A stretch of DNA of 64,000 nt from the NCBI GenBank assembly GCA_951406725.2, contig OX597815.1, positions 203,422,001-203,486,000 on the forward strand, given 5' to 3'. Numbering within the stretch: position 1 is the stretch's first letter; each line of letters begins with the position of its first letter. The DNA is from Octopus vulgaris. Its lineage: Eukaryota. Both the position numbers and the translations under genes were made by a program. Below the pieces are notes generated by a model. The model saw only the letters and a list, made by a program, of their open reading frames with translations. It was not told where the DNA came from and made no database searches. Below are positions 1 to 64,000 of the stretch, piece by piece.

Positions 1-150
1 CAGGTTCATAGTTGTCCATTTCTGCAATCACAACATTGTTTACACGAGCTGCTCGCCCTCGAATGGCACCAGCCGTTCTATCTAAGGTATCAGCATCTTT
101 GTCTTGTAATGCAATAACACATTTGTTCACATCTTCTAAGATATGGTTTT
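1..150 (-). CDS. CTNNA: alpha-catenin coding exon 12 (truncated by window edge): (E)NHILEDVNKCVIALQDKDADTLDRTAGAIRGRAARVNNVVIAEMDNYEP
   Basis: Acceptor TTTCAG at 151-156. The phase-1 junction completes GAA with exon 11. Typical M-domain sequence. Confidence 0.95.
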
Positions 151-441
151 CTGAAAGAGAAATTAAAAATAAGAATTTCATTTTGTAACAATCCTTTCTA
201 GTATAGGCACAAGGCCTGAAATTTTGCTGGGAGAGGTTAGTTGCTCGCAACGACCCCACTGCTCAACCAGTAATCTTGTTTATTGAAATTAAAGGACCAA
301 ATACAGAGTCAACCTTGGTGATATTTAAAATCAGAACATATAAGACAGATAAAAACGCTAGGCTGCATTTAGTCTGGGATGTTAATGATTCTGTCAGCTC
401 AGCACATTATTTTATGTAATTAGAATAGATTTCAAATTAGG

Positions 442-646
442 TACTCTTTTACTTGTTTCAGTCATTTGACTGTGGCCATGCTGGAGCACCGCCTTTAGTC
501 GAGCAACTCGACCCCGGGACTTATTCTTTTGTAAGCCCAGTACTTATTCTATCGGTCTCTTTTGCCGAACCGCTAAGTGACGGGGACGTAAACACACCAG
601 CATCGGTTGTCAAGCAATGCTAGGGGGACAAACACAGACACACAAA

Positions 647-692
<46 letters not shown>

Positions 693-858
693 TACGACGG
701 GCTTCTTTCAGTTTCCGTCTACCAAATCCACTCACAAGGCTTTGGTCGGCCCGAGGCTATAGTAGAAGACACTTGCCCAAGGTGCCACGCAGTAGGATTG
801 AACCCGGAACCGTGTGGTTGGTAAACAAGCTACTTACCACACAGCCACTCCTGCGCCT
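442..858 (-). mobile_element. tRNA-derived SINE family A, full length (about 400 bp, internal (TA)n)
   Basis: Head AGGCGCAGGAGTGGCTGTGTGG...GGTTCAATCC with pol III A/B boxes; tail GGCGGTGCTCCAGCATGGCC...GACTGAAACAAGTAAAAGAG; many copies in the window. Confidence 0.9.
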
Positions 859-2185
859 ATGGACAATTTTTAGAGAAAGGGTATTATTCAATTACACTAA
901 CCCCAATACTTCACTGGTACTTTATTTTATGAACCTCGGAGTGATGCAAAACAAAACTGTCCTTGACATGATTTGAAACCAGAATATAAATACTGCAAAA
1001 ACACTACCACAAAACATTTTGTCTGACACTAACAATTCTGTTAATCTTCTTCAAGCAGCCACAGAAGAATGGACAGAATCATTAACTGGCTCTATGTTCT
1101 GAATTCAAATCCTCCTGAAGTCTCATCTCATTTGTCCAATGTACTAATGATTCTGCCAATTTAGTGCATTTAATAATAGATTTTAATAGAGGCAAATGAC
1201 CAGAAATTTTGGGGAAGCAGTTAATTGATCACCTAAAATTCATTGCATGACTTGTTCAAGTGAGAGTCAATTACATCAACCCCAGTACAAAGACTTCTAC
1301 TTCATGCTGTTGACTCTGGAGAGAGAGAAAGTTGGATGAGGCAGAATGCAATTTCAATGTAAAGAGTTTTCCAGTACCAGTCAAGAATTGGAATTGATAT
1401 AACTGACTAAACCCCTCCCACAAAATTCTATCAAAATAATGCTGCCACCAAGCTCTTTTTGGTGCCTTTAGCAGAACCCACTGTTTCAAACATCCAGATT
1501 AGATCTATGATCAGAGGGAAATTTTATCTCAAGTCCACTGCTTCTTGCTTCAGCAAGCTACAAATTGGTTTCTGTTTCCCTTTTTCCCCCACAACATATC
1601 TGAGAAGTTTCACAAAAGCTCAAGGACATTAACCTTTCTCCACTGAGTCATTAAAATCAAGTATAATAAAGCTTAATATCTTTAATAAAGAATTAATATC
1701 CAGTCTACAGACTGTGCTTAACAAGAATAAAAAACAAGCAGCACCAATGGAAGACGTATGAGCAATGATCCATTCGCAACATCTGTTTAACCAATATGAA
1801 TGCTATTAAAAACTGCTTTAATTATACTACATCTTTTATAATTAAACATCAATCATTTGGTAATAAACCGACATTACATTTAGTGAAATATGCATGTTTG
1901 GTTACTAGAAAAATAAATCAATATTTCATCTACACTAAGCATTGATTTTTTGCATTTTGGTGGTGATGGTAGTAGTGGTTAGAGTCATAAGTAATGTACT
2001 CAGCTTATTTAAACTAATAATCCCGGAAAGAAGAAAAGAAGTTGATCCTGGCAGAAACCACAGACACTGAATCTGGATGAGCCAATTCAACTTACTGAAT
2101 ATAGCAGCTATGCCTCCCTCAACCTACACAACCATATTCAAACAGAAAGAAAGGAAGGATATATTGGATAAGGTAGTCCTTACTG

Positions 2186-2220
2186 TGACATGCAAATTCG
2201 TGAAGCGTTCCATATTTTTT
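2186..2220 (+). pseudogene. U6 snRNA 3'-end fragment fused to a retroelement-like 3' tail (2221-2280)
   Basis: TGACATGCAAATTCGTGAAGCGTTCCATATTTTTT versus U6 TGACACGCAAATTCGTGAAGCGTTCCATATTTT (one CpG-type mismatch). Confidence 0.88.
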
Positions 2221-2656
2221 ACAGCGGTGGTGCCCCAGCATGGCCGCGGCTTTCGGGCTAAAACATTTTTAAGGATTTAAGTGAATGAGATCATATATGA
2301 AATACCAAAACTCCAATGTTTCCCCACCAATAGTGTAACCCTCTGGAACATTCTCATTGCCCATCTTTATTCCACCCATCATTAATGCATAAAATAAAAG
2401 TTTCAAAATGAACATTAATCTCAGCTTGTTACCTTCAAGACTAAAAATGCTAAAACAAAGACTATGGCTGTTGTCCTTAATCCTAATAAGTTTTGAATTA
2501 GGAGTGTTGCCCACAGACACACTAAAAAAATTACATCCACACAAAACACACACCTACAATCACACACCTACGCACACACAATCACACATCAACACACATA
2601 TTCAGACAATATATGAAGTAACAAAACAAAATACAAAAACCACTTCAGTTAATTAC

Positions 2657-2813
2657 CTGACACAGCTAAGAAGTCATCAATAGTGGTAATATCATCTACA
2701 GCTTCAGTAAGGAGTTGTACTTGCTTCACCCATGCTTCTTTAAATGTTGCCATGTTTTCTTGGGCTACTTTGGAATGTGAACGAGCGGCCAAGATTCTGG
2801 CAGCATTGATTAC
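2657..2813 (-). CDS. CTNNA: alpha-catenin coding exon 11 (157 nt): VINAARILAARSHSKVAQENMATFKEAWVKQVQLLTEAVDDITTIDDFLAVS
   Basis: TAG acceptor and G|GTAAT donor; open frame, phases 0 and 1. Confidence 0.96.
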
Positions 2814-4076
2814 CTATAACATCAACAGGAGCATAACATTAACAAAACCGTTAACTAATCTAAAACATTTCAGGAAACGATTAATCACACAATATTTAAT
2901 GAGTATCAATCATCCATAACATTTAGTATAAGCAATAATGAGGACAAGCCAATGAAGGGTCCTCTACCTGACCATTAAACTCATCAGCTTTTCAAATCAC
3001 ACCTTACTTTCTAGGGAAAGGCAGGTACAATGAATAATGTGACTCTAGGAATATTGTACTTGGGGAAAAGAGTGATGTGATCATGGCTAGAATACTTTTG
3101 TTCAGAGGTCTGTTTGAGCAGTTACTAAGCAGGTGGAGGAAGGTATCAAAGTTCTCGAGGCTCAATGTTAATCTATGAATGCACTGGTTTGTCAAATAAA
3201 TACTAAGGTCCAAGAGCATTACTTTGCCTAGGCATTTATAGCACTGTGAAGGCAGCCCCACCTACACAACAAAACCCCTATGCTGTTGCTTGACTGACTA
3301 TCAATAGCACTAAATTTCTTCACAACCTGCTACCTTAAAAAATAAATGTTAGATAATGAAATCCTACATGTAAAAAAAAATAAAAGGGGGATGGTCATGA
3401 TTAGAATACCTTTAATAACAAGTATGCTCAATCAAGGCTGACCTGGTAAATAACAAAATAATGGTTTCAAATTTTGGCACAAGGCCAGCAGTTTTGGGGA
3501 AGAGCAAAGTTAATTAAATCCCAGTGCTCAACTGGTACTTATTTTATTGACTCTGAAAGGATGAAAAGCAAAGCCAACCCAGTGGAATTTGAACTCAAAG
3601 TAAAAATGGGTGAAATACCACTACACTTTCTACTAAGTGTGCTAACAATTCTGCCAGCTTGCCACCTTAAATATAAAAAAATAATAAAAAAATGAAAAAT
3701 ACGCTTTGTTACAAAAAAAAAAAAACAAAGCCTTCCTCCACACATACTGTTAATTCATAATTAAGATAAGGTTGATTGTTGTTTAGCACCAGGTCCATCC
3801 ATGATCAAAAAAGCTTATGAAGAAAGATGTTCAAGCTTCATCCACTTTTAAAGTCACGTCTCCAGTCATTCTAATGTGGTTTGTTTTTGGAGCGTTGAAA
3901 TGTATTGTAGAACAAGTAGAAAAAATTTTTTTTTTCAACATGTAAAATACTGAACAGAATATATAAAGGATAAAATCTTTTCAAAAGCATAAAAATTTTG
4001 CCAGCAATCATAGCTGGTTGCCAGCAAATTTTTCTGCTCTTAAAAGGATTTTATCCTTTATATATATACTGTTCAA

Positions 4077-4273
4077 TGTTAGTTAGTTAATTTTTTGGCT
4101 AGAAAAGCAAGGCCATGTAGGGGGACATGGAGTTATGTACAGGGTGGTGTTCATGTAAAGAGTTCAGGCCACTTGTGGTCAAGGGAGACTTTGAACCGAG
4201 CGGTCGTCGGCATCTTCACTATCTCGTCCGGCAGCTTATTCCATGGATCCGCAACCCGGACGGAGAAAGCCCC
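4077..4273 (-). mobile_element. CR1/L2-type LINE 3' end with (TAAC)n tail
   Basis: Translates GAFSVRVADPWNKLPDEIVKMPTTARFKVSLDHKWPELFT* (FSxRVxxxWNxLP motif); CpG-rich, so probably young. Confidence 0.8.
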
Positions 4274-4514
4274 ATGCTGAGAAAAAATATATCTTTCAAC
4301 TTGTTTTACTCCTTTTAATATAACAGCTACTGCTTGGAGATGTAAGTAAATCTTTGGACAGCATGCCCCAAGAATAAAGAAACCATGACCTTAGCTTCAA
4401 TACTCATTGAAGATTTCTTCATTTAGTTACCTCCATGTCATAGGTATACTCAACCACAACTGATCAGAGCTACTCAACAAGAGTAAAAAAGGCTGATTAA
4501 TTAATAATACTTAC

Positions 4515-4607
4515 TTGGGGGCAGAGACTTTCTATTTCAGCTGCAGCAATACGAACCATCTTGACACCTTCTTCATTGCTGGACATTGAACAGGCAAGAT
4601 GAGCTAC
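4515..4607 (-). CDS. CTNNA: alpha-catenin coding exon 10 (93 nt): VAHLACSMSSNEEGVKMVRIAAAEIESLCPQ
   Basis: TTTAG acceptor and GTAAGT donor; in frame. Confidence 0.96.
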
Positions 4608-5185
4608 CTAAAGACAAGACATGGTAAATTGAATGAGTATGATACACATGATGATGGAAAATTAGTCACCTGGATTGGAAAGACAGAGACCAAGATATAT
4701 TGAGAAAGTGGAAGATTGTAACAGAGATAGATGTAACAATGAAGGAGGTGGTAGGAAACAAGTCACTGACCACTTGCAATAGATGTAACAAATGAATGAA
4801 AAGAACTGATAAAGTAAGTGAATAGATAAGTAACCATGATTGAATATGATGGATAATGAATGAAAGAATGAAAGACTGAGCTAACATAACATGATAATGA
4901 GTGAATTAATGAATAATGTAACAAAAGACTGAGCAAACAAATGTGATTGATATAAAGGGAAATTAATGAATTGATGATTCTAACTAATGAAGAAAATGAA
5001 TGAGAAATAAACATGACTGAGAAAGAAAGAATGATTGAGAGAAAGAGTAAATATGATCAAGGTAAGAAGTAAAGAATGAAAATGACTGCTGCTTCATGAA
5101 ACAAATGAATGTAGATGATATGGTAAAATGACTGAATGATGGTTTGAAGTATAAGAAATGTGAAAATAAAATGAATGAAGATTAA

Positions 5186-5630
5186 CCCTTTTGTTACTGT
5201 ATTTATTTTGATATACTCTATGTTCCTTTCAATTACTTTAACCCTTTCGTGTTTAAACCGGCCATATCCAGCCAAAATATTCTACCTATTTTATGCTCAA
5301 ACTAGTCAGATATGGTCATTCATAGCTATCTTATTGTGTCATTTTTAAAAATAAACAATCACATCATTGAAATCTCAAAGCCATGAAATGATGCAAGATT
5401 AATTTTACATGGTGTGAATACATAAGCTTTACATTTGACAGAATAATCTGAATGCTAAAGGGTTAAATATAACAAAGAATTTGGTAAAATAACTTAGTTA
5501 TCATTCAGCTAATTTTAGGAACATAAATTGTGGCCAAGGTTTGGAAGAAGATTTTAATTCAAAACTTATGAAAACAAGACATTTGTACTCAGAGCCAGAG
5601 CCGGTTTCAGCTGGGTTGGTAATGAAAGGG
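5186..5630. mobile_element. piggyBac-like MITE (TTAA target duplication) containing a nested TTAA MITE at 5242-5462
   Basis: TTAA-CCCTTTTGTTAC...GTAATGAAAGGG-TTAA; inner element TTAA-CCCTTT...TAAAGGG-TTAA. Confidence 0.8.
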
Positions 5631-6214
5631 TTAATGAGTTAATGAGTGTGTGTGTATCAGAAGTGAGTGAATAAATCTCTAACTAATGCACACAAGGAAT
5701 AAATATAGATTCAACAGTAGTGGGAAAAATTATTATAGAGAATGAATTAGAAAACTTGCTTAAATGTATAAAAATGCATAAAACAAAATAATAAAAAAAA
5801 CAGGGAGAGGGATGAAAAATTTACAATACTTTATTGAAATATTAATCCTTATAAAAAAAAAAAACTGGGCTGATGGATCATACCACCATTTTTATGTTAG
5901 GAAGATAATTAGGTGTTGTTTGAGGTAGGGAGAGAGAGAGAAAAAGAGATTCTCAAAAGAATTTCATATAACAATGTTATTGTGTTGTTTCTCATAAATA
6001 TGGTCAAGCAGTTGGCTTTCATCAGCAAAAGGTTAAAAATATATATCCCTACAGTAATTTAGTGAAGGAAAGAAAATTTAATTGGTAATGTGTGCTATCA
6101 CTGCTATCAGAAATGCTCTGAACAAAGCATTTAATCCATCATCTAATTAATAATAGCTGCAACAAATGTTGGTTGATTGAGCTCTCCAGTTATACTTTAC
6201 ATTGTCTAGAAAGG

Positions 6215-6255
<41 letters not shown>

Positions 6256-6332
6256 AAAGACAGTTTCTATAAAGATGCCTGAGTCTGCATGCTTGGTTAG
6301 GTGGCAGGCAATGAGTAAGGAATGCTACACAC

Positions 6333-6700
6333 GTGGTAGCAACCACATGGTTCTGGGTTCAGTCCCATTGCGTGGCATCTTGGACAAGTGTCTTCTGCTA
6401 TAGCCCCGGGCCGACCAATGCCTTGTGAGTGGATTTGGTAGACGGAAACTGAAAGAAGCCTGTCGTATATATGTATATATATATGTGTGTATGTGTTTGT
6501 GTGTCTGTCCCTCTAGCATTGCTTGACAACCGATGCTGGTGTGTTTAAGTCCCCGTAACTTAGCAGTTCAGCATAAGAGACCGATAGAATAAGTACTGGG
6601 CTTACAAAGAATAAGTCCCAGGGTCAAGTTGCTTGACTAAAGGCGGTGCTCCAGCATGGCCACAGTCAAATGACTGAAACAAGTAAAAGAGTAAAGAGTA
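6333..6700 (+). mobile_element. SINE family A (head slightly truncated)
   Basis: Reverse-complement match to 442-858. Confidence 0.88.
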
Positions 6701-9557
6701 TGCTGACGCACATACACACACAGTGAGAGAGAGACTCAAAAGTAGAGGTGTAAATGACAGTAGTAATAAGAGGAGATCAAATATTGTAGAGACAGGTTTC
6801 TGATAAGAGTAGATTATGTTTATGTTGATAATATTTAGAAAAATAACATTTAATGCAAATATACAAATGAGAAGTTTGTTTTATTTATTATATTTTAAAG
6901 ATATAATTTTTCTAAAATTACAATTCATTATACAATTTTGATAAAAGTTAAACTATATATATATTGGATGTATGTCTCATTTCTTGATATTACCCATGGT
7001 TGAAAAATATATTTTCAAAGTTCCCCATGATAAGACAGGTAATAAATAAAGGTCAACTCATCTTAACACATATCTTTCTTTTCCTAAGATGAGCCATGGT
7101 TTGCAAGCGCTGAAAGCTGGTTATACAGTAGGGAGTTGTACAAACCCATGGTATACCTATTTACAGTGAACTGGCCTGAGCCATCTGAAAATTATTAATA
7201 TCTTAACCGAGAACAAATTCAAAGCCTATTCCTACTACACTGATCTCAAAGGATTTCTAAACACAAAGTACAGCTTATCTAAATTGTCACAGAAGCCTCA
7301 CAGAATTCAAACTGAACCCCTCACTCAGTACCCTTAACACCATAATAGTTTGATTTGCTGAGGTTTTTTGTAAAATAGAAAACTAAAAAAATATTTTAAA
7401 ATACACAGCACTAAAGGTCTGTGTGTGCGCACAGGCACGCACATCAAAATCTTGCAAATTCAGCTGTATCTCCAATATTAAATTATACTCAAGCCAACAA
7501 GTTAAAGGAGTCTATGTGATTGTTCAACCAGCTAGAAATAGAAGCCAAGTCTCCCTAGTTACCCCTAAAAATACAAGATGATTACAGCTAAAATATCTTC
7601 AATCAAAGGTTTGTTCACTGTGAAAGAGAAGACTGAAGAAGCAGAAAATGAGTAAAGGGTGAGGGTGTCTAAACTAATTGCAGCTTTTAAGTGACTACCG
7701 AAGAGAAAATTATGCAACAAGAATCAAGCCTCATTCATATACACTTTAGCAGACAGGAAATATTTAGCATATATCAATTATACAATCTCAACTGCCCCAC
7801 TTTAACCCAAGAGTTCCTTGTATCTATTAACATGGTGATTATGGCCAAGCAACTCTATGAAAACATCCGTTAGAATAATAGTGGAGGAACACTTAGAAAT
7901 AATTACTATAATAACAGTAATAAAATTTTGTTTGCTTCAGTATCGAAAAGTGTTTTTTATTTTAATGTCAATTTAAATATCAAATACAAGTGGAAACTAG
8001 ATTTTCTTAAATTTTTGAGAATGCAGTACCACAAATGTTTTATCACCTCAACTCCAAAATAAGTGAGTTGTATTGTTGCCAACTTCATTTAATCCTAGGT
8101 AAATCCAGAATAAGGAGACTTACGGTCAAAGGCAGTAGCTATGACCAATGTGTCTCTTTTCCAAACAGAAAGACATATTGTAGTCTTGGTTACATGCATT
8201 ATCTAATACCATTCATTGAAAACAATCACTATCATCATTTTAATGTCTGTTTTTCCATGCTCACATGACTCAGATGGATATTGCTGACGTAGATTTTCTA
8301 CAGCCAGATACCCTTCTAGTTGCCAGCTTTCACCTGTCTCCAAGTAAAATAACACTTCCTCATGACCAGACATTTTTACAGAAGATTGCAAATAAGACAC
8401 TTGTTTACAACTGTAATGTGATGAGAAGGCAAGGAAATAGTAACACACACACAAATGACTCCTGAAGACATTCCCACTATCCACCATCTCTCTAACTGCA
8501 GAATTCTGTTGCCATAATTAAATGATATAACTGCAGAACAGACCAGTTTTCCTCCAATAACACACACCATTCTTACTACTTGGAACTGGTTCACTTGTTA
8601 TCCATCTTTCATTCTTAACACTGTTTCCTCCAAATCTTTTACATCGATCACCCACAACCATATATCATCTTTCTCTTCTCTCTCTCTTGCCCTACCCCTA
8701 TCTAGTGTACCATCATTACTTTTTCTGTAGCGCTTCACTCACCACCTTTTTTTTTTTTTGCACTGTCAGTTATTTTCTATTCTCTCCTACCATATATGCA
8801 TTATTGGTCACCCACCTTGACCCTTATCCACCATTCATTACATCCACCTCTCAACCCTACCCAATTTCTAGTCATCACCTACTTTTCCCTACCTCCCCTA
8901 CTCATCACCCTTAAACACCTGTTCATAATATTCATCCCCTCACCTTACAATCTCTATTCACCAGCACTCTTTTCTATCCTCACACTTTGAGGTTCCACCT
9001 CAAAACCTCATCACCACTATTTTATCTCTTTCCAACTCCACTTTCTTTTCTATAATGCAAGTAGCCATGTAACTCTTCTACAACAAGAAACCTGTTCCAT
9101 TCTGGAGCCTTCTCTCTTACTTCCACCTCTCATTTTCTTGTATGAAGCAACTGCATTCTTTCCATTCAGCCAAAGATGATTTTAGTCTTGCAAGCTTCAC
9201 AGTGACCTCAATGATGCTAATGCAATGACACAGAAAAAAAAAGTCACACCCAGTAAGAACTGTAAAGTGGGTGGTGCTAAGAAAACCTTGTCAAAACAAT
9301 CTTTTTGAACAATTAAAAAATTCCTTTGAATATGAAGTGTTGTCAGCTGAGAAAGCAATCTTGCAATTAGCTCACTCAAATTTGCCAAATAAAATGATGG
9401 GCAAGAAGGGCATCAAGCTGTAGAAAACATTGGAGCTTGGAACAATTCTGTGGCTGGTTGGATCCTGTTAAACCATCAATCCATGCCAGCATAGACATTA
9501 AATGATATTGATGATAATAGCAATAAGGATGGGAACTATGATAATAATGATACATAC

Positions 9558-9710
9558 CTCTACAAGCTTATTAGCATGTTCAGTAAATATGACTGCAAAC
9601 TCTTCTACCGCATTCTCATTACCAGCTTTGGCTGCTTCAATGAGCACAAGAAGAGGAACGTTGGTTTCCAGAAAGGAATCAGATACATGATCCACAACAG
9701 CTTTCCTTAG
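9558..9710 (-). CDS. CTNNA: alpha-catenin coding exon 9 (153 nt): LRKAVVDHVSDSFLETNVPLLVLIEAAKAGNENAVEEFAVIFTEHANKLVE
   Basis: Poly-T/ACAG acceptor and GAG|GTATGT donor; overlaps ORF 9498..9695. Confidence 0.97.
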
Positions 9711-10152
9711 CTGTAAAAAAAAAAAAAAAAATTAAAATTAAATAAAAAAGCAATTGAACAAAAATCAATTAAGAAAACCTCATTACAAGACCTATTTCAA
9801 ACTTCATTATAAGACACATTTCAAAGTTACCAAAGGTATTGCAGTAGTAATATTTTATTTATTCATTACATGTATGACAGAGTATAAATATCTAAAGGGG
9901 AAAATTGGGTATATAGTACCGTGCAAATGTATTCATAAAACTATTGTAAATTTCCACTAATTGCCAACTTATAAGTGGATGTTTCACATTGATTTTTTTT
10001 ACAGATGAAACATTGACCCTGTTGGAGTCATTTCCATACCTAATCATTATCTTTTGTAATAGGGGTTCAGAATGAGAGGGAAAGATGCGAGATGACCACC
10101 AAAAATGGCCACGCAAAAGTTTTTAGCTACCTCATATAAACCAATCAAGATA

Positions 10153-11164
10153 CAGTGTTTTAAAACAGAAAAATGTTAATATTGAAAATTGATTACATAA
10201 TGTTCATTTCAAGAAGTTACTGTACATTGTTAATATTTCATGTGGCTTCCCTTAGCTTGAATAATTGCTTCAATGCTCCTAGGAAGAGATGCATACAAAT
10301 CCTTCACCATTTTTACAGGTTTGAGATGCCATTCTCAGTGGTTGAGCTCCAACAACTCTTCAAGATTGCGTGGATTCTTCTGACAAACTCTTCTCTTTAG
10401 TTCTGTTCACATTTGCTCAATGATATTTAAGTCAGGGCTCTGAGCTGGCCAATCTTTCAATATGGTAACACCATCAACCAGACTCTTGCGTTGCATGTGA
10501 TCTGTGGCATGGAACTCCGTCATGCTGAAAAATTTCAACTTCATCCAGGTCTGATATCAAATTGTCCTTCAGCAACTGGATGTACTTGGCACTATTCAAG
10601 TTACTGTCAATTTTAAGCAACTTTCTTGAACCATCACTTCATGTATCCCCAAAGCATCAGACCCTTACCCTCAAACTTCACTGTTTTCATTGTATAACAT
10701 GGGTCATTTAGCTTTCTAATAAGTGAGAATTTGTCAGAAGGCCACCAGGAGAGCAAAATGACCCATGTTACACAATGAAAAACAGTGAAGTTTGGGGGTA
10801 AGAGTAAGGAGCTTTGAGGATACATAAAAAGTGATGGTTCAAGAAAGTCGGTTAAAATTGATGGTAACTTGAATAGTGGCAAATACATCGAGTTACTGAA
10901 TGACAATTTGATAGCAGACCTAAATGAAGTAGAGATTTTTCAGTATGACGGAGCTCCATGCCACAGATGGTGTGCAACACAACAGAGCCTAGCAGATGAA
11001 GGTGATACCGCATTGAAAGATTGACCAACTCATGTGGACAGAACTAAAGAGAAGAGTTCGACAGAAGAATCCATGCAATCCTGAGTTGTGGGAGCTCAGT
11101 CACAGAGAATGGCAACTCATACCTGTGAAGATGGTGAAGGATTTGTACACATCTATTCTCAGAA
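10153..11164. mobile_element. Tc1/mariner transposase remnant arranged as an inverted duplication
   Basis: Degenerate translation ..TVKFGGKS..GYIKSDG..KIDGNLNSGKYIELL..IFQYDGAPCH..W.ELKRRV on + (10756-11164), mirrored on - (10278-10709); TA-CAGTG end at 10151. Confidence 0.8.
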
Positions 11165-11757
11165 AGACATGTAACAAGGTGGTGAGAAATGATCCAATGT
11201 TGAGCCTGACAGAGGAGTTGACAAGGGACTGAGGCTTTTAGCGATTTGTTTGAGAAGACCATGGCAAACTAAGTAAAATCGTGGCCATCCATACGTATAG
11301 GCATGTTATTTACAGCCAAGCTTCCCCTCACGCAATCTGACCTCTTTCAAAACTTCTACACAATCCACCTTATCCAACTACCCATCCCACCATCCATGAT
11401 CACAGGTTTGTTCAGTCAGAGTCGGCCAGGAGCTAAACAACAACAAAAAAGCTAATTGACCATATTTGTCATAAGTAAGACTAAAGAGTGATCTTGATAT
11501 GGTCAGTTGACAGCAGAGTTGGTAACAGCTATTCAACATAAGCCTATGACAGCTAAATCTATGAGCATTGGACAAATTCATTAGTGGTTTAGCTGTATAT
11601 AAAATAAAATCACTAGCACTTATATGTCTATAGTTTATCCAGAATTAGTAATGTCTATCCACTACCTTTTCCAACAACCACTATTGTATTTGTCAGATGA
11701 GATATATTTATCAAAACTGTCACACCTTAACCTGAAAGCTTGAGCCAAAAATATTAA

Positions 11758-12345
11758 CTCTTTCTTAGTCACACAGGTGTGTGTCGTCACCCTAAATTTT
11801 TTTAAACATTCGTAATTTCCAGTTAGCAGCTTTTTTATTTTTTTTGCTCTTTCCTCTACTCTTCTGACTCAGTGAGGGCCTATTGCAGGTGGTCTGGCGC
11901 AGTCATGACTCAGTTGTCGTGGGAGGTAGACATTTTTGTCTAGTCACCCCATGTGACTAACACAGCTGAAAGTTTGATTGAAAGCATATTGTAATGAAGA
12001 TTGTCCATTAAGTTACTTTTTTTATATTAATATTCATCATAGATATCAAAAAATTCCACAAAATGGTGTATTCTGTGGGTATTTTCACAATAAATACGAT
12101 CTGAATCTTAAAATTTTTTTTAGTTTTTCCTTAATTTTATAGATTTATTTTATAGTATTGTTTTATATTAATATCAATCAGCTACAAGGGTTTCAAACTT
12201 CTCAGCAGTGATTGCAGATATATCCTGAACCAACAGAATGAGTATATTTCACATAATACTAAAACTATAAACATTTTTGTATTGGGGTGTGTCAACACCT
12301 AATGTGACTAATCATGTTCAGAAAGATCAGGCAACTAACAAAGGG
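11758..12345. mobile_element. piggyBac-like non-autonomous element
   Basis: TTAA on both sides; terminal inverted repeats CTCTTTCTTAGT / ACTAACAAAGGG (10/12 match). Confidence 0.6.
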
Positions 12346-13126
12346 TTAATTTCCAACTGAAGCCAAAGCTGCAAATCAGTTTCAATTTCATCTACTCTAG
12401 TAGTGTATTACTGGTACTTATTTAAATTATACTGGAAGGATAGACATCAAAGTCGATTGAATGTAGATTTTTGGGATGAAATATGATTTTATCCCTTTCT
12501 AAATCTTCCCCTGCAACAGGTACCTTAGATTGTGTGTGTGTGTGTAATAGACAGAACATTTATTAGATTCCACAAAACAAATTATCTGAAAAAAATGTTT
12601 GTATTCATAGCTCCTGAGAATAGCATACAGCACCATTTGCTTTAGTTTACTTCCTGACAGACAAAAACCAAGTTATTGTTTTATATATATTTGTGTGTAT
12701 GTGTGTCTGTGTGGAGAGAGAGAGAGAGCAAGAGATACATATCCATATATATAAAGAGAGGAGGAGGTTACTACTAAATCCATTGTCTTCCTTGCTGGAG
12801 GCCAATTCAGTCTAGCAGAGCTTATTATTCAACAGATTATTGGCTGTTATAAAGAATAAGTTAGGTGAAATGATCATCAAGCTGACCTTGCAAGAGCTAG
12901 ACTCGTATTCCATTCACTAGTACACTTTTTTTCTACATTGTAATTTATTTTCTTCCCTAGAGAAATTTTTTATTTGACAGTCATGTAATTTATTTTTATT
13001 AATATTATTTTAATTTTTAGCAATGAAGATTAATGATTTCTACTAAAGAATGATTAGAAAATGCACATTCAGGCATACACACCCCTCTCTCTCTCTCTGT
13101 ATATATATATATATATATATATACTT

Positions 13127-13195
<69 letters not shown>

Positions 13196-13496
13196 CATCA
13201 TTCATTTCATCATAAAATTAAGTTTTAAGTTTTGGTTAATGAAAGTTTGTAAATTGGTTGTTATATTTATTAGTAATATATTTACATTTCAAAATGGCCA
13301 CCCCTATTTTATGTTTAAATAATTGTTAATTATGCTTAAATAATGGGTAAATATGATGCTGTACCCAGTACATATGTATGCATTCACTATGTGTACCCCA
13401 GTTTTAAAATAGGTAGAGGACTGGTGTAAAAATTGACTCAAATGGTTGGCATCAGAAAGGGTATCAAGCCTCAAAAAGCTTGTGTATGTGCGTATA

Positions 13497-13910
13497 CTCT
13501 TTTACTTGTTTCAGTCATTTGACTGCGGCCATGCTGGAGCACCACCTTTAATCGAGCAACTCGACCCCAGGACTTATTTTTTTGTAAGCCCAGTACTTAT
13601 TCTATCGGTCTCTTTTGCCGAACCGCTAAGTAACGGGGACATAAACACAACAGCATCAGTTGTCAAGCAATGCTAGGGGGGCAAACTCAGACACACATAT
13701 ATATATACACACACACACATTATATATATATATATATATATATATATACGACAGGCTTCTTTCAGTTTCCGTCTACCAAATCCACTCACAAGGCATTGGT
13801 CAGCCCGGGGCTATAGCAGAAGACACTTGCCCAAGGTGCCACGCAGTGGGACTGAACCCGGAACCATGTGGTTGGTAAGCAAGCAACTTACCACACAGCC
13901 ACTCCTGCGC
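13497..13910 (-). mobile_element. SINE family A, flanked by 110-bp direct repeats
   Basis: Full-length copy; flanks 13387-13496 and 13911-14020 are duplicates. Confidence 0.9.
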
Positions 13911-14627
13911 CTATGTGTACCCCTGTTTTAAAATAGGTAGAGGACTGGTGTAAAAATTGACTCAAATGGTTAGCCTCAGAAAGGGTATCAAGCCTCAAAA
14001 AGCTTGTGTATGAACGTATATACACAATCTATATATATTCACAGTCAGTCAGTCAATTTATGTCCATGTTTCTTCACTTAAAGTTGGGGCAAGTACATGC
14101 CTGAGGCAGTATAAATATTGCTAGAGGCTTTTCCTGTTAAGTCTTTCCTGTTTTGCAAGAAAGGGCACTTTTATTTCACAACATTGAGTGTGCAGAACTA
14201 TAAGGTGTAAATACAAAACACTTCTTTCTTCACTCAGTCTCATTTGAGTAAAGCGGAAATGAGAAATAGTCATATGCACACTTGCCCTCCCATCAGTTCT
14301 ACTCACAAAGTAATGGTGAGCTGAAGGCAATAACAGAAGACGCTTGCATGAGGTGCCATACAGTGAGACTGAACCTAAGAATATGTGGTTGAAAAGTAAA
14401 CTTCTTAGCCAAGCAAACATTGTTTATGATCTCTCTCTCACACACACACACACTGGACAGTAATACATTTGCATTGCAATATCTTATTTATATAAATAAT
14501 TTTCCACCCTTAAACAGCATAAGTAACAAGTGCAACAGAAAAATCATAAACAAACAACACCAACAACAACAAAAACAGAAATACATAAAAATAATTTATT
14601 CATAGTTTGTCATGGAAATATCCTTAC

Positions 14628-14708
14628 CTGACGTCTTAAATCTCTAGATTTTTTCTGCCAATTCTCAATAGCATCTTCTAGTTCAGCACTTGGTTCTTTC
14701 TTACCAGA
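14628..14708 (-). CDS. CTNNA: alpha-catenin coding exon 8 (81 nt): SGKKEPSAELEDAIENWQKKSRDLRRQ
   Basis: TTCAG acceptor and CAG|GTAAG donor; RDLRRQ|LRKA motif spans the junction with exon 9. Confidence 0.95.
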
Positions 14709-17700
14709 CTGAAGAAAACAAAACCAGGAAATCGATGCAAAAATCTATTGATTTAGACTTTAGAAAATGATAAACAGAAACAGCTCAGGAATTCTTTTTA
14801 GTCTCATGTACAATTTTTGCCATCTTTAAAAATTATGTTCTATTAATTATTAATCAAGTTTGCTTTAACAAATCATATTTTCTCAATTTGTTTTATATTA
14901 TTTTATTTCTTTGTATGTTTTTAATATTGGAACAAAAAAAAATGCTGTGCTTGCATATAAATATGTATACACCGACTCCTACACACACACTAAAATTATA
15001 TATACATGTACACCGAAATATTAGGACAAGATTGGCTTAAAAGGTTTAAGACTATTTTGTTTTTGGTCCAGTGATAATCATATATGCATTATTTTTAAAT
15101 CAGACATCAAAACGAAAGCAAAAATGGATTGTATGAAATATAAAATAAATTAAAAGATAAGTACAGGAAAATTGAACACAAGATGATATCGATGGTTAAA
15201 CTCTACAAAGCTATTCCGTATTTACAATTTAGAACAGTGTAAAATGCATAAAGTACATGAAGTCATAGACAGATCTCACTTCTATAAAGTGGTTATATAT
15301 AACAGCTTTTTAATGAAATGCTCAGATGATAGCCTTATTAAAGTAAATTGCAAAATGGCAATTGTTTCAACTGCCTTTAAAAACTTCATCAGAGTAGAAT
15401 AAGTTAACATGCTATGAAAAGAGAAATTGGAAGGGCACTGAAGGGCTTCCCACCAGAAATGTGAGATCTCTCTCAACAAAATCCTAACTTATTCACTTTT
15501 GTGAACTTTTTAAAGTTTAATGTTTCACTCTGAAAAGTGTGTACATGTGTATATGAGAGTGTGTGTAGCTGAGGAAACACAAGCATGTATTTAAAAAAGA
15601 TTTTTTCTTTTTCAATAAAAACTGCAGAAATACTTGAAATCATTGTGAAAAAAATTTCAGATAAAAATACGTAACACATTTTAATTTTCTTTGCCTTGCC
15701 TAAAAGTAGTACAAAAAGAACATTCACACTATCAATAATTACATATCAAAACAATTATATATTTAATATCAGCAAAACACAAAAGTTTAATTTTATTCAG
15801 TATTTTATGTAAGTGTGAATGCGTGTGTTATTGGATAATTACTCATGCAATGTGATCTTTATTGCAAAATGTGTGCGGAGCAGACCACAGAAAAACATCC
15901 CAAGAATAAAATTTTAAACTCAGTTGGTAGGAGATGGTATAGTCCTGTTTCTGGCTTTTTTTTTTTTTTTAGCCACCAATAAGATTTCCATGCTTTATAT
16001 TTTTAAAAAGAAATACATTTAGTAATCAATACCCACCCACATATCATTTGATAGGACATGAAAACCTTTGTTCATGACTTAAATAGCTATTTTATATAGC
16101 TAGCTTGTTTTTTTTTTTGCTTTTACAGTTTAATTCTCCAACATGTGGAGGTTCTAAGTACTGAGAGAGGCAAGAAGTAGATTAAGAGAGGGAAGAAGTC
16201 AAAAAAAGAAAACAAACAAAAATGTAAACAAAAAACATGGAAGGAGTTACACATCCCCTCTAAAGTTGAAGACATTAAAAGAAACAAAACTATTAATATT
16301 CCTTTATTTCACCATATTGAGCTAATTGCAGATAAACTGGTATATCATATGGATCATATGTAGAATTGGTCCTTCAAATGTCAACAGCTGGCCAAGCTGA
16401 CATGTCAAACCATAGCTGAGCACACTGACCGACATACTATAAACTGGCTGCAGTGACTGGGTATTAAATTCAAACAATCTCACCTGCAGTGAGACTTACA
16501 CCCAATGTAGTTAACTCATTCCTTCAAATCTACAAACAGCCAACATGAGATACATACAACAGACTACTAACACTTATTATAAGGACCAGCTATATCAAAC
16601 TGAAGAACCCTTTGAGTGGTCACTTGATCTGCCAAAAATTACAGGATAACTTGAATTCAACATGACAATCAAAAAAAGCACCAATAAGACAGTGCTCATT
16701 CAGACGCTTCTTAGGTGTATACATGTATTAGGCATGTGAATGTATTATTCACTGCTTCCTATATATCAGGGAAAACATATTCCATCTAAGCATATGACTA
16801 GCAAGTACATGTCATTGACAAGATCCAATGAGGTCAAAACACATCTGGCATTCTAGCGAGTCACAGCTAGGATGATGTTCATCACACTGATACATATTGT
16901 TAACACTGCAAGTCTATGAAAAAATACAGCATCAAGCTTCTCCACAAATGTGCATACATTGAGTATGACACATGAATGGCAACTTTAATTTAATGCTGTG
17001 TCAATTGCATATACTGAGTATTTATAACCTACAAGTTTGAAAGCCTATTTCAAGCCTAAAACCAGCATATAGACTGCAAATGTTATTTTTTTGCCTAATG
17101 AAATTTAACATATCCAAGTAATTAACAAATATTTATTCACTTCAGTATGGTGAGAAGTTACCATGGTGTGAAGTAAGACGGAATGTGTTGGAGTTTGCAT
17201 ACAATTGTTTGCAAACCTGGTAGGTTTTGCTATATAGTCAACAACCATTGATAATTGTCATTCGATTCATTCAGCCCCAGACCAACTAATAGAATAGATC
17301 TATAGTTAAGGGTATTTCAGCCATGACCGGGTTTTCTATCTTCCTTCTATAACAAAACTACATTAATCAATATGCCTTATTTCCAAGTCAGTAAGACGTG
17401 CCAGACCAAATGACTGCATTGAAGAGGAATTGAGAACAACCCCTGTGACCCACACAGTTCCTAAAAATACTTATGAAAAAATTATTTGAGCCTTTAGATT
17501 AAAACAGTACTATATATATGGTATCCCTATGAATTTTCATAACGTTTCAATATTTTCTTCAAAAGAGATGCAACCCACAGGTCCTCAAGTACTTAAAATT
17601 TGCCACCACCACCCCTATACTAAAAATGACTCCATATCTGGACATAAAATTTCCTTCATTGGCTGATGACAAAATATTAATTTAATAATTACTATTTAGC

Positions 17701-19900
17701 TAAGAATGATGAGAGCCAAGAAGATTGAAAAATGTCAGAGTATAAACTCAGTTGTTGATTAAACCAAGTCAACCCTTATAAATCAAAGCAATTTTAGCCA
17801 TGACTTTTTTTTCCTTTCAGCCAGCGTATGCAGGACTGTTAATGCAGCTTTTTTTTATTAAGATTTTAAGAGTGATGTGACAGATTTGGCTACTATTTCC
17901 AAGAGACACAGAAGTAATGTAAGCGTTCTTTCTGCCACCACTTTGCTGAATTCAAGGATTTTCAAAGCTAGTATCTTACACAATGTAGCCATTATGCTTT
18001 ATAATTACTGCCCATTATTCTATTTGAAACAAAAACAAAAGTTTTGCTAGCTTGACCTAATCAAGGTGGAGGAAGGAGAAAATGTCAGCAATATTTTGAA
18101 ATAAAATTTTTATAAAAAACCACACTTGAAGAAAAAAAAACATTCAGGAAAAAATGTTAAGTTTAGGTGAAAAAATTCATTAGGTAAAAGATTAATTAAT
18201 GATGTTGCCTTCTCACAAGGTACAAAGCCACACATTTGTAAGAAGGTTTCAGGAACAAAACAGACAGAAGTACACAATTGATTTTATGTTGCAAAGAAGT
18301 AAAAACAAAGTCTAATATTTCAAGTTGCAATCTTTCAAGAGAAAAGCAGAGAATTAATTAAGGTTTCATAGTAGCAAAGTAAAATGATTGCTAAAACCAC
18401 ATGGTTTTCAATGAATGGCCAAATTCTGATGTTTCTTCGTTACAGTGTAAAGTTATTATTAATAACCTTATATTACCAACTTTTTTTTTTTTTTTTTTTT
18501 GTTCCTGAAATCTTCTTGGGGGCTTTGCACTGGATACACTGGATTGAATTATCATTATACCCTACAATTGTATTTATATGGAGTGGTATAATGAGACTAA
18601 TCAATACTGGCACATGACTGATATTCATGTTCATCAACATCTAAGAGATGAAAGACAAAATAGAATCACTGCTGGCAAGGATTTAATCCAGAACATAATG
18701 GAATGAAAGTAAATGCTGTAAAGCATTCATATTGATCTGGTGATCTACCATATTTGCCACTACACCACCTTAATAATAATGAGGAGGATGAAAAGAAGAA
18801 TGATAATTAAGGTGGTAATGATTATGAAAAAATTGAATACATTTTTAAATAATATAGGCCTTAAATTTCTGGAAAAGCAAAACAATCTGAATTTTTAAAA
18901 ATAAATAAAACAAATAACAGCAACTAAATGTTCATGCTTGCTATAGCTTACCATTCTTGTACAATCTTTACTGCTAAAAAGATAAATGCATGTACTGAAA
19001 TAACCAAATGAAAGAAGGAAAGGATAAGCTAATTTTCAGAAAAGAATAAAAGGAGCAGAATAGATAAATAAAAATAATTACTGTGATTTTCAGTAATTAC
19101 AGATGAAAATTTTAGTTTTGTTTATAAAATTTTATTAAGAAATTTATAATGATTATAAAATTTATATAATCAATGAATAATGAAACAATCTTACTGATAA
19201 AGTGATTATAGTTTTAGTGGAGAAAAACAAACAAAAAATACCAAAAGCCTCAAATAGAAAAGAAAAGGAAAATGAGGTTATGAGAGGGTGTATATCATTC
19301 CTTAAAGGTAATCAGTGATATATGCAAAAACTTAGGGTAGAAACAAAATTCCACAGGTCTATCACTTCAATTGTGGGAGCCCATATCACAATGAAAAAGT
19401 ACCTCCTACCTATCAAAATTTAATAATCTTAACATTCTAAGATTAGGTTTTATTTAAATTAGTAACAATAATGATAATCTCTTTTCTTGAATGCAAGGGT
19501 CCAAGACATTGGAAAAAGTATATGAAGATTTTGGCTGAATGAAAAGGTAAATTAAATGTCAACAAAAACACCAACACAAAGGGGAACAAAAGCCCCAAGG
19601 TAAGGTCAATCAAGGGAGTTCATAAAGTGACCCCCTCCCAACTTTGTTCTACCTATAAGTGCATGATGAGAGGTAGCCTATTGATTTAGACCATTCTCAC
19701 CACTCTTACCCACCTTTCAGCAAATTCACTGGAGGGGCCTCCCTCCCCACATTAAAAAGCTTATTGTGAAAAAGTCAATAAGAGCTTGGTCAAAGAACAA
19801 AGTGTTAAAGTACAAGGGTCATGAATATGAAATAAGCAGGATGTGTAATATGAAAATGAAAACAATTCAAATATTGATTGGGATGTTAAATATTATAAAT

Positions 19901-20285
19901 GTGGAGGCGCAATGGCCCAGTGGTTAGGGCAGCGGACTCGCGCTCATAGGATCGCGGTTTTGATTCCCAGACCGGGCGTTGTGAGTGTTTATTGAGCGAA
20001 AACACCTAAAAGCTCCACGAGGCTCCGGTAGGGGATGGTGGTGATCCCTGCTGTACTCTTTCACCACAACTTTCTCTCACTCTTACTTCCTGTTTCTGTT
20101 GCACCTGCATTTCAAAGGGCCAGCCTTGTCACTCTCTGTGTCACGCTGAATATCCCCGAGAACTACGTTAAGGGTACACGTGTCTGTGGAGTGCTCAGCC
20201 ACTTACACATTAATTTCACGAGCAGGCTGTTCCGTTGATTCGGATCAACCGGAACCCTCATCGTCGTAACCGACGGAGTGCTTCC
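19901..20285 (+). mobile_element. tRNA-derived SINE family B, tail type 1
   Basis: GGAGGCGCAATGGCCCAGTGGTTAGGGCAGCGGACTCG..GGTTTTGATTCC head; 13-bp target duplication AAATATTATAAAT. Confidence 0.88.
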
Positions 20286-20309
20286 AAATATTATAAATAT
20301 AAAACATTA

Positions 20310-20410
20310 ACCATAATACAGAAACTATACAAAAAGGTCACAATTTCACACATCCAAAAACTAGCCTTGCTGGGCACAGATTACACCCTACACAAGACAC
20401 TTTCAGTCCA
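20310..20410 (+). mobile_element. old non-LTR fragment resembling an R4/Dong-like ORF C-terminus
   Basis: IQKLALLGTDYTLHKTLS resembles the QKxxLLGTAxILRxxL terminus of RLE-type elements. Confidence 0.45.
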
Positions 20411-20466
20411 TTGGTACAGTAATTATTGGCATGACTATGATACTCTACACAACTGCCACCCATATT

Positions 20467-20690
20467 TATTTCTTTATTGCCCACAAGGGGCTACACACAG
20501 AGGGACAAACAAGGACAGACAAAGGGATTAAGTCAATTACATCAGTCCCAGTGTGTAACTGGTACTTGTTTATAATTGACCCTGAAAGGATGAAAGGCAA
20601 AGTCGACCTCGGCAGAATTTGAACTCAGAACATAGCGACAGATGAAATACCGCTAAGCATTTCGCCTGGCATGCTAACGATTCTGCCAGC
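20467..20690 (-). mobile_element. SINE family C (Meta-domain-like)
   Basis: GCCTTTCATCCTTTC.GGGTC central motif; target duplication TGCCACCCATATT. Confidence 0.8.
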
Positions 20691-21528
20691 TGCCACCCAT
20701 ATTCTAACACGACTTACACCCTGTACAGTTATGACAAAAAAAAACAAAAAAACAAACAACTTACATAACATACTCTACACCTATGTGAAGACTGAAAACA
20801 GGCAGACAAATTGCCATGTTGAACACATTCAACATGGTTTAAGCTCTTATGAATTATACAACACCATAGCAAAGAAATGCCAACTTTATTTGGTAGTCTC
20901 ATTAATATCTCAGATGATACTTCGGTGGAAATGGGGGCTGGTATTTGTTAGTTTAAGAACCACTATTCTACACAGTTACCACTCAATAAGACAACTCCAT
21001 ACAGCACATACATTACACGATCACCACCCAATGCAATATGTGCTAATACACAAACCCCCTATGAAACACAACCACTCATAACTCACACTGCATATATTCT
21101 ACACAAAAGATAGGCAAAACACTAACATGTCACCAGAAACAACAATGCAAAACTGATGCTGCATACAAATACAGCTCTCCATTCCAAAAAGACAATGTTG
21201 CACACATAAAAGTGCAGCTAGTGGTACACTAGAAACTCAGTCAAAACATATTGGTTTCAAATTTTGGCACATGGCCTGCAATTTTAGAAGGAAGCATAAG
21301 TGAATTACATTGAATCCAGTGCTCAATTGGTAATTATTTTATTGGCCTTGATAAAATAAGTAAAATAGACATAAGAACATATGTTGGGTGAGTTATAGTC
21401 AATTACATTGGTTATCTAGTACTTAACAGGAACTTATTTCGTTGAACTCAGGAGGAAGAAAGACAAAGTTGATCTAGTAAAACATGAAATCAATTATAAG
21501 GCATTTTTTTTGACGAGTCTTTATTTAA

Positions 21529-21747
21529 CCCTTTAGTATTTAAACCGGCCATATCCGGCCAAAATATTTAATCTGTTTTATGTTCAAACTGACCAGATCC
21601 AGGTTCTCACACCTACCCTACAATGTTATTCTACATTAGGTAATTACACCATCAAGATCTTGAAGATATGAGATAATGCATGATTAATTCAAATCAATGG
21701 GAATCAATAAGCAATATGTTTGATAGAATAATCAGAACACTAAAGGG
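21529..21747. mobile_element. piggyBac-like MITE of about 220 bp (copies at 5242-5462, 53632-53843, 55591-55811)
   Basis: TTAA target duplication, CCCTTTAG inverted termini, shared internal sequence. Confidence 0.85.
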
Positions 21748-22409
21748 TTAAGTTTTGTTTACTTGTATCCATATTCATGTATGTCTATTAGGTAAGTGAG
21801 ATAAACACTTGGTTCTTTGAGTGGCAATGGCCATCACATGTTCAATCATGAAGGCAGAAGTCAAACGGAAAAATGCAAAGCACAGTGTATATCTATTTCA
21901 ATAGATGTACATCCAGAAGTATGGCTACACCTGAAACTAAGAGAAAGTGCTTAAACAGAATTTTCCATGGTAGCTATTAAGAAAGAATCACCATTAACGC
22001 CTATGACAAGGCAAACAAATAAAACCCTACAAATGCCTATCTCTTTCGCTATATTTCTGATTTGAAAAAAAAAAGTCATTACACTTATTTTTCTTTTTAC
22101 TCACTACCTTCTGATTTGAAGAAGCATCATATCAGATTCGAACAAAAAAAGAAAAAGACATTTAAAAAGGCTTAGCTCATTTCTCAAAATAATTTAATTG
22201 AAATTCAGTATTCTCTAAGGATTCTCTGCATTGTAACAACAATACCTATAAGAATACGGATGCCAATTTATATCAGTTTTACCTTTCTTTTGTCATTATT
22301 AGCAGCATAGAGAGAGAGAGACTTGTATCTTTTTATACACACACACAAAACCCTCCTCCAAGAGAGTTATTCCAATGCAAATTATCCACAGTCAACTATG
22401 ACCAAAGGG

Positions 22410-22472
<63 letters not shown>

Positions 22473-23424
22473 CATTGCTAACTTTCTTAAAAGATACCAA
22501 TATCAGAAAGAAATTGTTTTACAGTCTACTTATTGGTATGTTTAAATACTTTTATTTCATTTTACTTTCTAAACTAAATTTCATTTTCTGTTTAATCCAC
22601 AACATGGCCAACACACATCTAAACACATTTTATTTATTTTTATTTTTTTTTCAAAACAACTGACATTTAATTGTAGAGGAGACAACACGGTAATATAAGA
22701 AGGCAAGACATTTCTAATTTTTGGTTTCAGTGAGTAAATAAATCTACAGATGTAAGGTGATATTGGTCAACATCCTAAATTTGGCAGAATATATTGCTTG
22801 ATGATGTATATCAAGCTAAGAATAAATGCAATAGCCACTTTAAGATTGATAAGTGGAAGTTCAGAGAGGATAATGAACTATAAAAATTTTTTGTTAAATA
22901 AATGTAACAACAATTCGTACAAACATATCAAATTGCAGGCCAACCCTCTCTAAATGAATAGAAGCTAGCATTACTAAATAAAAATTAAAAAATTGTAAAT
23001 ATAAAAATCACAAAATGTAAATATTTCTCCTGTAGGCTTATTGCTTTCATAGATAGTTCATTAGCATCAGCAAAATTCTGCACAACATTTTAACTTTTCT
23101 TTAAAATTCATGTCAACAGAAGAAAAGCTAGTTAAATAGCTTGTTAAGCTTTACATTTTTTAACAGAAATGTGATCTATACAAATGATGAGCAAGGAAAC
23201 GTTGCTAAAGTAAACAGCTGAAGAATAAAATAGCACACACAGCCATGAGCTATTATATCTTGAAAGATAACATAAAACAGTGAAACAGTGTTCAGTTTAC
23301 TGAATCAATCTGAATATATAGTAAGGCAGAGACTGGATTGAAAGGGGCTAGAAGATGTGATATGGCAAAGAGAGAACCTTTATAGGCAGATAGTAAAAAT
23401 AAAGAAATTAGTGATATCTTTTTT

Positions 23425-24195
23425 TTACTTGTTTCAGTCACTGGATTGTAGGACATGCTAGGACACCAACCCATGAAGGGGTATGTATCACTGAGCAAAT
23501 TAACCCCAATATTTTTTTGTTTTTTTAATTCTAAGTCTGGTGCTTATTCTATTGGTCTCTTTTCTCGAACTGAAAAGTTACAGAACATAAACAAACCAAC
23601 CAACACTAGTTGTCAAGAGGTAAAGGACTGGAGAAACGAACACAAAAACGTGTATGTGTAGATGGGTTTCTACACAGTTTCCATCTACCAAATTCACTTG
23701 CAAGTCATTGGCTGAAATGGACCCATAGAAGACACTTGCTCAAGGTGCTACACAGTAGAATTGAACCCAAAACTAAGCTGCAAAGCAAGCTTCTTGACCA
23801 CAGAACCATGTCTGCACATATATGTGAAGTTTAACCCACAAGTTAACAGAATCTTCTCAGGAGAATTCAAACAGAGCTGAAAAACTCTTAGAGGAGAGTG
23901 CAATGTATGTTTGAGTCATGAATAAGTAATTTTTCTTTATTAAGTCTAGTACTTATTCAATTGTCCTTCTCTTTTTTTTCTTTTTGCTAAGCTGGTGAGT
24001 AACTGCGCCATAAACAAACCAAACCAGTTATTAAAAAGTGGTATGTTGGGGGAAATAAATACACACAAGCTACCACAGTTTCTGCCTACCAAATTCATTC
24101 TCAAGGACTTAGTTGATTTAGGGCTATACTAGAAGACACTTGCCTAAAACCACATGGCCCACAAAGCAAGCTTCTCAATCCACACAGCCATGCCT
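23425..24195 (-). mobile_element. two degenerate SINE family A copies
   Basis: Recognisable tail, AGAAGACACTTG core and head remnants. Confidence 0.7.
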
Positions 24196-24283
24196 ATATC
24201 TAATATATAAAAACAAAGTAATTGTTTGTATTATGTACAGGGCTGGTATTTGAATGTATGTTTTACAACTATTATAGCCAGTA

Positions 24284-24650
24284 ATCATCATCGTCATCGT
24301 TTAGCATCCGCTTTCCATGCTAGCATGGGTTGGACGGTTCAACTGGGGTCTGGGAAGCCAGAAGGCTGCATCAGGCCCAGTCTGATCTGGCAGTGTTTCT
24401 ACGGCTGGATGCCCTTCCTAACACCAACCACTCCGTGAGTATAGTGGGTGCTTTTTACGTGCCACCGGCACAGGGGCCAGACAGGGCTGGCAAACGGCCA
24501 CGGACGGATGGTGCTTTTTACGTGCCACCGGCACGGGGGCCAGGCGAGGCTGGCAACGGCCACGATCGGATGGTGCTTTTTATGTGCCACTGGCACGGAG
24601 GCCAGTCGGGGCGGTGCTGGCAACGGCCACGGTCGGGTGGTGCTTTTTAC
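24284..24650 (-). mobile_element. RTE-type LINE 3'UTR fragment with ~55-bp tandem units and (GAT)n tail; other copies at 41395-41728(+), 44372-44609(+), 49503-50055(-), 50312-50605(-), 55571-56068(-), 62247-62586(+)
   Basis: Same sequence as the 3' end of the coding RTE remnant at 36550-37915. Confidence 0.8.
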
Positions 24651-26519
24651 TAAACTGAAACAAATGGGTCTGCTATGTTTTTAAGTGGAAGAGCATATTT
24701 CTGCAGCTTTTTGTTTTTCGTTTGTGTAAATAACTACATTTTTTGAAGTAACACAACACACAACTTGACTAGCATACTTAATATGTTTGAAAGAAAAATT
24801 TCTTTAATTGAACTTCATAGCTTCACTAATTCAAGATATCAGAACAGACACTTAACCAATCAATAAATGAAACAACTCAGACAAAAACAGCAGTGCATCA
24901 TTTTCAATAGCTATGTCTCCTGCAGAGGGAGGATGATGCTGCTGCAAGGCCAACTCTATCAGTTCACTTGTTTACAAAGCCTTGCTGGTTGCAGTTGACA
25001 TTTTTCACTGAAGTCAACTTTTAATACATTCATGGCAACAGTATCAAAGATAGCAAATCTGATTCAATGTCTGTCATTTAGAAAACAAAAGAACTCGAAT
25101 CAGAATTCAAGTTGTGATTCAGAAATTCAAATTCAAAAAGCAAACACAAAATTCAATACATAAAAAGAACAAGTCAAAAACTAATGAACTTTCTCGATTT
25201 AAATTTTTAGTTGTTGCTTTACAATTATATTTTTGTTTTCCTCATTCCATTTTCTACCAGCTACCAATTACACTTTCTACAATCATGTCAGTTTTATTCA
25301 GAAATAGCAAAACAAAGAAAAGCTAAGAGAAAGTGAAGGAGAGAGGGAGAGAATGTGTATGTGTAGCCACACCTCTTTATGCCTTTGTTATGCATCTTAA
25401 ACTTTAACAATTTAAATTTGGGGGTCAAAATATGTATGCACACAACCAAATCTCACCACACTCATCTCTAACCATAAAGAGATATTCTTGTTTCTTGGTA
25501 GATATTTTTCTTATCAAATAACTTATCAAGCCAAAAAGGGTACCTCTAAGATGTCAGTTGAATATCTAAGTCAAATTCTCCTCAAACCACACTCTACCAT
25601 CATAAAAAAAAGGACATATTCAATAATGTAGTCCAAGAAATTATTCATGAAAAATAGAGAAGAAAAAAAAATGGTATGGTTTGAATGCCTGATCATAGGG
25701 TTGATCAAGTTGATTGATCTGGGCCAATTTGGTGCTAAACAAACAATAAGTATCTAATACTAAAATGCTTCCTATTTGCAAGACGGAACAAATATATGTA
25801 GTCAAAATAGGACACACTGGTTAATAAAATCTTAACAGATATTATTGTTAATCAAAGACAAATAAACTAACAGTTACAAAAATACAAATCTATTGTATAA
25901 ACTCACAAAAAGAGAAAAGAAGCTTCAGTTTTCAGTTTTAATGATAAGGATAAAAACATCTTTGCGAATTAGATATGATAAAGTTAATTCAAAGTTTAAA
26001 ATTACAAAACAAAGTCTTCATCATGAGGAAATAAAAAATTTTTCAGACACTAAAAAAGTAAAAAAATTCAATAAGGTCCTGGATAAAGGTGGGGTGGAGG
26101 AAGTTGCACCTTGTAAAGTAAGGCATTACGCAACTATCTTAGTTTACTGATTCATGCATTCTAAAAATGGTACACCAATACCTTATCCTATAGGCTATTT
26201 TTGCCTGAAGACAATAACATATTACGCACTTACATTCCATCTCTTACACATAAGCAAATGCACACACATCATGTATGTGCATTCACAACTTTTGTGACAT
26301 GCAAACAAATGTTAATCAGACAATCTTAAAAAATGATAAATATTTAGCAAACATTTAATTATCCTGGCTGCTTTCTGACACTACTCTCTAGTTTAACATT
26401 TATTCATTAAGCTAACTGATAGCAAAATTAATCCAACCAATAACCAAATTAGTCCCAAAGAGTTTGCATTTAGTGTGAGTTTGTGATACTTTACAGTAGT
26501 GCACAAGAGGCAGATTCCA

Positions 26520-27215
26520 GAATTATTCATGTCTGATGGTAGAGTCAATTATTTCTCATTTAATCTTTTCAATTATGCTGTTTTAACTCCCAAATGTATT
26601 TAGACAGTGATGTGTTTATTTTGTTTCTTTTGGATAAATTCAGGAATGTGCAAATTGGCTTTGTGTATCTGTCTTTGGCACTTCCACTAGTGGTACAATA
26701 TAGTGTTTTTCAGTTTGCCTTAGCCCATAGTTTCCATGTAATGAGCATGTCCTTGTTCCAGTACTGTAGCAGGAGTTTGCAGCTATTTATTGCATATTCA
26801 TTGTTATGTTTAGTGATTGTATAGTATGTTTTAGATTTTTTATGTAGCTAACTTTTATATTGTTTCCCTATTGATTAGTTTGTGATATTTCTTCTACTGG
26901 AAAGTGCTTGCTAATAAGTGTTTGGAGGGTGTGAGCATCATCTGGAGCTACATTTAAGCTGAAGGGTGAACTGAGACTGGGTTTTTTTTTTCTAGGTTTC
27001 TTTTGTTGTTATTAATTTATGGTATCTAAGGTAGGAGTTGCAGTTTCTCTTTGAATCCGTTTGCTTATAGGACTACATTGTAGAACAGTGCTGTTTAGTC
27101 AGATATTCCTTTGTCAAACGGAATTGTTTATATTCTCCAGCTTATGCCACTGACTAAGGTTTTGATTATCAACAGTAGGTGGTCTGAGCTGATGAAGAGG
27201 CAGAAAAATAAGTCA
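26520..27215 (-). mobile_element. degenerate Penelope-like element ORF remnant (RT C-terminus to GIY-YIG region)
   Basis: Frame-shifted motifs in the expected order: SDHLLLIIKTLVSGISWRI, SPFSLNV, ISKHFP, NIKVSY, TCSLHGN, TSLSKYIWELK. Confidence 0.7.
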
Positions 27216-27502
27216 GTCATCAAATGCAAGCCAATAAAAACATCGGCATAAGACCACACCCACATTAACAAATATAAATATACCACCAAAACAGAATTCT
27301 CAACTAAAACTTGCAGAGGTATGAAACCTGAGTTGCATGATCAATATTCTGTTTCCATAACATACACATAAGGCATAATCCTAAGTTTCAAGAGCCGAAT
27401 TACTGCTCATTCGCTTATAAATTGGAACTTTGTTGCAGCCATTCTGTTTTACAATTAAGCTAGGCACATATCTGCCTCAGTCTAGTTGACAACTAACAGG
27501 TT

Positions 27503-27719
27503 ACTCTTTTACTCTTTTACTTGTTTCAGTCATTTGACTGTGGCCATGCAGGAGCACCGCCTTTAGTTGAGCAACTTGACCCTGGGGCTTATTCTTTGTA
27601 AGCCCAGTACTTATTCTATCGGTCTCTTTTGCCGAACCGCTAAGTGACGGGGACATAAACACACCAGCATCGGTTGTCAAGTGATGTTGGGGTGACAAAC
27701 ACAGACACAAACATACATG

Positions 27720-27757
<38 letters not shown>

Positions 27758-27922
27758 CACGACGGGCTTCTTTCAGTTTCCGTCTACCAAATCCACTCAC
27801 AAGGCTTTGGTCGGCCTGAGGCTATAGTAGAAGACACTTGCCCAAGGTGCCACGCAGTGGGACTGAACCCGGTATGATGTGGTTGGTAAACAAGCTACTT
27901 ACCACACAGCCAATCCTGCGCC
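27503..27922 (-). mobile_element. SINE family A, full length
   Basis: Target duplication TAACAGGTT (27494-27502 and 27923-27931). Confidence 0.9.
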
Positions 27923-30448
27923 TAACAGGTTGCTACTGTTAGTTAAATGCCAAGCAATAAAACAAAAGACCAAATGCCACACCACCTGTTTTACAAACCA
28001 TAGAAGCGTCTTGTACAGAATTGATCTGCTTAATATACCAACCAAATTTACTGCTCTTTCAGAATATTCTCTACATATATTTTCAAATGAAAAACAATTT
28101 TAGGAAAGCATGCCTGTAGTAAAGGCAGGAGGTCCACTGCCATGATATTAATCAAACAGTGAAATTCAACCAACAAATACAGATACAAGCTGGACATTTA
28201 TATAAGACATGGATAATGCCTGTGGGTCATTAATAGTCTGACTGGCTAACCTTTGTGGTATTCAATCTGTTCTGTCTAGGTTGACCTTGGCTAAGCAAAA
28301 AGATTAGTGCACATACACACACACACACAAATATAATGTAGGTGCAGGTATGGCTGTGTAGTTAAAAAGTTTTCTTCTCAACTACATGGCTTTATACTCA
28401 GTACCATTGTGTGACACCAGGGAAAGTGTCTTTTATAGCCCTGGACAAATCAAAGGCTTGTAAGTGGATTTGGTAGACAGAACTTTTAAGAAGCTCTTTT
28501 TTTTTGCGGGTGGGGTGGGGCATGCACATATCTTCACATCAGCAACAGTTGTTACAGAATGTTATCATACAAACAGTATAATCAGTTCCCAATCTTTCAT
28601 GAAAATATGTCCAGCAACGGGGAAATATAATCCTTGCTTGGTGCCAAGAAGGACACTTGGCCTAAGAAAATGTGTCTCAATGAATTGCATCTGACCCATG
28701 CAAGCAGGGAAAAGTGGATATTGTGATGGTGATGATTGCAATGATAATGAAATAAATATAAAATTTGAAAAAAAAATCTCTTTCAAAGAAATAAAAAAAG
28801 GAAAAAGGGAAAATTTGAAAAGAACAGGACATAAATGAAACAAGGAACATAAATAGTTAAATTCTATTTAAAAATCATATTAAGTGCTTTGTTTTCAAAT
28901 AACACACCACAAAGTGTATGAGTTTATTAAAGGATAGAAGAGTTGTCATAAATAATTAGGAATTAGGACCAGAAATAGTTTACAAACAAGTGATAGATAG
29001 TTATTAAGGAATTAATCTGCTGTTTTACTCAAATGCAATTCTGATGGAATGTAATAAAAGTTATGTAATAAAAGGAAAATGCATCAAAATGTTTATGAGG
29101 TAAATATATGCAAAAATCTACATCTTCACTGTATCCAAATATCATTCTGAAAACCAAAAAAAAAAGCTATAAACTAAATCTAGCATGCTTATAAATAATA
29201 ATAATCTGGCACCAAACCAACTATTATACATAGAAGGTAAGCTGTAAGATTTAGTATATATAAATAAACCCCAAAGTATTACTAGTAGATATTAAATTGA
29301 CTCTAATGAAAGGATTAAGGGTAAATTTAATCTTTGAAGTCATTTGAAATCAGAACATAGACCAATGAAATAAAATACTTGAAGCAGTGACTCTCAAATG
29401 ATGTACTATGGAATGTACTCTCAAATGGTGCCACAAGTTGTAACTAGGTGTGACACAAAATGAAATTCTAAAACTAAAAAAACCTTGCTAATTGTTTCAT
29501 TTATTGAATAAAAAAAGTAAACATTTTCTGTAGTTTTAAATTATTCATAATCTATAATATATATATATACCTGTTATTATTTCATGCATCAATTGCACCA
29601 ACACATTTTTTTTTGCTTCAAAGTGCAGGCACCACTACTGTAAAAATGCTAGGCACCACTACTGTCATGTCTTCTTAGTCTTTTACAATTCCATTCACAT
29701 GTAGGATGCATAATAGGAGTTATAAATCAACCTCAATACTTGATAGGTTGATTCATTTTATTGAACTTAGAATGAGCAAAGGAAAAAGTTGATCTTTTTA
29801 GGATTTCATCTCAAAACATAAAAAGCTCAACACAAGGCAATTTGTCCAATGTTCTAGTTATGTCCATTATTCTACCATTTCTATTAAACTCTTACCATAA
29901 AAATTGACATACAGCTATCAATTGAACAGACTCCAATACATAACTGGTACTTATTTCACTGACTTGACAATATCAAAGTGAAAGCTAAAGCCAAAGGGAT
30001 TTGAACTCAAAACATAATAGTACATAACTATATATAACTAAACACAGCACCAGGCATTTTCTTTGGCACTGTACCAATTCTGCCACCCAATGCCCCATAC
30101 TGCAATGCCAGCAACTGAAATCTGCTTCATCTTTCCAAATATAAAATGTAGATAAGTAGGACACAAACGAAGATATATTCATTGTAACCACTTAATATTT
30201 TTATAATAGCTATGAAATAGCTATATTTTGAGGCAATAACATATCAGAGGCATTAACATCTGAGAAAATGATTGAAAGAAGCTAACCATACTTTATCCCT
30301 CTCCTTGTTTCATAAATACACTATATATACATATAAAATTCAGTCCTTCTTTGAAGTGGATAAAACAAGTACCATTTTATCATTTATTGTTATTCTTGCT
30401 GTTAACTAGAACATAAAATCCATTTTATTAGATTAGCAGCTCAATTCC

Positions 30449-30485
<37 letters not shown>

Positions 30486-31012
30486 TATATATAAGCAAAA
30501 GTAGAGCGAGACTATATAGTGCGAAAATATTTCAGATATGTCACAGTTGCTTCCCTTCACACCCAGTCAACTAAACCTCTTCTATTTCATTTTTACGACT
30601 ATAAATTAGCATGGTACTACTGCGCTTGATTTAATTGATTAAAACCCTGAAGGCAATTAATTAAAAAAAAAAAATGAAACCAATAAAAAATATAAATAAA
30701 TAAATTGACAATACTTTAAACTTTATCCTAAGTGACGGCACAAATGTCAGTTATTCCTATGACACTGAGCATTCAACAAAAAGTTTTAAACTTTCCTCAC
30801 TCAATTTATTGTCATTGCATAGAAATAAAATTATATAAGTGGATCGACTTACTGCTACGTTACGCTATTTTAAGAAACACTTAACTGCTGAGTATGCCTA
30901 GAGCCACTGTAACGATCACAACTCATAATGTAACTAACGAAGGTACATAACTCTGCAAACCCCTCTGCCTTTCACCTGACCAACAACCTAATCTTTAACT
31001 TATGGTTTAGAG

Positions 31013-31213
31013 CAGTGGTTTTCAACCAGGGTTCCGCCAGTACAGTCCAGGGGTTCCGCAAGAAGTTATAAAACTGCTAAAATCGGCAGTAATTTTTAAG
31101 TCTCCTGTGCAGATATGTGTGCATAAGATTATTAAATTATTGCACAGGGGATCCTCGAGCCAGTGGAATGTTTCCTTGGGGTTCCGCTCCAGCAAAAAGT
31201 TTGAAAAGCACTG
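31013..31213. mobile_element. hAT-type MITE
   Basis: Inverted termini CAGTGGTTTTCAA / TTGAAAAGCACTG (12/13); perfect 8-bp target duplication GTTTAGAG. Confidence 0.9.
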
Positions 31214-34200
31214 GTTTAGAGGATTAACAAGAGAAGGTGCCTAGATAGTAATAACACGCAAACTCCATCAATTTGAAAAATATTACCAGCCAAACCTACC
31301 AGAGTGAATATTGGATTTAAATCGTGTACATGGGCTGGAAGGATAGTTATAAGAAGAAGAGTCAAAGTCAAGTAAAATTAACACAAATTGTAACTCAATA
31401 ATAAATTTGGTCTCATTTACTTTTAGCTGCCTCTCGGCACCCCATATTTTATTTTTTTTTTTATTAGTTTTTACTTTACCTTCATATCTTTTAAGATTCT
31501 GAGAAAGAATTAATAACTATTAAATTCTTCTAAACTAAGCTGTAACAAGATTAGGAAACACTCACCAAATACTTTTTTAAAAAAATTGTATGCGAGTGTG
31601 TTTAAAATAAACAATGCAAGTTAATTCATGCATCAACTACAAACAGGTTAAAAAGAGTAATGTGAAGAATATGGCTGAGGGGAAAACACCTCAGAAGAGC
31701 ATTCTGCATACTAAATACAAATACAGTAAGCTCTCACATATGTAACATAGCAAGTTCTTCAATTAACTGAGACAGTCCCTGCAATTAAAGAGACAAAAAC
31801 TCTCTAGAGAGTGTTTAAAATCTAACAACAAGCATTGGAGACAACTCCAATAAAATTATGGAAATGGACCTGACCAACAGGTGAGAGTGATGAATGTGAT
31901 TTGGTCAGGTTACACTTAAAATGAAGCATTTTCTATATATTCATAACCAACCTCAATACAATCCTTTCTTTATATCTATGTATGTATGTCATAAACTCAA
32001 TGAAGAGAGAGTGTGTGTGTTTGTGTGTATGACAACCACTGTCTCTACCCACATGCACACAGTGTGTATGTATGTGTATAAATGTTTGGAAGGATGGTTG
32101 ACTTTTAGTTTTGCCATCTGAGTTGGATGTACTATGCTGAAGGTGTCAAATAAAACCTAAGCATGTCCACTGCTTTTACCACATGGCTTAAGACCAGACT
32201 CACTCCCTTATTGCATTTCTATATTTTTCTTTTTTTTTAACTCTCTCCTTTAAGTGCTTTCAGATTTTATACAATCCTAAAGAGAGTTTTTGTCTACTAA
32301 CTGCATGGATAATCACAATTAATTGAAGTTTTTTTTCTTCACTATATTAAATACATGAGATATCACTATAAAAGAACATAATGCAGCCGTTGCTTCGTAC
32401 TTGCAAAACAACAGTTTGTACTAGGCACTTCCAAGACTTTTAGAAGTGCGCTAAGTAAGATTACCTGCTTGTTTGAATGAACATTGTTCTTGCCACCACA
32501 CTGTTTAGAACAAAAAGTTGACATTCATCAACACTAAAGGTGGGGTAAAGGGGAAAAGTACAAATTTTAACACAACACAAATAAAAAGAATAAACAAACA
32601 TGAAACAATATCAAACAATGGTTTTGTTTGTAACAGCAAAATGTATGCGTTCCAAAAAAAAAAAAATAATAATTCAGGGGTTTCATATACTGTTGTATCT
32701 CAGGAAGGTCATTATACCAATAATAAACATACACACATACTGGTACTATTCTACTTCACTTATTATTAGTCAACTGGTTAACATTTAACCAAACAATTAA
32801 CTAATTGATTGATCAATTATTTAATCAATGATTAACCAACTAACTAATAATAAAGTGAAACAAAACCAGGGCACATGTTTATTTTGATATAATGACCCTC
32901 CCAAGATACAAAACACATTTCAACACACAAGTTTACAACAAGAATCTTGCAAACCAAATACAAATACAAAAGTTCATACAGTTTTTTTTGAAATTCCATT
33001 TACATCAAGGTTGTATATTTAGAACAGTGAACTTCAAACTTTTCTGTTGTAATTCTATTCAAATCTAGGAATATGAAACAACCCAGTACTTGATTGGTAT
33101 TTTATTTTGTAAGAAAATGAAGGGCAAAGCCAAGTTTAGTGGGCTTTGAACTCAGAATGGAGTAAAAGGCTGAAACTCAATACCACAAGGCATTTGTTCA
33201 GTTAATGATTCAGTAACAACCAATCAACAGAGGAATGTCTACATTGTTCTTCTAACTGCTAAATACAATAGCCAAATTTTTCTCAAAGGATAATCACAGC
33301 TGGAATAACTTTGATCATATGTTTGCTTCATCAAGGCTGAGCAGGATTTAAAACAATAACAAATCAACTTATCATCCATTATAATCTAGCATGTACCCAA
33401 TCACATATTTACAAATCAATAAGGGAGTGCCTATAACAATAATGGGCAAGCTGTGGTCCACAGGACTTTCTGAATGGCATGCCTAACCAAAACCTTTCTT
33501 GAATTTTTCTAGAACTACAGCCCACCTAATAAGCCATGTCTTCTGTGGCTCACTTTTCAAATAATGATAACCACAGACTCCTGTCTGGTCTATGTAGCCA
33601 TCCAATCTATGAGAAATAGGAGGCAAATTCCCCTCAGACCACACCCAATCATCTTTGAAAAGGACAATGGATGATGATGCTCAAGACACTGAAAATAAGT
33701 GAAAATGGTCACGGCTAAATGGTTCTGATCACAGGTTTGCTTGCTCAGAGATGACTTGTGACTTGAAGCAATACAACATATTTATTTGTAAACATATTAA
33801 GTTGTAAACTGACTGAAACCAGTGTATCTAAATAATAGGTTATCTACATACATTATGAATCAAAACTATACACTTTGGATATATTTAAAGTTTTCTCATG
33901 ATTTGATATTAAAGAGAATCAAAAATCAACAGAGTGAGTGTGAGTGTGTGTGCAAATGTAGGTGATTGTGAGCATACATGTTGTGTGAAGGCATGCAGGA
34001 AGTGCTCATGAGTAGAGGATAAACTCTCCCTTTCAGTCCTCACTGACACTCAGTTATGACTTGAAAGCAGGAATGATGTTCTTTCTAATGCACCATGCCT
34101 ATACTTTTGCTTTAGGTACTCATTTGGCCATGAGCAGATGGCCATCTACTCAGCCCTGACACCCTGATCCAATGAAGGATCAAAGATGCAACTGCTGGTG

Positions 34201-34405
34201 AGAGAGAGTGCTAGAGCTAACAAGTAGATGGAAGTAAGACTTATTTGTATATGTTGCATTGTACTGGGCTCTCTTGTCACTTCAACTATTTCACTAACAC
34301 TGTCAGATCTTTTGACCAAACAGTCAACTTGAGGAAGAGTGGGAGTCTTTCACCAACCAGCACCTGGACACACAAAACAGGATCCTTTTGTCATGGTAGG
34401 CAATA

Positions 34406-34805
34406 TACTCTTTTATTCTTTTACTTGTTTCAGTCATTTGACTGTGGCCATCCTGGAGCACCGCCTTTAGTCGAGCAAATCGACCCCGGGACTTATTCTT
34501 TGTAAGCCCAGTACTTATTCTATCGGTCTCTTTTGCCGAACCGCTAAGTAACGGGGACGTAAACACACCAGCATCGGTTGTCAAGCAATGCTAGGGGGAC
34601 AAACACAGACACACACACACATATATATATATACATATATATGACAGACTTCTTTCAGTTTCTGTCTACCAAATCCACTCACAAGGCATTGGTCGGCCCG
34701 GGGCTATAGCAGAAGACACTTGCCCAAGATGCCACACAGTGGGACTGAACCCGGAACCATGTGGTTGGTTAGCAAGCTACTTACCACACAGCCACTCCTG
34801 CGTCT
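34406..34805 (-). mobile_element. SINE family A, full length
   Basis: Matches the other family A copies. Confidence 0.9.
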
Positions 34806-34834
34806 ATACATGAGAAATAGGAGAAATTTATACA

Positions 34835-35090
34835 TCTAAATGCTGTTCCAAAATTTTGCTACCTTGGAAACATCCTATCAAACATTGCCCAACTGGACAA
34901 AGAGATCACCCAGCAATTATACAAAGCAAGTTCAGCTATTGGTGAACCTCAGCATAGAATGGGGAGAGATCATGGCATCAACCTAGCCACAAAGAATTAA
35001 GTATGAGCAGTAGTGCTTACCTTTCTCCTATATGGCTGTGAGACATGGATATTCTACAGCACCGTATCAAATGCATAGACTCAGTCTGTC
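34835..35090 (+). mobile_element. old RTE-clade RT C-terminal fragment
   Basis: LNAVPKFCYLGNILSNIAQLDKEITQQLYKASSA..VVLTFLLYGCETW. Confidence 0.7.
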
Positions 35091-35931
35091 CAGCCACAGA
35101 TTTATTTGAAGACAGGCCTATCCAGTTTTTTTATAGATCCAAGTGCTATTCATGGGGCCACTGCACATTGGTCATCAACTACTTTGCAACTAGCCTCTAT
35201 GTAGTCATAGAGGCTTGTTGCCCTTTCACTTATTGACACCAGTAGGTGTGTCATAGAGCAATATAACTCGAGAAATGTGTTAAAGATGTTTTATATGGAT
35301 GTGTGTGTGTGGTACAGATGTGCAATATGAATGGTCTCATCAACTTTTAGCAAAAATATCATACATTATATATACACACACATGCATATAAATACATAAA
35401 CAATATGTAATTTTCTTTGATTTTATAGGAGCAATATACAACAGGTAGTTATTTTGTTTGTTTGTTGTATATAGATAAATATATATATAAATCAAACAGA
35501 AAAATAATATTAGATGAGAAACATTTCACTAGATTGGAGACAGTAAGTTAAAGACAAACATGAAAGATCATTGACCATTTGTACAGAAGGGGATAAAAAA
35601 GAAAAACAGAAACAGGTTGCAGATTAACAGGGACTAGAGAGAGAGAGAGTACAAAGAAACGAGAGAGTGAAGTAAGGGAAGAGAAAGAGAGAGAAAAGCA
35701 GAAGCACTGAAAGTGAAGTGCAAGAGGAGGGGCCGTGATAATAGCAACAGAGAGAGAGAATATGAATATGGGAGGAGAAAGGCCATAAGACATGGGACAT
35801 ATATATCATAGTTTATTCAGTGCTGGAAAATTCAATTTTGTTAATCATGAAAGGTTTCAAGGAAAAAAAGTTTTTATATCTATAAAATGATTTCTTCCTT
35901 GGAACCTAGAAAGAAAAGCCAAATTACTTAC

Positions 35932-36135
35932 ATTATCCATATATTCTGTGAGTAAGTCTTGTAATGCCTGGCGTACAGCATTGCACTCCTGTATGATTTT
36001 TTCGCGTCGATCATTCCGGGTGCAAGAAGAATCTGCTAAGACGGCTGCACCACTAACAATACTCTCCAAACGTTCTTCCAAAGACGGTCGGCTGTGAACT
36101 TCGTTATAGGCCAGAGGATCCATTATGAGTTTTTG
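35932..36135 (-). CDS. CTNNA: alpha-catenin coding exon 7 (204 nt): QKLIMDPLAYNEVHSRPSLEERLESIVSGAAVLADSSCTRNDRREKIIQECNAVRQALQDLLTEYMDN
   Basis: TTTCAG acceptor and GTAAGT donor; overlaps ORF 35857..36123. Confidence 0.97.
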
Positions 36136-36549
36136 CTGAAAGAAAGGAGGGAAATGTAATTAAATCAAAACAAAGAAATTAATTACTAATTTAGAAAAGA
36201 CATCCCAAAAGCCCAAAAGAATTTTTATTTTAATTTTTATTGTCTTGAAAAGCCAAACTAACCTCTGTGCAATTTGAATTCAGAACATTTCATATCAAGA
36301 TCAAACTTTCTTTTTGATCCCTCCAGGCACAATAAAATAAGTATTGGTCAGAGATAGTAGATAAAAAATTTGCTTTGCAACCATGTAGTTCCATCTTAAA
36401 TCCCATTCTACACTATATTGCATAAAAGTCTTCAAATTCAGCCTGAGACTCCTTAATGCCTTCAGAATAAAATCTGAAAGCCAAAAACTGAGTAGATGTC
36501 CATATGCAAGTGTGTGTGTGTGTATTGATATATATTTGTATATATATTG

Positions 36550-37915
36550 TCAGGGTATGCAATAGAGTGCTTAAGCTCAGACTAGTCCTGTAGAACAGCA
36601 CAGCTACAATTATCTCTGCCTACGCCCCACAAGTGGACCTACCAAATGATCAGAAGGACCATTTTTATGATGCCCTCCTACAGGCTACCTCAAATACGAG
36701 TGGCAATAAGATGTACCCAGTGTAAGCTATGGACACATAAGAGGTGCAGCAACATCAAAGGAAGATTAACTGGGAAGATAACTTTCGTGTGCGGCAGATA
36801 CACAAGGGCAATAAACACCACAGATACTCAGAAAGCAGATTCCATTACATGCCAGAGTGAGAAACTAGAAGTAGTTGATAGCTTCAACTACCTAGGTGAC
36901 CAAGTCTGTAGTTGGGGTGGCTGCTCAGAGTGTTACAACTAGAATAAGAATAGCCTGGGCAAAGTTCAGAAAGCTTCTACTGACAATAAAGGGTCTCTCG
37001 CTCAGAGTGAAAGGTAGATTGTACGATGCATATGTGCAAACTGCCATGCTTCACAGTAGTGAAACATGGGCCGTGACTGCTGACAACATGTGTAGGTTTG
37101 AAAGAAATGAAGCTAGCATGATCCGCTGGCTGTCAAATGCCAGTGTGCACACATCACAGTATAAGCGCCCTGAGAGAAATGTTGGATATAAAAAGCATCG
37201 GATGTGGCATGCAAGAGAGAAATCTGTGCTGGTATGGTCATGTACTAAGGATGGATGAGGAGAGCTGTGTGAAGTGCCACTCTCAAACAGTGGCAGGAAC
37301 CCATGGTAGAGGGAGACCCAGGAAGACATGGGATGAGGTGGTGAAGCATGACCTTTGAACGCTGGGCCTCACAAAGGCAATGACAAAAGACCATGACCTC
37401 TGGAGATATGCTGTGACCAAGGAGACCCAGCAAATAAAGAGAGATCAGAGCTGTAGTCTATGCCAGTGTCACATAACCAGTCCACTCAAAAGTACCTTTT
37501 GGATTGTAGGGCGTCATGCTGTGCTTGAGGAGACCTATTGAGTCAAGTACATCAACATCAAATCAAACCAAAATCAAATGGAAATTGCTGTGAGTGATGC
37601 CAGTGCCGTCTGTCCGGCTCTCTGTGTTGGTGGCACATAAAAAGCACCATCCAAACGTGGTCAATGCCAGTGGCATGTAAAAGCACCATCCAAACCTGAT
37701 CGATGCCAGCCCCCGTCTGGCCCCTGTGCTGATGGCACATAAAAAGCAGCCACTACACTCTTGGAGTGGTTGGCGTTAGGAAGGGCACCCAGCTGTAGAA
37801 AACACTGCCAGAGCAGACTGGAGCCTGGTGCAGTCTCCTGACTTCCCAGACCCCCCAGTTGAACTGTCCAACCCATGCCAGCATGGAAAATGGACGTTAA
37901 ACAATCATGATGACA
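36550..37915 (+). mobile_element. internally deleted RTE-clade LINE (APE fragment, RT C-terminus, 3'UTR, (GAT)n tail)
   Basis: ATIISAYAPQ endonuclease motif joined to CTQCKLWTHKRC..LEVVDSFNYLGD..RIRIAWAKF..HSSETW..LCWYGHVLRM..RGRPRKTW. Confidence 0.88.
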
Positions 37916-38395
37916 TGAAAAAAAAAGAGGAGTAACTTTGAAGTCGCTCACTTCATCAGATTATCTGACGAAAACAATGACTTGTGGAATTTTGAAGTCA
38001 CCGACACCCATTTCCTAGTAAAAAAAAAAATGATGAATTGAGAAATCCTTCACAATGTTTGTTTGATCAATGATTGAAGGCCCCTCAATCTCATCTCCTT
38101 GAATGAAGATATAGCAGCAATGCATTATTGCTTTGTTTTCCAAGTAGGTAGCAAGAGATCAGAGGAATGGATGTGGATGACAAACCCTAACATCAGGATT
38201 TTAAAATTTGTTTTACAGTTAACATCAGATTATTCCCATAATTTATTCCATATGTGTTGTACACGTGTTAACTTGTTATGTTGTATTTCTTCATATACAT
38301 AGCTTCCAGAAACACTATTGTTCTAAACTAAAATATAGAGGACTAATGAAAAAAACCATGAATAAAAAAAAAATCAACTTCAAACAGTCAGATCA

Positions 38396-38795
38396 ATATA
38401 TATACATACATACATATATATACATACATACATACATACATACATACACACATACATACATATACATACATACATATACATACATGCATACATATATATA
38501 CATACATGCATACATATATATACATACATACATATATATACATACATACATACATATATATACATACATGCATACATATATATACATACATACATACATA
38601 TATATACATACATACATACATATATATACATACATGGATACATACATACATATATATACATACATGGATACATACATACATATATATACATACATACATA
38701 CATACATGTATATACATACATACATACATATACATACATACATACATACACATACATACATACATATACATACATACATACATACACACATACAT

Positions 38796-38841
<46 letters not shown>

Positions 38842-39013
38842 ATATATATATACATACATACATATATATATATACATACATATACATACATACACATACA
38901 TACATACATACATACATACATACATACATACATACATACATACATACACACACACACATACATATATAATATATACATACATACATACATATATATACAT
39001 ACATACATACATA

Positions 39014-39075
<62 letters not shown>

Positions 39076-39308
39076 TATACACACATACATATATATATAC
39101 ATACATACATATATATACACACATACATATATATATACATACATACATATATATATACATACATATATATATACATACATATACATACATACATATACAT
39201 ACATACACATACATATATACACACATACATACATACATACATACACACACACACATACATACACACACACATACATATACATACATACACACACACACAT
39301 ACATATAT
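38396..39308. repeat. complex (TACA)n/(TA)n/(CA)n microsatellite of about 910 bp
   Basis: Visible directly; it produces the spurious long YIH/VCM ORFs. Confidence 0.97.
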
Positions 39309-39343
39309 AATAAAGAGAGAGGAAGAATATGAGCAATACATAC

Positions 39344-39517
39344 ATCTAATTCATCCAGGGCAGCAGCTAGTTCTCCCTGATGTTCATATGGATGGACATC
39401 GGAAACACCAGCGGCCTGTGCAACATCGGAGATTAAATTCACTGCATCACACATCTGCTTACAGGCGAAATCACGATTCTCTCGGGCTGCAGAAAGTTCC
39501 GGATGTCGCACATAAGC
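39344..39517 (-). CDS. CTNNA: alpha-catenin coding exon 6 (174 nt): [58 protein letters not shown]
   Basis: TTCCAG acceptor and GTATGT donor; corresponds to the start of ORF 38393..39511. Confidence 0.95.
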
Positions 39518-39550
39518 CTGGAATGGACAGATAAAAGATATATTTACATA

Positions 39551-39946
39551 CTAGCAGTATCGCCCGGCGTTGCTCGGGTTTGTAAGGGAAATAACTATAT
39601 AAGCATTTTTAGAGATGTAAAGTATAATAGCCATCTCAATATGGCTAACCACAAAGGGGGGGTGTTACTGTAGCTTTTTACGTTCTGAGATTTAATAATA
39701 AATTTTTAGAGAGTTACTTCCCTTATATATGCCAAAAATGCATTAAAAATGGGAAAAATTGATGGTAAATTTTTTTTAAAATCGTAGACTAATCATAGAC
39801 GCGTGCTAATACCCAGAAGGGCTCAATATGAATCACGACTATAAGATACCCGCTTTTGGTTAAACTGCACCGCAAAATGTGGGAGTAGTTAGGAATCTAA
39901 ATCGTAGGAGACAGACAGTACACAACCTCACTTTTATATATAAAGA
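39551..39946 (-). mobile_element. non-autonomous Helitron (about 400 bp)
   Basis: 5' TC after A, 3' hairpin CCCGAGCAACGCCGGG then CTAG before T, no target duplication. Confidence 0.85.
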
Positions 39947-40392
39947 TATGGCAGGTTACTGCAACATTGTTCTTTGTCATAGGTTTTAAAGAGAAACTAA
40001 CTAATCGCCACCTTACTTTCAGTTTTACTGTTTCTCATTGGTGCCTGTTAAGTGCTAGAAATAGCTATAATATCTCTTCAATCACACCCTAATACTCTTG
40101 AAAATGGAAGGATACATTGGAGAATGTAGTTGAGAAAAAAATGATAACCTCAACCTAACTGAAAAGTCTTATCTTTCAAGAAATCAACAAAATCTCTTGT
40201 TAGCTGCTTATCTCCCCTTTGTGTACAGTTTTTCTCTCAGGTATGTCTGTATTTCAAATTTTTTAAATCAAGAATTTAGTGACTTTATGAAAATAGCTTC
40301 TCTATTACACTGTTTTAAATATTACTTTACAAAAGATTCAATAAAATTATGAGATAGATATGGTTTAATAAATTTAAAACAATTATAAATAT

Positions 40393-40680
40393 CAGAAATA
40401 CTAAATTTATAAATCTCTCGTAGAGACATGTACGGTGATGGGGCGACAGAATGGTTGTATACTGTCAATCTAACACGAACGTGACAGTAGGGGGTACACC
40501 ACCGCTGTTTAGCCGTAGGAAGCATCGATGCCTCCTGATAGTTTTGACACATTTTTCCTGTGTCCTTATATACATTTACGAAGGGGAGACAAATACTCCC
40601 AGCCACCCGGGCTGCATCTAGGTCGTGTTTCAGGATGATTGTCCTTCGTCGGCCTAGAGTAGCAGACACTTTAAACAGAA
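40393..40680 (-). mobile_element. putative Penelope-like terminal-repeat remnant carrying a hammerhead-like motif
   Basis: Homologous to 46487-46686; hammerhead fold at 40611-40663. Confidence 0.6.
40611..40663 (-). ncRNA. type I minimal hammerhead ribozyme-like motif (degenerate cleavage site)
   Basis: TCTAGG-CCGACGA-AGGA caatca TCCT-GAAA-CACGA-CCTAGA. Confidence 0.6.
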
Positions 40681-41134
40681 CACATGGAATCTATTTTATA
40701 ATAAATGCTTACACAAGCATCAAATGTACCACCATGGAGGTAAAATATACTCAACACCATTTTCTTTTATCTTTCTCGCTAACTCATTTTCCTTTCTCTT
40801 CCAACAGGGGTATCCATGTATCTACTCCTCAGCAAGGCACATAGATTTGTCCTTTCTAAATCTTAAATCTCTGAAATGACACAAAGCCACACCCACTCAA
40901 TATCACTTCCCCCTCCCAGCTGAGGGGGTTTTATCTAGCAAGATATTTAGTGACCCTGTCAGTGCTGATGCCACATAAAAAGCACTGGTGCTGATGCCAA
41001 GGAAAAAGCATAGAAAACAGCTATTAAATGATGACGAATCTCACAGAGTTATTGCTTAGAAGCAAATCAACCTGGATTTTGAAAGTTTACATTATAACTA
41101 TATGTTTTGTTTTTTTTTGTCTAATGCCAGTATC

Positions 41135-41358
41135 TATTTCTTTACTACCCACAAGGGGCTAAACAGAGAGGACAAACAAGGACAGACAAACGGATTAAGT
41201 CGATTATATCGACCCCAGTGCGTAACTGGTACTTATTTAATCGACCCTGAAAGGATGAAAGGCAAAGTCGACCTCGGCGGAATTTGAACTCAGAACGTAA
41301 CGGCAGATGAAGAACCGTTAAGCATTTCACCGGCGTGCTAACGTTTCTGCCAGCTCGC
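41135..41358 (-). mobile_element. SINE family C
   Basis: 17-bp target duplication TGTCTAATGCCAGTATC. Confidence 0.85.
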
Positions 41359-42000
41359 TGTCTAATGCCAGTATCGTGTACCTGACACCCATGTAGGTGA
41401 CATGTAAAAAGTACCCTTTGAACTTTGGGCTTCACAGAGGCAGTGACAAGTGACCAAGAGCTTTGGCAATGAACCATGCTTGAGGAAACCTGTCAAGCCA
41501 AGTGAGATCGTAGTCATGGCCAGTGCTGGTGTTTCGTAACTGGCACTCATGCCAGTGGCATGTAAAATGCACCGACTACACTCTTGGAGTGGTTTGCATT
41601 AGGAAGGGCATCCAGCAGTACAAACTATGCCAAGCTGGATTAAAACTTGGTGCAGTTCCCCAGCTTACCAGTTTTCAGTCAAACCGTCAAACCCATGCTA
41701 GCATGAAAAACAAACTGATGATGATATGACAGTGTAACCAAAACTACATAACTCAATGTGACAATTTCTTCAAAAAGACATTAGGATGTGATTGGAGAGA
41801 GATTTCCTTTCTATTTCAGGCAAGTCAAGCAACATACTGAGAAAAACGAATCTTTAAATATATAAATATGCAACTTATATGAAATTACAGTTTTGGTCTT
41901 AAGGATTTTCAATTGGGGTTTTTAGAAGTTTCATCAGTAAAATTCAGATTTGAATGCAGGCAAAAATTCATCTGTGGACACAAGTTCCAAGTCTTTATAA

Positions 42001-42322
42001 TAATAATAATAATAATGAAATTATTGTATACGGTGCTCAGGTGCACCACAACTTGTCAAAAGTGCATATAAAGTATATGCAGTAATGTAAAAATGTCTGG
42101 AAAGCGAACAATGTATGAGTCAGATACATGCTTGTGTGTGTATGGAGGGGAGAAAATCAGGTGTAGTGTTGGCGAATCTCAGGAAGCATGGAAGTTTTAA
42201 AGGATGCAATGCTCCGACAACTAACAACTGATGCCAGCAGTTTGTTTCATGCTTCAGCAACTCTCAGCGTGAAAAAAATGCTTCCTGAAGTCATGGGAGC
42301 TGTGCTGTTTTCTGACTTTGTA
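42001..42322 (-). mobile_element. CR1-type LINE 3' end with (TTA)n tail; copies at 47992-48295(-) and 60908-61160(+)
   Basis: Copies translate approximately HDFRKHFFTLRVAEAWNKLPASVVSCRSTASFKTSML; shared 3'UTR. Confidence 0.82.
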
Positions 42323-42767
42323 AATCAAAGTATTCAAATCCTTGGCCTTGTTAATGCAAGTGAAGGCAAGACTACATAAGTTCATGTATGAGCAAGTCTA
42401 CAGAAGTGAGTGAGAGTCCAGATGAGAGCAAGTTTCTTTGAGTATGCAGGTCTCAGTGTACAAGGCAGTCACCACAAATGATGCTATAATTTAATTATAC
42501 TTCAGACTGAAGGATTAGATTTCTCTCATCGTAAGTCACCTTAGAATGACATATATCACATGCTCTCACAAGTGTTTAAAAGCTGGTTTAGCTACATAGT
42601 ATTTACTTGCTTCACATGGTGGCAATCACCCCTCAGAGTTTAAATAAAATATATGCTAGAAATATACTAGTAGTCAACTATATACCTTTATAGCAACAAA
42701 ATTGGAAATGACTACCTTTCTAATATAAGGCTCACCTAATGAGAGAGTAATCATGTGACATATAGAG

Positions 42768-42913
42768 AATACCAAACGAGTTCCCTATGGATACCGTATT
42801 TATTACAACGAGTGGCTTGTAAACGTATATCTAACTCGCTTTCGCTCATTAGATACGTTTACAAGCCACTCGTTGTAATAAATACGGTATCCATAGGGAA
42901 TGAGTTTGGTATT
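42768..42913. repeat. long palindrome (perfect 48-bp core stem, arms about 65 bp)
   Basis: 42781-42828 is the exact reverse complement of 42853-42900. Confidence 0.95.
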
Positions 42914-43825
42914 TTATTTATTACACACGAATAAACGACCATATTTTATTAACCCAATAAAACTAAATTCTTCACATCGTGTTGAAGCGCGCATGAATAC
43001 AGCTTGATTTCACGTCAGTGACGTCACAATGTGTAACTGTAAAAGATGTTATGCCGCAGGAAGATAGTCTGACTTTATAGCGCTAAGTTTTCAGGTGAAA
43101 TGACTGATAACTGATGACTGTTTAACATTTTGTTAACATTTAGGTTCACGTTCAAGAAATACATAACACAGATTGAAAGTTTAGTTGTAACTTATGAATG
43201 ACAAAAGTAGTGCCGTCACCGTGACCTCGGGTTATCACCATGGATTGACCAATCAGAAGCAGTGCTTGCAGTATCTGACATATGTTAGATACCAAAAATA
43301 TCTCAAAGTGTTCTCACTCACATGTGTGTAATAAGCGCATATTATGTTGAAATATATAAGATTTGCAGCCACAGGTAATTCTCAAACACAAAACGTCTTG
43401 GAACACAATCACAAAACAACCATTAGCAAACCACATATAGCAGAGCTGAGGAAAACTACAAAACAGCAACCAATCAGCTATATATGAGCTTCACAACACA
43501 CCTGTAAACCACTTACAAACAAGCCTTAAGGCACAGCTACATACCAACAATAGGCAACCCTTGCACACAGAGACCAAAAACAGGTAACTAACACTGCTAT
43601 AAACCAACAACAGGCTAGCATAACACCAATGACCAACCAACCAACCAACTGTAATAAATCTCACACCACAGCTACTGACAGACCAATTATAGGCCAGGAC
43701 CCACAACCACAGCATCTGAACAAAATTAACAAATCAAGTATAAGCAAACCTCACACCAAGATAGTCAATCAATCATGAAAAATTTCACATACTATAATCC
43801 AAAAAAATAATTAACAAAATACTAC

Positions 43826-43915
43826 CTTAGAAGTGGTCAAAAGCATCATACTGTTCTTCTTTAGCACAGCACGAGCAGCAGCCAAGTCGTCTCTACGCCG
43901 TGGGTCTTTTAAATC
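43826..43915 (-). CDS. CTNNA: alpha-catenin coding exon 5 (90 nt): DLKDPRRRDDLAAARAVLKKNSMMLLTTSK
   Basis: TTTTTTAAG acceptor and AAG|GTAGT donor; in frame. Confidence 0.94.
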
Positions 43916-44957
43916 CTTAAAAAATATAAACAATATCGTTATAGTGAAGTCATTTTTAGTGTGGATGTTTAAATAATGCAAATTCAGTCTAGAAGACATG
44001 AGCACTTTCAGACAAATATACACAAGATGGACTTTTAGATTCTGCCAGTCAAATTCACTCACAACCGATTCAACAATAAAGAGAATATAATATATTCAAA
44101 CTGTCCCATAGGATTAATCACTACATGTGAGAGGGTGCATTATTGGTCTCAGTCATAGTATATCTGGAACAACGGATCTGTGGGTAACAGTAGTTTGACT
44201 GACAACCTATGTACTAAGTTAAATCAGAGCTGATCTAGGATAGCACAATATTTATAAAATTCCATGTCAACACAACAAATTGTAATAAAACATTAGCAAG
44301 AAGCAAATGCAGACACTTTTCATTAGTAATTTTTCCACGAGATGAAGTGACAACTAACAGCCTCTCTCTCTTCTGTGCCGGTGGCATGTAAAAAGCACCA
44401 ACCGATCATGGCCACTGCCAGACTCCCCTGGCACGTAAAAAGCGCCCACTACACTCACGGAGTGGTTGGCGTTAGGAAGGGCATCCAGCTGTAGAAACAC
44501 TACTAGATCAGACTGGAGCCTGGTGCAGCCACCTGGCTTCCCAGACCCCGGTCAAACCGTCCAACCCGTGCTAGCACGGAAAACGGATGTTAAATGGTGA
44601 TGATGATGAATATCCATAAATCAAACATTATATCCACAGTGAAGTCAAGAAAGTTTTCTCCTTCCAACCTTTCAGTTATTTAATACTATTGTCAAGCCAA
44701 TGAAGTTGCTGTGTACTTGCTTGACTGGGTAGAAATAGCAGCCAAATCTTTCAGTCATATCCTATTACCTTAAAAACTGAAAATACATCAGAATATGTCA
44801 CCCTAGAAGCCCTGTGTGAAATACAGGTAAGCTGGTCATGACTTGACTTGCCATCAATGACAGGTGTACTGGATTAAGGCTTGCCATGTTACAAGAACAA
44901 GTGTAAAATATAAAAGTGCAGTACGATTGACAAAGTTTCAGAAGTGAATATACTCAC

Positions 44958-45077
44958 AGCTTGTCTTTTAGCTGCCCTGTCTGACAGCTGTTGGACACTT
45001 TTCCCAAAGTCATCAAAACTTGCTAAAAGTTCATGTTGACTGCTGGCATTCTTTATACGATCCAAATCATTTTCAAC
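44958..45077 (-). CDS. CTNNA: alpha-catenin coding exon 4 (120 nt): VENDLDRIKNASSQHELLASFDDFGKSVQQLSDRAAKRQA
   Basis: CCCAG acceptor and GTGAGT donor; in frame. Confidence 0.94.
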
Positions 45078-46486
45078 CTGGGTTAAAATAAGACAAGTGT
45101 TAAAAGATATTTGTTTCAAACTTTTGATAAATAATTTTTATATATTTACAAAAGAGGTTGATTTCTAAATTTTATTTCCCTTTCCTAAGAACATGAACAA
45201 CAGAAAATAAGTGAAGGAAAATAATTCAAGCAGGCCACTGGTATGATTTTAAATGAATAAATTAAAGGGTAATGCACTGAATAATGTTAAAAATTAACAA
45301 TTGAATTTTCCACATTGTTGGGTTGTTTTTTTTCTTTTAATCTTTTGTCAAGAGGTAAAGTAGTGCTCCTAACACTGCACAGAACTACAAGACTGGTGGG
45401 AGAGAGAATTAAGGGCACTTTCAAACCAGAGACTTGGTGTAAATGCTTTCAATAGAGTGTACTCAGCAAATGTACCCCAGGTGGTAGACAATCCAGGTGA
45501 TGGATTAAATCTACTCCCAAGCAGGCCACACAACTGGAAAAAATACCCCAAGACAACCAGTCCAAAGGGTTTTAGTTTCACCAATTCACTCCCCCGGATA
45601 GGTATTTTTAATTTACATCTGAAGGGATAAAAAGCAAAGTTGACCGTGGCAAGGTTTGAACTTAGAATACATAGCATCAGTGAGGCATTCTACCTTATGT
45701 TCTAATGACATTTCGAGAAAGAAACCAAAAACTTTAGCAGCAATTGTTTGCAACTCTCACAGAAAAAGAGAGAATATTAAGAATACATTTCACAAAATTA
45801 CCTAGGGATTAAGAAACTATTTTATCTTTGTTTACTAGCAAGAGGACAGTTATATTCACATTTGTGTCATGTGGGACTTCCTCAGTACAGTAGGTCTCTT
45901 GTCTTTGATCAACAGAAAAATATTTGCACATGGAGAAAAACAGAAATACATATAGAAACAAGTATGGAGGTGTTAGAGAAGTCCACTTTCTGACCATGTG
46001 GTTCAGGATTCCATTTTACAATGCGGGTATGGCTGTGTGGTTAGGGAGCTTGCTTCCTAACTACATGGTTTCGGGTTCAGTCCCACTGCATGGCACTTTG
46101 GGTAGGTGCTTTCCACTATAGCCCCGAGCCGACAGGAGCTTTGTGATTGAATTCAGTAGGTGGAAGTTACTGCCGTGTGTGTATGTGTGCGTATAGCTGC
46201 TCAGTGCCTCTCCGAAAGAGAGAGAGGGAATGCAACACCTTGGGCAATATCTTCTACTGCACCCATAGATCTGACTTAGTAACACACTGAGCATTGTTCA
46301 CGAAAAAAAAAATTGTTTTAAAAATCAACAGCTTAAGAATGTAAGGAGTTCAATATCAGAACCAAAGCTTCATGACAAGTGTCAATGCTTATAGAGGTAT
46401 TAATAACTGATAGAGAAAAAACACTAAAATCTGAGGCATTTTTATATATCTAAGCAAATTTGATTTAATATTATTAAAAGAAAATT

Positions 46487-46821
46487 AGAAATATTAAATT
46501 TCTAAATATCTCATAGAGACATGAGTGGTGGTGGAGCGATAGAGTGGTTGCATACTGTCGACTTAATGTGACAGTCCTGTAAGGGAATTACACCACCGCT
46601 GTTTAGCCCTAGGAAGCATCGACGCTTCCTATCGGCCTTGATACATTTCCTGTGTCCTTATATATTTACGAAGGGGAGACAAATACCTCCTTCGTAAATA
46701 TATAAGGACACAGGAAATGTGTCAAAGCCGACAGGAAGCGTTGATGATTCCTAGGGCTGAACAGCGGTGGTGTAATTCCCTTACGGGACTGCCATGTTAA
46801 GTTGACAGTATGCAACCACTC
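46487..46821 (-). mobile_element. fold-back copy of the 40393-40680 element (inverted arms of about 135 bp) with a 12-bp target duplication
   Basis: Arms at about 46540-46674 and 46689-46823; duplication TAAAAGAAAATT at 46475-46486 and 46822-46833. Confidence 0.85.
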
Positions 46822-46913
46822 TAAAAGAAAATTGTTTTCTTTTTATTAAAAGAATAAATGTTTTTAGTAATTTAGCTATTAAAACAAGTTATTGAAAAAT
46901 GCATATCCAAATA

Positions 46914-47141
46914 TATTTCTTTATTGCCCACAAGGGGCTAAACATAGAGGGGACAAACAAAGACAGACAAAGGGATTAAGTCAACTACATCGACCCCAGT
47001 GCGCAACTGGTACTTTATCAACCCCGAAAAGATGAAAGGCAAAGTTGACCTCGGCGGTGTTTGAACCCAGAACGTAATGACAGACGAAATACTACTGAGC
47101 ATTTCGCCCGGCGTGCTAACGTTTCTGCCAGCTCACCGCTT
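46914..47141 (-). mobile_element. SINE family C
   Basis: 14-bp target duplication TGCATATCCAAATA. Confidence 0.87.
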
Positions 47142-47805
47142 TGCATATCCAAATAGTTTAGCATTACTGGAGGTTAAGATAAAAAATGTATCAGTGTAGC
47201 TATATAGATCGCATGTTAATATTAGACAGTGGACTGACAGAATCATTAGAGCCTCAAACAAAATGCTTGCAGTATTCAGTTATTTACATTCTAAGTTCAA
47301 ACTACCCAGAGGTTATCCTCACATATCATCCTTTTTGGATCAGTATAATTAAATACCAGCCAAATAAAGAGTTTACTATAAAACATACTAGATGGGAAAG
47401 TTATCATAATAATGACTATTTGTATTGGTTAATCCATTTTTTTCCCCCACTGCAGTGTCAGGTTCCTCAAGAAAAGCTAAACTTGGTACCTGAGAGAAGA
47501 TTTGGTGCAGGACAGTACAACCTAATTTCATTGATAAAGATGGTGGTAAGACCCAACATACAAGCAAAAACCTGGTTAAATGACAAGGAGCAGTCAATAT
47601 TTAATAATGCATTAGGGATAAAGAGGACTAGCAGATTTTAAAATGTATGTGCAATCATATTTTTATGCCTGTTTTTCAGACAAGTTGGATGGGTCCCTCC
47701 TTAAAATGTTTTGCCACAGTCTTTTGATATCTTTGAGAGATCCAACATACTGAGATGAAATTTCATTTTTATATGGAAAAAATTAAACAGGAAATTTAGA
47801 CTTAC

Positions 47806-47972
47806 ATTATGTAAAGTCTTCAGAAGATGATTCACATCAGACATATCTGCCAAGATTAGAAGACGAGTCACTGCTGAGAGAAGTCCTCTAGCTGCTAGAA
47901 CCATAGCACTTCGTTTGGCGGAAGAACAAGGATCATTAGCAAATTCTTGAGAGGCTCTTCCCATTTCATCAC
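47806..47972 (-). CDS. CTNNA: alpha-catenin coding exon 3 (167 nt): (G)DEMGRASQEFANDPCSSAKRSAMVLAARGLLSAVTRLLILADMSDVNHLLKTLHN
   Basis: TTCTAG acceptor and GTAAGT donor; LLSAVTRLLILADM motif. Confidence 0.97.
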
Positions 47973-48851
47973 CTAGAATGGAAATCATAAAAATAATAAT
48001 AATAATGAAATTATTGTATATAGTGCTCAGGTGCACCACAACTTGTCAAAAGTGCATATAAAGTATATGCAGTAATGTACAAATGTCTGGAAAGTGAACA
48101 GTGTATGAGTCAGATACATGCTTGCATGTGTATGGAGGGGACAAAATCAGGTGTAGTGTTGGCGAATCTCGGGAAGCCTGGAAGTTTTGAAGGATGCAGT
48201 GCTCCGACAACTAGCAACTGATGCTGGCAGTTTGTTCCATGCTTCAGCAACTCTTAGCATGAAAAAATGTTTCCGAAAGTCATGGGAGCTGTGCTATGAT
48301 ATCTAATGAAGATAACTCATAAAATATCAATGCAAGGAAAAGTAATCTAGATCCAATAAACTAGAAATGGTTCAATTACCATTTTGCTATGGACAATGTA
48401 ATGCATAGAGATTCTAAAGTTTATTAAAACACAGAAGAATAAAAAATTAACATATGACATATCTACTATCAAACCAAATCAAATGTTTAGATTAATGGGC
48501 TTTTCTTTCTCCTCTCTCTATGAACAAACTTATAATCAGAAGCAGTTCAGCCATGACCATCCCATCATTTTTAGAACACTGTATATCTTATATATATATA
48601 TATATATATATATATTACACAACATTTTTAAGACAGGCTGCTATTTCTAACAAGTCTAGAAACCCATGTAAGGCTACAAACTCTGGTTGGTACACTTTCT
48701 ACAGATATATGAAAAGTATTTGGTCAAACAAAGAATTCATTTTGATTTTCAAGCTTTTAACTACACCATTGTTTATTGAGGGCAAAGAAAAGAAAACATT
48801 CAGCACTGAATTGTGTCAAGAGGAATTAGGCCACTACTTTTAGAATACCTA

Positions 48852-49059
48852 TTTCTTTACTACTCACAAGGGGCTAAACACAGAGAAGACAAACAAGGAC
48901 AGACAAACGGATTAAGTCGACTGGTACTTATTTAATCGACCCCGAAAGGATGAAAGGCAAAGTTGACCTCGGCGGAATTTGAACTCAGAACGTAGCGGCA
49001 GACGAAATACCACTGAGCATTTCGCCCGGCGCGCTAACGTTTCTGCCAGCTCGCCGCCT
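48852..49059 (-). mobile_element. SINE family C (small internal deletion)
   Basis: Head GGCGGCGAGCTGGCAGAAACGTTAGC, B-box-like GAGTTCAAATTC. Confidence 0.85.
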
Positions 49060-51313
49060 TACCTAATAGTTACATGGAAGACCACCATAGCATTTGAGTA
49101 AATGTTTGGCTTTCATCTTTCAGAAATATGTTTTACCGATACAAAATAATGCATTGTTGTATATAACATTTATATGGATATACAGCAGTTACCAAAAGGC
49201 CATATGCAAATGGACTAAATTATTTCTGGATCTATAAACAATGTACAAGTGATATAATTGAAGATTTAATACATCAAGAGCAAAATGAATGATAGATTTC
49301 ATAGAATTTATTAAACTTCAATTGAATAACACTTCAACATTATTTTATTAGACATGAAATAGTAATTTAATAATAGCTTATTAAACTAGTAGATAATTTG
49401 ATACTTTTGTCACTATCTTGTTAAGCCTTTGTCTGTTCAAAGAATTCATAAATTTGTCCTAAAGTTCAAGCTTGTTTTCAAACCTTTAGTTAGCCCTTAT
49501 TTCATGTTATCATCATCGTGGTTTAACGTCCCCTTTCCATGCTGCATTAGGCTCCAATCCAATTTGGCAATGTTTCTACAGCTGGATGCCCTTCCTAACA
49601 CCAGCCACTCCAAGAGTGTAGTGGGTGCTTTTACATACCACTGGCATAAGGGCCAATCAGGCGGTACTGGCATCAGCCACACTTGAATGGTACTTTTTAC
49701 ATGCCACTGGCACAGGAACAAGTCAGGCGGCACTGGCAATGACCACGCTCGTATGGTGCCTTTTACATCCCACTGGCATGGGAACCAGTCAAGTGGCACT
49801 AGCAATGATCATGTTTGAATGGTGCTTTTTACATGCTGCCGGCATAGGACCAATCAGGTAGCACTGGCATCAACCACACTCGAATAGTGCTTTTTACGTG
49901 CCATTGGCACAGGTACCATTCAGGTGATACAGTCATTGGCCGCCACAACTTGCCCCGACAGGTCTTTGAAAGCTCAGTTTATTGCCCAACGATTGAAGAG
50001 TACTCTTAAATGGGCTCTTATGCTGCACTGGCATAGGCCACGGTTACAGTCTCACTCCTGAATAATATAAAACTTTTCTAAATCCTATGCTACTCTGGTC
50101 ATTGAAAAAATTGGGAAAGTATATCATAGGACTCATGGAATACAGGAAAATATGTTCGTGCAATACACAGGATAGACAAACGATTAAGTCTGCTGAGGGC
50201 TACGCTTTACTGATGAGGTCTAAGACTGATGAGTTTTTGACTGAAATATATATTCAGAAGTGTCTTCCGTACTTACCAGAAAAAGTGAAAATAATAGTTA
50301 TTGACTAGTAGTCATTATCATCATCATTTAATATTCGTTGTCCATGCTGGCATGGGTTGGATGGTTTGAACAGGGCTGGCAAGCTGGAAGGCCGCACCAG
50401 ACTTAAATCTGATCTGGCATGGTTCCTATGACTGGAGGCCCTTCCTAACACCAACCACTGTGTGTAATGGGTGCTTTTACATGCCACTAGCACAGGTGCC
50501 ATTTGCATGACACCAGTATCTGCCACGACTGTGATTTTATTTGGCTTGGGTCTTCTCAAGCACAACATAATTCCAAAGGTCTTGGTCATTCGTCTTTGCC
50601 TCCATGAGGGCCACCATTCGAAACATTATTTCAGGGTTGCTTTTTTCAATTTTTTTTTTGATTCAAGTAGCAAATGTAACAAGTGAGTATTGGCAAAAGG
50701 AAGGGTATCAAACTATAGAAAATCTACCTCAACAAATTCCATCTGAACTGTGCAAGCATGGTAAAGTTGACATAAAAACAATGATGATGATTATGCTAAG
50801 TTCGAGTCTGACTGACATTAATCTGATAATATACTCCTCATAGCTTAGGCAGGCTTGGCTAGAAACACCTAATAAATAACATGATGGCTAAGAAGATGCT
50901 GATCAAGTAGTGGATATATATATGTTAATGATTCAGCTGTTGCACACCCACTATTACAGGCAGTTCATAATGAGGACAAGGATTCAAACTTAAAAAGACA
51001 CTGAGTACTAAAATGCCTTCTCCGACTCCCAGGGGATGCTGAACACAGAACTGCAAGGCAATGAACAACTTCTGAATATTACACACCTAACATGGATTAG
51101 GGTAACAAACTGTACTTCTACACCACCAATTTCCAGTTTGGTGGACTGGGCAATCTGAGAGTCACTTTTCTTGCCCATGGATTTGCAATGCTGCTGACAG
51201 AATAATTTACTAATGGCTTCAGAGTAAATTCTTTCAGAAGAAAAAGAGAAAAGGAAGAGAAAAAGTAATTGTATAAACCAAATGGAAGGAGGTTTTTAAA
51301 GCAGTATACATAC

Positions 51314-51503
51314 CAGTTTTGCGGACATCCTCTACAGCAAGCAACATGTCTTCTCGAATCTCAGGATTTTCTTCTGCGATCTCTTCACCACGTTCAATAA
51401 AGTTTTCCGTAGCTTTCTGCACAGCAGCACTGAGAACGTGGGCTTTTTTGGAATGTCCTTTCTTCTTTTTGACTGGACCTTTCTGACTGACCAGTGTTGT
51501 GAC
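51314..51503 (-). CDS. CTNNA: alpha-catenin coding exon 2 (190 nt): VTTLVSQKGPVKKKKGHSKKAHVLSAAVQKATENFIERGEEIAEENPEIREDMLLAVEDVRKT(G)
   Basis: TAG acceptor and G|GTATGT donor; N-terminal beta-catenin-binding region. Confidence 0.96.
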
Positions 51504-52103
51504 CTACGCCAAAATTAAATATATTTTAAGTTTGAAATTATCAGCTCATCAGTCAGAAATCATCCAAAGAATGTATTTTAAAAGTTTAAACAAAATGTGT
51601 ATATTTCAAGGATCAAATTTATGTTTAATTTAAAATGTAATTAAAATTTCTTACCAAACAGCAGTGTGACAAAGATTAAAACAAAAAAAGCAGGAGTTCT
51701 CTTAAGTGTTGATATCTGTTGGTCTTTGAGGGCATCAAGACAAGTCATAAAACTATTGGCCAGTTGGTTGAAAGTTTAACAAATCAATAATGTATAGTGT
51801 TCAAAATAAAGACACTTAACTTTTTATGACCCATTCATGTTAGTTTTAAAGTATTTTGGGAAGTACAATTTCTTGCAATACCGTATGAATTGGTAGGATT
51901 TAAAAAAAAAAATTTCAAATGATATACTGCACTAGAGCAAAGATAGTTGTCCACTTTACAAACCAACTGTAGTACACCAAACTTTAAATAGTATTTTGGG
52001 GGGAAAAACAAAAACAGTACAAACTATTCCACTTAAGAATTACTTACCATCGCTTCAAAACAATGAGAAAAAGAGGTAAATTAATAAATCATTTTTGTAT
52101 TCT

Positions 52104-52457
52104 CTTACTTGTTTCAGTCATTTGAATCAAATTTAAGAATTTCAAATCAAATGAACTGATTCCTGTATTTACTTTTTTTAAGCCTGGTACTTATTCTATC
52201 GGTGTCTTTTGCCAAACTGCTAAGTTAAAGGGACATAAACATGCCAACACCAGATATCTAGTATTCATGGTGGTGGGGACAAAGACACACGTTTACAATG
52301 AGCTTCTTTCAGTTTCTGTCAACCAAATCCTCTCACAAGGCTTTGACTGCCCCAAAGCTATAGTAGAAGACATTTGTCCATGGTTCCACATAGTGGGACT
52401 GAAACCAGAACCATGTGATTGAGAAGCTAACTTCTTATCACACTGCTACACCTGCAC
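52104..52457 (-). mobile_element. diverged SINE family A copy
   Basis: Collinear similarity to the other copies. Confidence 0.75.
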
Positions 52458-54002
52458 TTATTTTGAGAACATAATCCACTAATACTAAATGGGTTGTTTA
52501 GCGGGTGTTTTACATTTAAACCTTCTCTGCTTTATTCTTCCATCATACTGCCAACAGTGAAAGTACGTAAATTTTCTTTCTTCTATCACACATATAAAAC
52601 ATTTGTATCCTTACTACTAGCTCCGTGAGAAACAAACAACATAAAATATGTAGATATTTCTAATAATTCTAGCTTCAATGGAAATTTCTTTTCAAGAAAA
52701 TTCCAGTAATTAGTTCACCAGTTGTATGTAAAATACATCAAAAATTTTATCTCTTCACTTGATATACCACCCTTCTTTGGCATTTACAATCAATCTTTCA
52801 TTAGAGTGATTCTCCACTCCTCTGCTTTTTATATAGTTAATACAATGGTATACTCCTTCGAACTATAGTTCCCTTACACGAGGTATATTCAATGCACATT
52901 ATCCCACCATCCCTATAATATTTTACTGTCTGACACCCACAATACCTTTTATTAAACATTTCACTTAATACTTGCTTCCTAGAACTCTAACCATGCCTAT
53001 TTATCATAAAGCATCTGCAAGAATTCTAAGTGGATTGGAGTTCCAGATCATTACCCACAGGAGGAACGAAATGGCCCACTGTAGTACAAGTATGTGAGTT
53101 GATAAAACAATCATGGAAAAATATAAGAATTGCAATGACTGTCAAGCTTTTTTAAGAAGTGTAGAATTAACAATACCCCTGACAGCACTAAAGATGATAC
53201 TTTACAGGGTGTTCAGGTTAAATTTGACAGTTTTTTTTTATGTCTCCTTTTCCAGGAACAGCTAGAGGCAATCGGATGGAGGATGCCCAAGATCCTAGAA
53301 GACACACACACAGACAGAACAGATTTTATATAATAGATGAAGAATTCTCTGGTTTTGAAGATAGCTAGAGATTTTGTTAAAGAAATTAATGTTTGTATCC
53401 TGATTTCATACAGTAATTTTGTTTATGTTCAACTGGTAACTTGCTTTTCATATACAATAATGTTTGTTATAGCTAAGGTGTTTTTGCTTTCTCTTGCAAT
53501 ATAAGCTGCTCATGCAGGCTATTTTAACTACTGTGATTGCCTACGTTATATTCAACAGCAGTGATAACTTTTTTTTTATGTATGCTACTTTGTTCTGTTA
53601 AAGCAAAGCTACTACTATTTTCTTTCATTAACTCTTTAGCATCGAGATGATTCAGTAAAATGTAACGTATACTTATTCACATCATTTTGAATTAATCATG
53701 CATTATCTTGTGGCTTTGAGATTTTCATAAAGTGATTGCTTATTTTTAGAAAGACATTGTAGGGTAGGTGTGAGAGGGCAGAGTTGGTGGTTTGAACAAA
53801 AAGAATATTTAAGCCAGATATGGCTGATTTGAATGCTAAAGGGTTAAATTACAGTATTATTAAAATGACCCCACTATTCTAATTTTACTGTTGTTCAATC
53901 CTTTCTATAATACATATCTCAAACATTAAATACTTGATTTATTTTGTTTATATATATGATTTTTTTCCCTCTGTCTTCCCTTCTCTGGATCTTTCCTTCT
54001 AT

Positions 54003-54037
54003 GTTTCCGACGAAGAGCTCCGCTTGAAACGTTAAAC
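54003..54037 (+). ncRNA. type I minimal hammerhead ribozyme-like motif within a ~190-bp insert bounded by (TA)n
   Basis: GTTT-CCGACGA-A-GAGC tcc GCTT-GAAA-CG-TT-AAAC: stem I GTTT/AAAC, palindromic ACGT stem III, GUH site. Confidence 0.65.
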
Positions 54038-54493
54038 CCTCCTTCTTTCCTGAGCGTCCAATAATACTATATTTGTTCCACGCCCTCGCATTGTTGTGAT
54101 TTTATGTGCTTTCTTGTTCGGATTAACTATATATATATATATATTCCCTCCTAAACTGGGAGTACATTTTACATGTCCATGTGCCTTATATGTCATCAAA
54201 TATAGTGATAAATAAAGGGATTCCACCAGCAGCTCAAAAATGAATGAATAAATGAATATAAATGAAATCATTCCCAGCCAAAGAATACAGAAATAGTAAT
54301 GAAATATGAGAACGGTTTATAAAAATTGGATAAACAAGCGTTGCAGGTTGATGAGCAGATAATTAACAGAACTAAAATAAACATGGAACAGATTGAGACA
54401 AATGAAACTTAACCGAATGACTTGCTGGGTGAGCAAGAGATTGCAACCACAGAGGAAATATTAAAAATAAAGAGAAAAAAAAGTTGATCATAG

Positions 54494-54879
54494 AGAAGCA
54501 GGAGTGGCTGTGTGGTAAGTAGCTTGCTTACCAACCACATGGTTCCTGGTTCAGTCCCACTGCGTGGCATCTTGGGCAAGTGTCTTCTGCTATAGCCCCG
54601 GGCCGACCAATGCCTTGTGAGTGGATTTGGTAGACGGAAACTGAAAGAAGCCTGTCGTATATATATATATATGTGTGTGTGTTTGTGTGTCTGTCCCCCT
54701 AGCATTGCTTGACAACCGATGCTGGTGTGTTTACGTCCCCGTCACTTAGCAGTTCGGCAAAAGAGACCAATAGAATAAGTACTGGGCTTACAAAGAATAA
54801 GTCCCGGGGTCGATTTGCTCGACTAAAGGCGGTGCTCCAGCATGGCCGCAGTCAAATGACTGAAACAAGTAAAGAAAGA
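54494..54879 (+). mobile_element. SINE family A, full length
   Basis: Matches the other family A copies. Confidence 0.9.
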
Positions 54880-54962
54880 AAAAACAAAAAGCAAATTTTT
54901 TTTACTTAGCAACATAGGAGAAAATATAAAGAAAAAAAATGAATATTATTGCTTTATTTCAC

Positions 54963-55076
54963 CTGCGTAACTAAAGGTTCTAATGTTTTTTCCACTGACT
55001 TTGTTCGAATATCTAAATTCCTGGGATTCCATTTCAGGTGAATTGAACCAGGAATACCAGTTGGACTGGTTGTCAT
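54963..55076 (-). CDS. CTNNA: alpha-catenin first coding exon (114 nt CDS plus 21 nt 5'UTR to 55097): MTTSPTGIPGSIHLKWNPRNLDIRTKSVEKTLEPLVTQ
   Basis: ACCATG start context, upstream pyrimidine-rich TTTTCAG acceptor at 55098-55104, and CAG|GTGAA donor. Confidence 0.94.
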
Positions 55077-56494
55077 GGTGATTGGGGGTAAGTGGAACTG
55101 AAAAGAGAAAAGAAAATACGATGATATTAGACATCTGTTGGAGCAAGACAGGTTATACTCACACACTACACAAATCTGAATAAATATAAAAAATGTATTT
55201 ACATATGAGATGTATACTAAGAGAAAGTGGTGATATTTTCAATGCTTTGATGGTGTAGGGTAATGAAATGTCAGTAGAAATGTTTTTGCCACCCGGAGGC
55301 CTAGTAAGGCATTTAGTACTTTGTCTAAGAAAGTGATGTGGATGCAGATATGGCTGTGTGATGAAGTATTTCACTGTACAGCAATACGGCTTCAAGTTCA
55401 ATCTCACTAAGCAGCACTTGTTCAAGTGCCTCTAACCATAGTATCATAAGAGAAAGTGGTGATATTTTCAATGTTTTGATGGTGTAGGGCAATGTCAGTA
55501 GAAATGTTTTTGCTATACAGTCTGTTATGAGTTAGAGCAGATTCAAAAGACTTCATACCTACATGGTTTCTCATCATCATCATCGTTTAACCCTTTAGTG
55601 TTCAGATTATTCTGTCAAATGTGATGTTTGTTTATTTAAAATGGTTTGAATTAATCCTGTATTTTCTTGTAGTTTAGAGATTGCAGTGATCTGATTTTTT
55701 TAGTTTTAGAATGACATGGAAGGGCTGAGGTGAGAGGCGAGCTCTAGTCAGTTTCAATATAAAACAGGTTAAATATTTTGGCCGGATATGGCCAGTTTGA
55801 ATGCTAAAGGGTTAACGTCCGTTTTCCATGCTAGCATGGGTTGGACAGTTCAACTGGGGTCTGGGAAGCCAGTAGGCTGCGCCAGGCCCAATCTGATCTG
55901 GCAGTGTTTCTACAGCTGGATGCCCTTCCTAACGCCAACCACTCTGTGAGTGTAGTGGGTGCTTTTTACATGCCACCTGCACAGGTGCCAGACGAGGCTG
56001 GCAAATGGCCACAATCGGATGGTGCTTTTTACGTGCCACCGGCACAGGGGCCAGACGAGGCTGGCAACCTCTTAAAAATAAAATCTTCCTGAAATTGCAC
56101 AAGTTTTTGCTTTTATATCTTTAATTGTTTAATTTGAATGGGAAGGGAAGTGAAGCAGTATCCATACTCTTTTCAGTGCTTCTGAAACTGGAAGAGATTG
56201 GGGGAAGGACTGTATCCTCAAACCACATCAGAAGGATATGGAAAGAAAAAGCTAAATGCTTATGTATAAGCTACCACCCAGAGGCCTAATAAGACATTTC
56301 GTACTTTGTCTAGCAAAGTGATGTGGGTGCAGATATGGCTGTGTGGTGAAGAATTTTACATTGCAGCTTGGGGCTCAAGTGCCTCTGACCATAGTACCAA
56401 ATCAACTAAATCCTAAACATATTATTGAGCCTGTGGCCAAGCTTTAATGAGCAGAAGCTGCCAAAGGCATTCCAGCTGTGACCACCCTACATTA

Positions 56495-57674
56495 TCTCTT
56501 ATTATAAAAGGCAGATTTTATCTGCCTCCCTTTGGGAGTTATACAAATCTACAATATAGGATTTCTTCAATTACAATTTACCTAGCATTTTTAAGAGTAC
56601 AATGCATCGCGTCATGCCAGGTCCAGTTTTTAAAATTTAAACTCCAATTAAGCAAAATTTACAGAAAACTCACATTCTGGTGTGTGTGTCAAATGCTTTT
56701 CTTAGTCTGGTTTACACCACACGCAAACGCACACACACAGTGTGCGACGAATAAAATGAAAGTAAATGTAATATTTGTTTCTGTCTATCACGCTGATAGA
56801 TACATGAGTAAAATGTATGGGAAGCTAACAGATAACAGTGAGTGAAAATGTTCTTGGAAGAGAGTAAATTAGCGACAGAGTGATTTGAGCAAGACTAAAC
56901 TGAAAGTATGAAACAGTGTTTATGTATAAACAGACGACACTTATATAAACCCTTTCGTTACCAAACCGCCCGAATTTACCTATTCATATTTAAATGAGAA
57001 TATCAGAGTAAATCTCTTTAGTACATTCGTGAAAACACGTATTATACTTCGTAAACACTTCAAATACACTTTTGTACAAAAATCGAAGTGTAATTTTAAT
57101 TCCGTGAATTATGGGAGATTTTTTTTCCGAAATTTGTTCCTATTGTGTTTTCAAAATTTGTAATTCTGACAAAAAATGGATACGAATTTCATTATATCAA
57201 GCAGCGAGTCAGAATTCGAAGGATTTTCTACTGAAGACCTTCATAAATCTAACTCTATGACTGAAAAAAAAAAAAGCATCTTTATATAAGAGTGAAGTTG
57301 TGTGTCTGTCCCCTTCGATTTAGATTCGTAACTACTCCCACATTTTGCCGTGCAGTTTAACCAAAAGCGGGTATCTTATAGTCGTGATTCATATCGAGCC
57401 CTTCTGGGTATTAGCGCGCGTCTACGATGAGTCTACGATTTAAAAAAAATTTACCATCATATTTTTCCATTTTAATGCATTTTTTTCGCTTTTATATAAG
57501 GGAAGTAACTCTCTAAAAATATCTACGATGTGTCAACGATTTAAAAAAAAAATTTACCTTAATTTTTTTTCAATTTTTAATGCATTTTTTTGCTATTTTT
57601 TGGCTATAACTCTCTAAAAATGCTTATATAGTTATTTCCCTTACAACCCGAGCAACGCCGGGCGATACTGCTAG
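56495..57674 (+). mobile_element. composite non-autonomous Helitron (second TC start at 57279)
   Basis: A|TCTCTTATTATAAAAG start, internal A|TCTTTATATAAG start, and a single hairpin+CTAG|T end. Confidence 0.72.
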
Positions 57675-58046
57675 TAGAGAATATATAAAAAACCATTATC
57701 TCATGTATCATTCTGTTTTTATAGTTTTCCTAAATTCAATAGGATGCAATTTGAGAGGGATTTGGGAAGTATTTCTAGCAAGTCATGCAACTGCATAGAG
57801 AGTCCTATGATGGCTTGTTCAAGTAATAGTAGCAGCTTAGAGGCTTCCTCAGAAGTTTTTCAACTAGCTAGAAGTATCAACTACATCCCTAAATCTCTTT
57901 CAAAAACAAATACCTCCCACCACAGAAAGCAAAAAAAAAAATGCACATTGGACAAGTTTAGCCACACCTTGAAATAAGTCTAGTTCAGTGGTTCTCAACC
58001 AGGGTCCATATGGCTCGGGGGAGGGGTGGGGGGTCCATAACAGATT

Positions 58047-58246
58047 ACTCTTGTTTCAGTCATTTGACTGTGGCCATGCTGGAGCACCACCTTTAGTTGA
58101 GCAAATCAACCCCAGGACTTTTTCTTTGGAAGCCTAGTAATTATTCTATTGGTCTCTTTTGCCGAACCGCTAAGTTACAGGGACGTAAACACACCATCAT
58201 CGGTTGTCAAGCGATGTTGAGGGGACAGACACAAACATACACACAC

Positions 58247-58281
<35 letters not shown>

Positions 58282-58441
58282 ACGAGCTTCTTTCAGTTTC
58301 CGTCTACCAAATCCACTCACAAGGCTTTGGTTGGCCTGAGGCTATAGAAGACACTTGCCCAAGGTTCCACGCAGTGGGACTGAACCCGGAACCATGTGGT
58401 TGGGAAGCAAGCTACTTGCCACACAGCCACTCCTATGCCTA
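58047..58441 (-). mobile_element. SINE family A immediately downstream of the U6 copy
   Basis: Full-length copy whose head abuts the U6 oligo-T. Confidence 0.9.
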
Positions 58442-58442
58442 G

Positions 58443-58544
58443 AAAAAATATGGAATGCTTCATGAATTTCTGTGTCATCCTTATGCAGGGGCCATGCTAA
58501 TCTTCTCTGTATCGTTCTAATTTTAGAATATGTAACGCCATAGC
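58443..58544 (-). pseudogene. near full-length U6 snRNA retrocopy
   Basis: Reverse complement ACATATTCTAAAATTAGAACGATACAGAGAAGATTAGCATGGCCCCTGCATAAGGATGACACAGAAATTCATGAAGCATTCCATATTTTTT. ACAGAGA box and AGC triad intact; about 8 substitutions against the canonical U6 as I recall it; extreme 5' end missing; no promoter context. Confidence 0.93.
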
Positions 58545-59000
58545 TGTTAAAATTTGTGCAATAAATTAGTTATATTTATGCACAATAAAATGGATATAAC
58601 AATACACAAAATATGGCAATTTTTTAAACAATTCTTAATATTTAATTATAAAAATACACCAAGATTTTTTTTTATATATACAGTGAATGACCATAAAGTA
58701 AAATTGGAATCAAAGGGGTCCAAAGGCAAAAAAATTATTGAGAACCACTGGTCTAGTTGATCAAAGCTGACAAATGCTAGAGGCTTCACCATCCCTATCT
58801 GGTCTTCAAGTACCTTTAACAGAGTTCATTCTGTTACAGGTTCTTAGATCATGTCTCTGGTCTAAGGAACTCAATACCTTGATGTACTGCTTCCGACTGC
58901 AATACACCATCAGCCCCTTGCTTCCTCCAAACTTTCCTTGTGTCAATCTCAGAGTACCTACAAAAGTCATGGGCCACTGTCCTCCTCTGAGTAAAGGGGA

Positions 59001-59303
59001 ACCTTGGGCAAGTGTCTTCTATAGCCTTGGGCCAACCAAAGCCTTGTGAGTGGATTTGGTAAATGGAAACTGAAAGAAGTACGTTGTGTATATATATTGT
59101 GTGTGTGTGTGTGTGTGTATGTTTGTGTCTGTCCACTCAACATCGCTTGACAACCGATGCTGGTGTGTTTACGTCTCCGTAACTTAGCGGTTCGGCAAAA
59201 GAGACTGATAGAATAAGTACTAGGCTTCCAAAGAATAAGTCCTGGGGTGGATTTGCTCGACTAAAGGTGGTGCTCCAGCATGGCCACAGTCAAATGACTG
59301 AAG
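59001..59303 (+). mobile_element. 5'-truncated SINE family A
   Basis: Runs from ACCTTGGGCAAGT to the tail. Confidence 0.85.
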
Positions 59304-59629
59304 TACAAACAAGCAACCCCATGCAGGTCTCTCTCTCTCTCTCTAAAATTCTGACACTGGTTACCCATTTACCACCACCAACTGCCATAAATTTGCAACA
59401 ATTCAAAAGGAAATATCACATTAACTACAGCAGCCTTATCATTCCTTTCCACCATCATACCAACAGGACCAGGAGGAAAAAGGAAAAAAAAAACAAAAGC
59501 AGCAATATGCACAATCATTTGATCTATTAACTGTTCAGTGATTTTGTGTGTGAATAAAATCACTGATGCATAAAGACAGCTATGATAATTATGTGGCTTT
59601 ATTTAAATACATTGTTTCTATTTATATAA

Positions 59630-60028
59630 CTAGCAGTATCGCCCGGTGTTGCTCGGGTTTGTAAGGGAAATAACTATATAAGCATTTTTAGAGAGTTATA
59701 GCCAAAAAATAGCAAAAAAATGCATTAAAAATGGAAAAAAAATTATGGTAAATTTTTTTTTTAATCGTTGACTCATCGTAGACATTTTTTAGAGAGTTAC
59801 TTCCCTTATATAATAGCGAAAAAATGCATTAAAATGGGAAAAAATGATGGTAAATCTTTTTTAAAATCGTAGACTCATCGTAGATGCGCGCTAATACCCT
59901 GAAGGGCTCGATATGAATCACGACTATAAGATACCCGGTTTTGGTTAAACTGCACCGCAAAATGTGGGAGTAGTTAGGAATCTAAATCGTAGGAGACAGA
60001 CACACAACTTCACTTTTATGTATAAAGA
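59630..60028 (-). mobile_element. non-autonomous Helitron
   Basis: TC...hairpin-CTAG inserted between A and T; near-identical to 57279-57674. Confidence 0.85.
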
Positions 60029-60056
60029 TTTCTGCAATAGGCTGGCATGCATGCAT

Positions 60057-60059
60057 ATG

Positions 60060-60137
<78 letters not shown>

Positions 60138-60141
60138 TGCG
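60057..60141. repeat. (GT)n/(GCGT)n microsatellite; other simple repeats at 6217-6252 (GA), 13100-13192 (TA) and 22414-22471 (TA/TG)
   Basis: Visible directly. Confidence 0.95.
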
Positions 60142-62896
60142 CACTTTGTGCATATGTGATGGAACAGGAGTTGTCATGAGAGCTAAATTAGGAAATACTA
60201 AACGGGATCTGTGAAGGCTCATCTTTGCTAGCCGCTGTGGCCCATATTCTGATTAAAGGGGATACAATGGGAAATGCTGTGACATTTCCTCTCTGTTAAA
60301 GCTTTATTATAATAGATAAGTGTCTGTAAATGACTACCATCATCAACATCAGAACCTATCATCATCTTTATCACTGGACACTTCATCTCACAGCATCTTT
60401 TGTCATATGTACAATAATTGCCAACTCCCACTCCACTTACCCACATCATCTGTGGCTGACACCTACACTACAACTACCTCTCGCCCCTAACATCTCCATC
60501 CCCTGTCCACCATTACCTTCACCATGACCTCCACCAACCTCATCACTATAGCTGACACCATTTCAACATCACCATCATCCCCTCTATCATCAGTACAGAC
60601 ACCATCATTATACTCCATTATCACCACCACCACCACTAACAAATCTTTTCACTCATCCCACTCACCTAAGCCAATCATCAATACTTTTGACTGCTCATCA
60701 CAAATATTTTCTATCACTGCAACCTATATGAACAAATTAGAAGCCAGTGAAGAGTGTTGTGTGGTTACTTGACATGCTTGATATAGCAGTCAAATCACTT
60801 TCAAGTAACTTTCCACCATCTTAGAAAATAACATTAAATAATGCAGGCTTAGGTTCCATGAACATAGCAAAAGTTGATGAAAATAGGAAGCTTGAGGATT
60901 TTCACGTCATATGGAACAAACTGCCGGCATCAGTTGTTAGTTGTCGGAGCACTGCATCCTTCAAAACTTCCATGCTTTCTGAGATTCACCAACACTACAC
61001 CTGATTTTCTCCCTCCTTACACACACAAGCATATATCTGACTCATACATTGTTTGCTTTCCAGACATTTTTACATTACTGCATGTACTTTATATGCACTT
61101 TCTAACAAGTTGTGGTGCACCTGAGCACTGTATACAATAATTTCATTATTATTATTATTATACGTAATCAAAGCTTTTGTTGATATCAAAAGAAATCACT
61201 GTTTTCAAAGTTCTCACACAGCACAGGCAGAATCAAAGAAGACTGCCCTTGGAGAGGTGATACATTGTAGATTTTTACAATTTCAGGTAGCTATCTCTAC
61301 AGGAAAAAATGTTGGAAGAGTTCAGAAAAATAAGTCTCAAAAGCACAGTTTAAGAATAGACGCTTGAAAATATTTCACAGACCAGTTGCTTTGTTCAGCT
61401 ATAAAGTATATAGAAACTACTACATATGCAAGAAAGATAGATTGGAAGCAAAACAGACATTGGCAAAGGAAACTCTCAGAAATAGCGATCTATGTATTAT
61501 ACTTAAAGCAGATACATCATTGAAAGCTTTATAAACTAGTATTTGTCCCAAGACAGCATTTCATAGACATATAGTGGTAAAAAACACATATATATTAGAA
61601 GAAAAAAATTGTCCGGTAGTAGTGGTGACATTACTATATGTGCATTTCCACCTCTGAGCTTTGTCAAAAGCCAGTAAGTATCCACTGGCAACTACACATT
61701 AAGACAAAATCAACCACTACTGATAAAAATTTTTTAGAAAAAATTTTTTAAAAATAAATAAAAATAAATCACTGATTTCAAGTTAGATTAGATCAGTTTA
61801 TGTCAGCACTGTACAAATGTTTTATTATTATTATTATTACTATTATTATAAGATACAACTGAAAGTTCCCATTTTATGCTTGGCAGTGTAGTTAAGAAGT
61901 TCAATCAAGTTTTCTCCCATTAATCAATAACTGGAATAAGACAACCAAAGCCTTGTGATTGAAATTTGTAAGATACTGTGGATTTTGTTGTCTTTAACAA
62001 AGTTCAATTTGTTGCAGGCTTTAAAGCCAGGTTTCCAGTTTGAGAAAAACTTCCCCCACTCCTCCTTTCAGTTTTAATGGCCCTGAAGAGTCATGACCAT
62101 TGTCCCTCTTACACTGACTAAACTTCCTCCTGCCTTTTTTTTTTTTAAACTGGTTTCAGTCATTGGATTGCAGCCATGCTAGGGCAATATCTTTGAATGT
62201 TTACTTAATCAAAGCAACCCCAATATTTATTTTAAAATTTGGTACAATGGAAATTGTAGCTGTGATACCAGTGCCGGTGGCATGTAAGAGAACCATCCGA
62301 ACGTGGCCATTGCCAGCGCCGCCCCGACTGGCCTCCGTGCCAGTGGCACGTAAAAAGCACCATCCGATCGTGGCCGTTTGCCAGCCTCGTCTGGCACCTG
62401 TGCAGGTGGCATGTAAAAAGCACCCACTACACTCATGGAGTGGTTGGCGTTAGGAAGGGCATCCAGCTGTAGAAACACTGCCAGATCAGACTGGGCCTGG
62501 CACAGCCTTCTGGCTTCCCAGACCCCCAGTTGAACCGTCCAACCCATGCTAGCCTGGAAAACGGACATTAAACGATGATGATGATGCACTTTATTTCTTT
62601 CTGTCAAACTAAGTTAGATAGACATAAACCAAAACCAGTCATCAACCAGTGAGAAACAAATATAGAATGAGCTCTTGTACTGATTTTGTCTACCAAATCC
62701 ACTTGCAAATTACTGGTCAGCCTATGGCTATCATAGAAGACACTTGTCCAAGGTGCCACTCAGATGGACAGAACCCAAAACCATGTGGTTGCAAAACAAA
62801 CGTCTTAACCATACCTACTTAAAAAGTTACCAATGCTCGTTTTAAAGAGATTATCTAAAACTGAAGCTATGTTTTGCAATAGTTATATACAACATT

Positions 62897-63205
62897 GTGG
62901 AGGCGCAATGGCCTAGCGGTTAGGGCAGCGGACTCACGGTTGTAGGATCGCGGTTTCGATTCCCAGACCGGGCGTTGTGAGTTTATTGAGCGAAAACACC
63001 TAAAGCTCCACGAAGCTCCGGCAGGGGGAGGTGGCGATCCCTGCTGTACTCTTTCGCCACAACTTTCTCCCACTCTTTCTTCTGTTGGCCTGCTCGCTTA
63101 GCCAGCGGGGTGGCGTCATTTGAAGGCTAAAACAATGCAAAGCGCATTGTGACCAGCGATGTGTAGCAACATCTGATAGCCTGGTCGGTCACGGTGATCA
63201 CGGTG
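62897..63205 (+). mobile_element. tRNA-derived SINE family B, tail type 2
   Basis: Same head as 19901; 12-bp target duplication ATATACAACATT. Confidence 0.88.
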
Positions 63206-63630
63206 ATATACAACATTAGCATTTCCAATTCACAGCAATATAATCGTTTTGTTGTGGAAAACAATGGGAGAAGACAACCAGCAAATTGTGTACGAGAACG
63301 GAGATAAGAAATACGTGGTTTCCGAATCTATACTAAATGGATAAAGCATCATGTAGCACAGCACAACAGGATATAGGTTACAAAGTTACATAACACAAAT
63401 ACAAATTCTGAACTAATGTTCAAGTCTCTACATTATTAGCTGACCTGCTAGAAATAGTAACCAAATTTCCTTCCCTAAAATAACACCCTTATCTACTGAT
63501 AAAGCAGACCCAGATAGATATCCTGGGTGTAAAATGAAAGATGAGGTGATCATAACCAGAATAGATTTTATCAGAGCCCTGCTAATTGAGAGCCAGCCTG
63601 GCATTAAACAACAATATAATAAAAATATAA

Positions 63631-64000
63631 TCTTTATATATAAAAGAGAGGTTGTGTGCTGTCTGTCTCCTATGATTTAGATTCCTAATTGCTCCCACAT
63701 TTTGCGGTGCAGTTTAACCAAAACCGGGTATCTTATAGTCGTGATTCATATCGAGCCCTACGGTGAGTCTATGATTTAAAAAAAAATTACCATCAATTTT
63801 TCCCATTTTTAATGCATTTTTGGCATATATAAGGGAAGTAGCTCTCAAAAAAATTATTATTAAATCTCAGAACGTAAAAAGCTACAGTAACACTCCCCCC
63901 TTTGTGGTTAGCCATATTGAGATGGCTATTATACTTTACATCTCTAAAAATGCTTATATAGTTATTTCCCTTACAAACCCGAGCAACGCCGGGCGATACT
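63631..64000 (+). mobile_element. non-autonomous Helitron (last few nt beyond the window)
   Basis: A|TC start; 3' hairpin CCCGAGCAACGCCGGG at the window end; same subtype as 39551-39946. Confidence 0.85.

Follow-up and report, generated by a model that had tools for sequence, protein, structure and literature searches.

Two U6-retroelement chimeras in the window

The window, which is the whole 64,000-nucleotide stretch of octopus DNA that was analysed, contains two U6 copies whose 3' ends are joined to retroelement sequence, in the same sense at each locus. A sequence-only reading had reported that both copies end in CCATA plus six T and are followed in sense by retroelements with a shared tail motif, and both observations were borne out. 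The joints read A at locus 1 and CTA at locus 2.

2186-2220 (+): 5'-truncated U6 copy, from U6 position 73 to the end (last 35 nt), ending in CCATA plus T6
2221 (+): joint of locus 1, a single A that is absent from the parent LINE
2222-2281 (+): tail-only LINE piece of type T2, with two hairpins, AAAAC and TTTAAGGA repeats
57986-58750 (no strand): host MITE split by U6 plus SINE A, with terminal inverted repeats and an 8-bp target duplication
58047-58439 (-): full-length SINE A with a tRNA-type head (box A/B read from the sequence) and tail type T1
58440-58442 (-): joint of locus 2, CTA, an extra C and then TA, the usual first bases of SINE A copies
58443-58545 (-): near full-length U6 of gene type A, from U6 position 6, ending in CCATA plus T6

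The shared tail motif lies at 2226-2245 (+) in locus 1 and at 58091-58072 (-) in locus 2. The parent of the T2 piece is a young LINE with an APE and RT ORF2, and the piece starts at the recurrent breakpoint of that family. The locus 2 U6 is an Rfam U6 match (58550-58444, -, 100.9 bits), and no promoter was found upstream of it. U6 and SINE A together occupy one single point of the MITE, other copies of which are 225-260 bp long; the locus 2 chimera is therefore one insertion. At the density of the window, a SINE head or tail start would fall within 30 nt on the same strand by chance at a rate of 0.0045. Local clustering of chimeras in the window was rejected because 1.3 windows of 64 kb with two chimeras are expected by chance anyway.

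The LINE that donates the tail has an ORF of 1039 aa with PF14529/PF03372 (APE) and PF00078 (RT) matches, and its stop codon lies 18 nt upstream of the tail motif. It has the APE endonuclease and RT in ORF2, the short 3' UTR and the end in tandem repeats, not poly(A), of the CR1 clade, and its RT motifs suggest that it is CR1-type. Several young LINEs are present as copies 97-99% identical with an open ORF2; the T2 LINE has its open frame at L124. A LINE that carries T1, and would thus be the direct partner of SINE A, did not turn up among the 72 T1 tails seen.

U6 captures across the genome

The U6 3' end has 368 exact matches genome-wide, about 340 of them dispersed. Among the first 100 of these matches, for which the joint classes were corrected by hand, 82 of the 92 non-gene copies are followed by a sense retroelement or small-RNA copy. 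Forty-five of the 92 are joined at a SINE 5' end, at the same start as ordinary SINE copies, and 24 at the 5' edge of a hairpin tail of about 55 nt that is common to SINE A and CR1-type LINEs; the remaining joined copies have RTE-type or other partners. SINE head and tail-edge joints together make up 69 of the 92 copies, as compared to a chance of 0.0045 at window density. U6 joined to the tail has 68 matches genome-wide (control, 0), and in 40 of these U6 is near full length. Tabulating the sequence after the T-run in the copies read, a check that had been proposed from the window alone, returned many copies with a partner tail and variable joints (31 distinct joints among 39 SINE A cases). 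The proposal that a non-L1 LINE/SINE system makes U6 chimeras frequently and independently is upheld. The idea that a single system is responsible is not, since RTE-type elements, SINE B, SINE C, an (ATT)n family and another LINE also serve as partners. There are at least six partner types, every one in sense.

Specificity for U6 does not hold. U6atac (43 matches in all) is joined to the same partners in 25 of 30 copies, and 7SL in 18 of 18 dispersed copies. None of 16 U1 ends read is joined to these partners; two U1 copies are joined to the tail of another family. By number, U6 (about 340 dispersed exact matches) and the minor RNA U6atac (43 matches) are well ahead of 7SL (18). At one locus, L027, the first bases of a second U6 follow on a U6 end, which a tRNA-Lys copy precedes in turn. 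There are also fold-back palindromes centred on U6 or U1. Most dispersed U6, U6atac and 7SL copies are fused in front of a retroelement copy, and the chimeras are sense-oriented, independent and drawn from several partner families.

Sequence of the joints

Extra bases were found at 46 of the 68 U6-tail joints (22 have none) and at 26 of the 39 U6-SINE A joints. The precise joint without untemplated bases expected of RtcB-ligated chimeras is therefore not what most copies display. At U6-tail joints the first extra base is C in 29, A in 17 and G in none, and 18 of the 68 linkers exceed 2 nt. The T-run before C is shorter (4.6 versus 6.5, p 1e-6). C also comes first in 11 of 21 type B/C U6 joints with extra bases, whereas in the B and C genes found the T-run is followed by G; the U6 gene trailer is accordingly an improbable sole source of C, although further B or C genes may exist. 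Later T-to-C decay was rejected as well: in a hand count among the first 100 matches listed, C occurs at 5-10 loci per position at T-run positions 1-4 over C1-C18, whereas C1 to part of C4 alone has 13 loci at position 5 and 16 at position 6. Purines make up 59 of 70 bases in 7SL linkers and 43 of 119 in U6 linkers.

All 16 U6-LINE (T2-T4) joints lie at the tail edge, where only 13 of 58 background copies begin (p 1e-8). Within a range of 3-5 nt the breakpoint varies, and the sequence context around it is of four different kinds. A self-cleaving ribozyme at the joints is not supported, given this scatter and the lack of any Rfam match across SINE A plus tail, even at E 5; a ribozyme absent from Rfam may exist there. 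A search of largely open-access literature returned no report of the tail-edge hotspot.

Template jumping and ligation compared

The chimeras appear to be independent events of one insertion each, and the joints suggest that end-to-end jumps of a reverse transcriptase between templates are the likely route. The LINE enzyme would start at the 3' tail of the element RNA, reach its 5' end and from there move across to a nuclear small RNA (U6 first, U6atac second, 7SL third), which it would enter at the free single-stranded 3' end. Joint sites would be real RNA 5' ends, not 5'-OH ends. The SINE site would be the primary Pol III start, and the tail site would mark a 3' fragment of LINE or SINE RNA of about 55 nt, perhaps shielded from 5'-3' decay by bound ORF2 protein. 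The C closing the U6 T-run may reflect a G that was added to the cDNA without a template and paired with the last U; it could instead belong to a tail on the U6 RNA, or derive from the trailer of the type A gene. The A/G-rich 7SL linkers would be tails added onto 7SL RNA.

The sequence-only reading had offered template switching and RtcB ligation side by side, and the first is the one that gained ground. Under ligation, RtcB would join U6 or U6atac, with their 2',3'-cyclic phosphate, to 5'-OH SINE or LINE RNA, a nuclease cut before the tail hairpin would supply the tail fragment, and the fused RNA would be retrotransposed. The U6 5' end is capped, and we know of no cyclic-phosphate end for 7SL. 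Jumping is favoured over ligation by the joints at natural SINE starts (45 of 92), by the one to a U6 5' end and by those of 7SL with its A/G tails; extra bases in most tail joints, capture of U1 and the scattered breakpoint also speak against ligation. In the available text of PMC6789731, RtcB joined U6 to L1 in human and failed to join U6 to 5'-triphosphate RNA; the failure counts for jumping. So do the non-templated base addition and serial jumps of the R2 enzyme in vitro (PMC8594491, in the part available) and the statement, in the accessible part of PMC11371274, that R2 insertions in human cells 'almost always' pick up U6.

Several observations point the other way. The two RNAs that lead the captures, U6 and U6atac, are those for which a cyclic phosphate is named in the available part of PMC12811392, and U1 is absent from the system, as ligation predicts. 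The tail joints without an extra base fit ligation, and an endonuclease would suit a fixed breakpoint. In the R2 assay, as far as the text of PMC8594491 was available, overhangs >2 nt inhibit jumping and pyrimidines are poorly added, which counts against jumping because 18 of 68 linkers are longer and 17 begin with A (T in cDNA). The PRINT paper, also counted against jumping, did not decide between it and ligation. On balance, ligation is rather unlikely as the main route.

A host repair polymerase, in place of ORF2, could extend stalled cDNA on nuclear RNA when closing the 5' junction. The many unrelated partner families would fit such a common host step, as would the palindromes centred on U6 or U1. 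However, ordinary truncations are avoided in favour of the tail edge and acceptor RNAs are entered at their 3' end, which makes this explanation improbable.

Independent and probably single-step insertion

Sequential insertion, with a SINE or LINE landing later, or site-specifically, just after an existing U6, would account for the lack of a clear TSD in most chimeras. However, TSDs of at least 10 nt, found in 4 of 57 chimeras, all surround U6 plus partner and none the partner alone (control 0.8%); TSDs of 5-7 nt are barely more frequent than in the control (49% versus 39%). The single point in the MITE, the involvement of three different small RNAs and the sense orientation of all partners, of which there are six types or more, make sequential insertion very improbable, and so does the lack of any such insertion at the 8 U6 genes that have a promoter and at the 15 genes for 7SL.

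Upstream flanks are shared only by genes and palindrome arms, with one repeat-sharing pair among 68, and the copies thus arose independently at unrelated loci. A U6-headed SINE lineage, the other possibility raised from the window, was rejected as having almost no likelihood: one linker and tail combination recurs in 5 of 68 joints, but recurrent joints involve different U6 gene types, three U6 types are found in combination with four types of tail, no non-CpG mutation is common to both members in any of the 46 pairs that agree in tail and linker, SINE A joints are mostly distinct, and the T-run between head and tail would halt Pol III, which stops at a run of four or more T. Because the copies read are independent, there is no U6-headed SINE among them.

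Relation to known systems

Statements on the published systems refer to the portions of the cited papers that were available. Chimeras of U6 with L2 and Mon-1 in platypus, with L1, L2, RTE and AnolisSINE2 in Anolis, and single opossum RTE and turkey CR1 cases have been described (Doucet et al. 2015, PMC4476161). As in octopus, the U6 3' end is joined in sense to the short 3' piece of a stringent LINE or to its SINE, TSDs are short or absent and many U6 parts are 5'-truncated. Chimeras make up 40 of 47 non-gene copies in platypus, and likewise the majority in octopus. The octopus cases differ in coming from an invertebrate, in numbering hundreds, in the share of near full-length U6 (40 of 68), in joints at SINE 5' ends and one tail-edge site, and in the capture of 7SL; the joints in platypus and lizard may have the same features.

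Human U6/L1 and U6atac/L1 chimeras, for which the RtcB model was proposed (Moldovan et al. 2019, PMC6789731; Law and Burns 2025, PMC11838501), resemble those of octopus in full-length U6 with its T-run, in sense orientation and in the use of U6atac; 7SL, tRNA and others are rare in human. In human the extent of L1 truncation varies, joints made by ligation are exact and U6/Alu cases are few, whereas in octopus most partners are SINEs, the breakpoint is a fixed one and extra bases stand at two thirds of the tail joints. The R2 system resembles the route proposed for octopus in run-off, non-templated addition and serial jumps to RNA 3' ends, and in cells its extra template is usually U6. R2 belongs to a different LINE clade and was demonstrated biochemically, whereas the octopus route is inferred from genomic joints alone. 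SINEU of crocodilians are amplified U1/U2-headed families (Kojima 2015, PMC4494074) that share with octopus chimeras an snRNA-derived head and a retroelement tail. Unlike SINEU, the octopus copies are one-off events without a lineage; no subfamilies sharing head, joint and diagnostic mutations were found among 68 tail and 39 SINE A joints.

As for novelty in molluscs, which had been suggested, no mollusc or invertebrate report was found by a search of largely open-access literature. Non-L1 chimeras as such are not new: U6 chimeras with L2, RTE and SINEs are already known in vertebrates (PMC4476161), and octopus extends them to a mollusc-type genome.

The hundreds of octopus joints separate ligation from jumping models, a question that matters for R2-based gene insertion, in which U6 is the usual stray template, and the young LINEs offer test material for both models. 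It is conceivable, if somewhat less likely than not, that any nuclear RNA whose 3' tail is free can receive end-to-end jumps of stringent LINEs, without ligation of a cyclic phosphate, and that trimming of LINE/SINE RNA regularly leaves a discrete tail RNA of about 55 nt, able to retrotranspose on its own. The union of a small RNA with a bare tail would then be the step at which a SINE is born, and four 7SL-tail fusions (L415, L439, L440 and L442) would be proto-SINEs at birth, because they have only 2-3 T at the joint and so lack a Pol III stop. In octopus, such fusions of head to tail, which have been proposed as the origin of SINE families, occur repeatedly.

U6 chimeras in the window

Both U6 chimeras described in the sequence-only reading were confirmed by sequence inspection and, for locus 2, by an Rfam U6 match.

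2186-2220, plus strand: U6 3' piece of 35 nt, then one extra A, then a 60-nt LINE tail (locus 1)
Minus strand: near full-length U6 (Rfam, 100.9 bits), then CTA, then full-length SINE A, a tRNA-type SINE (locus 2)
2658-2813, minus strand: exon matching the Vinculin family (PF01044, E 3e-19)
38400-39300: mixed (TA)/(TG) microsatellite of about 900 nt
42052, 48042 and 61111: three copies of an (ATT)n-ending element

Locus 1 is about 400 nt downstream of the Vinculin-family exon and antisense to that gene, probably within one of its introns; we take the exon's peptide to resemble alpha-catenin. The window contains seven further SINE A copies, with identities of 84-89% across matches longer than 300 nt. 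The tail of the (ATT)n-ending element captures U1 and U6 at other genomic loci.

The U6 and SINE of locus 2 lie within a MITE whose target duplication is 8 bp long. The MITE halves meet across the insert with a few bases lost, as one insertion of U6 plus SINE would leave them; of 19 other copies of this MITE, 12 have no interruption and measure 225-260 bp. A duplicate of the locus on contig C22 (90.6% identity) includes the chimera, which is therefore old.

Genome-wide survey of U6 copies

A 17-nt U6 3'-end pattern gave 368 exact matches in the assembly (2.8 Gb, 227 contigs) and none with the reversed control. The first 100 listed (C1 to C4:48.6 Mb) were classified automatically and then corrected by hand.

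Classes among the first 100 of 368 U6 matches listed
U6 genes with upstream octamer/TATA-like sequence: 8 (an array of 7 and one single gene)
Arms of 5 fold-back palindromes: 8
U6 joined to a SINE 5' end: 45 (39 SINE A, 5 SINE B, 1 SINE C)
U6 joined to the 5' edge of the hairpin tail: 24
U6 joined inside SINE A: 2
U6 joined to the (ATT)n-family tail: 1
U6 joined to a second U6: 2
U6 joined to RTE-type or other repeats: 8 (one is RT coding sequence, PF00078)
Without class: 2

The U6 chimera phenomenon here is real. The sequence-only reading had proposed frequent U6 capture by a non-L1 LINE/SINE system, and the excess that this predicts was found: 82 of the 92 non-gene copies among these 100 have a retroelement or RNA copy downstream in sense. 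The probability that a SINE head or tail lies within 30 nt by chance is 0.0045. At the observed density, chance alone should place two or more copies in 1.3 windows of 64 kb, so the window itself is nothing special.

The U6 genes fall into three types, A, B and C, which differ in the 5' stem-loop; seven type A genes form a tandem array at C1:139.42 Mb (L013-L019). One chimera of U6 with tail type T1 occurs six times at about 20-kb spacing as a tandem duplication (L336-L341). This and the duplication at L242 slightly inflate the chimera counts.

The tail and its donor LINEs

The tail, a hairpin-bearing 3' end of about 55 nt, occurs in four types. Locus 1 carries T2, which has 1,750 exact matches genome-wide and ends a young LINE whose long copies are mostly 94-99.7% identical; in two copies a 1039-aa frame is open, encodes APE endonuclease and RT domains, and stops 18 nt before the shared tail motif. 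T3 and T4 belong to related LINEs (9,723 matches) and T1 to SINE A. Judging from their RT motifs, we take the T2-T4 LINEs to be CR1-type. The tail is predicted to fold into two hairpins; over nine copies 95% of cells pair and three pairs change on both sides, a weak statistic since the sequences are related. SINE A was not identifiable with a named family in the available text of PMC4758252.

A fixed breakpoint at the tail edge

A U6 end followed by a tail within 24 nt, with at least four T demanded, was matched exactly 68 times genome-wide (control, 0), and all 68 were fetched (26 T3, 15 T1, 14 T2, 13 T4). In 57 of the 68 the motif's GG is preceded by 3-5 nt of element sequence, which places the breakpoint about 2-4 nt ahead of the first stem; this position recurs in four different sequence contexts. 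Tail-only inserts with the same breakpoint also occur without U6 (8/30 T2 and 5/28 T3/T4 background copies). The tail-edge start was found in 16/16 U6 joints to T2-T4 LINEs as compared to 13/58 background copies (p 1e-8), and T2-T4 LINE body followed U6 in none of the first 100 of 368 matches listed. U6 strongly prefers bare-tail inserts over longer LINE copies. As a guess, the breakpoint would mark a 3' fragment protected from 5'-3' decay; alternatively, it could reflect release of the RT once it has copied the site to which it binds. A possible second breakpoint lies inside SINE A, about 130 nt before its 3' end, where two U6 copies and one 7SL copy join at nearly one site (L197, L221, L410/L435).

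Probable single insertions of independent origin

Non-repetitive TSDs of at least 10 nt were found at 4 of 57 chimeras with both ends found (control, 26/3,192). All four flank U6 plus partner and none the partner alone; TSDs of 5-7 nt show little excess over control. At L048, a SINE B is interrupted in its head by a U6-SINE B chimera with a 12-bp TSD.

The sequence-only reading had also offered a U6-headed SINE lineage. This is rejected, because the copies are independent: flanks are unrelated between loci, U6 gene types and tail types occur in mixed combinations among the 68 U6-tail joints, the 39 SINE A joints take 31 distinct forms, and no non-CpG mutation is shared in any of the 46 pairs that agree in tail and linker.

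Joint sequences

Bases absent from both parents are present at 46/68 U6-tail joints, the first being C in 29, A in 17 and G in none; SINE A joints are alike (extra bases in 26/39, C first in 17). Where C follows, the oligo-T run is shorter (mean 4.6 vs 6.5, p 1.2e-6, in patterns needing at least four T). U6 ends with shorter runs exist: of 20 such loci read, 18 have a U6 body, and most of these are fused to the partners named above. The U6 part is near full length in 40/68, starts at 52-76 in 21/68 and never starts at 19-51. Linkers after 7SL are purine-rich, unlike those of U6 (59/70 vs 43/119 purine, p 8e-11), so the tail of the captured RNA itself supplies part of the linker; adenylation of human 7SL is known (PMC12811392). 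The joint C might likewise be a tail on U6 instead of an RT addition.

Capture of other RNAs

U6atac gave 43 matches, and the best 30, read by hand, comprise 11 at SINE A starts, 4 at SINE B starts, 10 at the tail edge, 1 at an RTE-type tail, 1 gene and 3 others. The 7SL 3' end gave 33 exact matches, 15 of them genes (a tandem array of 13-14 lies at C5:143.1 Mb, L389-L401). Each of the 18 dispersed copies has a partner: 14 join the tail edge, 2 the SINE A start and 2 a site inside SINE A.

U1 gave 46 exact matches, mostly gene arrays (one, at C18:49 Mb, has more than 20 genes; L165-L193). Sixteen regions were fetched, yielding 16 readable ends in 14 regions: 7 gene-like, 2 palindrome arms, 2 joined to the (ATT)n-family tail and 5 retrocopies with trailer and (ATT)n, one with SINE B 45 nt further on. 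None of the 16 joins SINE A/B or T1-T4 tails directly; the U1 search pattern contains three CpGs and so misses more of the old copies. In the five retrocopies (L226, L230, L232, L233, L234), about 18 nt of 3' trailer from the gene precede a terminal (ATT)n: they are copies of unprocessed pre-U1.

Three parts stand in series at L027:1356-1560: tRNA-Lys(CTT), U6 and about the 5' 45 nt of another U6, the U6-to-U6 joint having the same T4-CT form. Tandem U6 copies at L044 have one variant base in common and may have arisen by DNA duplication. Head-to-head fold-back palindromes centre on U6 (L031, L071, L072, L077, L089) or U1 (L225). One arm is full and one partial, and the outer arms at the five U6 loci are AT-rich repeats found elsewhere. 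Their form suggests that the cDNA snapped back after capturing an snRNA; Penelope-type elements may be responsible.

Relation to published chimeras

Non-L1 U6 capture is already known, since U6 chimeras with L2, Mon-1, RTE and AnolisSINE2 are published for platypus and lizard (Doucet et al. 2015, PMC4476161); any joint sequences in its supplements may bear on our breakpoint claim. Rare 7SL/L1 chimeras are listed by Law and Burns (PMC11838501) and SINEU is covered by Kojima 2015 (PMC4494074); the available text of PMC11331408 held nothing further on U6. Our literature search found no report of U6 chimeras in octopus, molluscs or invertebrates, nor of a tail-edge hotspot.

Mechanism

The chimeras probably arise by reverse-transcriptase template jumping. 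The RT would run off its template at the RNA 5' end, bases would be added, and it would jump to the free 3' end of another RNA, as described for R2 (PMC8594491, PMC11371274). Such a sequence of steps would account for the SINE-start joints and for the capture of tailed 7SL, U1 and tRNA. Counting against it, U6 and U6atac lead among the captures and some linkers are longer.

That lead is what RtcB ligation would explain, but ligation is unlikely as the main route. RtcB requires a cyclic phosphate and a 5'-OH, and with 5'-triphosphate RNA gave no full-length product (PMC6789731), whereas half of the joints fall at the start point of ordinary SINE copies, which lies upstream of the tRNA-like first base and is a putative primary Pol III start; tailed 7SL, U1 and tRNA captures also speak against it. 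Joints made by a host repair polymerase are less likely still. Jumping, ligation and host repair could possibly act as a mix.

Follow-up and report, generated by a model that had tools for sequence, protein, structure and literature searches.

A dead U6-SINE chimera at the alpha-catenin locus of Octopus vulgaris and the probable retrocopy of its ADAR-edited RNA

U6/LINE and U6/SINE pseudogenes, in which the 3' end of U6 is joined in sense to a piece of a retroposon, have been described in several reports (PMC4476161, PMC11838501, PMC6789731). In the available parts of those reports the U6 moiety is often 5'-truncated, and chimeras with non-L1 partners in platypus (Mon-1), anole (AnolisSINE2) and opossum (RTESINE1) carry short target-site duplications (TSDs) or none (PMC4476161). 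The element described here, from Octopus vulgaris, is of the same construction, with an intact U6 3' end running same-sense into a SINE. Unlike the vertebrate chimeras covered by those texts, the octopus chimeras join one SINE at its intact 5' end in at least 51 places, and 15 of the 30 copies retrieved keep U6 from nt 12 or earlier. A published octopus repeat annotation names 'U' and 'U-L1' SINE classes, which its available text leaves undescribed (PMC13282606).

A second copy of this element, found on another chromosome and called the C22 copy below, invites comparison with two further systems. The APOBEC "DNA-edited" LTR retrotransposons of vertebrates show one-stranded deaminase clusters frozen in germline retroelements, with a neighbour preference and with polarity set by a consensus (PMC4866542); according to the available portion of that paper, the screen sought G>A in LTR elements and detected none in 19 invertebrates. 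The C22 copy is alike in these features and unlike those elements in that its changes are A>G, appear to have been made on RNA, and lie in non-LTR sequence and host intron of an invertebrate. Hyper-edited RNAs of inverted Alu pairs offer the other parallel, with intronic inverted SINEs, tens of A>G per molecule and 5'-G depletion (PMC3197674, PMC2873906); the molecules described there are transcripts, whereas the edited state of the C22 copy is genomic DNA at a second locus. By analogy, the C22 copy may be viewed as an A>G, RNA-level counterpart of the APOBEC-edited LTR elements and as a genomic counterpart of hyper-edited Alu RNAs. A published mammalian precedent for ADAR-type A>G clusters in retrotransposons is likely; unlike such A>G-hypermutated retroelement DNA, the C22 copy appears to have had a host intron RNA as its template, and both its unedited parent and the predicted duplex are identified. 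No description of ADAR-edited SINE or intron retrocopies in octopus appeared in the titles and abstract openings searched, the main texts (supplements apart) of two octopus transposable-element papers contain no mention of editing or ADAR (PMC13282606, PMC12988792), and the available parts of two other papers hold no closer precedent (PMC5974252, PMC7693803).

The window is the whole stretch of DNA analysed, 64,000 nucleotides of contig OX597815.1 (assembly GCA_951406725.2, forward-strand positions 203,422,001 to 203,486,000). Its relevant features, in window coordinates, are the following.

54963..55097, minus strand: alpha-catenin exon, with the likely start ATG at 55076 and a splice acceptor at 55099-55098
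55571..59208, minus strand: parent region of the 2.2-kb copy at G000:C22:50596142-50598352
55571..56075, minus strand: LINE 3' tail ending in (GAT)n, at which the C22 copy terminates (putative priming site)
55591..55811, no strand assigned: TTAA-flanked MITE, which we take to be piggyBac-like, missing from the C22 copy
56495..57674, plus strand: Helitron-like insertion (5' TC, 3' hairpin and CTAG, between A and T), missing from the C22 copy
57978..57985, no strand assigned: 8-bp TSD GTCTAGTT of the hAT-type MITE
57986..57998, with inverted partner 58738..58750: perfect 13-bp terminal inverted repeat (TIR) CAGTGGTTCTCAA of the MITE
57986..58046, minus strand: 3' part of the MITE including the TIR at 57986-57998, aligned to 19 empty copies
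58047..58441, minus strand: complete SINE (head, TA/TG microsatellite, tail)
58055..58368: part of this SINE forming arm 2 of the predicted RNA duplex
58444..58545, minus strand: U6 pseudogene, U6 nt 6-107, without upstream U6-gene flank
58546..58750, minus strand: 5' part of the MITE including the TIR at 58738-58750
58751..58758, no strand assigned: second copy of the MITE TSD (GTCTAGTT)
58998..59302, plus strand: inversely oriented member of the same SINE family, truncated at its 5' end, which supplies arm 1 of the predicted duplex of about 300 bp

The original prediction, made from the letters of the window, described a near full-length U6 fused head-to-tail to a whole SINE on the minus strand, within a hAT MITE that keeps perfect 13-bp inverted termini and an 8-bp duplication. 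This anatomy is borne out, with the qualification that U6 is clipped at its 5' end. The host element has the short TIRs, 8-bp TSD and many empty copies of the hAT class, and the 19 empty copies (about 225-290 bp) align on either side of the insert, the MITE resuming directly after the SINE tail with none of its sequence duplicated. Both insert junctions show short microhomology to the empty MITE of about 245 bp. The SINE was also said to lack a TSD of its own; it does, and so does the U6-SINE unit as a whole. The U6 part is an Rfam match on the minus strand (100.9 bits, E 4.9e-25), separated from the SINE by a linker of 2-3 nt. Compared with the U6 gene cluster of the same genome on C1, it begins at nt 6 (58545), and the 5' stem is therefore clipped, and it has 9 mismatches over 102 nt, five of them at CpG. 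The ACAGAGA and AGC motifs are intact, as had been noted, and since such a copy would be expected to keep them by chance with P about 0.63, they are uninformative on function. A functional U6 gene was considered and rejected, as the copy starts at nt 6 and has MITE sequence upstream, unlike the C1 cluster. The U6-SINE is a dead copy that shows no sign of U6 function.

Four of five tested minus-strand ORFs of the host gene match Pfam Vinculin, and the one compared to PDB matches alpha-catenin chains. The host gene is thus an alpha-catenin gene on the minus strand, and the reported sense orientation of U6 relative to it stands. The splice acceptor preceding the likely start-codon exon probably places the cassette in an intron upstream of that exon. 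The exon upstream of this intron was not located, and a CpG-richer stretch was seen 15-25 kb upstream. A second U6 chimera lies in the window at 2184-2275 (plus strand), where a U6 3' end is joined to a short retroposon tail; it runs antisense to the host gene.

The proposal that U6 and SINE entered together gains support from divergence, from the empty MITEs, which lack both parts, and from a census of the genome. At non-CpG sites U6 differs at 4/88 positions and the SINE at 9/294 (p=0.51), and at CpG sites the figures are 5/14 and 10/38 (p=0.51), a similarity in age consistent with co-insertion, with low power given the 102 nt of U6. The MITE is older than the SINE (26/233, p=3e-4). A pattern that places the SINE head no more than 14 nt behind the U6 3' end matched 51 junctions genome-wide, and a control pattern matched none. 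Among the 30 chimeras retrieved, 28 contain at least 29 nt of U6 while two match the pattern alone; U6 starts range from nt 1 to 96, 25 different linkers occur, and these linkers are A/T-rich and vary from 2 to 9 nt. None of the 26 chimeras with a located tail has a clean TSD, the ten short matches seen being in simple sequence. A single chimeric master, of the snRNA-headed SINE class that we take to be the SINEU type, is rejected by the 25 linkers and the spread of U6 starts. Among the top 30 of 617 U6 candidates, six have gene-type flanks, and 22 of the 24 non-gene copies are directly followed, as judged by eye, by a SINE head or a LINE/SINE tail in the same orientation. These observations bear on the reading that the two parts are separate insertions, a SINE having entered the U tract of an older U6 pseudogene. 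That reading is very unlikely: it could appeal to the absence of a TSD enclosing the pair and to the weakness of an age test on 102 nt, and it is opposed by the equal divergence, by the immediate resumption of the MITE after the SINE tail and by the habitual pairing of non-gene U6 copies with retroposon pieces. Co-insertion is supported and appears ordinary, the window chimera being one among dozens of dead copies in the genome.

Ligation of U6 and SINE RNAs by an RtcB-type activity before reverse transcription, in place of a template jump, would be a less likely way of joining the two. The reaction needs a 5'-OH, and the 5' end of a SINE RNA made in full by Pol III would be expected to carry a triphosphate; the variable A/T-rich linkers fit untemplated addition during a jump. 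Such ligation has been shown for U6/L1 in human cells, as reported in PMC6789731, and the U6 3' end is complete in all the octopus junctions, partly through the design of the pattern.

Several further features of the U6 copies were recorded. In nine of them (L005, L006, L008, L011, L016, L017, L024, L027 and L030) U6 meets a short tail at a near-identical point, just before the GGCGGTGC stem-loop of that tail, and tail-only pieces without U6 also begin there; this common start points to a short tail RNA as a defined species, or else to a site of jumping or of protected cleavage. Seven chimeras (L006, L007, L012, L024, L025, L027 and L030) have a (TA)n tract immediately before their start, a hint that microsatellites may be preferred targets. 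The U6 genes on C1 (L019-L023, G000:C1:139.42-139.43 Mb) form a tandem cluster of at least seven, spaced about 1.1-1.4 kb apart, with a common TATA-containing upstream flank, and a second U6 5' variant is present among the pseudogenes. At L026 (G000:C18:2.052 Mb) a near full-length U6 follows the 5' part of a related MITE at a distance of about 100 bp and precedes an element of undefined type, in an event independent of that in the window.

It had also been suggested that the loaded MITE could be re-mobilised as DNA, and a search for other MITE copies carrying the cassette was proposed. The search did yield one such copy, at C22. The TSD of that copy is the same, however, and the two loci have about 1.4 kb of flank in common outside the TIRs, which argues against a transposition. 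A composite transposon, with hAT transposase moving the MITE together with its U6-SINE cargo, is largely refuted and highly improbable, even with the perfect 13-bp TIRs, the TSD and the existence of a second cassette copy in its favour. Of 1043 MITE candidates 40 were scored; only the window and C22 exceed 80% identity, and the other 38 are at or below it, the 19 aligned being all empty. The family is also old, at 7-16% from its consensus (about 11% for the window MITE), and one of the 30 chimeras, that of the window itself, lies between such TIRs.

The C22 copy, the only other cassette copy found, is 2.2 kb long. It corresponds to window positions 59208-57675, continues with 56495-55812 and finishes with the (GAT)n tail at about 55571; neither the Helitron-like insert nor the TTAA-flanked MITE of the window is present in it. 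Its 5' end is truncated, stopping inside arm 1, and its 3' end coincides with the end of the tail common to LINE remnants, beyond which the flanks diverge. Segmental duplication was rejected: when 100 kb of C22 is compared with 84 kb surrounding the window, the similarity is confined to the 2.2 kb and common repeats. The insertion shows neither TSD nor poly(A), and an empty C22 site was not found either. The repeat in its left flank breaks off about 40 bp earlier than it does in 11 sister copies, and these continue into sequence missing from the right flank. Of the hallmarks of retrotransposition, the tail end and the 5' truncation are present and the TSD is absent, with flanking target DNA lost, so integration may or may not have been endonuclease-primed; priming at the LINE tail is suggested by the position of the 3' end. 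The LINE that bears this tail, in a related C22 remnant, gives an RVT_1 match of 29 bits, under the 29.6 cut-off, and Pfam returned weak or sub-threshold matches for the clade of the partner LINE. The U6 parts of window and C22 have seven changes in common and two or three private to each, so the C22 copy postdates the cassette.

The letters of the C22 copy depart from those of the window in one particular way. Within the arms 64/150 A are changed to G, compared with 10/472 outside them (p=1.5e-34), while T>C in the arms stands at 4/140 and other changes at 22/522, like the background of 73/1658. No A has become G in U6 (0/39), the MITE (0/67) or the SINE head (0/12), which is left unpaired. 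The changes fall on the same strand in both arms, the minus or transcript strand, and in a minus-strand RNA the MITE SINE is predicted to pair with the antisense SINE at 58998-59302 over about 300 bp; 64 of 68 edits lie inside this predicted duplex. ADAR favours A with a 3' G neighbour, and with microsatellites left out A before a 3' G was changed more often here (21/30 vs 41/88, p=0.03). On the same basis A after a 5' G was spared (5/25 vs 57/93, p=3e-4), and 5'-G depletion is described as an ADAR signature in PMC2873906. The direction of change is set by the family consensus: the parent arms in the window have no A>G relative to it in any of the four half-arms and the C22 tail half has 30/50, so G is the derived state. 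In the part of arm 2 whose pairing partner lies outside the C22 copy, 18/35 A are changed. As the partner exists only at the parent, editing preceded truncation and took place in a longer parent RNA. Judged from the sequence pattern, the C22 copy is most likely a retrocopy of intron RNA hyper-edited by ADAR.

Four contig sets were compared over the C22 left flank, arm 1, spacer and MITE start. One (X1) was set aside as a possible source of the assembly; its contig resembles a mosaic of the two paralogs. Contigs of the other three (X2, X4 and X6, from two studies with organism labels A, B and C) cover 5-6 of the C22-specific G sites and extend 31 letters into the unique spacer; the letters at odds with C22 number 1, 1 and 0, and X4 and X6 contain both paralog types of the spacer. 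The edited letters of C22 arm 1 are therefore carried by public contigs of related organisms. The 5' junction is crossed by two contigs whose shorter side measures 30 letters, 1 below the bridging threshold; arm 2 and the 3' junction are known from the assembly.

These contigs also weigh against an origin of the C22 copy at the level of DNA, as a duplication or double-strand-break patch in which A>G arose by assembly error or by local mutagenesis of DNA or RNA-DNA hybrids. The missing TSD and the target deletion would suit such an origin, and ADAR can act on RNA-DNA hybrids (PMC7693803, in the part available). Assembly error is hard to reconcile with independent contigs that carry the arm 1 G's, and the changes, confined to one strand in either arm, end at the duplex edges and include a segment incapable of pairing at C22, which leaves this origin improbable. 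An RNA-templated break patch is possible and would still amount to edited RNA written into DNA.

Taken together, we regard it as very probable that the window holds a dead U6-SINE, likely the product of one LINE-driven reverse transcription event into an older MITE of the alpha-catenin intron, and that the C22 copy is likely a retrocopy of the intron RNA after hyper-editing by ADAR. In this scheme the MITE, with its TIRs, TSD and divergence of about 11% from consensus, inserted first. A LINE reverse transcriptase may then have copied SINE RNA to its 5' end, jumped to the 3' end of U6 and stopped at nt 6; the resulting structure is seen directly, and prior RNA ligation is the alternative to the jump. 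The antisense SINE lies 0.6 kb away, and the duplex of about 300 bp predicted for the intron RNA would have had about 43% of its A's deaminated by ADAR, the pattern being observed and the enzyme presumed. LINE reverse transcriptase would have primed further down that intron, at the (GAT)n tail of a LINE, and copied 2.2 kb, halting inside arm 1, with integration at C22 lacking a TSD and losing flanking target DNA; both ends are visible in the sequence, and the priming is our interpretation of them. The Helitron-like element and the TTAA MITE may have entered the parent later, or the allele that was copied may have had neither.

Edited SINE copies are rare but recurrent elsewhere in the genome. 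A query with the edited tail gave 1241 matches, of which 40 were scored and 29 non-self loci retrieved; 17 of these 29 have at least nine A>G over about 48 A sites. At sites that are not G in the query, A>G reached 30/318, compared with 31/1404 among 83 copies taken without selection. A motif of three A>G changes occurred 13 times and a control of three T>C changes, which holds a CpG, not at all, counts given without unedited totals. At held-out sites the 12 non-self motif matches show A>G at 84/460 vs T>C at 12/392, nine copies being individually significant for the skew and three not. Altogether at least 22 distinct SINE loci are A>G-skewed (four overlap between the sets), some of them mutually descended (L104/L106). 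No edited inverted partner arms were found beside the other edited SINEs within their 3-kb loci. L104 and L106 are heavily edited full-length SINEs on different chromosomes that have almost all edits in common and different flanks, which suggests a second edited source. At L115 (G000:C29:29.912-29.915 Mb) at least eight SINE heads are stacked head to tail and followed by one edited tail.

Eight further SINE copies with different flanks (L118, L119, L121, L123-L126 and L132) carry one set of five A>G changes, one copy with a variant letter. A motif with four G's has 14 occurrences and its unedited form 43,390, where independent mutation would give 0.017; seven of the 14 copies belong to the five-edit group, one is separately edited and six were uninspected. 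The simplest reading is an edited founder that spread, although hot-spot convergence may also account for the shared set, and the group is a candidate subfamily from an ADAR-edited founder. On balance we favour the view that ADAR editing of SINE duplexes is a recurring source of heritable mutation, in which edited intron and SINE RNAs would be written into germline DNA by LINEs and at least one edited SINE would have seeded five edits at eight or more sites.

In conclusion, the U6-SINE chimera does no more than add a mollusc-type genome to a phenomenon known from vertebrates. The C22 copy is weightier, as unedited parent and edited daughter form a matched pair that would record one germline RNA molecule. 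If it is a retrocopy, LINE enzymes are able to capture nuclear RNA of an intron by way of an embedded tail. The pair also allows a test of whether ADAR preference and the editing sites have stayed constant from a time before the related organisms with this copy diverged. If this account is true, edited retrocopies would be dated snapshots of ancient germline editing for which the parent locus is known. RNA editing is heavy in the octopus lineage, and if edited SINEs found subfamilies, it would feed repeat evolution directly in that lineage.
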